The notes under the pieces are model-generated. The model saw only the letters and a list, made by a program, of their open reading frames with translations, did not search any database and had not been told where the DNA came from. This document shows, in pieces, positions 1 through 56,955 of a DNA stretch of 56,955 bases; position 1 is the stretch's first letter; the number at the start of each line of letters is the position of its first letter. Both the position numbers and the translations under genes were made by a program. Source of the DNA: Girardia tigrina (taxonomy: Eukaryota). Location: NCBI GenBank assembly GCA_001938485.1, contig MQRK01183053.1, forward strand, positions 1-56,955. Direction: 5' to 3'.

Positions 1-2072
1 AAATTATCAATTTAGAACGATGTCGAATGACGAGAGTTTTGCTGAGAGTTGTCCAAAAGACAATTCTGATTGTAATGAAAATAAAAGTTTGAAAAGCCAT
101 GTTGGTGTTCTTAATAGAATCGAAAGGTAGACCAAGTATAGAGTTCCGAATAAAGAATAAAAATGTCAATTGCCTGTTAGATACAGGAGCTCGAGTCAAC
201 GTTATTAAAGCAGAGATAATTAAAGATATGAAAGAGGTCAAGATCAAAAAAAACTAAAAGACGAATACATTGTGCGAATGATTCAGAACTTTTAAACTAT
301 GGTATTGTTCAACTTAAAGTGATAATTGAAAGAATGCAGAAAACAATGGATTTCTTTGTGGTCAAAGATTTAGATCCAGAAATGATTGCAGGAATAGATT
401 TATTGGACAAATTCAGGATTAAGTTAAAGAGAGAACCATCAAATACTAATAAGACAATACGAGACAATCCATCAGACGAGGATAGACTGAGGAGAATAAA
501 AGAGCAGTTTGAAAACAAAATTGACAACCAACTAATGGAACTTTTAACAGAATTTAAATTAATATTTATGGCCGACAAATGGGATATTGGAAGGACGTCA
601 CTGACCAAACACAAGATCGAAACGCNNNNNNNNNNNNNNNNNNNNNNNNNNNNNNNNNNNNNNNNNNNNNNNNNNNNNNNNNNNNNNNNNNNNNNNNNNN
701 NNNNNNNNNNNNNNNNNNNNNNNNNAAATGCAGTTCACCGTGGAATTTCCCTCTAGTTTGTGTTTGGAAAAAGGAGAAACAGGACATTCGAGTGTGTGTA
801 GATTTTCGACAATTGAATAAAATCACCGTAAGACCTGCATTTCCAATTCCGAATGTTGAGGAAATGTTGAATACACTAAATGGAGCAAAGTATTTTAGCA
901 CAATCGATTTAGGAAACGCATACCATCAAGTGGAACTTGAAGATGAATCAAAAGTCAAAACNNNNNNNNNNNNNNNNNNNNNNNNNNNNNNNNNNNNNNN
1001 NNNNNNNNNNNNNNNNNNNNNNNNNNNNNNNNNNNNNNNNNNNNNNNTTTTGGGTGAATTAAATTGGAAAGAGGCAGTTGTGTATTTAGACGATATTTTA
1101 ATTTTCGCAAAAGACAAGGAAGAACACCTCAAACGAATTGAACACGTATTTAGTAAAATAAAGCATCGGGTCTGAGAATTAATCCAGATAAATGTCATTT
1201 TTTGGTGGAAAAGACAAAGTTTTTGGGATATGTAATCAGCAGAGATAGCATAGAAACAGATCAGACAAAGATTGATGCGATTAGCAAGTTTCAGAATCCT
1301 TCATGTGTAAAACATTTGAGAAGCTTTTTAGGTTTAACGAACTATTACAGGAAATTCTTAAAAGATTACGCAAAGTATTCAAAAGTATTGGAAGGACTAT
1401 GCGGAAAGAATAAAGCAAAAAAGATAATATGAACGGAAGAATGTAACGAAGCGTTTCAAAAATTAAAGGAAAAGATGATCAATACACCAATACTAGCATA
1501 CCCAGATTTTGGAAAAGAATTCATATTGGACACAGACGGTAGTTTAGACACCATTGGCGCGGTGCTATCACAGAAAGATATATATATATGGAAGAGAAAG
1601 AGTGATTGCATATGGATCCCACAAAATGAACAAACATGAATTGGGATACTGTATTACGAGAAAGGAACTGCTGGCAATCTACTATTTTACACAACAGTTC
1701 AAGCACTATATGTACGGCAAGAAATTTCTATTAAGAACAGATCATAAAGTCATTACCTTTATGATGACGACAAAGAACCCAATCACTCCGCAATTTCAAA
1801 CTTGGATAAATTTTCTAAGCGGGTTAGATATGACAATGGAATACCGGAAAGGTGAAAAACACTCTAACGCCGATGCAATGTCGAGAAATTCCTGTGAAAT
1901 GTGTGTACAATGCCAAACTATGCATGAGGAAGCTAAGAAGGGTAAAGTTAAAACAAGAATCCTAGCGTTAGACGATGAATCGAAAGGATTCAAATGGCAG
2001 AAAGATAATGACGAGATAAAACAGATTAGATGTCAAAACTGGGAAAACAAAGAAATGGTTCCATGTACAAAA
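1..2072 (+). pseudogene. Ty3/Gypsy pol remnant (protease-RT-RNase H), gag deleted, integrase missing
   Basis: LLDTGA protease (~175), SSPWNFP..RVCVDFRQLN, YFSTIDLGNAYHQ, YLDD, FLGLTNYYRKF, LDTD and RKELLAI/LRTDH motifs, broken by frameshifts and stops. Same family as the minus-strand element at 40.5-46.5 kb. Confidence 0.93.
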
Positions 2073-3365
2073 TAGAACCAAATGTCACAGTAAGACGGGG
2101 TGGTGGTGTAACTACCGGCAATAGTTACGCCTATAAAAAACCACAACGCCCCAGGACAACTATGTCAACAAGGCGGCCGTGAATCGTCTCAAAAATTCGC
2201 AATCGCCATTATTTTATTCATGTTCGCTGTTATTCCGAATTTATTTATTCGTCAAGCGCTAATCGACGGGGAAATGATGAAGTAGATGATCGACACGGGG
2301 AGTAGTGCCACTCTTATTAGAAAATGTTGCATAAAGTCAAGAATCGAAGGAGTTAGAAACATGAACATGGTAGCGGTCAGCGGTAGGCAGGTAAATATCC
2401 TGGGTAAAGTGCATCAACATGAGATTTTATTTGGCGGTATGAACCTGGGGCCTGTTGGAGCAATTGTAGTTGAAAGACTGCCTGTATGTGTCGACATCTT
2501 AGTGGGAAACGATGTTATTCTCAAACGTGGACTGACAATACGGGTAGACGGTGATGATGTTTGTATAAAATTTGGCAGTAATGGAGCAAAACTGGAAGTT
2601 GTTAATGCAGCATCTGGAGTGAAAAGTGGAAGACATTTGCAGATAAAAGAGGATGATTTTGAATCTCAATGTGACGGAAGGTATTGGAGCACACGATGGA
2701 GATTTGCCGATGATCATACGGTTGGGAGAACCTCATGTGTCAATTATGACATTCCCAATGAAAATAAAGAGCCATTACAAGATGAAGTGAATGAGTGCAT
2801 AAGCGAAGGTGTTCTGGTAAAGTGGGATGAAAAGCGAGACGGGAAGATTCGTAACATGATACCGTTGATGGGAGTGCGGCAAGTCAAAGGCAAAACGACA
2901 CGAATACGGCCGGTATGAGACTACAGGTTACTGAACGTACAAATTCATAGCTATCCGGGAAGCAGATATGCCAGTTGCCAGTCACGATTACGGGAGTGGA
3001 GAAAATTGGAAGCCAACTGCGCTCTAATGGATTTAAAAAAGATTTACCTACAAATAAGGGTGGCTGATATTTCCAGATTTGTGGAAATATCAGGCCGATA
3101 TGTGGAATGGCGAAGTGTATGTGATGACCAAGTTAGGGTTTGGTCTATCCATTGCGCCAAAGGTCATGTCAAGAATAGTTGAAACGATTATCAAGTAAGA
3201 GCAGACGATAACTGCTTCTGGGTATATTGATGACGTGTTCATTGCGGAAAGTTCTTGTAATGGAGAGGATGTTGTAGGAATTTTTCGACGGTTTGGGTTG
3301 GAGTCTAAACCCATAGAACTGATTGGCTTCGACAAAGATGCCAGGGTGCTTGGACTGAGAAGCAC
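2073..3365 (+). pseudogene. LTR-retroelement protease-RT fragment (second lineage), inverted copy of 10462-11754
   Basis: MIDTGS aspartic protease in ORF 2286-2918, then DLKKIYLQIRV, LGFGLSIAPKVM and GYIDDVF RT motifs with stops. The ORF is identical to 10909-11541(-). Confidence 0.85.
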
Positions 3366-4083
3366 GTTATATAAAAATGACCATCCATAACCTCAGAAAA
3401 ATTTAAAAGAGGAAAATCGGTGATATTAATTACGTTATAATATAAAAGTTATCGTTAGCATATATTATAAAGAAACAGCAAATCAGTGTTCATCAATCAC
3501 CGGCGATTATTTTATCCTTGAAATGNNNNNNNNNNNNNNNNNNNNNNNNNNNNNNNNNNNNNNNNNNNNNNNNNNNNNNNNNNNNNNNNNNNNNNNNNNN
3601 NNNNNNNNNNNNNNNNNNNNNNNNNNNNNNNNNNNNNNNNNNNNNNNNNNNNNNNNNNNNNNNNNNNNNNNNNNNNNNNNNNNNNNNNNNNNNNNNNNNN
3701 NNNNNNNNNNNNNNNNNNNNNNNNNNNNNNNNNNNNNNNNNNNNNNNNNNNNNNNNNNNNNNNNNNNNNNNNNNNNNNNNNNNNNNNNNNNNNNNNNNNN
3801 NNNNNNNNNNNNNNNNNNNNNNNNNNNNNNNNNNNNNNNNNNNNNNNNNNNNNNNNNNNNNNNNNNNNNNNNNNNNNNNNNNNNNNNNNNNNNNNNNNNN
3901 NNNNNNNNNNNNNNNNNNNNNNNNNNNNNNNNNNNNNNNNNNNNNNNNNNNNNNNNNNNNNNNNNNNNNNNNNNNNNNNNNNNNNNNNNNNNNNNNNNNN
4001 NNNNNNNNNNNNNNNNNNNNNNNNNNNNNNNNNNNNNNNNNNNNNNNNNNNNNNNNNNNNNNNNNNNNNNNNNNNNNNNNNTC

Positions 4084-4449
4084 CTCCATATAATCGATAT
4101 ACTATATGGTGATTATCACATAAGTGTTTCAGATAAATGTGTACGAAGACATTTAATACTACTTTCAGAACAATACCGTAAGAGAACATCAGAGAAACAA
4201 GTATTAAGTCAAAATCAAGTTATAGGAAACAATACAATAAGTGAAGAACATGTTGCATTGATGGAATATTATATGAACAATAATCCTGTTGTCACATCAG
4301 AACAACTAGACGAAATGACCATTCATTTAAATGATCAATTACAAAGTGATTATCAAGTTCATGTTTCAGCGGAATGCGTACGGAAACATTTAATAAGACT
4401 TTCTGGAGAACGTCGAAAAAGTCTTAAATTAACGAAAGTAAATAAATAA
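4084..4449 (+). CDS. Tandem-HTH-repeat protein, copy 1 (type A; 5' end in N gap)
   Basis: Open frame LHIIDILYGDYHISVSDKCVRRHL...LKLTKVNK*, near-identical to the other four copies. Confidence 0.7.
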   Translation, partial: LHIIDILYGDYHISVSDKCVRRHLILLSEQYRKRTSEKQVLSQNQVIGNNTISEEHVALMEYYMNNNPVVTSEQLDEMTIHLNDQLQSDYQVHVSAECVRKHLIRLSGERRKSLKLTKVNK

Positions 4450-5979
4450 TGTGCTGTGAATAAAATAGAAAAATATTTTGCAGATTAATAAACATTTTTA
4501 TAATTAAAAAAAGATTAATAAAAAAATATTTTCATTTAATATTTTTCTAAACTTTTTATCATGTCTTCAAATATTAAATATTTATTAAACTGCAAATTTT
4601 TATTTATGTATAAAAATATAAATAAATAATGACAATATTTTGTAATTATAATTACTAACGGTATTAATAAATTTGATAAGAGTATTTTATAAGTTATTGA
4701 AACAGTTGTTTATCGTCATTTTAATATAAGTTACATCAAAATTGTCGTTAATTAAATCTGAAGATAATAATAGGAAATCTACTGAAATATATTACAATTA
4801 AAATAATATTTAATTTTATCAATATCATTAATAATTATAATTACAAAAAATTATCATTATTTATTTATATTCTTATATATCAAATTGGAAAAGACACTTG
4901 TTTGGACAGTAATTGACGGCTCACGAGAAACTCTTTCTCAATTCTCGGTTATATTTTATAATACTATGAAGTAATTTTGAAAATAAAATTTCATGATAAA
5001 ATTATATATTATTGTTATTATTATTATGATTATTAAACATTACAAAATATTTATTATATATTTTTTGGAATTTAAATTATCTATTGTAATTTTTATTATA
5101 ATATCCTCTCTCCATGTCGAAAGACGATAAAAATCAACATTGTTTGTGTTATATTTAATGACAAATACTGAAATTGTTATTGTTATTTTTAATTCATATT
5201 TAAATAAATGATTTAAGAGGTTCTTGGAACATCCATGGAATAATTTTTAAGAGTTACTCCAGACATCCAAACTTTATTGTGCAACACAAAAAAATTTTAA
5301 ATCTAATATTTAAACAAACTTATTTTTTTGCTTTATAAATCTTAAACCGATATAAATAAAAAATACTTATAATAATAATATTTGATTTTATAATTTAATT
5401 TTATAAATCAATTTTGAATGATGATAACATTTTAAAATATTTAATCGTTTCGTTTAATTTTATTAATTTTTAAAAATCATTAGACATAAAAATTGTACAT
5501 TTTAATTTTTATATTATATTTAAAGCTCTCAAAAAATTTTAATTAATAACAATTTAATTAGGATCTTCTTAATTTGAGTAATTTCTTTTTTTCAAACTTT
5601 ACATATTTAATTATATATCATTTTAAATTTGTATATATTTAATTTAACCTCATTTCAAAAATTTTCCTAACATTTTTAATTTCTTACAAATTATATGTTA
5701 ATTAAATGTAAAATTAAAAGAAAAATAAAATTTAACAATTAAATATAAAAAGAATTAAATAAAATAAAAATTTAATATAAAAAATTAATTATTTGATTTT
5801 TCTTCAACAAAAAAGACAATGTATTAAGGATTCGAGTTAATTAGCTGATTCGTGTGTGTATGTGTGTGTCAATCGTTTTGTTGAGTAGCTAGCGAATGAA
5901 ATGGATCATTCTGATTGTTTAACCAATCATTTATAGCATAATTTTGATTATAACTTTCTGTTAATATTTTTATCCGTTT

Positions 5980-6404
5980 GTTATTTTGATAAAGTAGAGT
6001 CAAATTAAATGTTTGAATTTTACGTCACAAATTTTGGGCCGTCTCCGTATTGTTTATATCAGAGGACAGTTGACTTAGTAATGGATGACTAAAGGTTGAT
6101 TGTGAGATTTGTCCGGGTATATGGGCTTAGTGAAATTTTGTGTAAAGGAAAACTGTATAAATTCATCCAAATTTGTGCACTTGATCAGAATTTTTTTTCA
6201 TTGAATAAATTTTATTGAAAATATTGTTTTGAACCTAGGTAAATTTTAGATTTTATTTCTTTTTTTTTAAGTTGATGGATGTTGGGAAACATCCTCAAGG
6301 CTGCCGATCTGTCGATAGATAACGGTAGGGGCTTATAGTTCCTGCCGATACTGTTGACGATCATTTATGGAATATGAACAAATTTCGAGGTAATTTGATG
6401 ACTG
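5980..6404. repeat. Inner inverted repeat, left arm (partner 7373-7797)
   Basis: ~425 bp near-perfect reverse complement, e.g. gtctccgtat at 6041 versus atacggagac at 7727. Confidence 0.92.
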
Positions 6405-6781
6405 ACTAAATGTATAAAAACATTTCAAATACATTCCAGAATCGTGCATATTGATATATTGTTGTCTGTTGATTAAAATTTTTCTTTAAAATCAGAACAA
6501 AATATTTAAATTGATTCCAAATAGAATTTCATCAACACTATAGATTAACGTCAGGTGCTTATAGTGCCTGCCGAGACTATTGACTATCTGGAAGTTTGAG
6601 GAAGTCCTTACCAAGTTTCATTTCTAGAAGCGATTTTGTTTCTCTCAGCCTCCATCAATTTTTTTGTGTTGTTTTTTTTAAATTGTTTTTCTTTCATTTG
6701 TAATCCACTCATCGTCATTCTTTAGCATGGATACAAAAATTAATTAAATAATTTAACAAATAAGTCAATTAAAATAAAAAA

Positions 6782-7301
6782 TAAATCAAATAAATCTGAA
6801 ACACAATTGGGTATGAAAGCAAATTTAGTTTACAAATATAAATGTCACAAGTGTGAATCCTTGTACATTGGAGAGACAAATCGTCACCTCCGCACTAGAA
6901 TTGCAGAACATACCCAATCAAGTAGAAAAAGCTCAATTTTGGACCACATAGTGAAATGTCATGGATCTCAAAGGAGGGTATTTGATAATGATTTTCGGGT
7001 TTTGATTAGTAACTTTGATCACAATTATGAAAGGACAATTACTGAAGCACTCTTGATAAAGTTTTGTAAACCAAGTCTAAATGTGCAAAGTGATTCGTCC
7101 AATTATATTAGAGTATTTTGACGTAACACACTGTGACGTAATGGTCATCTTTCTATATAAACAATAACTTTCTAATTAAATACAGAACTGAAGATGCCAC
7201 AAAAGTGGCGAAAGATGTTTTCCAATAAAAATTTAAATTAAAATTATGTTATTTTTGTTTAATGACTAAATTACCATTTGATTTAAAGAAATTAAATTTA
7301 T
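6782..7301 (+). mobile_element. 5'-truncated Penelope-like retroelement (GIY-YIG C-terminus plus pLTR) with 13-bp TSD
   Basis: ORF 6807-7121 has LVYKYKCHKC..YIGET.RHL.TR..EH..H...EAL.I...P.LN, the Penelope GIY-YIG with CCHH. TTAAAATAAAAAA occurs at 6769-6781 and 7302-7314, and the paralogous site near 29283 is empty. Confidence 0.85.
7185..7222 (+). ncRNA. Minimal type I hammerhead ribozyme motif (stem III probably degenerate)
   Basis: gaa-CTGAAGA-t-GCCAC-aaaa-GTGGC-GAAA-gatg-TT-ttc. It lies downstream of TATATAA (7154) and upstream of AATAAA. Confidence 0.7.
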
Positions 7302-7372
7302 TTAAAATAAAAAAGTGAAGAATATGTCTCTCTCAAAAAAAAGCACCTGACGTTAATCTATTTATAGATCGG

Positions 7373-7797
7373 CAGTCATCACATTACCTCGAAATCTGTT
7401 CATATTCTATAAATGATCGTCAACAGTATCGGCAGGAACTATAAGCCCCTACCGTTATATATCGACAGATCGGCAGCCTTGAGGATGTTTCCCAACATCC
7501 ATCAACTTCAAAAAAAAGAAATAAAATCTAAAATTTACCTAGGTTCAAAACAATATTTTCAATAAAATTTATTCAATGAAAAAAAATTCTGATCAAGTGC
7601 ACAAATTTGGATGAATTTATACAGTTTTCCTTTACACAAAATTTCACTAAGCCCATATACCCGGACAAATCTCACAATCAACCTTTAGTCATCCATTACT
7701 AAGTCAACTGTCCTCTGATATAAACAATACGGAGACGGCCCAAAATTTGTGACGTAAAATTCAAACATTTAATTTGACTGAACTTTATCAAAATAAC
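7373..7797. repeat. Inner inverted repeat, right arm
   Basis: Reverse complement of 5980-6404. Confidence 0.92.
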
Positions 7798-8413
7798 ATT
7801 AATATGGGAACGTATACAAAAAGGTTATTGACGTTAAAATTTGTTCATGTTGATGTTATTGTAGCTTTCAAAATGTTGACAGATATATACCCAAATGAAA
7901 TAGTTGAATTAATAAATTATTGGGAGGGTAATTATATTGGAAGAATTAGACGCAACCGTAGAGTAGTAACAATGTTTCCATTTAACGTTTGGGATATGTT
8001 TCGTAGAGTTAATGATGATTTGCCACATACAAATAATTCAGTTTAAAGTTGGCATAGAGCCTATCAACAAACTGTGGAGTGCCATCTCCCTCAATTTTTA
8101 AAATAGTGGAATATTTTAAAAAAGAACAACATCAAATGGAAATAGAATATAAACGTTTTCAAACCGGATTTCGACGATCAGAAGCTTCGAAAAACAAATA
8201 TGTAACCTTAAACAAACGGATAAAAATATTAACAGAAAGTTATAATCAAAATTATGCTATAAATTATCTAAAACGATTGTCATATATTCTGGAAATATAA
8301 TAAAATGTGTTATTTTTTTACTATTTTTCATTTTATTACTCTTATTTAAAACATTTTGTTGTTTTTGTTCTTGTTACAATTTTACAAGTCGTTGCGCGCT
8401 TTTGTCGGGGCGC
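7774..8413 (+). pseudogene. MULE (Mutator-like) transposase C-terminal fragment with probable element end
   Basis: YWEGNYIG...FPFNVW...LPHTNNSV*SWH...PSIFK resembles the MULE TNNxxExWH region. A GC-rich end gcgcgcttttgtcggggcgc lies at ~8394-8413, and an internally deleted copy is at ~28560-28884(-). Confidence 0.7.
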
Positions 8414-9477
8414 TATTATTTATATCATCATTATATTGTTTAAATCCCAAATAATATAAGTTTTACAAAAGAATTTTTATAAAAACTAAAAAGTCCTATA
8501 ATATTTGGGATTTAAACAATACAATATTAGTAGAAATAATGATACTTTCTGTTAAGAAATTGATTTTGAGTATGCTTCGAATAATTGATTATTTTTCTCA
8601 ACGAATTCGATTTTCCCCTTTGATGTCAAATCAAAACAACTCATCCATCTTTCAACCTTTATTAAAGAAACATCATTTTTTTACAGTTATTAACCTTTTT
8701 TTAATTTTGTACAATTATTTAGAACACCAATATGACTTTTAACATTTTATATAAAAGTACATGTTTGACTGTCCTTAGGAATATCTTGTGACGAATATCC
8801 ATGTCAAAGTTTTCGTACGATTGCATCATTTTAATTGATTATTGACTTGTAATTTTATTAACAGAGTAAATGGAGATTAAATTAACCAATAAAGTTTTTC
8901 TTCCAAATTGTGATGTATTTGTTTAAATCGGTTGTTTGCCGATTGAGATTTTAATTTCAAGTATAACTTGTGCGCTGTTCATTGTGTTGTTGTTACTCAA
9001 ATTTTATTAATTAAAAATTAAAATAAAATATAATTTATTTTAAAAAATAGTAATACAATTTATTTATTTAAAAATTTACTAGAAAAGAAATTTACGCAAA
9101 GTAAATAAATATCTACAGAGAAGAAAAAAGGGGGCAACCAAGATTTTAAATTTCTGAACAATTTTCGTTAAGTCTGAAGATAATAATAAGAAATCTACTG
9201 AAATATATTACAATTAAAATAATATTTAATTTCAATAATATCATTAATAATTAAAGTTATAAAAATTATCATTGGAATTTTATATTTTTATACATAAATA
9301 AAAAATTGTAGTTTAATAAATATTTAATATTTGAAGACATGATAAAGAGTTTAGAAAATAATTCTATTCGAAAAATATTTTCTACAATAATATTTATTTT
9401 AAATAAAAATGATTTTAAAAAATATGTAAAATCGTTTAATAATTTGCAAAATATTTTACTATTTTATTCACAGCACA

Positions 9478-9957
9478 TTATTTATTTACTTTCGTTAATT
9501 TAAGACGTTTTCGACGTTCTGCAGAAAGTCTTATTAAATGTTTCCGTACGCATTCCGCTGAGACATGAACTTGATAATCACTTTGTAATTGATCATTTAA
9601 ATGAATGGTCATTTCGTCTAATTGTTCTGATGTGACAACAGGATTATTGTTCATATAATATTCCATCAATGCAACATGTTCTTCACTTATTATATTGTTT
9701 CCTCTAACTTGATTTTGACTTAATACTTGTTTCTCTGATGTTCTCTTACGGTATTGTTCTGAAAGTAGTATTAAATGTCTTCGTACACATTTATCTGAAA
9801 CACTTATGTGATAATCACCATATAGTATATCGATTATATGGAGGACCATTTCGTCTAATTGTTTTGATGTTACAACAGGATTATTTGTACAATAATATTC
9901 CATTAAGGAGAGATGTTCTTCTTTTAGATTACAATTTTGACAACTCTGAATATTCAT
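9478..9957 (-). CDS. Tandem-HTH-repeat protein, copy 2 (type A, 159 aa)
   Basis: Intact ATG-to-stop ORF with two ~55-aa repeats EEH..LMEYY..NNPVVTS.QLDEM......VS..CVR.HL. Confidence 0.75.
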   Translation of the reverse strand: MNIQSCQNCNLKEEHLSLMEYYCTNNPVVTSKQLDEMVLHIIDILYGDYHISVSDKCVRRHLILLSEQYRKRTSEKQVLSQNQVRGNNIISEEHVALMEYYMNNNPVVTSEQLDEMTIHLNDQLQSDYQVHVSAECVRKHLIRLSAERRKRLKLTKVNK

Positions 9958-10461
9958 AATATTACTTTTAGTTTTTAATATAGAAAACGTTTGAAATAAC
10001 TAATAGACTTGTTATAAAGTTTAATTTATTACAATATTAAATGGGAATGATAATTTTTAATAAAATAATAAATAATATTCTCATTGGATAAAAATGAAGT
10101 GAAATGTTTCTATGTTGAACTATGGAATAATTAGCTGATAAATGAAATTGAATTCTTAATGGGGTGTGATGAGAAGGATGAAAATTCTTCAATATTATGT
10201 GTTGATTAATTGAGTGTTTACCTTTACTTACGGACTCTTCATTCTTTTACTATCAGTATTTTTGATGTTACTTCACCACGGTCATAATGTCGCCGGTCAA
10301 GCATTTCAAGGATAAAATAATCGCCGGTGATTGATGAACACTGATTTGCTGTTTCTTTATAATATATGCTAACGATAACTTTTATATTATAACGTAATTA
10401 ATATCACCGATTTTCCTCTTTTAAATTTTTCTGAGGTTATGGATGGTCATTTTTATATAAC

Positions 10462-12435
10462 GTGCTTCTCAGTCCAAGCACCCTGGCATCTTTGTCGAAG
10501 CCAATCAGTTCTATGGGTTTAGACTCCAACCCAAACCGTCGAAAAATTCCTACAACATCCTCTCCATTACAAGAACTTTCCGCAATGAACACGTCATCAA
10601 TATACCCAGAAGCAGTTATCGTCTGCTCTTACTTGATAATCGTTTCAACTATTCTTGACATGACCTTTGGCGCAATGGATAGACCAAACCCTAACTTGGT
10701 CATCACATACACTTCGCCATTCCACATATCGGCCTGATATTTCCACAAATCTGGAAATATCAGCCACCCTTATTTGTAGGTAAATCTTTTTTAAATCCAT
10801 TAGAGCGCAGTTGGCTTCCAATTTTCTCCACTCCCGTAATCGTGACTGGCAACTGGCATATCTGCTTCCCGGATAGCTATGAATTTGTACGTTCAGTAAC
10901 CTGTAGTCTCATACCGGCCGTATTCGTGTCGTTTTGCCTTTGACTTGCCGCACTCCCATCAACGGTATCATGTTACGAATCTTCCCGTCTCGCTTTTCAT
11001 CCCACTTTACCAGAACACCTTCGCTTATGCACTCATTCACTTCATCTTGTAATGGCTCTTTATTTTCATTGGGAATGTCATAATTGACACATGAGGTTCT
11101 CCCAACCGTATGATCATCGGCAAATCTCCATCGTGTGCTCCAATACCTTCCGTCACATTGAGATTCAAAATCATCCTCTTTTATCTGCAAATGTCTTCCA
11201 CTTTTCACTCCAGATGCTGCATTAACAACTTCCAGTTTTGCTCCATTACTGCCAAATTTTATACAAACATCATCACCGTCTACCCGTATTGTCAGTCCAC
11301 GTTTGAGAATAACATCGTTTCCCACTAAGATGTCGACACATACAGGCAGTCTTTCAACTACAATTGCTCCAACAGGCCCCAGGTTCATACCGCCAAATAA
11401 AATCTCATGTTGATGCACTTTACCCAGGATATTTACCTGCCTACCGCTGACCGCTACCATGTTCATGTTTCTAACTCCTTCGATTCTTGACTTTATGCAA
11501 CATTTTCTAATAAGAGTGGCACTACTCCCCGTGTCGATCATCTACTTCATCATTTCCCCGTCGATTAGCGCTTGACGAATAAATAAATTCGGAATAACAG
11601 CGAACATGAATAAAATAATGGCGATTGCGAATTTTTGAGACGATTCACGGCCGCCTTGTTGACATAGTTGTCCTGGGGCGTTGTGGTTTTTTATAGGCGT
11701 AACTATTGCCGGTAGTTACACCACCACCCCCTCTTACTTTGACATTTGGTACTACACCATTTACTGGGGAGAGGTTGGACAAGTGACCTTCTCCCCTCTG
11801 TCGTTTCCCGACATGTTCTAGTTTGCTTTTATATGGTCGACTTCTCCGCATTTAAAGCATTTAACCCTACACGTCTTCTGCGTGTGTCCAAGTCAATTAC
11901 AACCAATACATCGAAATTTACTGTTGGTCGCCGCAATCCCTTTTTGATGATGTTGATGAGGTGATATCTTTTTGGCCAAGTTCACCACACTCTTGAACGT
12001 GAATTCGACGTCCAATCTTGGCTGCACCTTTTTCTTTAATTGATCCGGTAAACTGTGAATAAATGTCATTGCACAAAACGCATCGATCAGAACCTGGTCC
12101 CCATCAACGGTCCGTATCAGCTAATTGATCTCGGCCGCCGACACGTTCAATCTGTCACCCGGGAGAATCTTTTTTTGACCAAGCAACAGCCATGCGTCAA
12201 ATCTCCCCAAACAAAACACTGGGCGCAACTCAACTTTGATTTCCTTGGCATATCTCTGTTGATCCAGCGATAAGCCCTTCCACGTGTCGTATGCCGGCCA
12301 GTCCAACAGCATGACCAAGCATGAGACTTGTTTATCCATTACCCTATCTACCTCGATGGCAAACTCGAATCTGTAGATCCAACGTTCGACGTCCTCCTTA
12401 CCATAAAATTTCTTCAAGTTACTGATTGCTTTCAT
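10462..12435 (-). pseudogene. LTR-retroelement gag-protease-RT remnant (second lineage)
   Basis: Gag-like start MKAISNLKKFYGKEDVERWIYRFE, broken zinc knuckle CFKCGEVDH (~11830-11860), MIDTGS protease and YIDD RT, truncated at the 3' end. Confidence 0.82.
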
Positions 12436-13328
12436 TGCCGCGATAGCTTGTAAAATAAGATGATTTTTTCGATTTACAAAAAACTATGTTATTCAAACAA
12501 ATTAGATGATCCAATTAATTACAAAACGATTATGTGAAAATTAGATCAAAAAAACTTTTTAAGATCCTAAAATGGGAACAACGGAAAATTCGAAGTTTCA
12601 TTAAAATATTAATTAAAAAAGATCTACTTATAAATCATAATTAGTTTATATTAATGCTTTATTGTGTTTTTTAATCATTTCTTTTAAGTAAAACTTTGTT
12701 GTCAAAGTAGAGTTTTGTCTGCATAAAGAATGGATTTTAAAAATTTAATGTTTTGATTTACTAGTTTATTATAAAATTAAATTTTAAATTACATTTTAAA
12801 CAAAAAAAGACTGCTATTTTTATGTTATCTGTATATTTTCGTGCATGTATTATATGAGATAAGATCTAGAATTACCCATTACATCAATTGACATGAGAAA
12901 TAAAAGTTAAACGCCTATATCTCTTTGGAATTACATCTTACAATTCCGAGTTTATGCATTTGGTACTCCAAATAATTCTCGATTCGAATCCGGATTCCAA
13001 ATCCAGTATTGAAGAACCGACTCCGAAAAGAAAAAGAAAAATGTATTCTTGTTTCGTTTGCCGCATCAAGGAAGTACTGTAAGTTAAATTCGTTATTCTG
13101 TGAAACTCTTACTATTGTGTGATTCGATCTTTTCGTCTTTGCTGTTTATTTTCATTGTTGAACAATTATAAATTTTGTTTATATTGTTTTATCTTTATTC
13201 TTTTATAAACATTGTGAAAAAAAGTTCACTGAACTTTAATTTTTGATTTAGATTTTTTTACAGTTATAATTAGTTGAGAATACGTGTACAATTTTTATAT
13301 AAAATATTCTTAATATTAATTATCGATT

Positions 13329-14246
13329 ATGATTAGGCAAATTACATTAATAGTCGTATTTTTATCTTTAATAATGACATTATTATTATTCAAGCATATC
13401 AAGATCGATTCAGATTGCAGGGAATTCCTTCTTTTGAATCAGAACAAATTTACATCTCCTAGTAGCGATAACAGTACAAATTTCAGCGTAAATGTTTTAA
13501 ACCTCATCGCAAAAAATCACACTTTTCAAAAAGCATCGTTGAAATACAACAATCGTAACATAAATATTTATGTTTACGATACACATGACTTGATTTCCAG
13601 AGAGATTATCGAAATTGGAACGTGGGAAAAAAAATGGGTCGATCAAGTGATGAAATCAATGATGAAATACAACGAATCTCAATTGCTCGATATCGGATGC
13701 AATTTGGGAGTGTATTCGCTCGTGGCGGCTTCTCTCGGCCACCGGGTTGTGGCTGTCGATGCCAACAGGAACAACACAGAACGATTGGTTCAATCCGCCG
13801 TCGATAATCATTTCGAAGACCGAATACAAATTGTGTCGAATGCGGTTTCCAATGTGAAAAAAGAAGTGTCGATGAGATTGGTCAGGGGGAATATCGGAGG
13901 TCAAGAACTGGAAGATGTTGGCAAACATTCGTATAAGATCACGAGTATATTTATGGATGATTTAGTGCCATTGATGGAAAAAGGGAAAGAGGTCATTATC
14001 AAAATTGACATCGAAAGAAGTGAAATAAAAGCAATTCAAAAATCGTCACGATTATTTTCAGAAAGAAAAGTTGTAGCTGTATTTATGGAATGGGAATGGA
14101 TAAAAGTTATGAAGGAATGTTATGCCTTAATTTGTTTCTTTATGACCCAAAATTATCGACCTTATTCGGATTTCGTTTCGACCGTCGAACTTGAGGTATC
14201 GGAATTTTGGTCATGGCCTTACGAAATAGTGTGGAAAAAAAATTGA
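13329..14246 (+). CDS. FkbM-family SAM-dependent methyltransferase with N-terminal membrane anchor
   Basis: Intact 305-aa ORF with hydrophobic N-terminus and GTWE, LLDIGCNLGVYSL, VVAVDA, IVSNAVS, GNIGG and IIKIDIERSE motifs. Confidence 0.88.
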   Translation: MIRQITLIVVFLSLIMTLLLFKHIKIDSDCREFLLLNQNKFTSPSSDNSTNFSVNVLNLIAKNHTFQKASLKYNNRNINIYVYDTHDLISREIIEIGTWEKKWVDQVMKSMMKYNESQLLDIGCNLGVYSLVAASLGHRVVAVDANRNNTERLVQSAVDNHFEDRIQIVSNAVSNVKKEVSMRLVRGNIGGQELEDVGKHSYKITSIFMDDLVPLMEKGKEVIIKIDIERSEIKAIQKSSRLFSERKVVAVFMEWEWIKVMKECYALICFFMTQNYRPYSDFVSTVELEVSEFWSWPYEIVWKKN

Positions 14247-14361
14247 TTTCATTGTTGATAATTTAATTTTATTTGAAACGTTTTTTTCTACTTTTGTTGT
14301 TTAAATATAAATTTAATATACAGGGTTATTAATAATTATATCCACTTTATTTAATATAAAT

Positions 14362-14415
14362 ATCTTATAAAAGCCCAAGTCACTCACTGCCTGCCTCACT
14401 GCCTCACTAACGCTG
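14362..14415 (+). repeat. Possible Helitron-like non-autonomous element 5' end
   Basis: tatcttataaaag followed by short cact/ctgc repeats, reminiscent of microsatellite-bearing invertebrate Helitron 5' ends. No confident 3' end was found. Confidence 0.25.
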
Positions 14416-14689
14416 TAAGGTAAATTTTTGAAATGATTTTATAATCAATAAAGAAATGATTGTATATTAATAAATAAATAAATATTAGACTGATATTAGA
14501 ATGAATGCGATTTTTGTAACCGTAATTTCTTAAATATCATTTTGTCTCGAGATATGATTTTCTAACTTTGCATTAAACAGAAATAAAAACTTTTGTTATA
14601 CGATTTTTTATACTCGAAACACTGAAATTTTCAATAAAAATGCTTTCAGAAAAAAGTCACGTGATCTAATAACATTGAACCCCCAGCAA

Positions 14690-16053
14690 GAGAGGGCCGC
14701 GAAAAATAATCGGACACGAACAAAAATATATTTAATTAAACAGCATTACAGAAAATGATGATGAGAATTAATGCAAATCAGTATTTTGTTGGAAATCCCA
14801 ATGTTTTAATAATTTCAAAGCATCTTTTTTGAAATTTTTTTTTTCACCAAATTTCGACAAACGTCTACCGGAATTTTTTGCCATTCTTCTTTTATTATTT
14901 TAAATTTTTCTTTAGCATTTTTTGCATTACGCCCCTTGATTTGTCGGTCCAGATGGTCCCANNNNNNNNNNNNNNNNNNNNNNNNNNNNNNNNNNNNNNN
15001 NNNNNNNNNNNNNNNNNNNNNNNNNNNNNNNNNNNNNNNNNNNNNNNNNNNNNNNNNNNNNNNNNNNNNNNNNNNTCATTATCATGTTGGAACAAAAAGC
15101 TTTGTGCCATATTTCTCTCAGCAAACGTCACCATAGCATCTCTTAATATGTCTCTGTAAACAATTGCATTCATCTTTTCTTCTATTTGAACAATAGGACC
15201 TACACCATTTCTGCTAAAGCACCCCCATACCATGACATTTCCTCCACCATGCTTAATTGTAGGAATTTGATATTTTGGTTCAAATCTTTTGTTGGCGGGC
15301 CTTCTAACATATGANNNNNNNNNNNNNNNNNNNNNNNNNNNNNNNNNNNNNNNNNNNNNNNNNNNNNNNNNNNNNNTCCATTCAATATGATTCTTTGCAA
15401 ACTCAATTCTGGCCTTCCTGTTCTTAGCTGAAACAAAAGGTTTTTTGGCTGGTCGTCTTCCATATAAAGAAACATCTTTTAAACGTCTTTTGACACTTGA
15501 AACATGAACATTCATTCCATGAAAAGATGAAATTTCAGACTTTATATCAACAGCTGTTAGTCTAGGATTCGATTGTGATATCCTTTTAATCATTTTATCT
15601 TCTTTATTAGAAGTTTTTCTCAATTGCCACATCTTGGCAATTGAGAAGCAGTGCCACGCACCTTTGACAATTTTATAATGTCACCAACTGTTGACTTTGG
15701 TACTTTGAGAAGCTCAGATGTCTTTCTTATAGATAAAAGGCGATTGTAAGCCACTAGAACATTATTTCTTTCTTCAATGGTTAATTGACGTTTTCTTGGA
15801 CCAGTTTGAAATCTCATTATCACACTACTGTTGTGAATTTGTGAGCAAAAAAATGTCCGATTATTTATGAGCGAAATGAATTACAAAAACAGATTTTATT
15901 AAAGAATTTATTGATTTATCGATAATTTAATTTTTTATGAAAGATATCAAACTGTTAAGCTACAGATTTTGGCAAAATTTCATTAATATATTTAATACCA
16001 TTCAAGAGATATAGCCAATTTTCACTTCGTCCGGTTATTTTTGAGAGCTACTG
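14690..16053 (-). mobile_element. Tc1/mariner DNA transposon; transposase 15817->14778 frameshifted
   Basis: Paired HTH regions, RPAKKPFVS..NRKARIEFA, KHGGGNVMVWGCFS, FQHDN and terminal GFPTKY*. The right end is ...GCTACTG|TA, and aaaaataa(t/c)cggac is shared by both ends in inverted orientation. Confidence 0.9.
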
Positions 16054-16340
16054 TATTAGACAGCACAATTCTCGTTAATTAAAATCGGTAGATAATATGA
16101 AATCTACCGAAATATATTACAATTAAAATAATATGTAATTTAAGATTTAAAAATTGTTATCTTTTTTTATTTTTGTTTATAAATAAACAAATTATAGCTA
16201 ATTCAATACTTGAAGACATGATTACGAGTTTAGAGAATCAATTTTAAAAGTCAAAAAAATTACCAGCAATAATATTTATTTTAAGAAATTTATAAAATTG
16301 TTTATTAATTAGGAAAATATTTTTCTACTTTATTCAGAGT

Positions 16341-16841
16341 TCATTGTTTGATTGCTTTGGTTACTTTTATACTTTTTCGACGTTCTGCAGAAAGTCTTAT
16401 TAAATGTTTCCGTACGCATTCCGCTGAAACATGAATTTGATAATCACTTTGTAATTGATCATTTAAATGAATGGTCATTTCGTCTAATTGTTCTGATGTG
16501 ACAACAGGATTATTGTTCATGTAATATTCCATCAATGCAACATGTTCTTCACTTATTGTATGGTTTCCTATAACTTGATTTTCACTTAATACTTGTCGTT
16601 TCTCTGATGTTCTCTTACGGTATTGTTCTGAAAGTAGTATTACATGTCTTCGTACACATTTATCTGAAACACTTATGTGATAATCACCGTATAGTATATC
16701 GATTATATGGATGATCATTTCATCTAATTGTTTTGATGTTACAACAGGATTATTTGTACAATAATATTCCATTAAGGAGAGATGTTCTTCTTTTAGATTA
16801 CAATTTTGACAATTTTGATTTTTCATAATATTACAAGACAT
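16341..16841 (-). CDS. Tandem-HTH-repeat protein, copy 3 (type B, 166 aa)
   Basis: Intact ORF. The segment 16054-17055 is an inverted duplicate of ~30054-31052. Confidence 0.75.
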   Translation of the reverse strand: MSCNIMKNQNCQNCNLKEEHLSLMEYYCTNNPVVTSKQLDEMIIHIIDILYGDYHISVSDKCVRRHVILLSEQYRKRTSEKRQVLSENQVIGNHTISEEHVALMEYYMNNNPVVTSEQLDEMTIHLNDQLQSDYQIHVSAECVRKHLIRLSAERRKSIKVTKAIKQ

Positions 16842-17050
16842 GTTTTAAATAACTAATAAATTTGTTATAAAGTTTACATATTAACATGTTAAATGAGATC
16901 GACTGATTTTAATAAAATAATAAATAATATTTTAATTGGATAAAAATGGAGTAAAAAGTTGTTATTTTGTTATTTGGAACTACTATATGATTTATTACTT
17001 TTTATATGACTCATTATTTTTTGCAATTTGATAAGTGGCTTGTGTAGATA

Positions 17051-17470
17051 AGATACATTGGAGAGACGTCCCGTCATCTTTGTAAGAGAATCCAAGAACA
17101 TGGTCGGAATGTATGTGGGAGTAATATTGCAGAACACAGAAATGGTTGTAAGTTGAATGAAAACATAAACATAAATGATTTTAAAATTCTGTGTTCTCGT
17201 TTTAAAAACTATTGTGAGAGGGTGGCCTGTGAAGCACTTTATATCAGATCTTTAGATCCTAATATTAATGTGCAAACGGGTCTCTCGAAAACCCTATTAA
17301 GCGTGTTTAGATGACATAATAATCCATTGATGACATAATCACTGCTTGCCTATATAAGCAGATTTAAAATTCATTTCTTTCTTGAGACCTGACGATGACG
17401 GTTATACCGTCGAAATTAATTGTCGTAAAAAATAAATTTAACAAATGGCGTGTTTTTGTTTTTAAACATA
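17051..17470 (+). mobile_element. Second 5'-truncated Penelope-like insert (GIY-YIG C-terminus plus pLTR)
   Basis: Manual translation of 17054-17314 (absent from the ORF track): YIGETSRHLCKRIQEH...EH...EALYIRSLDPNINVQ...VFR*. It is followed by TATATAA (17351), a hammerhead motif and AATAAA. Confidence 0.85.
17386..17424 (+). ncRNA. Minimal type I hammerhead ribozyme motif
   Basis: gac-CTGACGA-t-GACGG-ttata-CCGTC-GAAA-ttaa-TT-gtc gives a 3-bp stem I, a 5-bp stem II and a palindromic stem III. Confidence 0.8.
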
Positions 17471-19117
17471 ATTTGCCATTATTTTTTAATTTTTTAAAAA
17501 ATATTAATTTGATTTATTTATTAAATATTATAAAAATTAATAAACTTATTTAAAATTTTAAAATTATATGAAATTAAAAATAAATTTAAACATTACATAT
17601 TTTTAGATAATAAGAATTAAAAGATTAATCATCCATCTGGGTAGGAGAGACACATTTCCAAATCAACATACACATTCAAACACAAAACATCAAACATTCA
17701 AACATCCTCACAGAGACATTCTCCGGATCCCATCAAACTCCTTTTTACCTGTAAATATTTTTATTGCGGTCATTTATTTGTCATTACACAATTGATTAAT
17801 CTGAATAGATGCGGTCTATTATGATGATTTTCTTTTGTAAATATCAATAACCTGTAAATTCGAGTCCTGACCGTCTAGCGCCCCGATCTAGGCGGATTTC
17901 TACAGGTCGTCGTCGCCGTCTCATGGTTTTCTCACACAATTCCGTGTGGGCTTCGGCGATCAGCCGTAAATGCCCTTCAATTCAAATCCGTGTATCACGT
18001 TGGGATGTAGAACAGCAAACTAAAACAAACAAAATTTCCCGAGAACTAAATTTTACTGATTAGTGATTTTTACAGGATTTTGTTACCAAATAGAAGTTTT
18101 ATAATAATTAATTTTATTGATTTTATCAGTAGAAATTATAAAATAGAACTTTTATGATAATTAAATTAGTAAATTTTTAAGTTAACAAATGTATGGTCAG
18201 TGAATTTGAAGTTTTTTAGGAGCGATTACATAATTATATAACTTGATTGAGTTAATTTTGATGGAGAGTTGGAATTCAATTTAGTTTGACCTGAATTTAA
18301 GCCCAATTGCAAATTTTAATGAAAAATCTCAACCGACTAATATTTGGAATTTGTAATTTTAATGAATTCATCAGCTTTATAATGCAATGATTTTACGAAA
18401 TTATCAATTTTATAAGGAATGATTATCAGAATTAGTGAATAGATATTAGAAATTTTTAATGGATTTTATGATTTAGGAGCTGCCAATTGGGGTTGGTAGG
18501 AATTGTAGTTGGCTAAATTCGACATTATTATCGAAAGAAATTTTAAATGTAGTTGAGAATTTTCTTTTAGGAAATCTTCTGACCATGATCTCACTCATAA
18601 GAGACAAAAATCGATATTGGCTTTCCAGGTTTAGTTTCTATCCTAATAGATTATCGATTGATAAATAATTAATGAACAATTGATAAGTTGAGGAAGTGTA
18701 AATTAGAATGAATCAGTAACTGTAAATAAATAAGCCTGTTGTTGGTAAGTCCTCACTGCTCTAAGACAAATGTACCGATAATATATTAGTGAAAATACTC
18801 TAATGATGACTTTTTAGCGTAGTTAAGAGGTTCTAAGGTGAATCGGTACGAATTAGATAAAATGCGATTGAGAGAGATGTTAGCGAATAAATCGACAATG
18901 TAATAGAATTTAAGGATCGATATAATGAGTACAATATTTATTGATTTTCTTTAGAAATACATCAACATTACTAGTCAGCATATATTCGCAACACTACCGA
19001 AGTTCGACAAGATATATCACACAATAGTACAAGCACAATGCCGCAAGTATGACGATACACATGACAAACCAGCAGCGCGACAAACATAATAGTGACAGAC
19101 ATTAAAGTAGACGTATA

Positions 19118-19370
19118 AAATCATTCCCTATCGATACTGACCCAGGTGAGGGGCCCATAGTCTATCCCATCTCGAACTGAACCCGAAGGCCCTTCGAACT
19201 TGGCACTGCTAGGCAGATGTCAAGTGAGAAGAGGCGTCCGACCCTATCCTTGACGAACCTACTAAAGAGTAAACAACTTGTTAAAATAACATTGGGTTGT
19301 GGTTGACCATTAACAATCACTGGGGGCTCTTGAGCTTACAAAAATGTTTTCACTCGAGAGGGTCGTGACA
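19118..19370 (-). repeat. LTR-like terminus (TGTCACGACCC...), diverged copy of 22268-22512
   Basis: ~245 bp of reverse-complement similarity ending exactly at TGT in both copies. A possible far end is 18504 (gaat|tgt...aca|gaat), which is tentative. Confidence 0.7.
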
Positions 19371-20449
19371 GAATATCATTTTTCGACAATCAAATGCATT
19401 TCGGCCATTGCTTTTCGCCCGACATATCTCATCAATTGAAGAACATTTCAAATCGGCGAAACGGCAGTGGCGACAACGGAATCCGATTAACTGAGCCCGT
19501 CTGGATGAATTTCATATCGTTCGAATTGAATTACGAATTATATTTTGATTTCGATGGAAATTTTGTGCTGTTCGATAAACAGTCGATTTGCGGAACGGGA
19601 ACCGTTGATCAGACACATTACCATCTGAATATTATAGGAGTTTTGAAATTATGTAAAATAATAATTCCTTATTCTCCGCCACCCAAATTCTGCCCCTCAC
19701 ATTGTCAGAGAGTCGCAGCCACGAAACCGCCCCGCAACCCATTCTCGCACCACTATCCGTCGATTCATTTTTATCAAGCACATCATCACTGATATCTATA
19801 CTGAACTCAATCCATCTCTAACTCGTATTATCTTTCTCGCTGTCTCCTCTGTCCTCGGATCCTTCGTGTCTCTTGTGTCTCGTGTGTGTGCGATTGCCTC
19901 TCGTTCTTGATCTGTGCAACTTGGGCGCACACAGTATCGTATCCGTGAGTACTTCTCTCACGTGCTCTCTCCCTGGAAAAAAAGACAATCAATCTCACTT
20001 GTGGAACGCTGCGACCCACATGCGCAACTACCAACACACACACATTGATCAACTCGAAACATATCTGATCTGTCTCGAAGACGCTCGCAACAATCTGTCT
20101 CAGATTGCCTCGCTCGCCCTCGTACTCAGTCATCTGATCGTTTAATATCTCTCTATCAAGGAACGCTACGAATGTCTCTATCTCTCTAGCTCTTTCTCCC
20201 GGGGCGATCGAGACAGATTGCTTCCGTCAACCTCGGCGTACTCATCATCATAAATACAAATCAATCAATAAATGAAATTCGTTCGACTGATCAAATATAT
20301 TATTATCATTTTAATTTCACATAATTTATTATTATTAATTATATAAACTAAATAAATTTTATTAATTATTAAACAAAACTCTATCAATGAATTATAGATG
20401 AATAATGAATAAAAAATGTTGATAAATCAGACTAAAAAGACAATATAGT

Positions 20450-22030
20450 TCCTACTTTGATCAAAGATGATAAGTGGTGATTGTTTTCTAAGAAGATTTT
20501 GTTTGTTTCATAAAAGAACATAACTGTTCACAAACATATTTTGAACCAACCATTGTCGTAATCTCTCTGGAAAACCCATTAGGAATGTATGAAAAAATAT
20601 CGGTATCCCCACTTCAAGATACTTTAGTCTGAATTTAAAATCCAATTGTATTTTTAAAAGTTCCATTTGCAAGCTTTCTTCTGCCTTTGAAACATGGAAT
20701 GTGAATGGTGATGAGAATAATGCAAAGTGATGTTCACAGGATATAAAAATCACAACATTTTTCCTGGAATTCCCTTGACGCTAGATGATTGTCATACTAA
20801 GTATAGCTAAATAAATATATACTCTGTATTAGCTATGTTCATCTACTCTGCATATAGGAAAATGAACTAAATTTTTATCTGACAACTGTAGCTTCCATAA
20901 ACTTAGTTTGGCAATGAAACACTTGATATCATCATACAGTGAAGTGATTAGTTAGTTTTAGCCTGTAATTTCAGATAAAAATCAATTCAATGTTCAGTTA
21001 TATTCACTGCGAAAGCTAAGTCTAGAAGCTTGCCTTCATTATTTATCTATTATTTCATGTGTTTCGACCTTTCATCTGCAAAAACATAACTATTTCTTGT
21101 CTCAACTTAAAGAAAATTTTCAAAATTTTGTGACATGACAACCAGCGAATTTCTATGTAGAATGGAATATCTGTGAACTGATTAATCCATATCTTCTAAC
21201 AGTTGAAGAAACTGACGGTTGTTGAGAGCACGACCTCTTGTATAGTTTATTTCCTTTGTCACCAACCTAAGCACATGATCCAATTAAAAAATTTTTGAAC
21301 ACTAATTTTGCTGATGAATTATACAGTGAAAGTGTAAAAATGATAAATGTGTATGTAAGATTTCTATTTTCTTGTAAATCGTATCTGCCAATCATTTTCA
21401 CAGCAACATCAGTAGATAAATATGCAGACCTTCACAAATCAAATCCATATTCCCACAGAACCTGATCTATTTTCTTTAAATGTTTTCGGCTTTCGTAGTG
21501 TCATGCATTGGTACCAATTCAAGCAGTTCTTCTTCACTGACGCCAACGTACTCATCAATAACAATAGAAAAATGTTCACATTAAATGAAATTTCATCATT
21601 CCGATCAGCAACATTGTTCCTGGTTAGTGAAATGTCGTTGAATAAATGTGCTATCTTTTGACATAAAATTTAAGCTATTTTTACAAGGCATTGCTTTTAA
21701 ATATCCCCTTCACTAAAAAACTTCCCGTACAGGCGATTATTTTGCTGAGTTTATAGCTTGCAATAACGGAAGCAGCAGAACCTTTTTGAATTTTCGTAAA
21801 AACGTTTGTTGCTGTGTCAAATTACTCTTAAACTCCTTTTACTTTGAAACACGCATTGGGATTCCATATTTGTCATAAACTCTGATGTTCGTTTCATGTC
21901 TTTTCAAGTTGTATTCTTTTTGACTTGGCGATACCGCGGTTGCGAATTAGACAGTGCATCTTCCCGTCTATTCTTATGCAAAAATATTTTGATTCTCACT
22001 TTTCTTGAAATACTTGTTTAGGTAACGACA
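20450..22030 (-). pseudogene. hAT transposase relic, Buster/GTF2IRD2-EPM2AIP1-like
   Basis: Minus-strand translation gives KEYNLKRH, FSIVIDE, FHCIIHQQ (~21310-21330), RALNNRQF, EIRWLS (~21140) and GSKYVCEQL, with many frameshifts. Confidence 0.8.
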
Positions 22031-22267
22031 AATGAGGAATATAAAATGCTTGAAATAAAATTGGACCAAAATGTGAAATTTTGATGTCGAATTCAAGGGG
22101 TAAAATTAATTTTATTAGTTGGTACTACACCAAGAATATACAATGACGTAAACTCTACCTAGAGAAGCACATTATATAAAAATGACCATCCTTAGCCTCA
22201 GAAAAATTTAAAAGAGGAAAATCGGTGATATTAATTACGTTATAATATATAAGTTATCGTTAGCATA

Positions 22268-25200
22268 TGTCACGACCCTCTCAAGTGCAAACACTTTTAA
22301 AAGCTCATGAGCCCCCAGTGATTGTTAAGGGTCAACCACAACTCATTGTAATTTTATTTTTACTTTAAAGTTGATTATACACAGGGTCGGACGTCTCCTA
22401 TTTTGCCTGACATCTGTCTAGCAGTGCCAAGCTCAAGGGGCCTTCGGGTTCAGTTAGAAGTGGGATAGACTGTGGGCCCCCACCTGGGTCAGCATCGATA
22501 GGGGAATGATTTCAATTTGTACAGTTAAGTAACCTTCCGATACTTACATCGCTTATGTCTGCCCGTAGAGGTGTGCTGGCATCATATGTTTGAAAAGTTA
22601 GTTTATCGTAAGAATTAGAGGTCATTATAAAGTCGTCGTCATTTCGGTCATCTTATCTCTGTTTTAATTCAGCACCTTGCGTTTTCTAGAAATCCCTTCC
22701 TGGTACTTTTGTCTATAATAATTTTTCCGCATAATACTAAGTCCTAAGATTATTTAGCAGAGGTAACTGATTAACGGACATCTAATTCGTAGTTCTGTCA
22801 AAAGAAAATTTTACAGAGTCCGAAAGGAAATCCCTATCCAAATTCGTCGATTTTCTCTGGAGCCTAATGTCCAATATCAAGCATATCTTATAAATTTTAT
22901 TAATTTAATCAGCGATATTTTGTATTTAATGAACAATCAAATGATATTCGCAATTTAAATAGCAAATAAATATCATTCCGACGCCTCCAGTCATCATGAA
23001 AACAATGAGAAAATGTGAAAATAGTTACTTCGGGGTGTTCTACTTATTATATTTATTTATGAAACTTGATCGAGAAATTTTCAGAATTTTCAAAAATTCG
23101 AAATTTGATAACATTTATCAGAAAAAAATTTAAGAGATCTTGTAAAGTTTTTTATCATAAGTTTCGTTAGTGAGCTCGACATATTCACCCTAATTATTTA
23201 ACAAATTATAAATTTATCATAATGAATTGAGTGAGTGAATAAATGGTGATAATGAATATCTTAATGAAAAAAATTTTTTTATAATCTACAAAAGCCATAT
23301 GGAAATTATAAAAATCTATTTTACGAAAAAATCATGAAAATAATTAATAATAATTATATACAAAACTTTAGTTCAAGATGTGTTTGTTTTAATATTTCAA
23401 CCCTATCCTCGAGGTCGCGCCACCAAATCAAACCCCGTCGGATTCTATCTTCATGTTTCTGGTGGAACGGAGTTTTCTCTTGACTCTGTCGCCATTTGAT
23501 TAATCTAGGTGACTCGCGATTCCACGCTGGCTGGAGCCCACTCAATACGAGCACCTCAGTTAAATAACTTAATGGTAACGGTCGCTCATTGACGATGATT
23601 AAGGTACTGCGACCTTCATTGATTGATTCAGGTAATCGATAATTACTCCGGGGCATCTGCGATGCAGGACGACGTCGGCGACGGGAACGACTACGAAGGG
23701 CGGCGGCTGTTGAGACCTACGGCTTGGAACCCGTGGCCGTCCGGGCTAAATCGACAAAGGAGAATAACCCATCGGCACTTAAACTCGGTTAGATAATATT
23801 TTATTCGAACAACAATTGCCTATAACTGAATTAACTAATAGAAAAAGAGAAAAAGGATTAAATATAAATTATAATTCAATTTAAAATAAATTCAATTCAA
23901 ACATTTATTTAAATTTTTAAACCAGAATAAAACTCGTCAATATAAAATAAATACAACACAATAATTTAATTTTACTGTAATAGTATCCAGGGAGTGTTAA
24001 AGCTCGGGTCAATTGTTTGTTCACGCGTCGTTCTTCGCCGGTTGCCTCGATAGAAAGTCGGAGTACGCAGTGACGGTTCTGCACTCGAATTGGTCGTCTC
24101 AAGTCGCGGCTGTGGCTCTCCTTTTCGATTTCGCTGCCGTACAACGCCAATGAATCCGCTTTGTGGCTGATCGTTAGCGTTTTCCTCTGGTTATTAACTT
24201 GTTTCTTCCTCCTGATTTCGTTGGATTGCGCTACTGTGGTTCGCTGCTCAAATTGGTTTTCTTGAAGGTGCGTTAATACGTCGTCTCAAGCGTCTATCAA
24301 AATTGTGCGACTTAGTTAAAAATTGACTTCTCTTTTATATTCTAGGTATATTGTCCTGTGTTAAGGTCCTGAAATTAAAAAAATATTTTAAAAAAAAACA
24401 AATTTTAAAAATAAATAAATAAGTAAACTTACTCTCCTAAAAAACAAAAATATATAAATTATAAAAAAATAATAAATTATAATTAAAATAAAATGTGTCG
24501 ATTANNNNNNNNNNNNNNNNNNNNNNNNNNNNNNNNNNNNNNNNNNNNNNNNNNNNNNNNNNNNNNNNNNNNNNNNNNNNNNNNNNNNNNNNNNNNNNNN
24601 NNNNNNNNNNNNNNNNNNNNNNNNNNNNNNNNNNNNNNNNNNNNNNNNNNNNNNNNNNNNNNNNNNNNNNNNNNNNNNNNNNNNNNNNNNNNNNNNNNNN
24701 NNNNNNNNNNNNNNNNNNNNNNNNNNNNNNNNNNNNNNNNNNNNNNNNNNNNNNNNNNNNNNNNNNNNNNNNNNNNNNNNNNNNNNNNNNNNNNNNNNNN
24801 NNNNNNNNNNNNNNNNNNNNNNNNNNNNNNNNNNNNNNNNNNNNNNNNNNNNNNNNNNNNNNNNNNNNNNNNNNNNNNNNNNNNNNNNNNNNNNNNNNNN
24901 NNNNNNNNNNNNNNNNNNNNNNNNNNNNNNNNNNNNNNNNNNNNNNNNNNNNNNNNNNNNNNNNNNNNNNNNNNNNNNNNNNNNNNNNNNNNNNNNNNNN
25001 NNNNNNNNNNNNNNNNNNNNNNNNNNNNNNNNNNNNNNNNNNNNNNNNNNNNNNNNNNNNNNNNNNNNNNNNNNNNNNNNNNNNNNNNNNNNNNNNNNNN
25101 NNNNNNNNNNNNNNNNNNNNNNNNNNNNNNNNNNNNNNNNNNNNNNNNNNNNNNNNNNNNNNNNNNNNNNNNNNNNNNNNNNNNNNNNNNNNNNNNNNNN

Positions 25201-26630
25201 NNNNNNNNNNNNNNNNNNNNNNNNNNNNNNNNNNNNNNNNNNNNNNNNNNNNNNNNNNNNNNNNNNNNNNNNNNNNNNNNNNNNNNNNNNNNNNNNNNNN
25301 NNNNNNNNNNNNNNNNNNNNNNNNNNNNNNNNNNNNNNNNNNNNNNNNNNNNNNNNNNNNNNNNNNNNNNNNNNNGATTCAATCGAATAAAGTTTTTAAA
25401 AGAATTCCTTTGACTTATTTCTATTGTTATTATTTGAAAAAGACTCTCTGACGAGATTCTTTCAAGAGAAATAGAAACCTCAAGAGAGGATTAATCAAAA
25501 TACTATATTCATTACAAAGTTGGAAGAACCATTTGAAAAGGAGTCAGATAATTATATTTGAAAGCTTATTTAAAGTGGTTATCAAAAGAATATTTTCGAA
25601 TACCCAACACCTGTTGCCTTCTTTTGTCCAACCAGGCCTTGTCAACCGACTCTCTGAAATTTCTGCGATGCTGGTTGGTCGGGCTGGTAAGTGTGTCTAC
25701 AAATTTTTCAAAATTTTAAAAATTTTTATTTTATTATAGGATCTAGTGCTCGTGTGTCTTTACACACGTTCAGATTTCTCTAACATGCCTGCTGCTGATT
25801 CAGGGATGATTCGTCAGCTGACGATTATTTTCGGATTCTGGGTTGACTCATGGTAAGATTAATTAATTTTCCATTTTTCTTAATTAATTGTTTGATCTTT
25901 CAGGGCCTATAACTTTCCTCAGAGTTGTCCTACGACTTCGCGGGTTTCGTCCACGGATTGCCCGTGCGAAGATCTTTTGTGGGAGGGTCGGATGACCCCG
26001 TAGCTTCATTGGATAATCCAGTAGGTGACTTTGTTAATTTTTGTCTGCTTTTTTTAATTAATTCTTTTCTTTATGGGTGAATAACTTCTTTCAAGGATCC
26101 GCTGTTATCTCACACGCTCTGCCCATGGATTCGTCTCGCGAGTGGCTACGCGGAGGGGGTCGGATGACCTCTCAGCTCCAATGGATAATTCGGTAGGCGA
26201 CTTTATTAATTTTTGGGTTTATTTTAATTAATCTCTTATTCTTTTAAGGTTTACTATCTCTACTCGCGGGTTCTTCAGACGTCAACGGGTCGCTTTCGCG
26301 GAACCCCCCTTGCAGTACTTAACCGGGGCGGTTGTTCGTCCTCTTTTATCGGGTGAGTTTTTATTCGACTTTGTCTGGTTTTTTATTTATGATGTATTTT
26401 TTAGTTCTCCTGCAGTATTTTCGATGTCCCACCAGTCCATGAGAAATTGGTGTCAGCTTCGAGGTGCGATCGGGCCGATAACTGGGACTTTGAACCTCTT
26501 GAATGTAATTGTTATTATTTCGAATATATGTATTGCATGGTTATTATTCTTCTGTTTCTTTCGTTTGTTGAATGTTGTGTTTGGTGCTCTGCGTGCCTGT
26601 ATATGTCAAAATGGTTTTTCGACCACAACA
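22268..26630 (+). mobile_element. 4.4-kb TGT...ACA insertion with 4-bp TSD CATA (giant solo LTR or non-autonomous integrase-mobilised element)
   Basis: ttagCATA|TGTCAC...ccacaACA|CATAtattataaag. The uninterrupted sequence ttagcatatattataaag is present at ~3454-3471 and ~10355-10372(-). Confidence 0.8.
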
Positions 26631-29600
26631 CATATATTATAAAGAAACAGTAAATAAGTGTTCATCAATCACCGGCGATGATTTTGTCCTTGAAATGCTT
26701 GACCGGCGACATTGTGACGGCGGTGAAGTAACATCAAAAATACTGATAGTAAAAGAAGGAAGAGTCCGTAAGTAAAGGTAAACACTTAATTAATCAACAC
26801 ATAATATTAAAGAATTTTCATCCTTCACATCACACCCCATTACGAATTCAATTTCATTTATCAGCAAATTATTCCATAGTTCAAAATAGAAACATTTCAC
26901 TTCATTTTTATCCAATTAGAATATTATTTATTATTTTAATAAAAATTATCATTCCCATTTAATATTGTAATAAGTTAAACTTTATAACAAGTCTATTAGT
27001 TATTTCAAACGTTTTCTATATTAAAAACTAAAAGTAATATTATGAATATTCAAAGTTGTCAAAATTGTAATCTAAAAGAAGAACATCTCTCCTTAATGGA
27101 ATATTATTGTACAAATAATCCTGTTGTAACATCAAAACAATTAGATGAAATGATCATCCATATAATCGATATACTATACGGTGATTATCACATAAGTGTT
27201 TCAGATAAATGTGTACGAAGACATTTAATACTACTTTCAGAAGAATACCGTAAGAGAACATCAGAGAAACGACAAGTATTAAGTCAAAATCAAGTTATAG
27301 GAAACAATACAATGAGTGAAGAACATGTTGCATTGATGGAATATTATATGAACAATAATCCTGTTGTCACATCAGAACAACTAGACGAAATGACCATTCA
27401 TTTAAATGATCAATTACAAAGTGATTATCAAGTTCATGTTTCAGCGGAATGCGTACGGAAACATTTAATAAGACTTTCTGGAGAACGTCGAAAAAGTCTT
27501 AAATTAACGAAAGTAAATAAATAATGTGCTGTGAATAAAATAGTAAAATATTTTGCAGATTATTAAACGATTTTACATATTTTTTAAAATCATTTTTACT
27601 TAAAATAAATATTATTGTAGAAAAATTTTTCGATTAGAATTATTTTCTAAACTCTTTATCATGTCTTCAAATATTAAATATTTATTAAACTACAATTTTT
27701 TATTTATGTATAAAAATATAAAATTACAATGATAATTTTTATAATTATAATTATTATTGATAATGATGAAATTAAATATTATTTTAATTGTAATATATTT
27801 CAGTAGATTTCTTATTATTATTATCTTCAGACTTAATTAAAGTTCATAAATTTAAAATCTTGGTTGCCCCCCTTTTTTCTTCTTCTCTGTAGATATTTAT
27901 TTACTTTGCGTAAATTTTTAAATAAATAAATTGTATTACTATTTTTTAAAATAAATTATATTTTATTTTAATTTTTAATTAATAAAATTTGAGTAGCAAC
28001 AGCACAATAAACAGCGCACAAGTTATACTTGAAATTAAAATCTGAATCGGCAAACAACCGATTTAAACAAATACATCACAATTTGGAAGAAAAATTTTAT
28101 TGGTTTATTTAATCTCCATTTACTCTGTTAATAAAATTACAAGTCAATAATCAATTAAAATGATGCAATCGTTCGAAAGCTTTGACATAGATATTCCCGA
28201 GGACAGTCAAACATGTAATTTTATAAAAAATGGTAAAAATCAGATTGGTGTTCTAAATAATTGTAATAAATTAAAAAAGGTTAATAACTGTAAAAATGAT
28301 GTTTCTTTAATAAAGGTTAAAAGATGGATGAGTTGTTTTGATTTGATATCAAAGGGGAAAATCGAATTCGTTGAGAAAAATAATCAATTATTCGAAGCAT
28401 ATTCAAAATCAATTTCTTAACAGAAAGTATCATTATTTCTACTAATATTGTATTGTTTAAATCACAAATATTATAGGACTTTTTGAGTTTTTATAAAAAT
28501 TCTTTTGTAAAACTTATATTATTTGGGATTTAAACAATATAATGATAATATAAATAAAGCTCCCCGACAATAGCGCGCAACGACTTGTAAAATTGTAACA
28601 ATAACAAAAGCAACAAAATGTTTTAAATAAGAGTAATAAAATGAAAAATAGTAGAAAAATAACACATTTTATTATATTTCCAGATTATATGACAATCGGT
28701 TTAGATAATTTATATCATAATTTTGATTATAACCTTCTGTTAATATTTTTATCCGTTCGTTTAGGGTTACATCATCAACATGAACAAATTTTAACTCCAA
28801 TAACCTTTTTGTATACGTTCCCACATTAATGTTATTTTGATAAAGTTCAGTCAAATTAAATGTTTGAATTTTTTTTAACGTCACAAATTTTGGGCCGTCT
28901 CCGTATTGTTTATATCTGAGGACTGTTGACTTAGTAATCGATGGCTAAAGGTTGATTGTTAGATTTGTCCGGTTATATGGGCTTAGTGAAATTTTGTGTA
29001 AAGGAAAACTGTATAAATTCATCCAAATTTGTGCACTTGATCAGACTTTTTTTCATTGAATAAAAGAATAATTGAATAAATTTTATTGAAAATATTGTTT
29101 TGAACATAGGTAATTTTTAGATTTTATTTCTTTTTTTTTAAGTTGATGGATGTTGGGAAACTCAATTATTTTTTTTGTGATGTTGTTTTTTTAAATTGTT
29201 TTTCTTTCAATCGTAATCCACTCATCATCATTCTTTAGCATGGATAGAAAAATTAATTAAAAAAATTTAACAAATAAGTCAATTAAAATAAAAAAAAGTG
29301 ATGAATATGTCTCTCTCAAAGGTCGCTGTGATTGGTTAACCAATCAGAATGATCCATTTCATTCGCTAGCTACTCAACAAAACGACTGACACACACACAC
29401 ACGAATCAGCTAATTAACTCGAATCCTTAATACATTGTCTTTTTTGTTGAAGAAAAATCAAATAATTAATTTTTTAAATTAAATTTTTATTTTATTTAAT
29501 TCCTTTTTATATTTAATTGTTAAATTTTGTTTTTCTTTTACTTTTACATTTAATTAACATATAATTTGTAAGAAATTAAAAATGTTAGGAAAATTTTTGA

Positions 29601-29635
29601 AATAAGGTTAAATTAAATATATACAAATTAAAAAT
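26631..29635. repeat. Rearranged segmental duplicate of the 5.6-10.4 kb block
   Basis: 26631-29160 matches the reverse complement of ~7490-10365 with deletions. 29165-29320 matches 6655-6781 joined to 7315-7337, and 29330-29630 is the reverse complement of ~5620-5928. Confidence 0.88.
27042..27524 (+). CDS. Tandem-HTH-repeat protein, copy 4 (type A, 160 aa)
   Basis: Intact ORF with the same two-repeat structure. Confidence 0.75.
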   Translation: MNIQSCQNCNLKEEHLSLMEYYCTNNPVVTSKQLDEMIIHIIDILYGDYHISVSDKCVRRHLILLSEEYRKRTSEKRQVLSQNQVIGNNTMSEEHVALMEYYMNNNPVVTSEQLDEMTIHLNDQLQSDYQVHVSAECVRKHLIRLSGERRKSLKLTKVNK

Positions 29636-30264
29636 CCATGAACATCAGAAGGGTCACAGACAGAAAAACTAAATCCTATAGAGTGCGACTCCGGCTGAAG
29701 TTCCTCTAATGCGAGCAGCAGACGAATTATAACGAATGTAGTCCTTCTGTCGGTGGCTTTATAGAAAACATAATAAACGAAACAATCAACCCCCTCTTTA
29801 AAATCAACATAGAAAACATCCGAAAAGGCTGTCATCAGCTGCGCCCTCATGTATCGGATCGTCCTGCAGGAACAACTGGGAGTGGGGACATTTTAGTCAC
29901 TGAGATATCTAAAAAAAAGTTTATTCTAAAAAAAAGTCAACAGAAGATTAATGTCTATAGTACCAAAAGGGAAGTAACTATGAACCTCCAACGATTTGAA
30001 TGCTTCCAAATGTCGAATCTTATTGATATTTTGCCGCCTAACGATAAGTGGCTTATCTTATCTACACAAGCCACTTATCAAATTGCAAAAAATAATGAGT
30101 CATATAAAAATTAATATATCATGTAGTAGTTCCAAATAACAAAATAACTTTTTATTCCATTTTTATCCAATTAAAATATTTTTTATTATTTTATTAAATT
30201 CAGTCGATCTCATTTAACATGTTAATATGTAAACTTTATAACAAATTTATAAGTTACTTAAAAC

Positions 30265-30765
30265 ATGTCTTGTAATATTATGAAAAATCAAAATTTTCAA
30301 AATTGTAATCTAAAAGAAGAACATCTCTCCTTAATGGAATATTATTGTACAAATAATCCTGTTATAACATCAAAACAATTAGATGAAATGATCATCCATA
30401 TAATCGATATACTATACGGTGATTATCACATAAGTATTTCAGATAAATGTGTACGAAGACATGTAATACTACTTTCAGAACAATACCGTAAGAGAACATC
30501 AGAGAAACGACAAGTATTAAGTCAAAATCAAGTTGTAGGAAACAATACAATAAGTGAAGAACATGTTGCATTGATGGAATATTATATGAACAATAATCCT
30601 TTTGTCCCATCAGAACAATTAGACGAAATGACCATTCATTTAAATGATCAATTACAAAGTAATTATCAAGTTCATGTTTCAGAGGAATGTGTACGGAAAC
30701 ATTTAATAAGACTTTCTGCAGAACGTCGAAAAAGTATAAAAGTAACCAAAGCAATCAAACAATGA
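30265..30765 (+). CDS. Tandem-HTH-repeat protein, copy 5 (type B, 166 aa)
   Basis: Intact ORF, paralogue of 16341-16841. Confidence 0.75.
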   Translation: MSCNIMKNQNFQNCNLKEEHLSLMEYYCTNNPVITSKQLDEMIIHIIDILYGDYHISISDKCVRRHVILLSEQYRKRTSEKRQVLSQNQVVGNNTISEEHVALMEYYMNNNPFVPSEQLDEMTIHLNDQLQSNYQVHVSEECVRKHLIRLSAERRKSIKVTKAIKQ

Positions 30766-31045
30766 ACTCTGAATAAAATAGAAAAATATTTTCCTAATTA
30801 ATAAACAATTTTATAAATTTCTTAAAATAAATATTATTGCTGAAAATTTTTTTGACTTTTAAAATTGATTTTCTAAACTCGTAATCATGTCTTCAAGTAT
30901 TGAATTAGCTATAATTTGTTTATTTATAAACAAAAATAAAAAAAGATAACAATTTTTAAATCTTAAATTACATATTATTTTAATTGTAATATATTTCGGT
31001 AGATTTCATATTATCTACCGACTTTAATTAACGAGAATTGTGCTG

Positions 31046-31076
<31 letters not shown>

Positions 31077-31350
31077 ATAGACACATGTTTGGATATATTT
31101 GATGGCTTATATATTTAATCAACAATTCATCAGAAGAAACTTTTTGGTAATACTTGATAACATTTTAAGATAATGTGCGTTAATTTTAAAAATTATATTT
31201 TATGATAGAATTATAAGGCTTTCCAAACGAGACTAGTCTTCAATTATATAATAATCATAAAAAAGAATAACACTGGTGTTATTAAAATTATAATTATTGA
31301 CTATTATATATTAATATTATTCAGAAAATTAAAAAAATGATGGAAAATTA

Positions 31351-31416
31351 TGTTTAAACACAAAAACACGCCATTTAATAAATAAACCTTTATTTTTTAG
31401 GACAATTAATTTCGAA
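31351..31416 (-). repeat. Remnant 3' end of the Penelope pLTR/hammerhead
   Basis: Reverse complement cgaaattaattgtc..aaaaaataaa...aaatggcgtgtttttg..tttaaaca matches 17411-17468. Confidence 0.65.
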
Positions 31417-32856
31417 GGATATTATTGTTATTTATTAAATTTTCGAGCATAATCAATTTGTATTCAATTATTTTTTGAAAAGAAGTTTGAAAATAACACT
31501 TTAACCATTTATTTTAAAAGTGGCCTAAAAGTTTAGTTATCAGTTATAGACCGTGAGGAATATTTTTGAATGGTGTTTCTTGTGTGTTGTTTGGTATGTT
31601 GATTTGGGATTGTATTTCTCCAGCCCAGATGGAAAATTAATATTTAAAATATTTTAAAACGTCGGATTGTTTAATCAATTATTAAAATTTAGACAACCAA
31701 TTTTAAAATTAAATTAATATTTCATAAATAATATTGTAATAATAATTTTCTTAAAATAAATAATAATTTATTTAAGAATAAAAATTCGGAAAATTCGTTG
31801 CATAACATTCGTGAAACAAAATTGAAGAAAAATTGCGAAAAAGAGTCGAGTAATAATACGAAAAATGAAACTTTGATTCGATTTTTCCTGAATCTCTATC
31901 AAATTGAGGTTCCATCACGGAAACGAAAATATTATTTTGAATTGTTAAAAATAGAATATTGAATTTATCTTTGTCTATCAATTAAAAAAAATCTTCGAAG
32001 ATGATTTTTCGAAATTTCTTGTCAAAATTAGTGAAAAAGGTCGACATATCAAAATTCAAATCAAATTATTGAATTATAATTTCAATGAAGCATCAATTAA
32101 TATGAACAAAGATGTCTTGAAACTCAATGTCTATGATTCTTTCAAAATTGACAATTTACGCACATCGAAATTAATGAACTGATTTGATAATTGTAACTGC
32201 ATCAGAAATTGTGAAAATTTATTAATAAAATTATTAATAAAATCATGTAAATAAGAAGAATAAAAGGATTAGGAAAATAAATAAAAAGAATTAGAAAATG
32301 GAATATTTATATAAAGAACGAAAATATCAAACAGTAAACTGTAAATAAATTAATTAAAAATGTTGAAAAGACGTATAAAAAGGGAAGAAAAGAATAAGAA
32401 AATATAATAAAAAGTTAATTAAAAGTTAATTGGTTTTGAACCTTGACATACCTGTTCTAATTTTGGAGATTGCACTTTGGACAATCGCTGTTTGGATATT
32501 GAACCGTGCGTGCACTCGAGTTTAATATAAATATCGATTCAAAATTGTTAAATACAGACATAATAGTTATCTACGAAAATACCGTTAAAAGGCAATCAAA
32601 AAAATTGATTAAAAGGTAACATTAGAAGGACACCAAATGAGTTTTAATAAATTGTCTAAATTTTAATTTTAATAATCAGAGGTCGTGAGGATATATTATC
32701 CCACCGCCTATAGTAAAATTAAATAAGTTTTTTTTACCCTTTGTAAATTGTAAGTGTTGTAAAGATTAAATATAATCTATTTTTAATAATTTCTTTTGTT
32801 TTGAATTGATATTCTTATAATAAATTGCTATTATCTACCCAATACCCCAACAATTT

Positions 32857-32874
32857 TGGCGCCCAACGTGGTGC
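32857..32874 (+). promoter_or_regulatory. Primer-binding site, tRNA-Lys(1,2) type
   Basis: TGGCGCCCAACGTGGTGC is a 17/18 match to the known Lys1,2 PBS TGGCGCCCAACGTGGGGC. It lies 4 nt after an ...ACA putative LTR end (32852) and upstream of gag. Confidence 0.88.
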
Positions 32875-33114
32875 TCCATTTTGAAAAAATAATAAATTAT
32901 TTTGGATAAATAAAAAACCACGTTTGTTGTTGCGGAATTGGGTACATAACTCGCAAGGTTATATAGGTTTAAAGCCGAATTATTACACGCATAGCACAAG
33001 CAACGCATATAGAATTTTTTTTACAATTATAATACACGCATTAAATAAAAAATATATAATAAAAATAAATAAAAAATAGAGAATATTATTATTAGCACTG
33101 TTATAACAAGAAGT

Positions 33115-34290
33115 ATGGCAGAGGATAAGGAAAATAAGAATAAGAAACCCCAAATAAAATCTTTAGATTTCTTACCACTTGAACCTTTTTCAGGAAAGCC
33201 TGAAGATTTTGATAGATATTTTAAGGAATATAAAAGTTATGCCAATGCTAGTGGTTGGGGAGAGACTGAAATGACACGTAGATTACCACTTTATTTAAAA
33301 AGGTATACCTTACAGGCTTTAAATACTTTAGATCAGCAAGCAACTATTGATAAAATCATTGAGAAATTAAGATCTGTTGTAGTTATAGACATCGAATTAG
33401 GCAAAATCTATGCACATAATTTCAGGAACAGGTAACAAAAACAGAATGAAAATGTCACTGAGTATTGTTTCGCATTAAAAGAATTAGCTGAGAAAGCCTT
33501 TGGAAAAGATGCCAAGGCAGGATCAATAATTACGGATCAATTTTTAAATGGAGTTCATGGATATATTAAAAAAGCCTTAGTCCTAGCAGAATATAAAGAT
33601 TTCGACGAATTAGTGCAAAAGGCTCAACGTATAGAGCAAATAATTTAAATAAAATTAAGCCTATAGAAATAGGAGCAACTGGCCAAATATTCGAAAAAAA
33701 ATTATCCCAGGAATAATCATCCATCCGGTGGCAGTATCGATGGCGATTTCTCGGATCGATATAATAATAATAATGGAAATAATAATAATAACTTATACCA
33801 GAATGGTAGAAATAATTATAGAGGGAATAATCGAAATAATGGGCGAGGTTATAATCAAAATAATCGTGGATATAGAAACGGAAATAATAGAAAGAATAAT
33901 GAATATAATGGAAATAATGGATATAATAGAAATAATGGAAATAATGGATATAATGGATATAATGGATATAATAGAAATGGATACAAATGAAATAATATAA
34001 ATAATAATCGGTATAATGGCAATAGAAATAATAATGAATATAATAATAATGGATATAATAATAATCAAAGAAATAGTAATTCATATGAGAATAATAATAA
34101 TAATGGTTATCAAAAAGGATATAATAACAGAGGTAAAAATAATAGAGGATTTAACAGTAATAAAGGTAACAGAGATAAAGTAAACCAAAACGTTGAAGTT
34201 TTGTGTTTCCTCTGTAAAAAATATGGCCATTTTGCTAGATCCTGTACACAAATAGTGGAAATTTTCAAAACAAACCAGTTTATGGAGTAG
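33115..34290 (+). pseudogene. Ty3/Gypsy gag with Asn/Gly/Tyr/Arg-rich tract and CCHC knuckle
   Basis: EPFSGKPEDFDRYFKEY..ANASGW..LPLYL capsid-like start, N-rich repeats at 33760-34170 and CFLCKKYGHFARSC at 34204-34245, with premature stops. Confidence 0.85.
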
Positions 34291-35839
34291 AAATTGAGGT
34301 ATCTGATAATTTAATGGAACAAGCAGTTCTAATCGAAAAGGAAAGATTGGCTGCAAGTTATATCCCAATGGGAATGTTGGAGATTGACGAAATCGTTGAT
34401 TTAAAAAGGGAAATAAAGATATTAAAGATTCGATTACAACGAGAAAAGGAACTTCAGATCGGGATGATCGAAGATACTACAAACGATTCAATTAGAGAAT
34501 TAAAAAGAAGTTTCCAAAGCAGTATACAAGATGAAAGTAAAATAAAAGAAGTATTGATAAAATTACAAGAAATTGACGAAATAAAGGAATTAGAACCTGT
34601 TTTACCAATATTAAGGAAAGAAATGGTAAAGATTTCTATTTATCGAGAAAATATAATAAAAAATATTAGATAAATATGGACAACATAATGTCTCGAACAG
34701 AAATTTACAAAAACCTTTAAAAATATCTATAGTAACTGACGATTAAAATCCTGAAAGGACAGAAATATTAAAATTACATAAAGTACACCCGTGTATCAAA
34801 ATGAACAAATGAATAAATAAGGTAAAAAGGTATGGCCAAATTCATTAAATACTACTGATGAAATACGATTATATTATAACAATAATCAATTAAAGTTGAA
34901 TCAGCATCTAATATGTGCAGGGTTAACATTTGATGGGATAAATATTCTTAAGGCAGTAGCAATATTAGATAAAACAAGGTTGAAAGTAGATAATGTCCCT
35001 CAACAAGTTACAGATTTAGATGATGAACAAGAAAGTTACGATGAAGAAGCTACTCAAACCGCGAATGAAGAAATCACGGACGAATTATTAGAAAAATTAT
35101 GGAATGACGCTGAGAGACGAGAAAATGATAATGATTTTGGAGAATTAATCGAAAGTAATGAAGTAATAACAAATAGTCATGGAGAAACATTCTTAAATAA
35201 AGCTGAAGCTACAACTTCAACAAGAAAACAAAGAGGAAGACCGAAAAGATGTGAAAACGATCCACAACTAACTATAAAAGATACAAGGAGTCAATCCTTG
35301 ACAAAGTCACTTCAATGAATAGCAAAAGGAGGAGATCCCAACGAAACAAGAAATGTAGAAATTGAAAATGTTGTTTGTTGTCTACTACAAGATGTAATAA
35401 AAGGAGATTATAATTTCACGTTAATTAAACATTAACCCATATAATAAAAATAGCTCAAAGCGTTAAAAATGATATATATCATGTAATGAAGGACAATGAA
35501 CGGAGTATTAATGACGGGGAAGTATTACGAAATTTGTTAGCATTCACCCCTGATAAAAATCGAATAATCACTGCCTTAGTATTCATTGCTATAAGAGCAC
35601 ATGAAAAATTTCATTCCATCCAATTGGTCAAGAAACATATATAGAATTAACAGTTTCATTAATCGAAAATCGGATAAACCCATGGATTCAATCTCGTGGT
35701 GGATGGAAGAATGCCTTGCAAAAAGATAATGACGAAGCTGAAAAGATAATTCAAGCTGATATGTGAAAAAAGGAACAATTTCATTTAATGAAATGGGAGT
35801 CATCGAAGAAATAAATGCATTAAATAAAGATGGAATACA

Positions 35840-38800
35840 AGAAAGACCAACAGCTCAAATTCAAATAAATGAAAGGAAAATAGTGGCATTAATTGATACA
35901 GGAGCAGCCGCATCTCTTATTAAATCATAATTTTTGTCAAAAGAACAAAAGAAAAATATCGAGCAAAATAATCAAAACTTGACATCATTAACTAGTCACA
36001 CCTTAAACACTGAAGGGAAAATAACTCTTGTTCAAATCGCGGATCAAGAAATTTATACTGAATTCTATGTTATTAAGTGATTTCCGCACGATTGTTTACT
36101 AGGAATAAATTTTTAAACACAATTAAAAGGATATTCGATAGATCTCCAAAATAATCAATTAATCAATAAAAAACGTAGAATACGAGTTCCAAAAGATTAT
36201 CGGGTTACGGTAGGAAGAGAATTAATAATTCCTCCTCGAAAAGAAATATATACCTTAGAAAATGTAGAAATGAAAGACAATAGTGGAGATTGTATATTCA
36301 TTCCGAAAGATCTGCCTGAATCAGAAATAGAGATTGCATCCTGCGTAGTAAGACCAAAAGATGGGAAAGTACCCATAAAATTTGCAAATTTTTCAAATAA
36401 AACCAAGCGATTTAGAACCCGTACAGTTCGAGGAACAGTACAGAAAACAGAATTAGAGATAAATGTATTAAATAATACAGAACATGATGTTATGAAATCC
36501 GAGATTAAATCTTATACTACATTACTAAAAGATAATGATTACTTAACTAATCAGCAGAAAATTGAATTATCAAAGATATTAGCTGAGTATAGTGATGCAA
36601 TGGCCACACATGAATTTGATTTAGGAAATGTACGAATAGTGGAACACGCTATCGTTACTACAAATGAGAAACCAATTACTCAGAGAGTATATTCGGCTCC
36701 ACCTAAGATACGAGAAGAGATAAAAAGACAAACGAAACAATTGTTATAGGAAAAAATCATACGAGCAAGGGCTTCACCGTGGTCATCACCAATCGTTCCA
36801 GTTAAGAAGAAAGACGGAGAAATTCGTATATGCATCGATTATCAAGCACTGAATGCAGTTACAAAAAGAGACACGTATCCTCTACCAAAGCCCCAGGAAA
36901 TGTTTGATAAACTTGGAGGTTGCAAATACTTCACCAAGTTAGACACAAATAAGGGTTTTTATTAAATAAAAATAGTAGATTCAGATATTGAAAAGACCGC
37001 TTTCACCACTGGAGAAGGATTATATGAGTTTATAAAGATACCATTCGGATTAACGAATGCACCAGCTACTTTTCAACGAGGAATGAACCAAATTTTAATG
37101 GAAACAGACCATGCAATGGTATATATGGACGATGTAATAATAAAATCAAAAACATTTCCAAAACACAAGAGACACGTGGCAGATGTATTATATAAATTCA
37201 GAAAAGCAGGTATAAAAATAAAACCTATAAAATGTGATTGGGCAAGGCCTCAAGTATTGTTTTTGGGTCACATCATTTAAGGATTTGGAATAGCTCCCGA
37301 TCCAGAGAAAATAATACAAGTTAAAGAATTTCCTATTCCAAAGAGTATCAGAGAGACCCAATGTTTTCTGGGATTGACAGGATATTATAGACGGTTTCAA
37401 AAAGATTATTCGAAAATTGCCATCCCTCTTACAAATTTGACAAAAGTACCAAAAGATATTGCGAAAAATGAAATTAAAAAAATTGTTTAAATGGACAGAG
37501 GAATGCCAAACTGCATTTGACAAGTTAAAAAATAATTTAATAAATGCAGCAGTTTTACGTTATCCAAATTTCACAAAGCCTTTTCTTTTGATGACAGACG
37601 CAAGTAGAGGAGCACTAGGCGCTGTTTTGGGCCAAGAAGATGAAGAGGGACGAAATTATGTTGTAGCATATGCCAGTCGTATCCTCAAAGGAGCTGAAAC
37701 TCGTTATTCAACCATAGAACGAGAATGCTTAGCAATTGTGTTTGGAGTAACCCATTTTAGGTAATATTTATATGGTGCATAAATCAGCTTAAAAAACAGA
37801 CCATAAACCTCTTGAAAGTCTAATGAAAAATAAAAATGCCTCAAGTCGTCTAATAGGATGGACAATGCGATTACAGGATTGCGATATAAAGATAAAATAT
37901 CGAAGCGGAAAGGCAAATGCAAATGCAGATGCATTGTCAAGAATTCCTCTTACAGCAATTGAAACAATAAAATTGAAAGATTTAGTAAATCAGATGCTTG
38001 AGATTGCCACCTTGAACGTAAATCTAAATACAAACTTACAAAACTAGCAAGAAAGTGATACAAAAATTAAAGAATTAAAATCAAAATTAATGGAAAATCA
38101 GAAAAAGCAATAACGATTAATAGACAATACATTAATGCATTTAGATGGAGATAGAGAGTTGATTGTTATTCCTAATTCACAAAAGGACAATATTATGATG
38201 CATTATCACGATGGAGCTTTGAGAGTACATCTCTCATTACGAAAGACGTTTAATAGAATTAGAGAAAAATACTATTGGGGAGGCATGCGACATGACATCG
38301 AATCTTGGATTCAATCATGCGCAATTTGTGCTACCAGAAAAAATACAGGAAACCAAACTAAGGTTCCTTTAAAACCAATACCAGTACCAGCAGCTCCATT
38401 CGAAACATGTGCAATGGATGTAGTCGGACCATTGCCAGAAACAATAAATGGTAATAAATACATTTTAGTATTCGTAAATCATTTTTCGAAATTCACAGAA
38501 GCATTTGCAATGTCAGATCAAAAGGTTGAAACATTGGCACCTATTTTTGTTGAACGTATCATATTTAAATATGGTCCACCAAAAATAATTTTGACAGACA
38601 GAGGACAAAATTTTATGAGTAACGTCATGAATCAAATAAATCATGTTTTCGGAATATTGAAACTCAATACCACTGGATATCACCCTGAAACTAATGGAGC
38701 GTACAAATGGCACGTTTCTAAATAGAATGGCTTGTTTAACAAATCGCAAGCAATGTGACTGGGATATATTTATACCCTATGTACTATTTGTAATAAATAA

Positions 38801-39323
38801 TACAAAATCTGAGATAACAGGTTATAAATCCAGTTACCTTCTATATTTAAGGGAAATCATAATGCCTGTCGATTTAGATTTTAATCCGGTACCATCTCAG
38901 TTGATGGAAGTCCCAGATTTTATAACTTTGATGATAGAAAAAATGAACATTGTTTATAAACAAGTGGATTTACAAATAAAGTATAATCAAGAGAAATATA
39001 AAGAGCAATATGATAAAAAGGCTAAACCACATTCTTACAAAGTAGGAGACAAAGTTGGCAAGGCCATATAAGGGTCCGTATGAGGTTGTCAGAGTAACAC
39101 CCACAAATCTATTTATAATAAAACATTAAAAGACATTTATAATAAAACATTAGTACATGTAAACAGATGTAAAAAAGCGGAAAATGAACCTAGAAAGGAA
39201 TATAATCTTAGATCACGCACACAACTTGAAGTGGCAATGATAGAAATCGGTCCATCAACGTCCACAAAAATCAAAAATTCTGAATCCACAGATTATGAAG
39301 ATATTATAACAATTAATCCTTAA
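35840..39323 (+). pseudogene. Ty3/Gypsy pol (PR-RT-RH-IN), degenerate
   Basis: ALIDTGA, SPWSSPIVPVKKKDGEIRICIDY, PFGLTNAPATFQ, YMDD, TDAS, ERECLAI, HHCC zinc region, MDVVGP, LTDRGQNF, YHPETNG and GPY...VHVNR motifs. Confidence 0.95.
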
Positions 39324-39861
39324 GTACCACGATCAAAATCAATTCAAATAAAACAATCACGAAAAAAATTGGAAAATGAATCACCGTTATCCCGAAAAGA
39401 GGTGCGCGAGAAAGCAACCATTTTACTATTGCAAGAAGATATTGGGCTTCACTTTGCATGAGTACATATTTACAATGATCTATTTTTCAAATATGCAGTA
39501 AGAGAATATCCACATCTCTTTGCTGTAAAAGATCCAAAAAGAAATGCTACCCCATTGCAGATTGTAATAACTCGACATAAGTTTCACAAGGCTTCAAAAT
39601 TACTTAAACAGACACAATTATGCGAATATCCAGGATTGATAGATACTCAAGGCATTGGAGGATTAACTGCGCTAATGGAAGCAATAGTGCATCGAGCACC
39701 GTTCCATTCGGTTATAGCACCTTTTATTATATACTCTAATTTAGCACTTCTAGATCAACGCGGAGAAACCGCTTCCGAATATAATAAAAGATATGGTTCG
39801 GAATTGGTTAAGTCAGTATTCGAAATAATAGAAAATAATGAAATCGGATTGTACCGTTTAA
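39324..39861 (+). pseudogene. Ankyrin-repeat-like domain in frame with the integrase C-terminus
   Basis: IGLHFA, KDPKRNATPLQIVI, IDTQGIGGLTALMEAI and LLDQRGETASEY are spaced ~35-42 aa apart. There is one internal TGA (39459), and the domain is cut by the TTAA element. Confidence 0.62.
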
Positions 39862-40532
39862 CACATTGTAATCGGATCATGTATTAATACGTTTTTAGCA
39901 ACTTAATGCTAGAGAGCGGATCACGTATTTATACGTTTTTGATAGATTGTTAGTGGAGTGCGGGTCACGTTAAAATACGGGTTCCAATATACTTGAGTTT
40001 TCGCTATATAGCGTCTGTAGGGTTGTAGCCATGCAGATAAAAACCTTTTGAGAACAATAGATGGGATGTACGATTGGTACCGATGTAGTTTTATTCATCA
40101 CAAAAATAGTCGAAGATAACGGTACATATAACGGTCTACATGCAACACTAAGACGAAGAATAATAATTTGTTTTAGTTTATTTCACTACTCTTTGGTGGT
40201 TGGACGTTGCTAAAAGCTAAATATCGAGTACATAGATTTTTGTGTATAATTTGTAAAATAAAGGATGTTATGTAAAAAAAATATGATTTTTTTCTAAACT
40301 TTCCTACTTTATGTGAAATTCTGCACTAGTTTAACGATGAAGAATACATTTCTAAATATAATAAAATAAAATGTAATAAAATAAATAATTTGCAAAAAGA
40401 ATTTTTGAAATCAAACAAATATTTTTGAAGTTATCGCAATTTTTCTAGAGGTCTACGTTAGTGCGAAATTACGCGAAAAATCACCCGTTACCAGCACTAG
40501 TACGCGGCCGAAAACTGCCCGACCACAATGTG
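39862..40532. mobile_element. piggyBac-like non-autonomous element (671 bp)
   Basis: TTAA|CACATTGTAATCGG...CCGACCACAATGTG|TTAA gives a 14-bp TIR with 2 mismatches. Three subterminal repeats cgg(a/g)tca(t/c)gt...atacg lie at ~39873, 39918 and 39961. Confidence 0.8.
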
Positions 40533-43500
40533 TTAACATGAATTCTATTTCTGCCAACATTTCTACCCAATCTCTATGCATTTCATCCTTTAATCGTATA
40601 TTTATGGCGTCTCTTATTGTTTTGAATTGTCTTTCTATGATCCCGTTAGTGTTGTGGTGATGAGGGGTTGAGTAGACTATCTCAGTCTTAAATCTTTTCG
40701 TCGTTTCTTTAAAGAGTGCTGATTCGAAAGTTTTCTCTCTATCAACGTGTATCTCTTTTGATGGTCCGAATTTCCAAATCCATTTCTCGAATAGTACCTT
40801 TCGTGTAGTCTTTTCGTCTTGGTGTGCCACTGCGGTCAAGCTGATGTACCTACTAAATTGATCGATTATTGATAAAATGTATTGGTATCCATTCATAGTT
40901 CTTCTGAATGGTCCGCAAAAGTCCATGTAAATTTTTTGAAATGGTTCGTCGGTAGATTGTTTAATGTGTTTCTCTTTCGTTTTTGCCGTCAGTGTCTTCC
41001 TTTTCTGGAAGTTTGTGCAACTTTGTACGATGTTCTTTATTTGTTGTCTCATTTCATACATATCGAAGTCATGTTTTATGTAATTGTAAACTTTCTTACT
41101 TCCTGCGTGGCATAACATTTTATGTATATCTTCTTTAAAGTCTGTTCTCTTCTTCTGAGGGATCCAATATTTATTATCTCTTGTCGTCACGATATTGTTT
41201 TTTAGTAGCCATTCTTTTGTCTTTTCCATTTTAATATTTTCTTTAATCTGTTCTATTTCTTCATCATTCGTCTGCCAAATGAACTCTTCTGAATCTTCTG
41301 TTAATGCTAGAATTCTAGTTTTAACGTTTACTTTTTTAGCGTCATCGTGCATTGTCTGACATTGTACACATAGTTCACATGTATTTCTCGACATTGCGTC
41401 TGAATTGGTGTGTTTTTCGCCCTTGCGGTATTCCATCCTCATGTCTAGTCCACTAAGGAAGTTTATCCAAGTTTGGAATTGTGGAGTTATTGGGTTCTTC
41501 GTTGTCATCATGAATGCGATGACCTTATGATCCGTTCTAAGTAGAAACTTCTTTCCGTATAAGAAATGTTTGAAGTGTTGCGTAAAGTAATAGATTGCCA
41601 ATAATTCTTTTCTTGTAATACAGTATCTCAGTTCGTGTTTGTTCATCTTGTGGGATCCATATGCATTTACTCTTTCCCTTCCGTATGCATCCTTCTATGC
41701 AAGTAATGCCCCGATTGCATCAAAACTGGCGTCTGTATCCAGTATAAACTCCTTTTCGAAATCTGGATATGCAAGGATCGGTGTTTTTGTCATTTTATCT
41801 TTTAATGTCTGAAACACTTCGTCACATTCCTTTGTCCATGTCAATTTTTTATTTTTTAATTTTTCCACATAGCCCTTCCAGTATTTTTGAATATTTTGCA
41901 TAATCCTTAAAAAATTTTCTATAATAGTTCGTTAGCCCAAAGAAACTTCTGAAATGTTTAATACACGAAGGATTTTGAAATTTGTCGATTGCTTCAATTT
42001 TCGTTTTATCCGTCTCTATGGGCCTCCCATCTCTTTCGAATGGTATTGAGCCATTTGGCTCTTTAGAGGGTCCACCTAAACTAAAGAGTGCTAGCTGTCC
42101 CCCCCCGATAGGCCTCTTACGGGGACGGAGTGCTTCAGTCTCCGAAATTTCTTGGGCTTCCTGTTGCAAACGACCAATCATAAATTGTGGTACCATGATT
42201 ACGCATCCCTTTGGCTGTATTGGTGGACTTGGTACAGCCAAGAAAGGGACATTTGAACTTTCCCCTCGCATTTGGATCTGCGATCCTTAAAGACAAATGT
42301 GTTTCTTCGGGATAAATCCTTTGCTCCACCACCGTTGAAATAGTCGGGGTTACTGTTGCTGGTTGAAAATTGGTCATTTGGATAAGTGTGACTTCTTCGT
42401 CTCTGTCTGGATTGTCGTTTCTTCTGTTGGATTGCATTGATGATTCTGTCGGATGTTCATTGATATTCTCCCTCACATCTATTCGATGATCTTTACGTAG
42501 ATGCCTAGTGAACCATCCTTTCGTTTTGTAACCTTTGCTGCATTTGGTACATTTAAAAGGTTTTTCATCTTCTGGGAACTGAAGCGGTATGCTTACTGTG
42601 GATTCCGTGTGATCCTGCTTGAGATGTCTATTTACCTCCTTTTGTTTGGCAAACTCCTTAAAGCAATCTTCTATCGTAAATTGAAGGAGTTTATCTCTCT
42701 CATTGAGTAATTGCGGCAGATCGGCTCTTGTTCTGTTCTGCTTCCCTTCTCTTATTAAGGAGTTGATGTATTGCCCTCTTTCTATTGTGGGGTCTTTGTG
42801 GACAATGTGGTGTATGAAGTCTCCATACTTTGCACTCTCCCAAAAGAGCCACTATATATCCATTCTGAGGCATTCGGAGAGAGCTTGCTTCTTTCTCCCA
42901 CTAATCTTCTTTCCCATTGACATTGTTGCTCTCCACACACACCTCATAATGTTTGGTGTATCAGAGGTGTCCAACCTGCTATGATAGGCAAGTCTTCTGC
43001 TTGCAATGATATCCATGGGGAGTGGGAGTCCAATGTCGATAGTGTCCATTTGTATCCTCTCAGTCTTCTGCACTTTCATGACTGTGCGAGTACACAAATT
43101 ATGAAAGGCAGCCAGCTTCTTGATTGTTTTGTTACCTGTTCGCCAACTCTCACAACTGTAGTATACTACGGGAAGTATGCAAGAGCTGACAATCTTGTTC
43201 TTGTTCCGTAAAGAGAGTTTGGAGCTCCTCAGAACCGGTTTGAGGTCTCTGGTCTTCCTGGTACCCTTTTGAATTCTTTCTCTAATCTCATCTTCAGCGG
43301 TGCCATTTGAGGAGATTGTGGAACCCAAATAGACGAATTTGGATACCCACTAAATACCAGTCTCAAGCTGGTGTCCGGCAGTGAGAACTTTGGTATCTCC
43401 GTTTAGGTTCATAACATTGTTCTTATTGATATTGATCTTTAGTCCTAAATCTGCAAATGAGTCATTCAGTAGAGTAAGGTTTCTGATAAGATTGTTCCAG

Positions 43501-46500
43501 TCGGTGTCTATCAGACAGAGATCGTCCGCGTAAGCCAGTCTGTTGATCTCGAGGCAGCTTCCATCTTCAGTAGTCATCTTTGCTCCTCTTGAGAGACCAT
43601 TCAATATCGCTCGTTTCAGGACTGTATCGAAGACGATATTGAATAGGAGCGGACCTAAAACACAACCTTGTCTAACTCCTTTGTTCATATTGAAGGATTT
43701 ATCGCCTATTGAACCTTTAAGTCCCTCATGAAAGGCTTTGATAACTTCAAGCATTCTCTACCTTATCCCTTGTTTCTTTAAACAGCTCCAGAGAGATTCC
43801 CCGGGACGGAGTCGAATGCTTTCTCCAGATCTATAAAGATTACAAAAATGTGTATATTTTGTATTTTGCTTCTTCCTGTAACGTTCTCAGGATGATGATA
43901 GCTTGTTGCATTCCTCTGCCTGTCCGGAATCCAAATTGCCATTCGTCCAGTGATGCTTCAATTATTGGAGTAATACGATTAGCATCTTTGCTCACCATCT
44001 TTGCTCACGACATATCCTAAAAATTTTGTCTTTTCTACCATGAATTGACACTTTTCAGGGTTTATCCGAAGGCCCGATTCTTTAATCTTTTGAAATATGT
44101 GTTCGACTCGTCTGAAATGTTCTTCTTTGTCTTTTGCGATGATTAGAATATCGTCCAGGTATACAACTGCTTATTTCCAGTTTAATTCTCCTAACACTCT
44201 TGTCATTAGTTCTTGAAATATTGCTCGGGCAGCTGCAATTCCGAATGGCATTCTTTTAAAACAATATTGACCGTTCTTTGTCGAAAATGCAGTTCTAAAT
44301 TTTGAATCGTTTTCCAATTCAACTTGATGATATGCACTCCCAAAGTCGATCGTGCTGAAGTATTTCGCTCAATTTAATGTATTTAGCATTTCTTCTACAT
44401 TTTTCATTGGAAATGCTGGTCTGATTGTGACTTTATTTAATTGTCGAAGATCAACACATACTCGGATATCCTGTTTGTCTTTTTTTCCATACGTATACTA
44501 CCTGAAAATTCCACGGCGAACTGTATTTTTCAATGATATCATTTTCCTCGTAATTCTTGATAATATCATCTAGTTTTTCCTCAGTGTTTTGGTTGTTGGT
44601 ATGGTTTTACCAATATTGGTTCTCCTTGTGTTTCAATTTTATGCTTAGTTAGTGTGGTCTTCCCTATATCCCATTTGTCCGCCATAAATATCGTTTTATA
44701 ATCTATTAGTAATTTGTTTAATGGTTCATCTATCTTATCTGCGTATATTTCCCTTATTCTTTTAAGTTTGTCTCCATCAGTTAAAGTATCGCATATTACC
44801 AGCACTCATTCATTGTATCCTGTTTCTTTCTTTAGTTTCATGCTGAATTTATTTAAAAGATCCATTCCTGCAATCATTTCGGGTTCTAAATCTTTTACTA
44901 CAAAAAATCCACTGTTTTCTGTATTCTTTCAATCTTAAGCTGTAGTTGTACTATTCCGTAATTTACTAGTTTCGAATCGTTAGCACAGTGTATACGTCTT
45001 TTTGTCTCCTTTATTTTGATATTTTCCATATTTTTAGTATGTTTTATTGAGTATATTTTAATTACATTGACTCGTGCTCCCGTATCTAATAGACATCGTA
45101 CTTTTTATTCTTTATTTAAAATTCTATACTAGGTCTCCCTTTCAGTTCTTCGTATTCTATTTTAAACTTTGATATTTTCATTATCTCTGTGCTTCTTTCT
45201 TCATCTTTTTCTGTGATCAAACTGTCACATTTCTTATTGTGTATTTCGTTTTCACCATCTAATATACACAATTCTTGAGGAATATTTTCAACAGCATCCC
45301 ATATACAACATACGTCATCATACAAACAATCATTCATATAGTCAAACATACACATACATTCGTTTCTTAGTGAAGTACACTGATCACTTCTCCCTTTGAC
45401 CGTGCCTCCTCGTTTCCATGTTCGACTCTGAAATTTTACTTGTTTGTAATATTTTCTTTTCTTGTTAGACTTCCTCTTTTATTCAATCCTTCCGACATTC
45501 TTTCCCATTCGTCATCAGAATCTTCTAATTTTGCTACTTGGTCTCTTCTATTCTTATATCCCATCCGACCTCTGTACTGTGTGTTTGCGTATTATTTTCG
45601 TTCATTTCTTCTATTCATTGTATCTTCTCTTCCAGATTGTTCGCTTTCTCTAAATCTGTTTGGATTCTAATAACATTGTATTCTTACTTGCCCTTTCTTA
45701 TTACAATGGTTGCATTTAACATTTGGACATTCCCATCTCACATGTCCTTCTTCATGGCAGGCCCGACATATGATCCTTCTCGCATTAAAATTTCTTCTTG
45801 GTTCTTCGATCTTTCTCTCTTCGTATCTTGGTCTCGGTCTCCTTGTTCTATATTCTGCTTTCTTCCATTCTTTATTTTCCTTTGTCGCGTATGCGTCCAC
45901 TCTTATATTCCTGTCTTTCAGCTCAAATTCGTAAATTTTATCCTGGATATTTTTTATATCTTCTGCTATTGTGGCATTTCTCAGAGTCATTTCTCTTCTT
46001 ACTTCTCTATCTTCGATGGCATTGGCGTACGCTAGATCTGAGAGTTCCTTTTTTCCTAGTTTTTCTCAACTACTTTTTCCACTAGTTCATCAATCTTTAT
46101 AATACTTCTGATGGATTTTTATCCCCGATTCTAATCTCTACAAGTTCCTTCATTATCTCTAAAATATTTTTCTCTTTTGAGAATGCACTTCTCATTCTTG
46201 TTTTCCAGCTGCCTCCTTGTGTTTTCTCATATTTGTTTATCGCTTCTTGGGTCATGAATGCTGTAATTAATATTGCTTTTCTTTCTTCCTTAAATCCCAA
46301 AATCTTTGAATATCTCTCAAAGATTATTAGGAATTCTTCTAATTTTGCTTCTGATCCATCGAATGTCTCCGGTCCCTTGATAATTGGTGTCACGTGGTCG
46401 TGTTTCGCCATATTAAGAACATTTAAATAAGTCTCGTTTAAATCTTTATTTCAATTACATTTAGAGTCATTAAGACTCACAGAAGGTCTTTCATCGTTTG

Positions 46501-46520
46501 CCATCGTTCTAATTGGTTTT
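40533..46520 (-). mobile_element. Ty3/Gypsy element gag-pol (degenerate), interrupted by a LINE, integrase truncated
   Basis: gag MAKHDH..GPETFDG, two CCHC knuckles (CRACHEEGHVRWEC, CNHCNKKGQVRIQC), LLDTGA, YLDD, LDTDAS, RKELLAI, HKMLCH, MDFCGP and TNGIIER motifs. Confidence 0.94.
42020..43982 (-). mobile_element. 5'-truncated RTE-like non-LTR retrotransposon nested in Gypsy RT
   Basis: QFGFRTGRG, FIDLEKAFDS, GVRQGCVLGPLLF, LAYADD, FVYLGS, YSCESW and C-terminal C2H2 fingers. It splits the Gypsy GYVVSKDG|IETDKTK sequence. Confidence 0.9.
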
Positions 46521-48219
46521 CCTATTTCTGTTTTTAATCATGATTATTCAAGCTGTTTTTCTAAATTATATTTTAAAATATTTAACCTCTAAAAAATATT
46601 ATTTTTTATCATTTTTTAATAAATCCCAAAATAATAAAAATGACATCAAATTATTAAAATGCATTTAATTTAATATTTACTAAAAATTATTAAACTTAAT
46701 TTTAATTCTGAAATTAAAGATATGAACTTATAAAATGATTATTTTAATTATGTTCGAATAGTCAATAACTTTAAACTTAATAAAAAAAATACCAATTTCC
46801 ATCTGGGTGGGAGAATCACCATTCTAAATTCAGCATACTTACATCAACATACAGCATCCATACATTTACACATTCAAACAATTTAAAATATTCTTCACAA
46901 AGAATTTAATAGATTAATTTGTGGCAGGATAATTAAATTAACAGAAAAATTTGTTTAAAATATGTGAATTGTTGTTATATAAAGAAAGTTTCGTGTTAAA
47001 AAAATGAATTCGGTTATTGATGTTGTAACCACCTCTCACAATTTCTAAATCTTACAAAATTCAAACTCTGTTCAGTAATAAATCTCTTCGATTTTTTTAA
47101 TGACGTTCTTGATTTTAATTAAAACTTACCATTATTTTTTAAATTGCTTATTTATATTTGCTTTTTACTTTTTTTTGAACATGATCAATTAGTTGCAATA
47201 CACCTTTCTAAGAAAATTATTTTATTTACATCTTTTCAAACTGAGAATTTATGTTAAGGTAGATATAAGTAATAACGTAATATCAATGTGAGTGCTTTTA
47301 TTGCTTTGCAAATATAATTATTTCTAAAGCATATTTACCAACATTTATGTTATTCGTTATTTACATTCTTTTTAGATTCTATGTGATGTAATTTATTATT
47401 GATATTCAAAATCACAGTGTATTTGGAGGATATAACAAGTGTCGTTTAAATTACAAAATATTTATCCAATGTTTGTGGATTACAGACTCTGCTAAACCAC
47501 TACCTGACAGCAGAACAATAAACAATCACAGGTTCAGTCTGTGATTTGACTCAGTCTGTTAGACTGATATCTGTGACAACAGAGTCTGCCAAAGCCAGTG
47601 TTCAAGAACCATTTTCAAAACAACTATCTCCATCTGCAAAACATGTATCAAATGAATAAGAAACCATGACATCTTATAATTAATAAGCCTTGTCTACATT
47701 AATCATCCATGATTGGCACAAAAGTTGATTGAGGACAAACCAGATAAAAAGACTGAATTTTTCAAGTCATTTCAAGAAAATTGAAATTTGGTTTATAAAA
47801 TTACCTATTATGACGAAACCACATTTAAATTGTAGTAATATTTCTTCTGAAGTGAATAGAATATCAGTGAGATTGTTAAATTTCCATAAATTTTGTAACT
47901 TAGTAAGTATTTTACTTTGGCTTTATTTTTAATTTTATTTCTTTATCGATTATTTTAATTATTTTTAAATTATATAGTACTAATATTATTATTACATATT
48001 AAAATATTTGAGATCAACTGTCTGGTGGCATCGTATCCAATTAATATCTCTCAAATCAGTACAGATCTCAAATATTCAATTGATTTAGAAATTACTTAAT
48101 TTATTGAATTAAATCTTTTTTGATATATCTTTTTGAAGTTTTTAATTTTTTGTGAATGTGAGTAGAACAGTAGATTTTGCTTAATGGTATAAAAGATTAT
48201 GGTAGTGAAGAAAATTAGT

Positions 48220-49305
48220 AAACTAGTAAATCAAAAAAAAATTTAATCCATTCTTTAGGCGGTTAGTACTCTACTTGGTCAACAAAATTTTTTTTATCTT
48301 TTGTAGAAGGTAAAATTACTATTACATTTTTTAATAAATTTTTTTATGTTATTAGTAACTATTTAAATCTTTTGTAGAAAGAAAAATTTCATACAAAACA
48401 ATTTATAACTCTATTTTGCAATTAAACTGATTTCTTTCGCAACTATATTTTTATTTGAATTTATTATTTTGGTTTAAAATTATTACTTTATCGAGAAAAT
48501 ATTGTGAAGTTTTTTACAGGTCATTATTTTCAGATTTTAAGTTTTTATTTTCATTTAAATTGTGGTTAATTTCTTAATCAAAAAACAAAGTGTCTCGTTA
48601 CTTTAATAAATTTAATATCTAATATGTTAAGTTTTACAATATTGAAAAAGTTTAAAAAAGTAAAATAATTAAAAAGTAAAATAATTAAAAAATAATTTTA
48701 ATTATTTACTAATAAATAATAATGCAATTTTTATTTTTTTGTAACTTTGAATTTTTCACTTCTTTTACATTTGTTTCATAATTTTATATAATTTTAAACT
48801 TTTAAAATTTTTTTTTCATTTTTTGCATCAAATTCTTACATTTTAAATCATTTTTACGATATATAAAATACGAAGAACTATTTCTTTCGACTTAATCACT
48901 TTTGTTAGGAGAACTCACAAATTTGTTATAAAAATTATTACAATCATACTTTGAATCATCTTTATGACAACACTTAATAATGCTTTTGCTCATATTCATA
49001 ATAAATGTTTAATACATCTTATCTATTTTTGAAGGCTTTTTACTCAATGACAGTAAATGATTATGTAAAAATGTGATCGAAAAAACTTTTTAAGATCCCG
49101 CATTGGGAAAAAACGGAAAATTCGGAGTTCCCGAACAATATTAATTGCAAGATATCTACTTAACATTATAAGTTTATATTAATTTTTAATGTGTTTTTTT
49201 AATTTAAAATTTTTTAAATCTTAAATTTTTAAAACTTTGTTTGCAAAGTAGATTTTGTCTGCATAAAGAATGTACATAAAAAATTAATTTTTTTGATTTA
49301 CTACT
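48220..49305. repeat. Possible degenerate TIR element; right part also present at ~12530-12765
   Basis: tagtaaatcaaaaaa...cattcttta at 48223 is inverted relative to taaagaatg...ttttgatttacta at 49264-49302. 49060-49300 resembles 12530-12765. Confidence 0.4.
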
Positions 49306-49431
49306 TCAACATTAGAAATTGACTACAAAAACTGCATAAATTATTATTATTATTAATCTAAAATTATTATTGATCTAAAGTAATTGAAACAAAAAAAAGT
49401 ATAGTCAATTTTCGAAATGTATTAAAAAGAA

Positions 49432-51054
49432 TCAAAAAGGATTATTTATCTGATTATATATGAAACGTAACTGATTATTCTCTTTCATCAATTCTTTATT
49501 GCGCCTCATAATCACTTCAAGAAGAGATTTGGAAATGTTATTCTCGGTTTTCATGAGATGATCTATTACATCACATATAAGTTCGCACTTCAAGCGATTT
49601 TCCATTTCGTCCAGAGAGGCGCGAATGATATCTGATTTAATCCATTCTGTATTCTTTCCCGTAAGGTCATTAGAAATAGTAATTGTAGTACAATCTTCCA
49701 TGTCATTACCTTCAAACTTCATCGAATAAACAGATAATTGATTCGGTCCATGTTTCAGAGGTATCGTTTTATGTGATTCCCTCTTTTCCGAAACTAAATC
49801 ATTGTTGCTTTTATTATCGGTGTCCAGATTATTTATTAAGCCACTGATGTTGAAACTATTACTAGAGCTACTTTCCTTATCACTGCTATTCGTTTTCAAG
49901 TTGGATTTTCTTTTAAAAGGTAAATCACTTGAATAATTACTAAACTGATCATCACTGCAAGAAAACAAAGAACTATCACAACAATTCCATTCATCCACAT
50001 CCTCATCTAACTCCGAGGATTCATTCACATCATCGGTACTATCGAAGGCAGTAAATAATTTCCTGGAATCATTTGATAGATTGTATGATAGTCTTTTTTG
50101 ATCATTGATGTATCCATGAGTATTGTTATTGATTGATGGAGGCTGACAAAAACTAAATCCCAGAAATTTGATATCCGATGAATGACTTAATTCGTGAATC
50201 GGCGATTTTACGTTACGCAAATCGAATATCGAAACTAAACCGAAGGAGTCGGCCAATGCGAAGTAATAATCGGCACTCATCGCACATGCTGTGATTGGAT
50301 TAGATAACAAAAACTGTTTCTGGGTTTTTTTTTCATTAGACACAAAAAGAGTAGCGCTATTATCGGCACTGGCGGACAAAAAAAGATGCTTGTTATAGTG
50401 AGAGAATGAGAGATCATTGACTCGTGAATCGTGATTCGTCCATCTTGTCAATTTGATCTCGCGTTCAATGTCGTAAAGAGCGATCGTACCCTTTTCTGAT
50501 CCTGACAAGAGTTGCTCATCTTGCCAGGGATTTGTAGTAATTGTACATGTATAAGGCTCCGTATAATGAGTGAGTACCTGACTTGTAAACGAGGTTGTGT
50601 TAAAGGAAGAGACCTGTCCGGATGAATGAGAGAAGAACCAATACTTATCATTAAAAGAAGTTGACATTCCGGTGACATTGTCCGGGATTTTTCCGCTTGC
50701 TTGATTGAGACACGATTTGAAACGGTACTTTTTCAAATCATATAAGAGGATTTGGGATAAATTATCAATGCCTATCAACCATCGGTTTTGATGAAAGGAA
50801 AAACAATTTAAATCATATATCGATTTCATTGACCACTTTAATGTCCCGGTCATCGTGTGGATATTAAGCCGTTTTTTAAATTTTTCGTAAATCCCAATAT
50901 GTCCATTGTTATTATCAAGACAAACTGATATTTCACCACTGTATTTCAGGGATTTATATTTTGAGGGTGACTTTCCAGAAATGGAAACCATATCGACTTC
51001 ATAACTTGGATTTCCTTTGGAGATGTAGAGATTTAGTTTGGGATCATAATTCAT
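49432..51054 (-). CDS. NEDD1: WD40 protein with C-terminal coiled coil, NEDD1/GCP-WD-like (gamma-tubulin ring targeting factor)
   Basis: Intact 540-aa ORF with WD repeats (LLSGSEKGTIALYD, FSHYNKHLFLSASAD, PITACA..GLVSIFDLR..KSP), a Ser/Asp-rich linker and C-terminal ELMKENNQLR, which fits NEDD1 architecture. Confidence 0.65.
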   Translation of the reverse strand: MNYDPKLNLYISKGNPSYEVDMVSISGKSPSKYKSLKYSGEISVCLDNNNGHIGIYEKFKKRLNIHTMTGTLKWSMKSIYDLNCFSFHQNRWLIGIDNLSQILLYDLKKYRFKSCLNQASGKIPDNVTGMSTSFNDKYWFFSHSSGQVSSFNTTSFTSQVLTHYTEPYTCTITTNPWQDEQLLSGSEKGTIALYDIEREIKLTRWTNHDSRVNDLSFSHYNKHLFLSASADNSATLFVSNEKKTQKQFLLSNPITACAMSADYYFALADSFGLVSIFDLRNVKSPIHELSHSSDIKFLGFSFCQPPSINNNTHGYINDQKRLSYNLSNDSRKLFTAFDSTDDVNESSELDEDVDEWNCCDSSLFSCSDDQFSNYSSDLPFKRKSNLKTNSSDKESSSSNSFNISGLINNLDTDNKSNNDLVSEKRESHKTIPLKHGPNQLSVYSMKFEGNDMEDCTTITISNDLTGKNTEWIKSDIIRASLDEMENRLKCELICDVIDHLMKTENNISKSLLEVIMRRNKELMKENNQLRFIYNQINNPF

Positions 51055-52860
51055 TGGTTAGGGATTTTTTTTTAATATTATTTTACGTATTTTTTAAAAT
51101 CTATATTTAAACAAAATAATATTTAAAATATCATTAAAACAAATTATATTTTTTTAAAGAAAAAACTATGATGGAATAATTTTACTCAATAATTATTTTG
51201 AATTGAGAAGCAATATGTTCTAAAGATTTTGTTGCGTATACAAACTAGAATAAGAATTTTCAATCACGGAAACAACAAGTTATAAATATTTGAAATTCGG
51301 ATTGAGTTATCGTTTTTCGAAAGCTTTAATTCGGTTTCTGTCTCCGGCTTATTGCTTTTTTTAAATATCAAAATCTAAATTAAAATTGGATATAAAATTA
51401 TTATTCATATTCACTGCTTGAAATATCTGTAAAAAGATTCATTAAAAATTTGGATTACTAAAGTTTTAACACTGTTTACCTTTTTTACGTTTTTCTTTAC
51501 TTTTTTTTTTTTTNNNNNNNNNNTACGATTTTTTTCATTAAATTATTGACAATTAAGTTAATCAAAATTTTATTTTAATTTATAAAAAAATATTAAGATA
51601 TCAAATTTTGTCAAAATATATCCACAATATTTTGCTTAATCAACGTTATGACTTGATCTGGATTATTTGCTTTTTATAAAATTAAATTAAAAAAATATTC
51701 TAATTAAAAAAAAATTCATCACATTCTTTTAAATTCAAAAACATTTTTTGCTAGGATTTAATTTCCACCAAAAAATTTTACCCTGATTCTTCATGTAAAC
51801 AAATTTTCTCTGAAATCATAATTAGAATAATAAATAAAATATGAAAAAAAGAAAATTATTAAATTTTTTACACATTTTAAGAAGTTTTTTTTATAATAAT
51901 AATTAGAATAGAAATTTAAATATAATGTTAATGAATTTAAAATAATAAAGAATCATTAAAAATAGATAAATAGTCAAACATTTATTAACTTTTATTCTCA
52001 TTTTTTAATTAGGAATATTTTAAAATAAATTTTTATTATATTAATTATCTAATTTTCAAAATATTTCTGGAACATTTTAGATGCAAATCGAACAAGTCTG
52101 ATCGCGTTGCGATTCTATTTAACCTTTTTGGACCCATTTAAAAAAATAAATAAAAGTTAAATAAATATTTTAAATAATTAAATTAAATATATATAAGTAT
52201 ATATATAAATAAATATATGTGAGATCATCACGTTCATATGGTTTTATGATGATTCAAAATTAATTATGAGTCGATTCTCTTTCAACAATTTCTCAGTGAC
52301 TAATAAAATAATTATTCCTCCACGAATCGATCGTTTTATCATTCGATGAAATTCTGTTTACAATTTTGTAGAATAATCGATTTAAATTGATTTCTGTTTT
52401 CGATGCAGTCATTGGTAACGGAACAATCAATTGATTAAAACAAATGAAAATAGTTTTGACCATCTGTTTTTGTTATTTGCTTTTGAACAAGTAAATTTGA
52501 AATTGACATTGGATTTGTTCAAACCGGATATTCAACGATTCGATAAATTCGTACGAGAATCGGAAAAAGCGACTATTGACAATAATTTGAAAATGTTATG
52601 TAAAAAATACTATTTATCGATACGAATATTTTTTGTGACTTGATTATTATTGTATCGAGATCGGATTTTTATTATTTATTAAATTTGAAAACAATTTAAT
52701 GTAATGTTTCAGAAGCCGATATTGATCGATTAATGAAAACGGTTTGTTTTGATGCATAAATTATGTACGTGACTTTTGTCACAATTTTTAAATTTATGTA
52801 ATCAAAATAAAAGTCAATTTTTCAATTCAATAATTGAATAAAATAAAAATTCAATTTTTA

Positions 52861-53136
52861 ATGAATGCTGTTGAAAGAAGTAATGTTTTGGTCATTGGAG
52901 CGGGCGGTATCGGATATGAATTGGTAAAAAATCTTGTGATGTGGCACTTCAAAAACATAACTGTGCTCGATTTAGACACAATTGGTGTGAATCATTTAAA
53001 TAGACAGTTTTTGTTTCGTAAAAAGCGTGTAGGCAAATTGAAAGCTTTGACCGCAAAAAAAAGTGTGTTAAAGTTTAATCCCGATGTGAATATCGAGACG
53101 AAACACGACGATTTTAACTCAACTGTTTTGAGCTGA
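52861..53136 (+). pseudogene. UBA2: SUMO E1 subunit UBA2/SAE2-like N-terminal fragment
   Basis: VLVIGAGGIG(Y)ELVKNL...DLDTI(GVNH)LNRQFLFRK..VGK.KA, with conserved residues altered and a stop after ~91 aa. Confidence 0.7.
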
Positions 53137-54897
53137 GAATTCAAACGAGACTCATTTCAAGCACACTTCAGTCACGATAACGACTTCATAAATCGACCTA
53201 TTAAAATAAAAAATATTAATTTTAAAAGTGACGATAATAAAAATAATGATACCAGTAAACCAAGAGATAATAAAATACCATTTCAATCTGTTTCTAATGA
53301 TAACACGCACAATCAGGTTCAAAAAGTCATTGATTTCAGCAACCAAATCGATATGGGCGTGCGAATATTCAGTTTGAAATTGAGTAGAGCTCATCAAGCA
53401 GTCGACCAAATCGAGAATGTCGAAAGAAATTCTCTAACAGGAATCGTACATTTCGATATTAAAGACGGTCGTTTGGTCAAGAAAATCGATTCAAAATTAA
53501 GTAAATTTATTGTCGACTCAGACAGTGATGATTCGCTCGTTGAATCGAGGTCAGATAAATCCGATCGAAAATTATCGAGAAATAATTCGAATGAAATCAA
53601 AGCGTCTTCATCGATCATTCCTGACAACCGAATCAAATCTCAATCATATCAAATTGATAAACCGCGTCTGAGAACGATCAGCGAATTTCTATTGGAAACG
53701 AGCACAAAATGCGATTTGAAGTCGGCAATCGAACAATATTTGGCGACAAAATTGTGAAAGAGCTTGTTTCGAATTGTCGCTTTGATTCGCAGACGGAGAA
53801 ATTATGCAATTGTGATATTCAGTGTCAAAAAACTCGCCAACAGTTCTCCATACTATATTCGTGTGATAGATGTGATTCCAGTTAGTAATGAAACTAAAAG
53901 CAGTGACGATCTAAATCGATCCAGTACCGGCGCGATACAACCAGCAGTCTTAATTGGTGAAAATTTTTCTCTAAATCAATTCGATCCGATTTCAAATCCA
54001 ATTGATTCTCAACACACAATCAATCAATCGAATATGAAAGAATATCATTTAAGCTTCAAGGAAAACGAAGTCTTTACAAGTTTTAATTGACTGCAAAAAT
54101 TGAGAGATGAAGCGGAATCATCGTCCGAACAATCATTCGAACCAAAATTATCAGAATCTGATTATGATTTACGAAAACGCTCTGCTGAGATGCAACAATT
54201 TTGTAGCAGAGCGTGGTTGCTCTTGACAGAGCAACCACGCGTCCGGACAATCATCACAGCCATACGTATGATTTCATATTATATTTATTTATATTTCAAG
54301 AAATTAATTAAATATTATTTGATTTTTTTTGTCTAATAGGTGTAAAAAATAAAAGAGAATGCCATTACTTCAATATTGGATATTGTCGAAGTGGCAGACT
54401 TTGAAAATTCAAACATGTTGAGAAACAAATAATTTCGAATACACCAGAAACAAATCAGTATATCGAAGAATCTACGGAAGTTCTTGATGATTTGAAAAAG
54501 GTCAAAATAAGAATGATGAATTTATTACAGAATCAAAAGAACATGAAAACAAAAATAAAGAAATCAGTGTGGCTAAATCAGAATATTTATCTCAAGGACT
54601 TACAGAAAACGAGTTGAAATTGCTAAAACAGTTAGCGAAACTTGAAGAAGCTCCAAGATACACGTGTCACTCTTTCCTTTTGTTGAAACAAGCCGAAGTA
54701 AATTTAAAAGAAGCTGTTAAAGAGAATTGTATTGATCAAATGGGAAAGATTCATAAAATTGATGAAAAACTGCTGAACGAAAGATTGATGGATGCAGTAC
54801 CAATCAAGATGAATAAACTTGAATGTGAAAATAATCGAGTAAATATTGATGAGAATTCATGGTTCATTGCAATTTATAAAATTTTGAGTCCGCTAAT

Positions 54898-56418
54898 ATA
54901 ATTTTATAAAAAATGATATGTTCATACTATTTTCTAATTATGTTAAACGTGTTAAAGATTTATTTTAATACTTCTTTATTTTTTCTCTATATTGCAAATC
55001 GTCTTTTTCTTAATAGATTTAGGTTTTTCTGATATTTTTCAAATTTAGTTTTGAAAGAAAGTTTAAAAAAGATTTGAAAACGTATAACATAAAATTACTC
55101 GGGCCCCTGGTTGTTGGTAACAGTGCCTCTTTAATTGATAAAATTTTGAGTCCGCTTTTTATAAAAGAAAATGTTTATGTTTTAGTGAAAGAAAATAGTA
55201 GCGTAGACTAATGAATGTTACTTAAAATAATTAAATTTTTAACACCAATTTCTTAATTTATTTGTTTTGTTGTTATCATATTGTATGCTTATTTTTCGTC
55301 TACCCTTCTTGTCTTAATTTGGACATGATAGAGATCATTCTATCGTGTTGCCAGGTATGTGTGCAGATTATAATTAGACTTGTTTGTATTTTTCTTTTGA
55401 TTTAAATTAATTTGTATTCTCTAGATCAGATCTTTGCCATCGATTGGAATTTCAAGGTCGTCAATGATTATTTATGTCTTTTCGTGTGAGTCAAATTGTT
55501 TTTGTTTTATTTTTTTACTTATTTTGCATNNNNNNNNNNNNNNNNNNNNNNNNNNNNNNNNNNNNNNNNNNNNNNNNNNATAATATTTTATAATTTCATA
55601 AAAAAATAATAATTGTGAAAGTCCTTGTCGCTATAATTAATTATAAATTATTGTTTTAATTTTTCGATATGTTAAAGTAGAGGTTTATTGATGTAGAGTA
55701 CCTTTACATCATTTATTTTGATTTATGAAACTTTATATTTAGTTGTAGTTATATATTTATCAGATTTTATTTTAATATGATAATTTTATAAAAAATGATA
55801 TGTTCATACTATTTTCTAATTATGTTAAATGTGTTTAAGATTTATTTTAATACTTCTTTATTTTTATTTTTTCTCTATATTGCAAATCGTCTTTTTCTTA
55901 ATAGATTTAGGTTTTTCTGATATTTTTCAAATTTAGTTTTGAAAGAAAGTTTAAAAAAGATTTTGAAACGTATAACATAAAATTACTCGGGCCCCTGGTT
56001 GTTGGTAACAGTGCCTCTTTAATTGATAAAATTTTGAGTCCGCTTTTTATAAAAGAAAATGTTTATGTTTTAGTGAAAGAAAATAGTAGCGTAGACTAAT
56101 GAATGTTACTTAAAATAATTAAATTTTTAACACCAATTTCTTAATTTATTTGTTTTGTTGTTATCATATTGTATGCTTATTTTTCGTCTACCCTTCTTGT
56201 CTTAATTTGGACATGATATAGATCATTCTATCGTGTTGCCAGGTATGTGTGCAGATTATAATTAGACTTGTTTGTATTTTTCTTTTGATTTAAATTAATT
56301 TAGTATTCTCTAGATCAGATCTTTGCCATCGATTGGAATTTCAAGGTCGTCAATGATTATTTATGTCTTTTCGTGTGAGTCAAATTGTTTTTGTTTTATT
56401 TTTTTACTTATTTTGCAT
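54898..56418. repeat. Near-identical ~630-bp direct duplication flanking an N gap (54898-55529 / 55780-56418)
   Basis: The sequences match apart from a few SNPs and indels, and the first copy ends at the gap. Confidence 0.9.
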
Positions 56419-56955
56419 GAATTCGAAATGTTGATTTATCGTCATTTTAGACTTTTCTTCGATATAATGACTTTGAATCTGGAAATTCCACCGTCAGAAA
56501 GCACCTGAATAATTATGGACTTGAGGATTGGTTTTGGAAACCTCAGATATTTTTGTTATTTTTCTTAAATACTATATTATTTCGAGCAATTCATTGCCTT
56601 TTTTGATTTTCTTTATTATCAGTTGATTGGTAATAAATCATTCATTGGTTTTAATTATTCTTGTTAATTTCATTGAAATTATCGTTAAAATCTCTCAAAT
56701 TAATGTTAATTTATCTTAAAATTCTCTTTTTTATCAAAATTAATTTATTATTTTTAAACAATTTGAAGTTTTCTATTAAATTTCACCACTAAAATCGATT
56801 TTAACTTAATTTTAAACAAAATATTTTTTTCAATGATTTCGCAACTGTCGCTATACAGTTGTTTAACTATTTCACTTGAATTCAACGATAAACGGTGCCA
56901 CGTCGATTGACATCTGGTTATAGATGTAGAATTCCATCCTCGATTTATCTTTAAT

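What the first reader, a model, noticed from the sequence alone, without database searches (positions are those of the whole stretch)
4084..30765. Five-copy family of a transposase-like double-HTH mini-protein kept open inside a transposon graveyard
Seen: copies at 4084(+, partial), 9478(-), 16341(-), 27042(+) and 30265(+) fall into two subtypes. None has a stop or frameshift, and the only internal indel is an in-frame codon (KRQ/KQ), whereas the larger TE ORFs around them are broken. Each protein is two ~55-aa repeats (EEH..LMEYY..NNPVVTS.QLDEM...L...Y.I/V.VS..CVR.HL), each followed by a basic NLS-like patch. The pattern NP..T...(V)S/H..V.R.L also appears in the second HTH of the Tc1 transposase in this window (SQSNPRLTAVDIKSEISSFHGMNVHVSSVKRRL). 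Knowledge: Tc1/IS630 transposases bind TIRs through such HTH domains, and DNA-binding-only transposase derivatives can act as repressors or be domesticated. Inference: this may be a lineage-specific, catalytic-domain-less DNA-binding gene family, possibly a transposon repressor or new transcription factor, amplified by inverted duplication.
Basis: partly seen in the sequence, partly recalled or inferred. Interest (0 to 1): 0.78.

Follow-up and report, generated by a model that had tools for sequence, protein, structure and literature searches.

The report
Expanded family of small double-helix-bundle genes
The five small open reading frames are real members of a family of several dozen intronless genes, found so far only in this genome, that encode two homeodomain-like three-helix modules and are kept intact by selection; descent from a transposase and DNA binding are plausible but not shown.

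Summary
Five copies lie where stated, in two subtypes, with no stop or frameshift. The "partial" copy at 4084 is cut only by an assembly gap.

Genome-wide there are at least 90 matches and about 40 full-length copies, roughly nine in ten of them intact, in four clades down to about 63% amino-acid identity.

Selection is clear. dN/dS is about 0.35-0.4 for diverged pairs. The two repeats are constrained (pN/pS 0.42 and 0.33) and the linker is not (0.94). Neutral drift would leave 0.3-1.5% of copies stop-free at 12-18% divergence.

The unit shared by all clades is about 190 bp of upstream sequence with an invariant CCAAT-box block, the ORF, and AATAAA about 10 nt after the stop. It has no terminal repeats, so it looks like a gene and not a mobile element.

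Each repeat is predicted as a homeodomain-like three-helix bundle (Z 7-7.8, suggestive only).

Seventeen of 18 members hit Pfam DUF7570, up to 39 bits, so the module is already catalogued as unknown.

The link to the Tc1 transposase second HTH is weak (hhalign P 0.0012, probability 19%). The two modules are duplicates of each other, not a PAI+RED pair.

Expression is untested.

Other windows of this genome carry first-reader notes on tandem-HTH genes. My profile search found only this family.

The parts
4084..4449 (+). Copy 1 (160-aa subtype). Only codons for about residues 39-160 plus the stop are visible; the 5' part lies in assembly gap 3526-4081.
   Evidence: 97-98% aa identity to copy 4, no stop; truncated by N, not by mutation
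9478..9957 (-). Copy 2, intact 159-aa gene (160-aa subtype with a one-codon deletion). The conserved unit is about 9402-10108.
   Evidence: DUF7570 29.2 bits
16341..16841 (-). Copy 3, intact 166-aa gene (subtype B). The conserved unit is about 16268-16969.
   Evidence: sister of copy 5 in the tree
27042..27524 (+). Copy 4, intact 160-aa gene. Repeat 1 is about aa 8-85, the linker about aa 73-92, repeat 2 about aa 86-160.
   Evidence: AlphaFold2 helices 13-25, 31-49, 55-81, 93-105, 111-128, 135-159
30265..30765 (+). Copy 5, intact 166-aa gene (subtype B). The conserved unit is about 30146-30905.
   Evidence: DUF7570 27.6 bits
26857..27041 (+). Conserved upstream block of copy 4 (putative promoter). 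It holds ATCCAAT at 26910-26916 (CCAAT box, about -130 from the ATG) and the TATA-like TTTATAAC at 26981-26988.
   Evidence: homology to all clades starts at 26846-26906; the CCAAT block is conserved in all four clades (invariant in 11 of 13 aligned copies, CCAAT core in all 13)
27534..27539 (+). AATAAA polyadenylation signal 10 nt after the stop of copy 4. Homology to the more distant clades ends at about 27499-27629, for most copies near 27554.
   Evidence: an AATAAA or a variant follows the stop at +9 to +20 in the copies inspected
15384..15596 (-). Comparator, not part of the family: the HTH_Tnp_Tc3_2 domain of a Tc1 transposase whose frame is interrupted by assembly gaps 14962-15075 and 15315-15376.
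   Evidence: PF01498 70.9 bits; the genome has 11,785 first-look candidates for this domain

Best explanation
**What it is.** These are members of a multigene family, found so far only in this genome, of small (about 155-172 aa) intronless genes.

**Protein.** Each protein is a tandem duplicate of one 55-60-residue module. One member has three modules. The module is predicted as a homeodomain-like three-helix bundle. Helices 1 and 2 are acidic. Helix 3 is long and basic, carries the conserved VS..CVR.HL motif, and runs into a K/R patch. A poorly constrained linker joins the modules.

**Gene.** Each gene carries its own compact control region, with a conserved CCAAT-box block and A/T-rich boxes within about 190 bp, and an AATAAA about 10 nt after the stop.

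**Evolution.** The family grew by repeated local and dispersed duplication into at least four clades, and selection keeps the ORFs intact.

**Most likely mechanism (inferred, not shown).** The two modules bind nucleic acid side by side through their third helices, like paired or double-homeodomain proteins. With no effector domain, the protein would act as a competitor, repressor or architectural factor.

**Origin.** The module falls in Pfam DUF7570. It may descend from the second HTH of a Tc1-type transposase, but that is only weakly indicated.
For: **Shown**
- Five window copies are open.
- There are 90 matches in the genome, about 40 of them full-length, and only about 4 of those carry stops.
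- There are four well-supported clades.
- dN/dS is 0.35-0.39 for pairs with dS above 0.3.
- pN/pS is 0.42 for repeat 1, 0.94 for the linker and 0.33 for repeat 2. Repeat 1 against repeat 2 gives dN/dS 0.29.
- Codon-position identity runs pos2 > pos1 > pos3 in diverged pairs. Upstream indels are 1, 2, 9 or 14 nt, while the CDS indels seen in the alignments are whole codons.
- The neutral stop-free probability is 0.015 at 12% divergence and 0.003 at 18%.
- The shared unit is the promoter block, the ORF and the poly(A) signal, with a CCAAT block conserved across all clades.
- No TIR, TSD or poly(A) tail was found.
- AlphaFold2 predicts three helices per repeat, with pLDDT 78 for the single repeat.
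- 47 of the top 50 VIA-align matches are homeodomains, with Z 6.5-7.8, rmsd 2-3 A and 53-66 residues aligned.
- 17 of 18 members hit DUF7570, up to 39.4 bits against a cut-off of 27.

**Inferred**
- DNA binding and the regulatory role.
Against: - No expression evidence. No listed run is recorded as RNA, and only short contigs at 87-96% identity, of unknown library kind, lie on the ORF.
- The fold Z scores are in the range the tool calls common for small helical models.
- Overall pI is 6.4-8.3, and helices 1 and 2 are strongly acidic. That is atypical for HTH DNA binders and compatible with protein-protein binding.
- Copies 93-96% identical inside the unit lose homology abruptly at variable points just outside it. 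That could also mean mobility or gene conversion.
- The assembly is fragmented and partly redundant, with identical hits on differently named contigs. The true copy number may be about half.
Confidence: 0.7

Rival explanations
1. The ORF belongs to a mobile element. The roughly 700-bp unit is a small non-autonomous element or a cargo gene of a larger transposon, and selection acts at the level of the element, not the host.
For: - Dozens of dispersed copies, many on short contigs in TE-rich DNA.
- Copies 93-96% identical inside the unit have unrelated flanks starting 150-216 bp upstream and 5-50 bp downstream.
- TE proteins also show dN/dS below 1.
Against: - No terminal inverted or direct repeats, no poly(A) tail and no consistent termini. 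Breakpoints vary from copy to copy (-216, -155, -130, about -90; +5 to +190).
- No transposase, RT or integrase is consistently next to the copies.
- The minimal shared unit matches promoter + ORF + poly(A) signal, with an invariant CCAAT block.
- Copy number is tens, against thousands for the Tc1 elements in the same genome.
Confidence: 0.15
2. It is a domesticated Tc1/mariner DNA-binding module that binds Tc1 terminal repeats and represses transposition.
For:
- That score is above 150 of 150 column shuffles (maximum 15.4) and above the reversed controls (10-11).
- Homeodomains score 10.9 and the Tc1 first HTH scores 7.6.
- The ESM feature search lists Tc1-type HTH clusters at 0.75-0.76, which is a lead only.
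- Tc1 is extremely abundant here.
Against: - hhalign probability is only 19%, and column shuffling is a lenient null.
- HMMER finds no PF01498 hit even at E 10.
- No Tc1/mariner HTH appears in the top 50 structural matches.
- No intermediate sequences were found in the genome.
- The two modules are duplicates of one another, not PAI+RED.
- pI is near neutral.
- There is no evidence about TIR binding.
Confidence: 0.12
3. The copies are neutral, recently amplified repeats whose ORFs are open by chance or through assembly redundancy.
For: - Window copies differ by few substitutions, and pairwise dN/dS among them is 0.4-1.3 on 7-29 changes.
- Some contigs in this assembly are duplicates.
Against: - Clades at 18-25% nucleotide divergence are still open. 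The neutral expectation is 0.3% or less, against about 90% observed.
- dN/dS is about 0.37 for deep pairs, with a domain-against-linker contrast.
- Frame-preserving indels occur only in the CDS.
Confidence: 0.03

Closest known systems
Pfam DUF7570 (PF24454), family of unknown function
   Same: 17 of 18 family members match at E < 0.01. The clade represented by L034 reaches 39.4 bits against a cut-off of 27. Two of the four full-length window copies pass the cut-off (29.2 and 27.6 bits) and two fall just under it (26.6 and 26.0).
   Different: Only model positions 2-57 of 94 are matched, and mainly by repeat 2. Here the module is tandemly duplicated and the family is expanded to dozens of copies. 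The taxonomic range and seed of DUF7570 could not be retrieved with the tools. No DUF7570-like protein surfaced in the searches of 1.84 or 5.8 billion proteins.
Tc1/mariner transposase second HTH (HTH_Tnp_Tc3_2, PF01498) and genes derived from Tc1/mariner DNA-binding modules (e.g. Drosophila CG4570 and cag, the Pax paired domain; PMC13548663)
   Same: It has a three-helix HTH with an N-P-x-x-T cap on helix 2 and V-S-x-x-x-V-R-x-x-L in helix 3, and no catalytic domain. The profile similarity is weak but above the controls.
   Different: There is no HMMER-level match. The two modules are paralogues of each other and not a PAI+RED pair. Helix 2 is about 8 residues longer and helices 1-2 are acidic. 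The family is multi-copy, whereas domesticated genes are usually single-copy.
Homeodomains and double-homeodomain proteins (DUX4, tandem engrailed constructs)
   Same: The predicted fold is closest to these: Z 7-7.8, rmsd 2-3 A, and whole-domain coverage. Two modules joined by a flexible linker are also seen in DUX4.
   Different: There is no sequence relationship (hhalign P 0.19, no PF00046 hit). The WFxNRR recognition-helix signature and the basic N-terminal arm are both absent.

Membership tests
Pfam DUF7570 (PF24454) | Whole-protein score at or above the gathering cut-off (27 bits) | tested here: met
   Window copies score 29.2 and 27.6 (pass) and 26.6 and 26.0 (just under). The L034 clade scores 39.4 and L033 scores 38.7. 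17 of 18 members match at E < 0.01.
Pfam DUF7570 (PF24454) | Match over the full 94-position model | tested here: not met
   All matches cover only positions 2-57 of 94.
Tc1/mariner transposase HTH (PF01498 HTH_Tnp_Tc3_2) | HMM match at or above 31.5 bits | tested here: not met
   PF01498 is not listed even at E <= 10. The window's own Tc1 scores 70.9 bits.
Tc1/mariner transposase HTH (PF01498 HTH_Tnp_Tc3_2) | Remote homology by profile-profile comparison | tested here: inconclusive
   hhalign probability 19%, P 0.0012, score 21.5. Column shuffles reach at most 15.4 (n = 150), and reversed controls score 10-11.
Tc1/mariner element or transposase | DDE/D catalytic domain and flanking terminal inverted repeats | tested here: not met
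   The ORF ends after 160-172 aa. Only A/T-rich chance inverted repeats flank the unit.
Paired-type bipartite DNA-binding domain (PAI + RED) | Two different HTH subdomains homologous to transposase HTH1 and HTH2 | tested here: not met
   The two modules are 51-59% identical duplicates of each other. There is no similarity to the Tc1 first HTH (score 7.6).
Homeodomain (PF00046) | Sequence-profile match | tested here: not met
   No Pfam hit. hhalign against eight homeodomains of this genome gives P 0.19.
Homeodomain-like fold (three-helix bundle with a long third helix) | Structural superposition on solved homeodomains over the whole domain | tested here: inconclusive
   Z 6.5-7.8, rmsd 1.7-3.8 A and 53-66 residues aligned; 47 of the top 50 matches are homeodomains. 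The tool notes that Z below 8 is common for small helical models. The model is predicted (pLDDT 78).
Expressed protein-coding host gene | Transcript or peptide evidence | not testable with these tools
   No listed run is on record as RNA. Only short diverged contigs of unknown kind lie on the ORF.

The most novel reading that the evidence does not exclude
A flatworm-specific family born from a single Tc1-type HTH module was duplicated in tandem and then expanded as a host defence. Its members would bind the terminal repeats of the thousands of Tc1 elements in this genome and block the transposase, in an arms race that explains the multiple diverging clades. The invariant CCAAT box would give NF-Y-driven expression in stem or germ cells.
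Probability: 0.08. Interest if true: 0.75.

Novelty: new member of a known kind. Interest (0 to 1): 0.42.

Why it matters
If expressed, this would be one of the larger lineage-restricted families of effector-less, double-module HTH-like proteins in an animal genome. Each gene has a very compact promoter with a conserved CCAAT box. That offers a handle on gene birth and expansion in a TE-saturated genome, and a first functional context for Pfam DUF7570. If the Tc1 link were proved, it would be a rare case of a transposase DNA-binding module becoming a multi-copy host family instead of a single domesticated gene. As it stands, it is a well-supported but uncharacterised gene family.

Tried and rejected
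**Searches that found no relatives**
- The HMMER profile search of 1.84 billion representatives returned only the family's own cluster and one spurious repetitive ORF, P0005.
- Word-based searches with the whole protein and with the single-repeat profile returned only P0001-P0004, unnamed metagenome ORFs 71-97% identical to the window copy.
- Pattern scans of prokaryote genomes, viral contigs and metagenomes found no relatives.
- The PDB sequence search gave nothing below E 0.16.
- The ESM Atlas gave scores of 0.83 or less, which are leads only. The second query, restricted to named clusters, gave nothing.

**Structure search**
- Foldseek on the two-domain model gave E >= 0.34. Double-HTH proteins came top but not significantly.

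**Within the genome**
- The single-repeat profile was run to look for the multi-HTH genes noted by other first readers. It found only this family and its fragments.

**Other features in the window**
- Rfam and tRNA scans found nothing.
- The TIR search found only low-complexity A/T matches.

**Literature**
- Nothing was found on DUF7570 or PF24454.

**Expression**
- One run holds 8% of the words. Laying it gave only short contigs at 87-96% identity, of unknown library kind, so nothing can be said about expression.

The result is only a negative control.
Full report
**Observation.** The ORF listing and the protein alignment confirm five copies: 4084-4449 (+), 9478-9957 (-), 16341-16841 (-), 27042-27524 (+) and 30265-30765 (+). 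Three are of a 159/160-aa type. Two are of a 166-aa type that starts five codons earlier. Identity to the 27042 copy is 88-98%. There are no stops or frameshifts, and the only internal indel is one codon. The internal repeat is real: the two halves are 77% identical in DNA and 51-59% in protein.

**Assembly gaps.** A scan for N runs shows that none of the three gaps flagged by the scan's program lies in a mini-ORF.
- The gaps at 14962-15075 and 15315-15376 interrupt the Tc1 transposase frame. That element can therefore be called neither intact nor broken, and the single frame through the N runs means nothing because gap lengths are estimates.
- The gap at 24505-25375 is intergenic with respect to this family.
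- A further gap (3526-4081) abuts copy 1 and is the only reason it looks partial. The mirror arm has about 456 nt between the corresponding points, which fits in the 556-N gap. I did not fill any gap.

**Family size.** A six-frame search of the window's own genome (1.43 Gb, 255,254 contigs) gives 90 matches. About 40 span nearly the whole protein, and only about four of those contain stops.
- Several apparent low identities are caused by N runs inside copies. Intact members go down to about 63% identity.
- One member (L033:1436-2143) has three modules.
- A maximum-likelihood tree of 27 intact coding sequences resolves four well-supported clades. All window copies fall in one clade. The two 166-aa copies are sisters. 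The 160-aa copies sit in a polytomy with copies from five other contigs.
- So this is not a five-copy local family, and inverted duplication explains at most the 166-aa pair.
- The assembly is partly redundant: identical hits occur on differently named contigs. Copy number is therefore an upper estimate.

**Selection.**
- Pairwise Nei-Gojobori estimates give median dN/dS of 0.39 for dS 0.3-0.6 and 0.35 for dS above 0.6. Window pairs have too few changes to be informative (0.4-1.3).
- Pooled pN/pS is 0.42 for repeat 1, 0.33 for repeat 2 and 0.94 for the linker. Repeat 1 against repeat 2 gives dN/dS 0.29.
- In diverged pairs, identity by codon position is pos2 > pos1 > pos3 (for example 0.82, 0.75, 0.68). 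The upstream 190 bp is about as diverged as third positions and carries 1-, 2-, 9- and 14-nt indels, whereas the CDS indels seen in the alignments are whole codons.
- Random substitution of this AT-rich coding sequence leaves it stop-free in 32%, 11%, 1.5%, 0.3% and 0.02% of trials at 3, 6, 12, 18 and 25% divergence. About 90% of full-length copies are open.
- Purifying selection on the protein is therefore well supported.

**Gene anatomy.**
- Against all other loci, homology to the 27042 copy starts at about 26846-26906 and, for the diverged clades, ends at about 27499-27629.
- An alignment of upstream regions from all clades shows a conserved block TTT(T/C)ATCCAATCA (a CCAAT box, at 26910-26916 in the window). 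It is followed by CATTTAA and TTTATAAC blocks.
- AATAAA lies 10 nt after the stop (27534-27539), and an equivalent signal follows the stop in the other copies inspected.
- There are no terminal inverted repeats beyond A/T-rich chance matches. There is no poly(A) tail and there are no consistent termini.
- Copies that are 93-96% identical inside the unit lose homology at variable points (-216 to about -90 upstream, +5 to +190 downstream). I read this as flanks churned by insertions and rearrangements while the promoter-ORF-poly(A) unit is protected. It also leaves room for gene conversion or some form of mobility.

**Fold.**
- AlphaFold2 with family alignments predicts six helices, three per repeat. 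Mean pLDDT is 70 for the whole protein and 78 for the single repeat.
- Foldseek gives no significant hit. It ranks double-HTH proteins first for the whole model (tandem engrailed, Pax6, DUX4, POU) and homeodomains first for the single repeat.
- VIA-align against 48,161 representatives, and again on Foldseek's top 504 chains, puts homeodomains in 47 of the top 50. Z is 6.5-7.8, rmsd about 2-3 A, and 53-66 residues align.
- The tool's own note says Z below 8 is common for small helical models. I therefore treat 'homeodomain-like three-helix bundle' as likely but not proved.
- Overall pI is 6.4-8.3. Helices 1-2 are acidic and helix 3 with its tail is basic. This weakens the inference of DNA binding.

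**Relatives.**
- Pfam gives one consistent hit, DUF7570 (PF24454). The window copies score 26.0-29.2 bits against a cut-off of 27. Seventeen of 18 members match at E < 0.01, and one clade reaches 39.4 bits. The match always covers model positions 2-57 of 94. In this genome DUF7570 hits only this family.
- Outside Pfam nothing was found. The HMMER profile search of 1.84 billion representatives returns only the family's own cluster plus a spurious repetitive ORF.
- Word searches return four unnamed metagenome ORFs 71-97% identical to the window copy.
- Pattern scans of prokaryote, viral and metagenome contigs find nothing, and PDB sequences give nothing.
- No paper mentions DUF7570.

**The Tc1 idea.**
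- I built a profile of the Tc1 HTH_Tnp_Tc3_2 domain from ten copies in this genome.
The score is 21.5, P is 0.0012 and the probability is 19%.
- Controls: 150 column shuffles have mean 9.2 and maximum 15.4; reversed profiles score 10-11; eight homeodomains of this genome score 10.9 with P 0.19; the Tc1 first HTH scores 7.6.
- The resemblance is thus specific to the second transposase HTH and above these lenient nulls, but far from proof.
- HMMER finds no PF01498 hit. No Tc1/mariner HTH is among the top structural matches. No intermediates exist in the genome.
- The architecture also differs. The two modules are duplicates of one module, not the transposase's PAI+RED pair.
- Co-option of DNA-binding modules is a documented Tc1/mariner domestication route in Drosophila (PMC13548663). 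The idea is therefore reasonable, and I give it about 0.12.

**Expression.** No listed run is recorded as RNA. One run of unknown kind holds 8% of the words, and only short contigs at 87-96% identity lie on the ORF.

**Earlier notes.** Other first readers flagged 'tandem transposase-type HTH module' genes on other pieces of this genome. My single-repeat profile did not detect any family other than this one, so whether those are related is open. The word 'flatworm' comes from an earlier follow-up note, and I did not verify it.

**Verdict.** This is a real, selected, expanded gene family, found so far only in this genome, of double homeodomain-like modules. The module is already catalogued as DUF7570. 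Function is unknown. DNA binding and a regulatory role are inferred. Transposase origin is possible but weakly supported.

Noticed in passing
window 2073-3525 and 10302-11754: The outer arms of the large imperfect palindrome are 99.8% identical and carry a retroelement gag/protease fragment. The inner arms, which carry mini-gene copies 1 and 2 (4082-4673 against 9845-9228), are only 90% identical. The two layers therefore have different ages, or the scaffold joins haplotypes wrongly.
   Followed up: partly
window 13329-14246 (+): An intact, intronless 305-aa ORF with an N-terminal hydrophobic anchor and a borderline FkbM-type methyltransferase domain (PF05050, 23.2 bits against a cut-off of 22.7). 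It sits between retroelement fragments and the Tc1 copy.
   Followed up: partly
L033:1436-2143 (G000:C193935): A family member with three modules (236 aa). The extra module is a recent copy of repeat 1, so module number is still changing.
   Followed up: partly
L040 (G000:C223675:68088-68582) and L041/L042: Family copies in which the second module is interrupted by about 250 nt of unrelated sequence (an insertion or an intron), and contigs with several partial modules in tandem.
   Followed up: no
genome-wide (G000): The HTH_Tnp_Tc3_2 domain has 11,785 first-look candidates, so Tc1 elements are extremely abundant. Many searches return identical hits on differently named contigs, which shows redundancy in the assembly.
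   Followed up: no
window 6807-7121 (+): A 104-aa GIY-YIG stub (PF01541, 21.9 bits, just under the cut-off) typical of Penelope-like elements. The Rfam gathering-threshold scan found no hammerhead ribozyme anywhere in the window.
   Followed up: partly

Follow-up and report, generated by a model that had tools for sequence, protein, structure and literature searches.

A divergent ankyrin module, likely cut from the integrase, in a compact Burro-like Gypsy family of Girardia tigrina

In the genome of Girardia tigrina the reading frame of a Gypsy-type integrase runs on, through stop codons, into a segment that resembles ankyrin repeats. This raises the questions of whether the segment is an ankyrin domain, whether it belongs to the retrotransposon and what it would contribute to it. 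The locus lies in contig MQRK01183053.1 of assembly GCA_001938485.1, and the window analysed here is the whole stretch of 56,955 nucleotides on its forward strand. A preliminary description of this DNA had been made from the sequence alone, and its claims are taken up below where the results bear on them.

Read from 39153, the frame encodes the end of the integrase (VHVNRCKK...YNLRSR) and, when re-read, contains exactly the two stops described earlier (TAA 39321, TGA 39459) before the motifs IGLHFA, NATPLQIVI, GLTALMEAI and RGETASEY. The threonines of NATPL, GLTAL and GETA are spaced by 39 and 34 residues, near the ankyrin spacing. The window copy alone is too decayed to score, with no Pfam match at E<=1 and no match in a PDB sequence search; the comparison with the Ank and Ank_2 models that had been proposed therefore failed on its translation and succeeded on sister copies. 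Among these, Ank_2 was matched at E<=0.01 by 15 of the 27 copies of one set and 17 of the 25 of another, and its cut-off (27.3 bits) was exceeded by one sister copy (28.5) and by a metagenome relative, P0041 (31.0). A profile of the family searched against 1.84 billion proteins returned ankyrin proteins only (34/34 matches), and the top matches in the ESM Atlas were ankyrin clusters (score 0.97). Against the PDB, a first, narrow profile had no match; a wider one matched 24 sequences at E<=1, 15 of them named ankyrin or DARPin, and its best match was an ankyrin protein (E 2.2e-4) spanning the part from GLTALMEAI to GETASEY. The AlphaFold model of the segment (pLDDT 46) has paired helices only and is too poor to reveal a fold, and Foldseek found no match with this low-confidence model. 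Longer proteins containing the domain were not found, which is weak evidence, and the matches of a genome-wide Ank_2 search were mostly ORFs with multiple ankyrin repeats, which scored higher. The segment is thus a real, divergent ankyrin module, as had been proposed from its motifs. One of the four motifs does not hold: IGLHFA, for which the sister family has IGFQY(A/T/S)LG, is part of a degenerate N-terminal cap and hence no canonical ankyrin motif.

The module is part of a multi-copy element. A genome search gave 987 candidates, and all 150 matches that were scored had E<1e-57, at 75-89% identity once the window itself is set aside. Enough upstream DNA was available for 42 distinct copies; the integrase C-terminal motif lies in the ankyrin frame in 26 of them, and 17 of the 42 are stop-free from this motif to the ankyrin start, all 17 coming from 18 rows on contigs chosen for long frames. 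All but one of the 17 continue in frame to a hydrophobic segment, two of these 16 with a stop inside the ankyrin. Among 24 unselected top matches, nine share the integrase and ankyrin frame and none is stop-free, from which it follows that most copies are dead. Since the stops fall at different positions from copy to copy and 17 copies are open across the linker, the two stops of the window represent decay, and programmed read-through is ruled out. Ancestral coding of integrase and ankyrin in one frame, one of the options raised at the outset, is therefore borne out by other copies in which pol is open as far as the ankyrin, while read-through and a separate ORF are not supported.

Pairwise dN/dS is ~0.14 in the ankyrin (36 copies, 519 of 630 pairs kept, the pairs not being independent), compared with 0.07 in the integrase core and ~0.25 in the linker, and the ankyrin segment is under purifying selection. 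The order integrase, ankyrin, hydrophobic segment is retained in a sister family (L142-L171), in which the ankyrin is ~40% identical and the integrase mostly 76-82% (range 56-82%), and in P0041, 45% identical to the query; the layout thus recurs in relatives, as the preliminary description had thought worth searching for. It had also considered that other copies might end with an LTR directly after the integrase; the ankyrin lies inside LTR-bounded copies instead. The sister family has a short linker and a longer ectodomain with a duplicated look, and one locus (L144) appears to combine the tail of the main family with the ORF2 of the sister family.

The copy in the window is a dead member of a common envelope-carrying Gypsy family that has lost env and its 3' end; its parts are listed in the table.

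Table. Parts of the ankyrin-carrying Gypsy copy and of the adjoining DNA in the window
Feature	Position	Strand	Evidence or remark
5' LTR (5' edge approximate)	32220..32853	+	96% identity over 636 bp to both LTRs of G000:C241498
Primer-binding site TGGCGCCCAAC...	32857..32874	+	Immediately follows the LTR, as in 4 other copies
gag, Asn-rich stretch and one CCHC knuckle, broken	33115..34260	+	zf-CCHC in sister copy
BCL2-like domain (weak support), broken	35298..35745	+	Pfam Bcl-2 E 0.0031, below cut-off
env deletion point, ~2 kb fusion-glycoprotein region gone	35746..35749	+	Monjiviricetes_fusion here in sister copies
Protease, PR-RT spacer domain, RT, RNase H; stops and frameshifts	35829..37882	+	
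Integrase (H2C2, core, C-terminal domain, YNLRS end); frameshifts	38156..39215	+	Pfam Integrase_H2C2, rve
Likely protease cleavage motif EVAMIE, integrase/ankyrin border	39228..39245	+	Putative cleavage, from the motif
Variable linker, one stop in window copy	39246..39395	+	dN/dS ~0.25
Ankyrin module: degenerate N-cap, two repeats (near 39543, near 39660), C-cap (near 39759)	39396..39845	+	One stop at 39459
11-bp remnant of second Gypsy integrase	39846..39856	-	Tail-to-tail join
~680-bp MITE with terminal inverted repeats, at TTAA in second element	39857..40536	.	Unrelated to the ankyrin element

The primer-binding site is presumably of the tRNA-Lys type. The env deletion is a one-off event, its junction being spanned by none of the 39 other scored matches, and an env-less subfamily is accordingly ruled out. 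At 39845 the copy breaks off and is joined tail to tail to the integrase of a second Gypsy element; both elements lost their 3' parts at this join. The window ORF consequently ends in 13 codons that are not element sequence, and the ankyrin segment, which had been drawn to 39861, is present with its element boundary moved back to this point. Neither a polypurine tract nor an LTR follows the ankyrin in the window copy. The 11-bp remnant matches the sequence past the MITE site in all four uninterrupted copies inspected, one exactly, and the MITE, which is young and TTAA-specific, has 39 other scored loci at 90-99% identity. The second Gypsy element extends on the minus strand from 40537 to ~45150 and has a C2H2 zinc-finger ORF, probably an insertion, between its RT and RNase H parts (42135-42851). 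Elsewhere the window contains a methyltransferase-like ORF (13320-14246, plus strand), a Tc3-type transposase ORF (14895-15680, minus), a WD40 ORF with a CDC20/Fizzy-type best match (49432-51057, minus) and a ThiF ORF (52834-53136, plus). In G000:C241498, the closest two-LTR relative of the window copy, an internal deletion has removed the ankyrin and the tail, and a second Gypsy element is nested within it.

The architecture of the family was reconstructed with probes on natural copies, in which the order is primer-binding site, gag, BCL2-like domain, fusion glycoprotein, protease, spacer domain, RT, RNase H, integrase, ankyrin, tail, ORF2 and 3' LTR. The hallmarks of Ty3/Gypsy elements (Metaviridae) are present, namely LTRs, a primer-binding site, the order PR-RT-RH-IN and a short target duplication. 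An LTR-to-LTR copy, itself broken (G000:C235718:3074-17234), measures 14.2 kb with LTRs 98.4% identical, and LTR length in the family is 630-750 bp. One stop-free frame from gag to the tail has 3,084 codons, 974 of which are assembly gaps, and the ORF1 polyprotein is inferred to have ~3,250 aa. The env product of sister copies matches Monjiviricetes_fusion (E 1.7e-69) and lies in frame between the BCL2-like domain and the protease. The BCL2-like domain is in the expected position; in addition to the Pfam match given in the table, the domain of a sister copy had five PDB matches, all Bcl-2 A1, at only E 0.66-1.5. In gag of a sister copy zf-CCHC is matched at E 7e-4, and one knuckle was seen. 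BIR and MATH domains had no match in the family frames scanned, some of which contain N gaps, and none of seven genomic BIR loci had family probes within 1.5 kb. Conserved domains occupy both places where, by comparison with Burro/GYPSM1, SUMO-like and dUTPase-like domains are expected; neither had a significant match.

Six distinct solo LTRs are flanked by 4-bp target duplications at unrelated sites. No purine tract was found before the 3' LTR in the copies inspected (e.g. G000:C235718 ~16447-16481), where this copy and others have a short G/C hairpin-like stretch in its place. Public sequencing contigs from four runs of two samples cover the integrase, ankyrin, tail and ORF2 of relatives and contain no splice joint at the ORF1/ORF2 border; three of the four runs are only guessed to be RNA, and DNA may be present. 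A different gag-env-pol Gypsy family, with a fusion glycoprotein only 25% identical, was also seen (L085:1-3700, minus strand; G000:C142558).

The preliminary description had looked for a polypurine tract and a 3' LTR right after the ankyrin; in the family the ORF1 frame extends instead ~300 codons beyond it and is followed by a second ORF. Directly after the ankyrin a basic linker and a hydrophobic segment occur in every lineage seen. The structure model of the tail combines a beta-sandwich (pLDDT 71-84) with two helices, one signal-like and one transmembrane. Structurally the tail comes closest to a designed immunoglobulin domain (Z 9.0, rmsd 1.5, 66 residues), and it also resembles a chain of an IL20-receptor complex (Z 7.9), a range that possibly means a common fold only. 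The tail is thus predicted to comprise a signal-like segment, an Ig-like ectodomain and a transmembrane helix, and searches of Pfam, PDB sequences, the Atlas and viral folds with the ectodomain gave no match at E<=0.001. The C-terminus of ORF1 reads xTQV in 56 of 60 distinct stretches (e.g. L035:801-900), an end that we take to resemble a class I PDZ-binding motif. The DNA here, which is shared with ORF2, is conserved at silent sites too, and what is constrained may be something other than the ORF1 protein. ORF2, absent from the window and seen in other copies (L036:3636-5999), is in the -1 frame and overlaps the last ~29 codons of ORF1. It contains an exonuclease of ISG20/ISG20L2-like type (RNase_T 24.3 bits, cut-off 24; PDB E 8.3e-9) with a DEDDh pattern, and an additional conserved domain of no assigned family (dN/dS ~0.06).

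The relation between integrase and ankyrin is informed by a short motif at the borders of pol. The pattern E-[IV]-[NAC]-[AVTM]-[LMVI]-[NE] occurs before the protease, before RT, before the integrase and just after the YNLRS end of the integrase. It is found at no other place in the four family frames scanned, with 0.006-0.016 occurrences per frame in shuffles, figures that are partly post hoc given that the pattern was widened after the integrase/ankyrin site was known. The window copy has all four motifs (35808, 36456, 38000 and 39228); a matching word is present at 27 of 35 distinct integrase ends, with near variants at the remaining eight, and the motif is retained in the sister family and in P0041. 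Between the ankyrin and the membrane segment there is no strict border motif. To judge from these sites, the element's own protease likely separates the ankyrin from the integrase, and since the motif that marks three borders in pol is seen again between these two domains, an integrase-ankyrin fusion acting as a tether is unlikely.

The function that we consider probable is that of an accessory factor of a compact Burro-like Gypsy element, released by the protease and binding a host protein, rather than of a tether that targets insertion. ORF1 would be made as one polyprotein that is inserted across membranes and matured by the viral protease together with signal peptidase. The integrase would end near YNLRS, and the ankyrin piece, once released by the viral protease, would lie on the cytoplasmic side, either free or held by the hydrophobic segment that follows. 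Like the IkB-mimicking ankyrin proteins of large DNA viruses, it may there bind a protein of host signalling or cell death, which would be in keeping with the BCL2-like, Ig-like and ISG20-like cargo. Of the two roles proposed in the preliminary description, host-factor antagonism would be the better guess. Among the observations counted for an accessory factor are that the ankyrin evolves faster than the integrase between the main and sister families, that linker length differs among relatives (31-77 aa, with the VHVNRCK motif as the starting point) and that the six solo LTRs lie at unrelated sites. A broader proposal, which is put forward tentatively, regards the family as a minimal 14-kb enveloped Gypsy element whose cargo resembles the set of proteins with which large DNA viruses control their hosts: an IkB-like ankyrin released by the protease, a BCL2-like protein, an Ig-fold surface protein that ends in a PDZ-type tail, and an RNA exonuclease of ISG20-like type. 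If this holds, the family would be a compact and tractable model of how Burro-type proviruses disarm their hosts.

An unlikely alternative makes the ankyrin a membrane-anchored assembly adaptor on the cytoplasmic face, linking gag or pol products to the membrane at which env buds. The basic linker and hydrophobic segment after the ankyrin, the absence of the strict protease motif at that place and the fusion glycoprotein of the family would all suit such a role, whereas the gB-type gag-env-pol elements of PMC13524379 are reported, in the portion of that source available, with no mention of an ankyrin. The ankyrin moreover diverges faster than the enzymes. More doubtful again is the proposal that the ankyrin stays fused to the integrase and tethers the integration complex to host chromatin or to a transcription factor, in the manner of a chromodomain. 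The chromovirus chromodomain has a targeting role, and the in-frame place of the ankyrin directly after the integrase C-terminal domain, kept in three lineages, as well as the purifying selection on it, would agree with a similar use. The likely cleavage motif between the two domains and the continuation of the frame into a membrane protein nevertheless disfavour the target-site tethering suggested earlier; the variable linker also counts against it, as does the absence of a shared target sequence at the six solo-LTR sites, although tethering to a chromatin protein is compatible with such flanks. That the segment is a neutral captured fragment or unrelated flanking DNA, in frame by chance, is already refuted by the scored genomic matches, the fixed position inside LTR-bounded copies, the low dN/dS and the 17 open frames, despite the lack of a Pfam match for the window copy alone and of a polypurine tract or LTR after it.

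Ankyrin repeats had been regarded as a non-standard Gypsy domain; they are already in print for Burro/GYPSM1, giant planarian Gypsy elements described in PMC6431247, which credits Jurka 2007 and Grohme 2018. According to the available part of that source, these elements exceed 30 kb and have an ORF1 of 4,873-5,140 aa with two to three CCHC knuckles, ankyrin repeats and BIR and MATH domains; a mononegavirus-type env lies in frame between a BCL2-like motif and the protease. Compared by description, the present family shares the long ORF with gag, a weakly supported BCL2-like domain, fusion glycoprotein, PR-RT-RH-IN and ankyrin, so that the gag-BCL2-env-pol-ankyrin layout is already known and the core finding is not new. 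It differs in its 14.2 kb and ORF1 of ~3,250 aa, in its single CCHC knuckle and in that BIR and MATH were not found, and because the giant size and the BIR/MATH cargo are missing, it is classed as a compact variant that resembles Burro and not as Burro itself. Section 7 of PMC6431247 mentions neither an Ig-like membrane tail nor an ISG20-like ORF for Burro. No literature on the compact family, on the Ig-like tail or on the ISG20-like ORF was found; Repbase and Grohme 2018, outside the scope of the search, may describe them.

Other known elements share parts of this organization. The GAG-ENV-POL errantiviruses with HSV/gB-type ENV reported from Platyhelminthes, Nematoda and Bryozoa, including Smed_errantivirus_1-6 from Schmidtea, have the same ORF order, and the ENV of Smed_errantivirus_1 and _2 has motifs in common with that of the present family in a by-eye comparison (PMC13524379, as far as available); the text and seven text supplements of that source mention neither ankyrin nor Burro, and the main text no exonuclease. 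Bdelloid rotifer LTR elements likewise have a 3'-5' exonuclease ORF downstream of pol (ORF3), which in the available part of the account is an RNase D-like DEDDy enzyme that replaces env, whereas the present one is ISG20/ISG20L2-like with a DEDDh pattern and stands alongside env (PMC5408684). Chromoviruses also carry an extra domain after the integrase C-terminal domain, the chromodomain at the pol C-terminus (PMC12440569, in part); in the present family, unlike in chromoviruses, the extra domain stands between a likely protease site and a membrane protein. What is added to the known layout is that the ankyrin is under selection and, as the border motifs suggest, likely cut free of the integrase, in a family of half the size whose cargo is limited to the ankyrin, a BCL2-like domain, an Ig-like membrane protein and an ISG20-like exonuclease. 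This reduced set hints at the accessory functions that are needed by an enveloped Gypsy element, and the compact family is easier to test than the 30-kb Burro.
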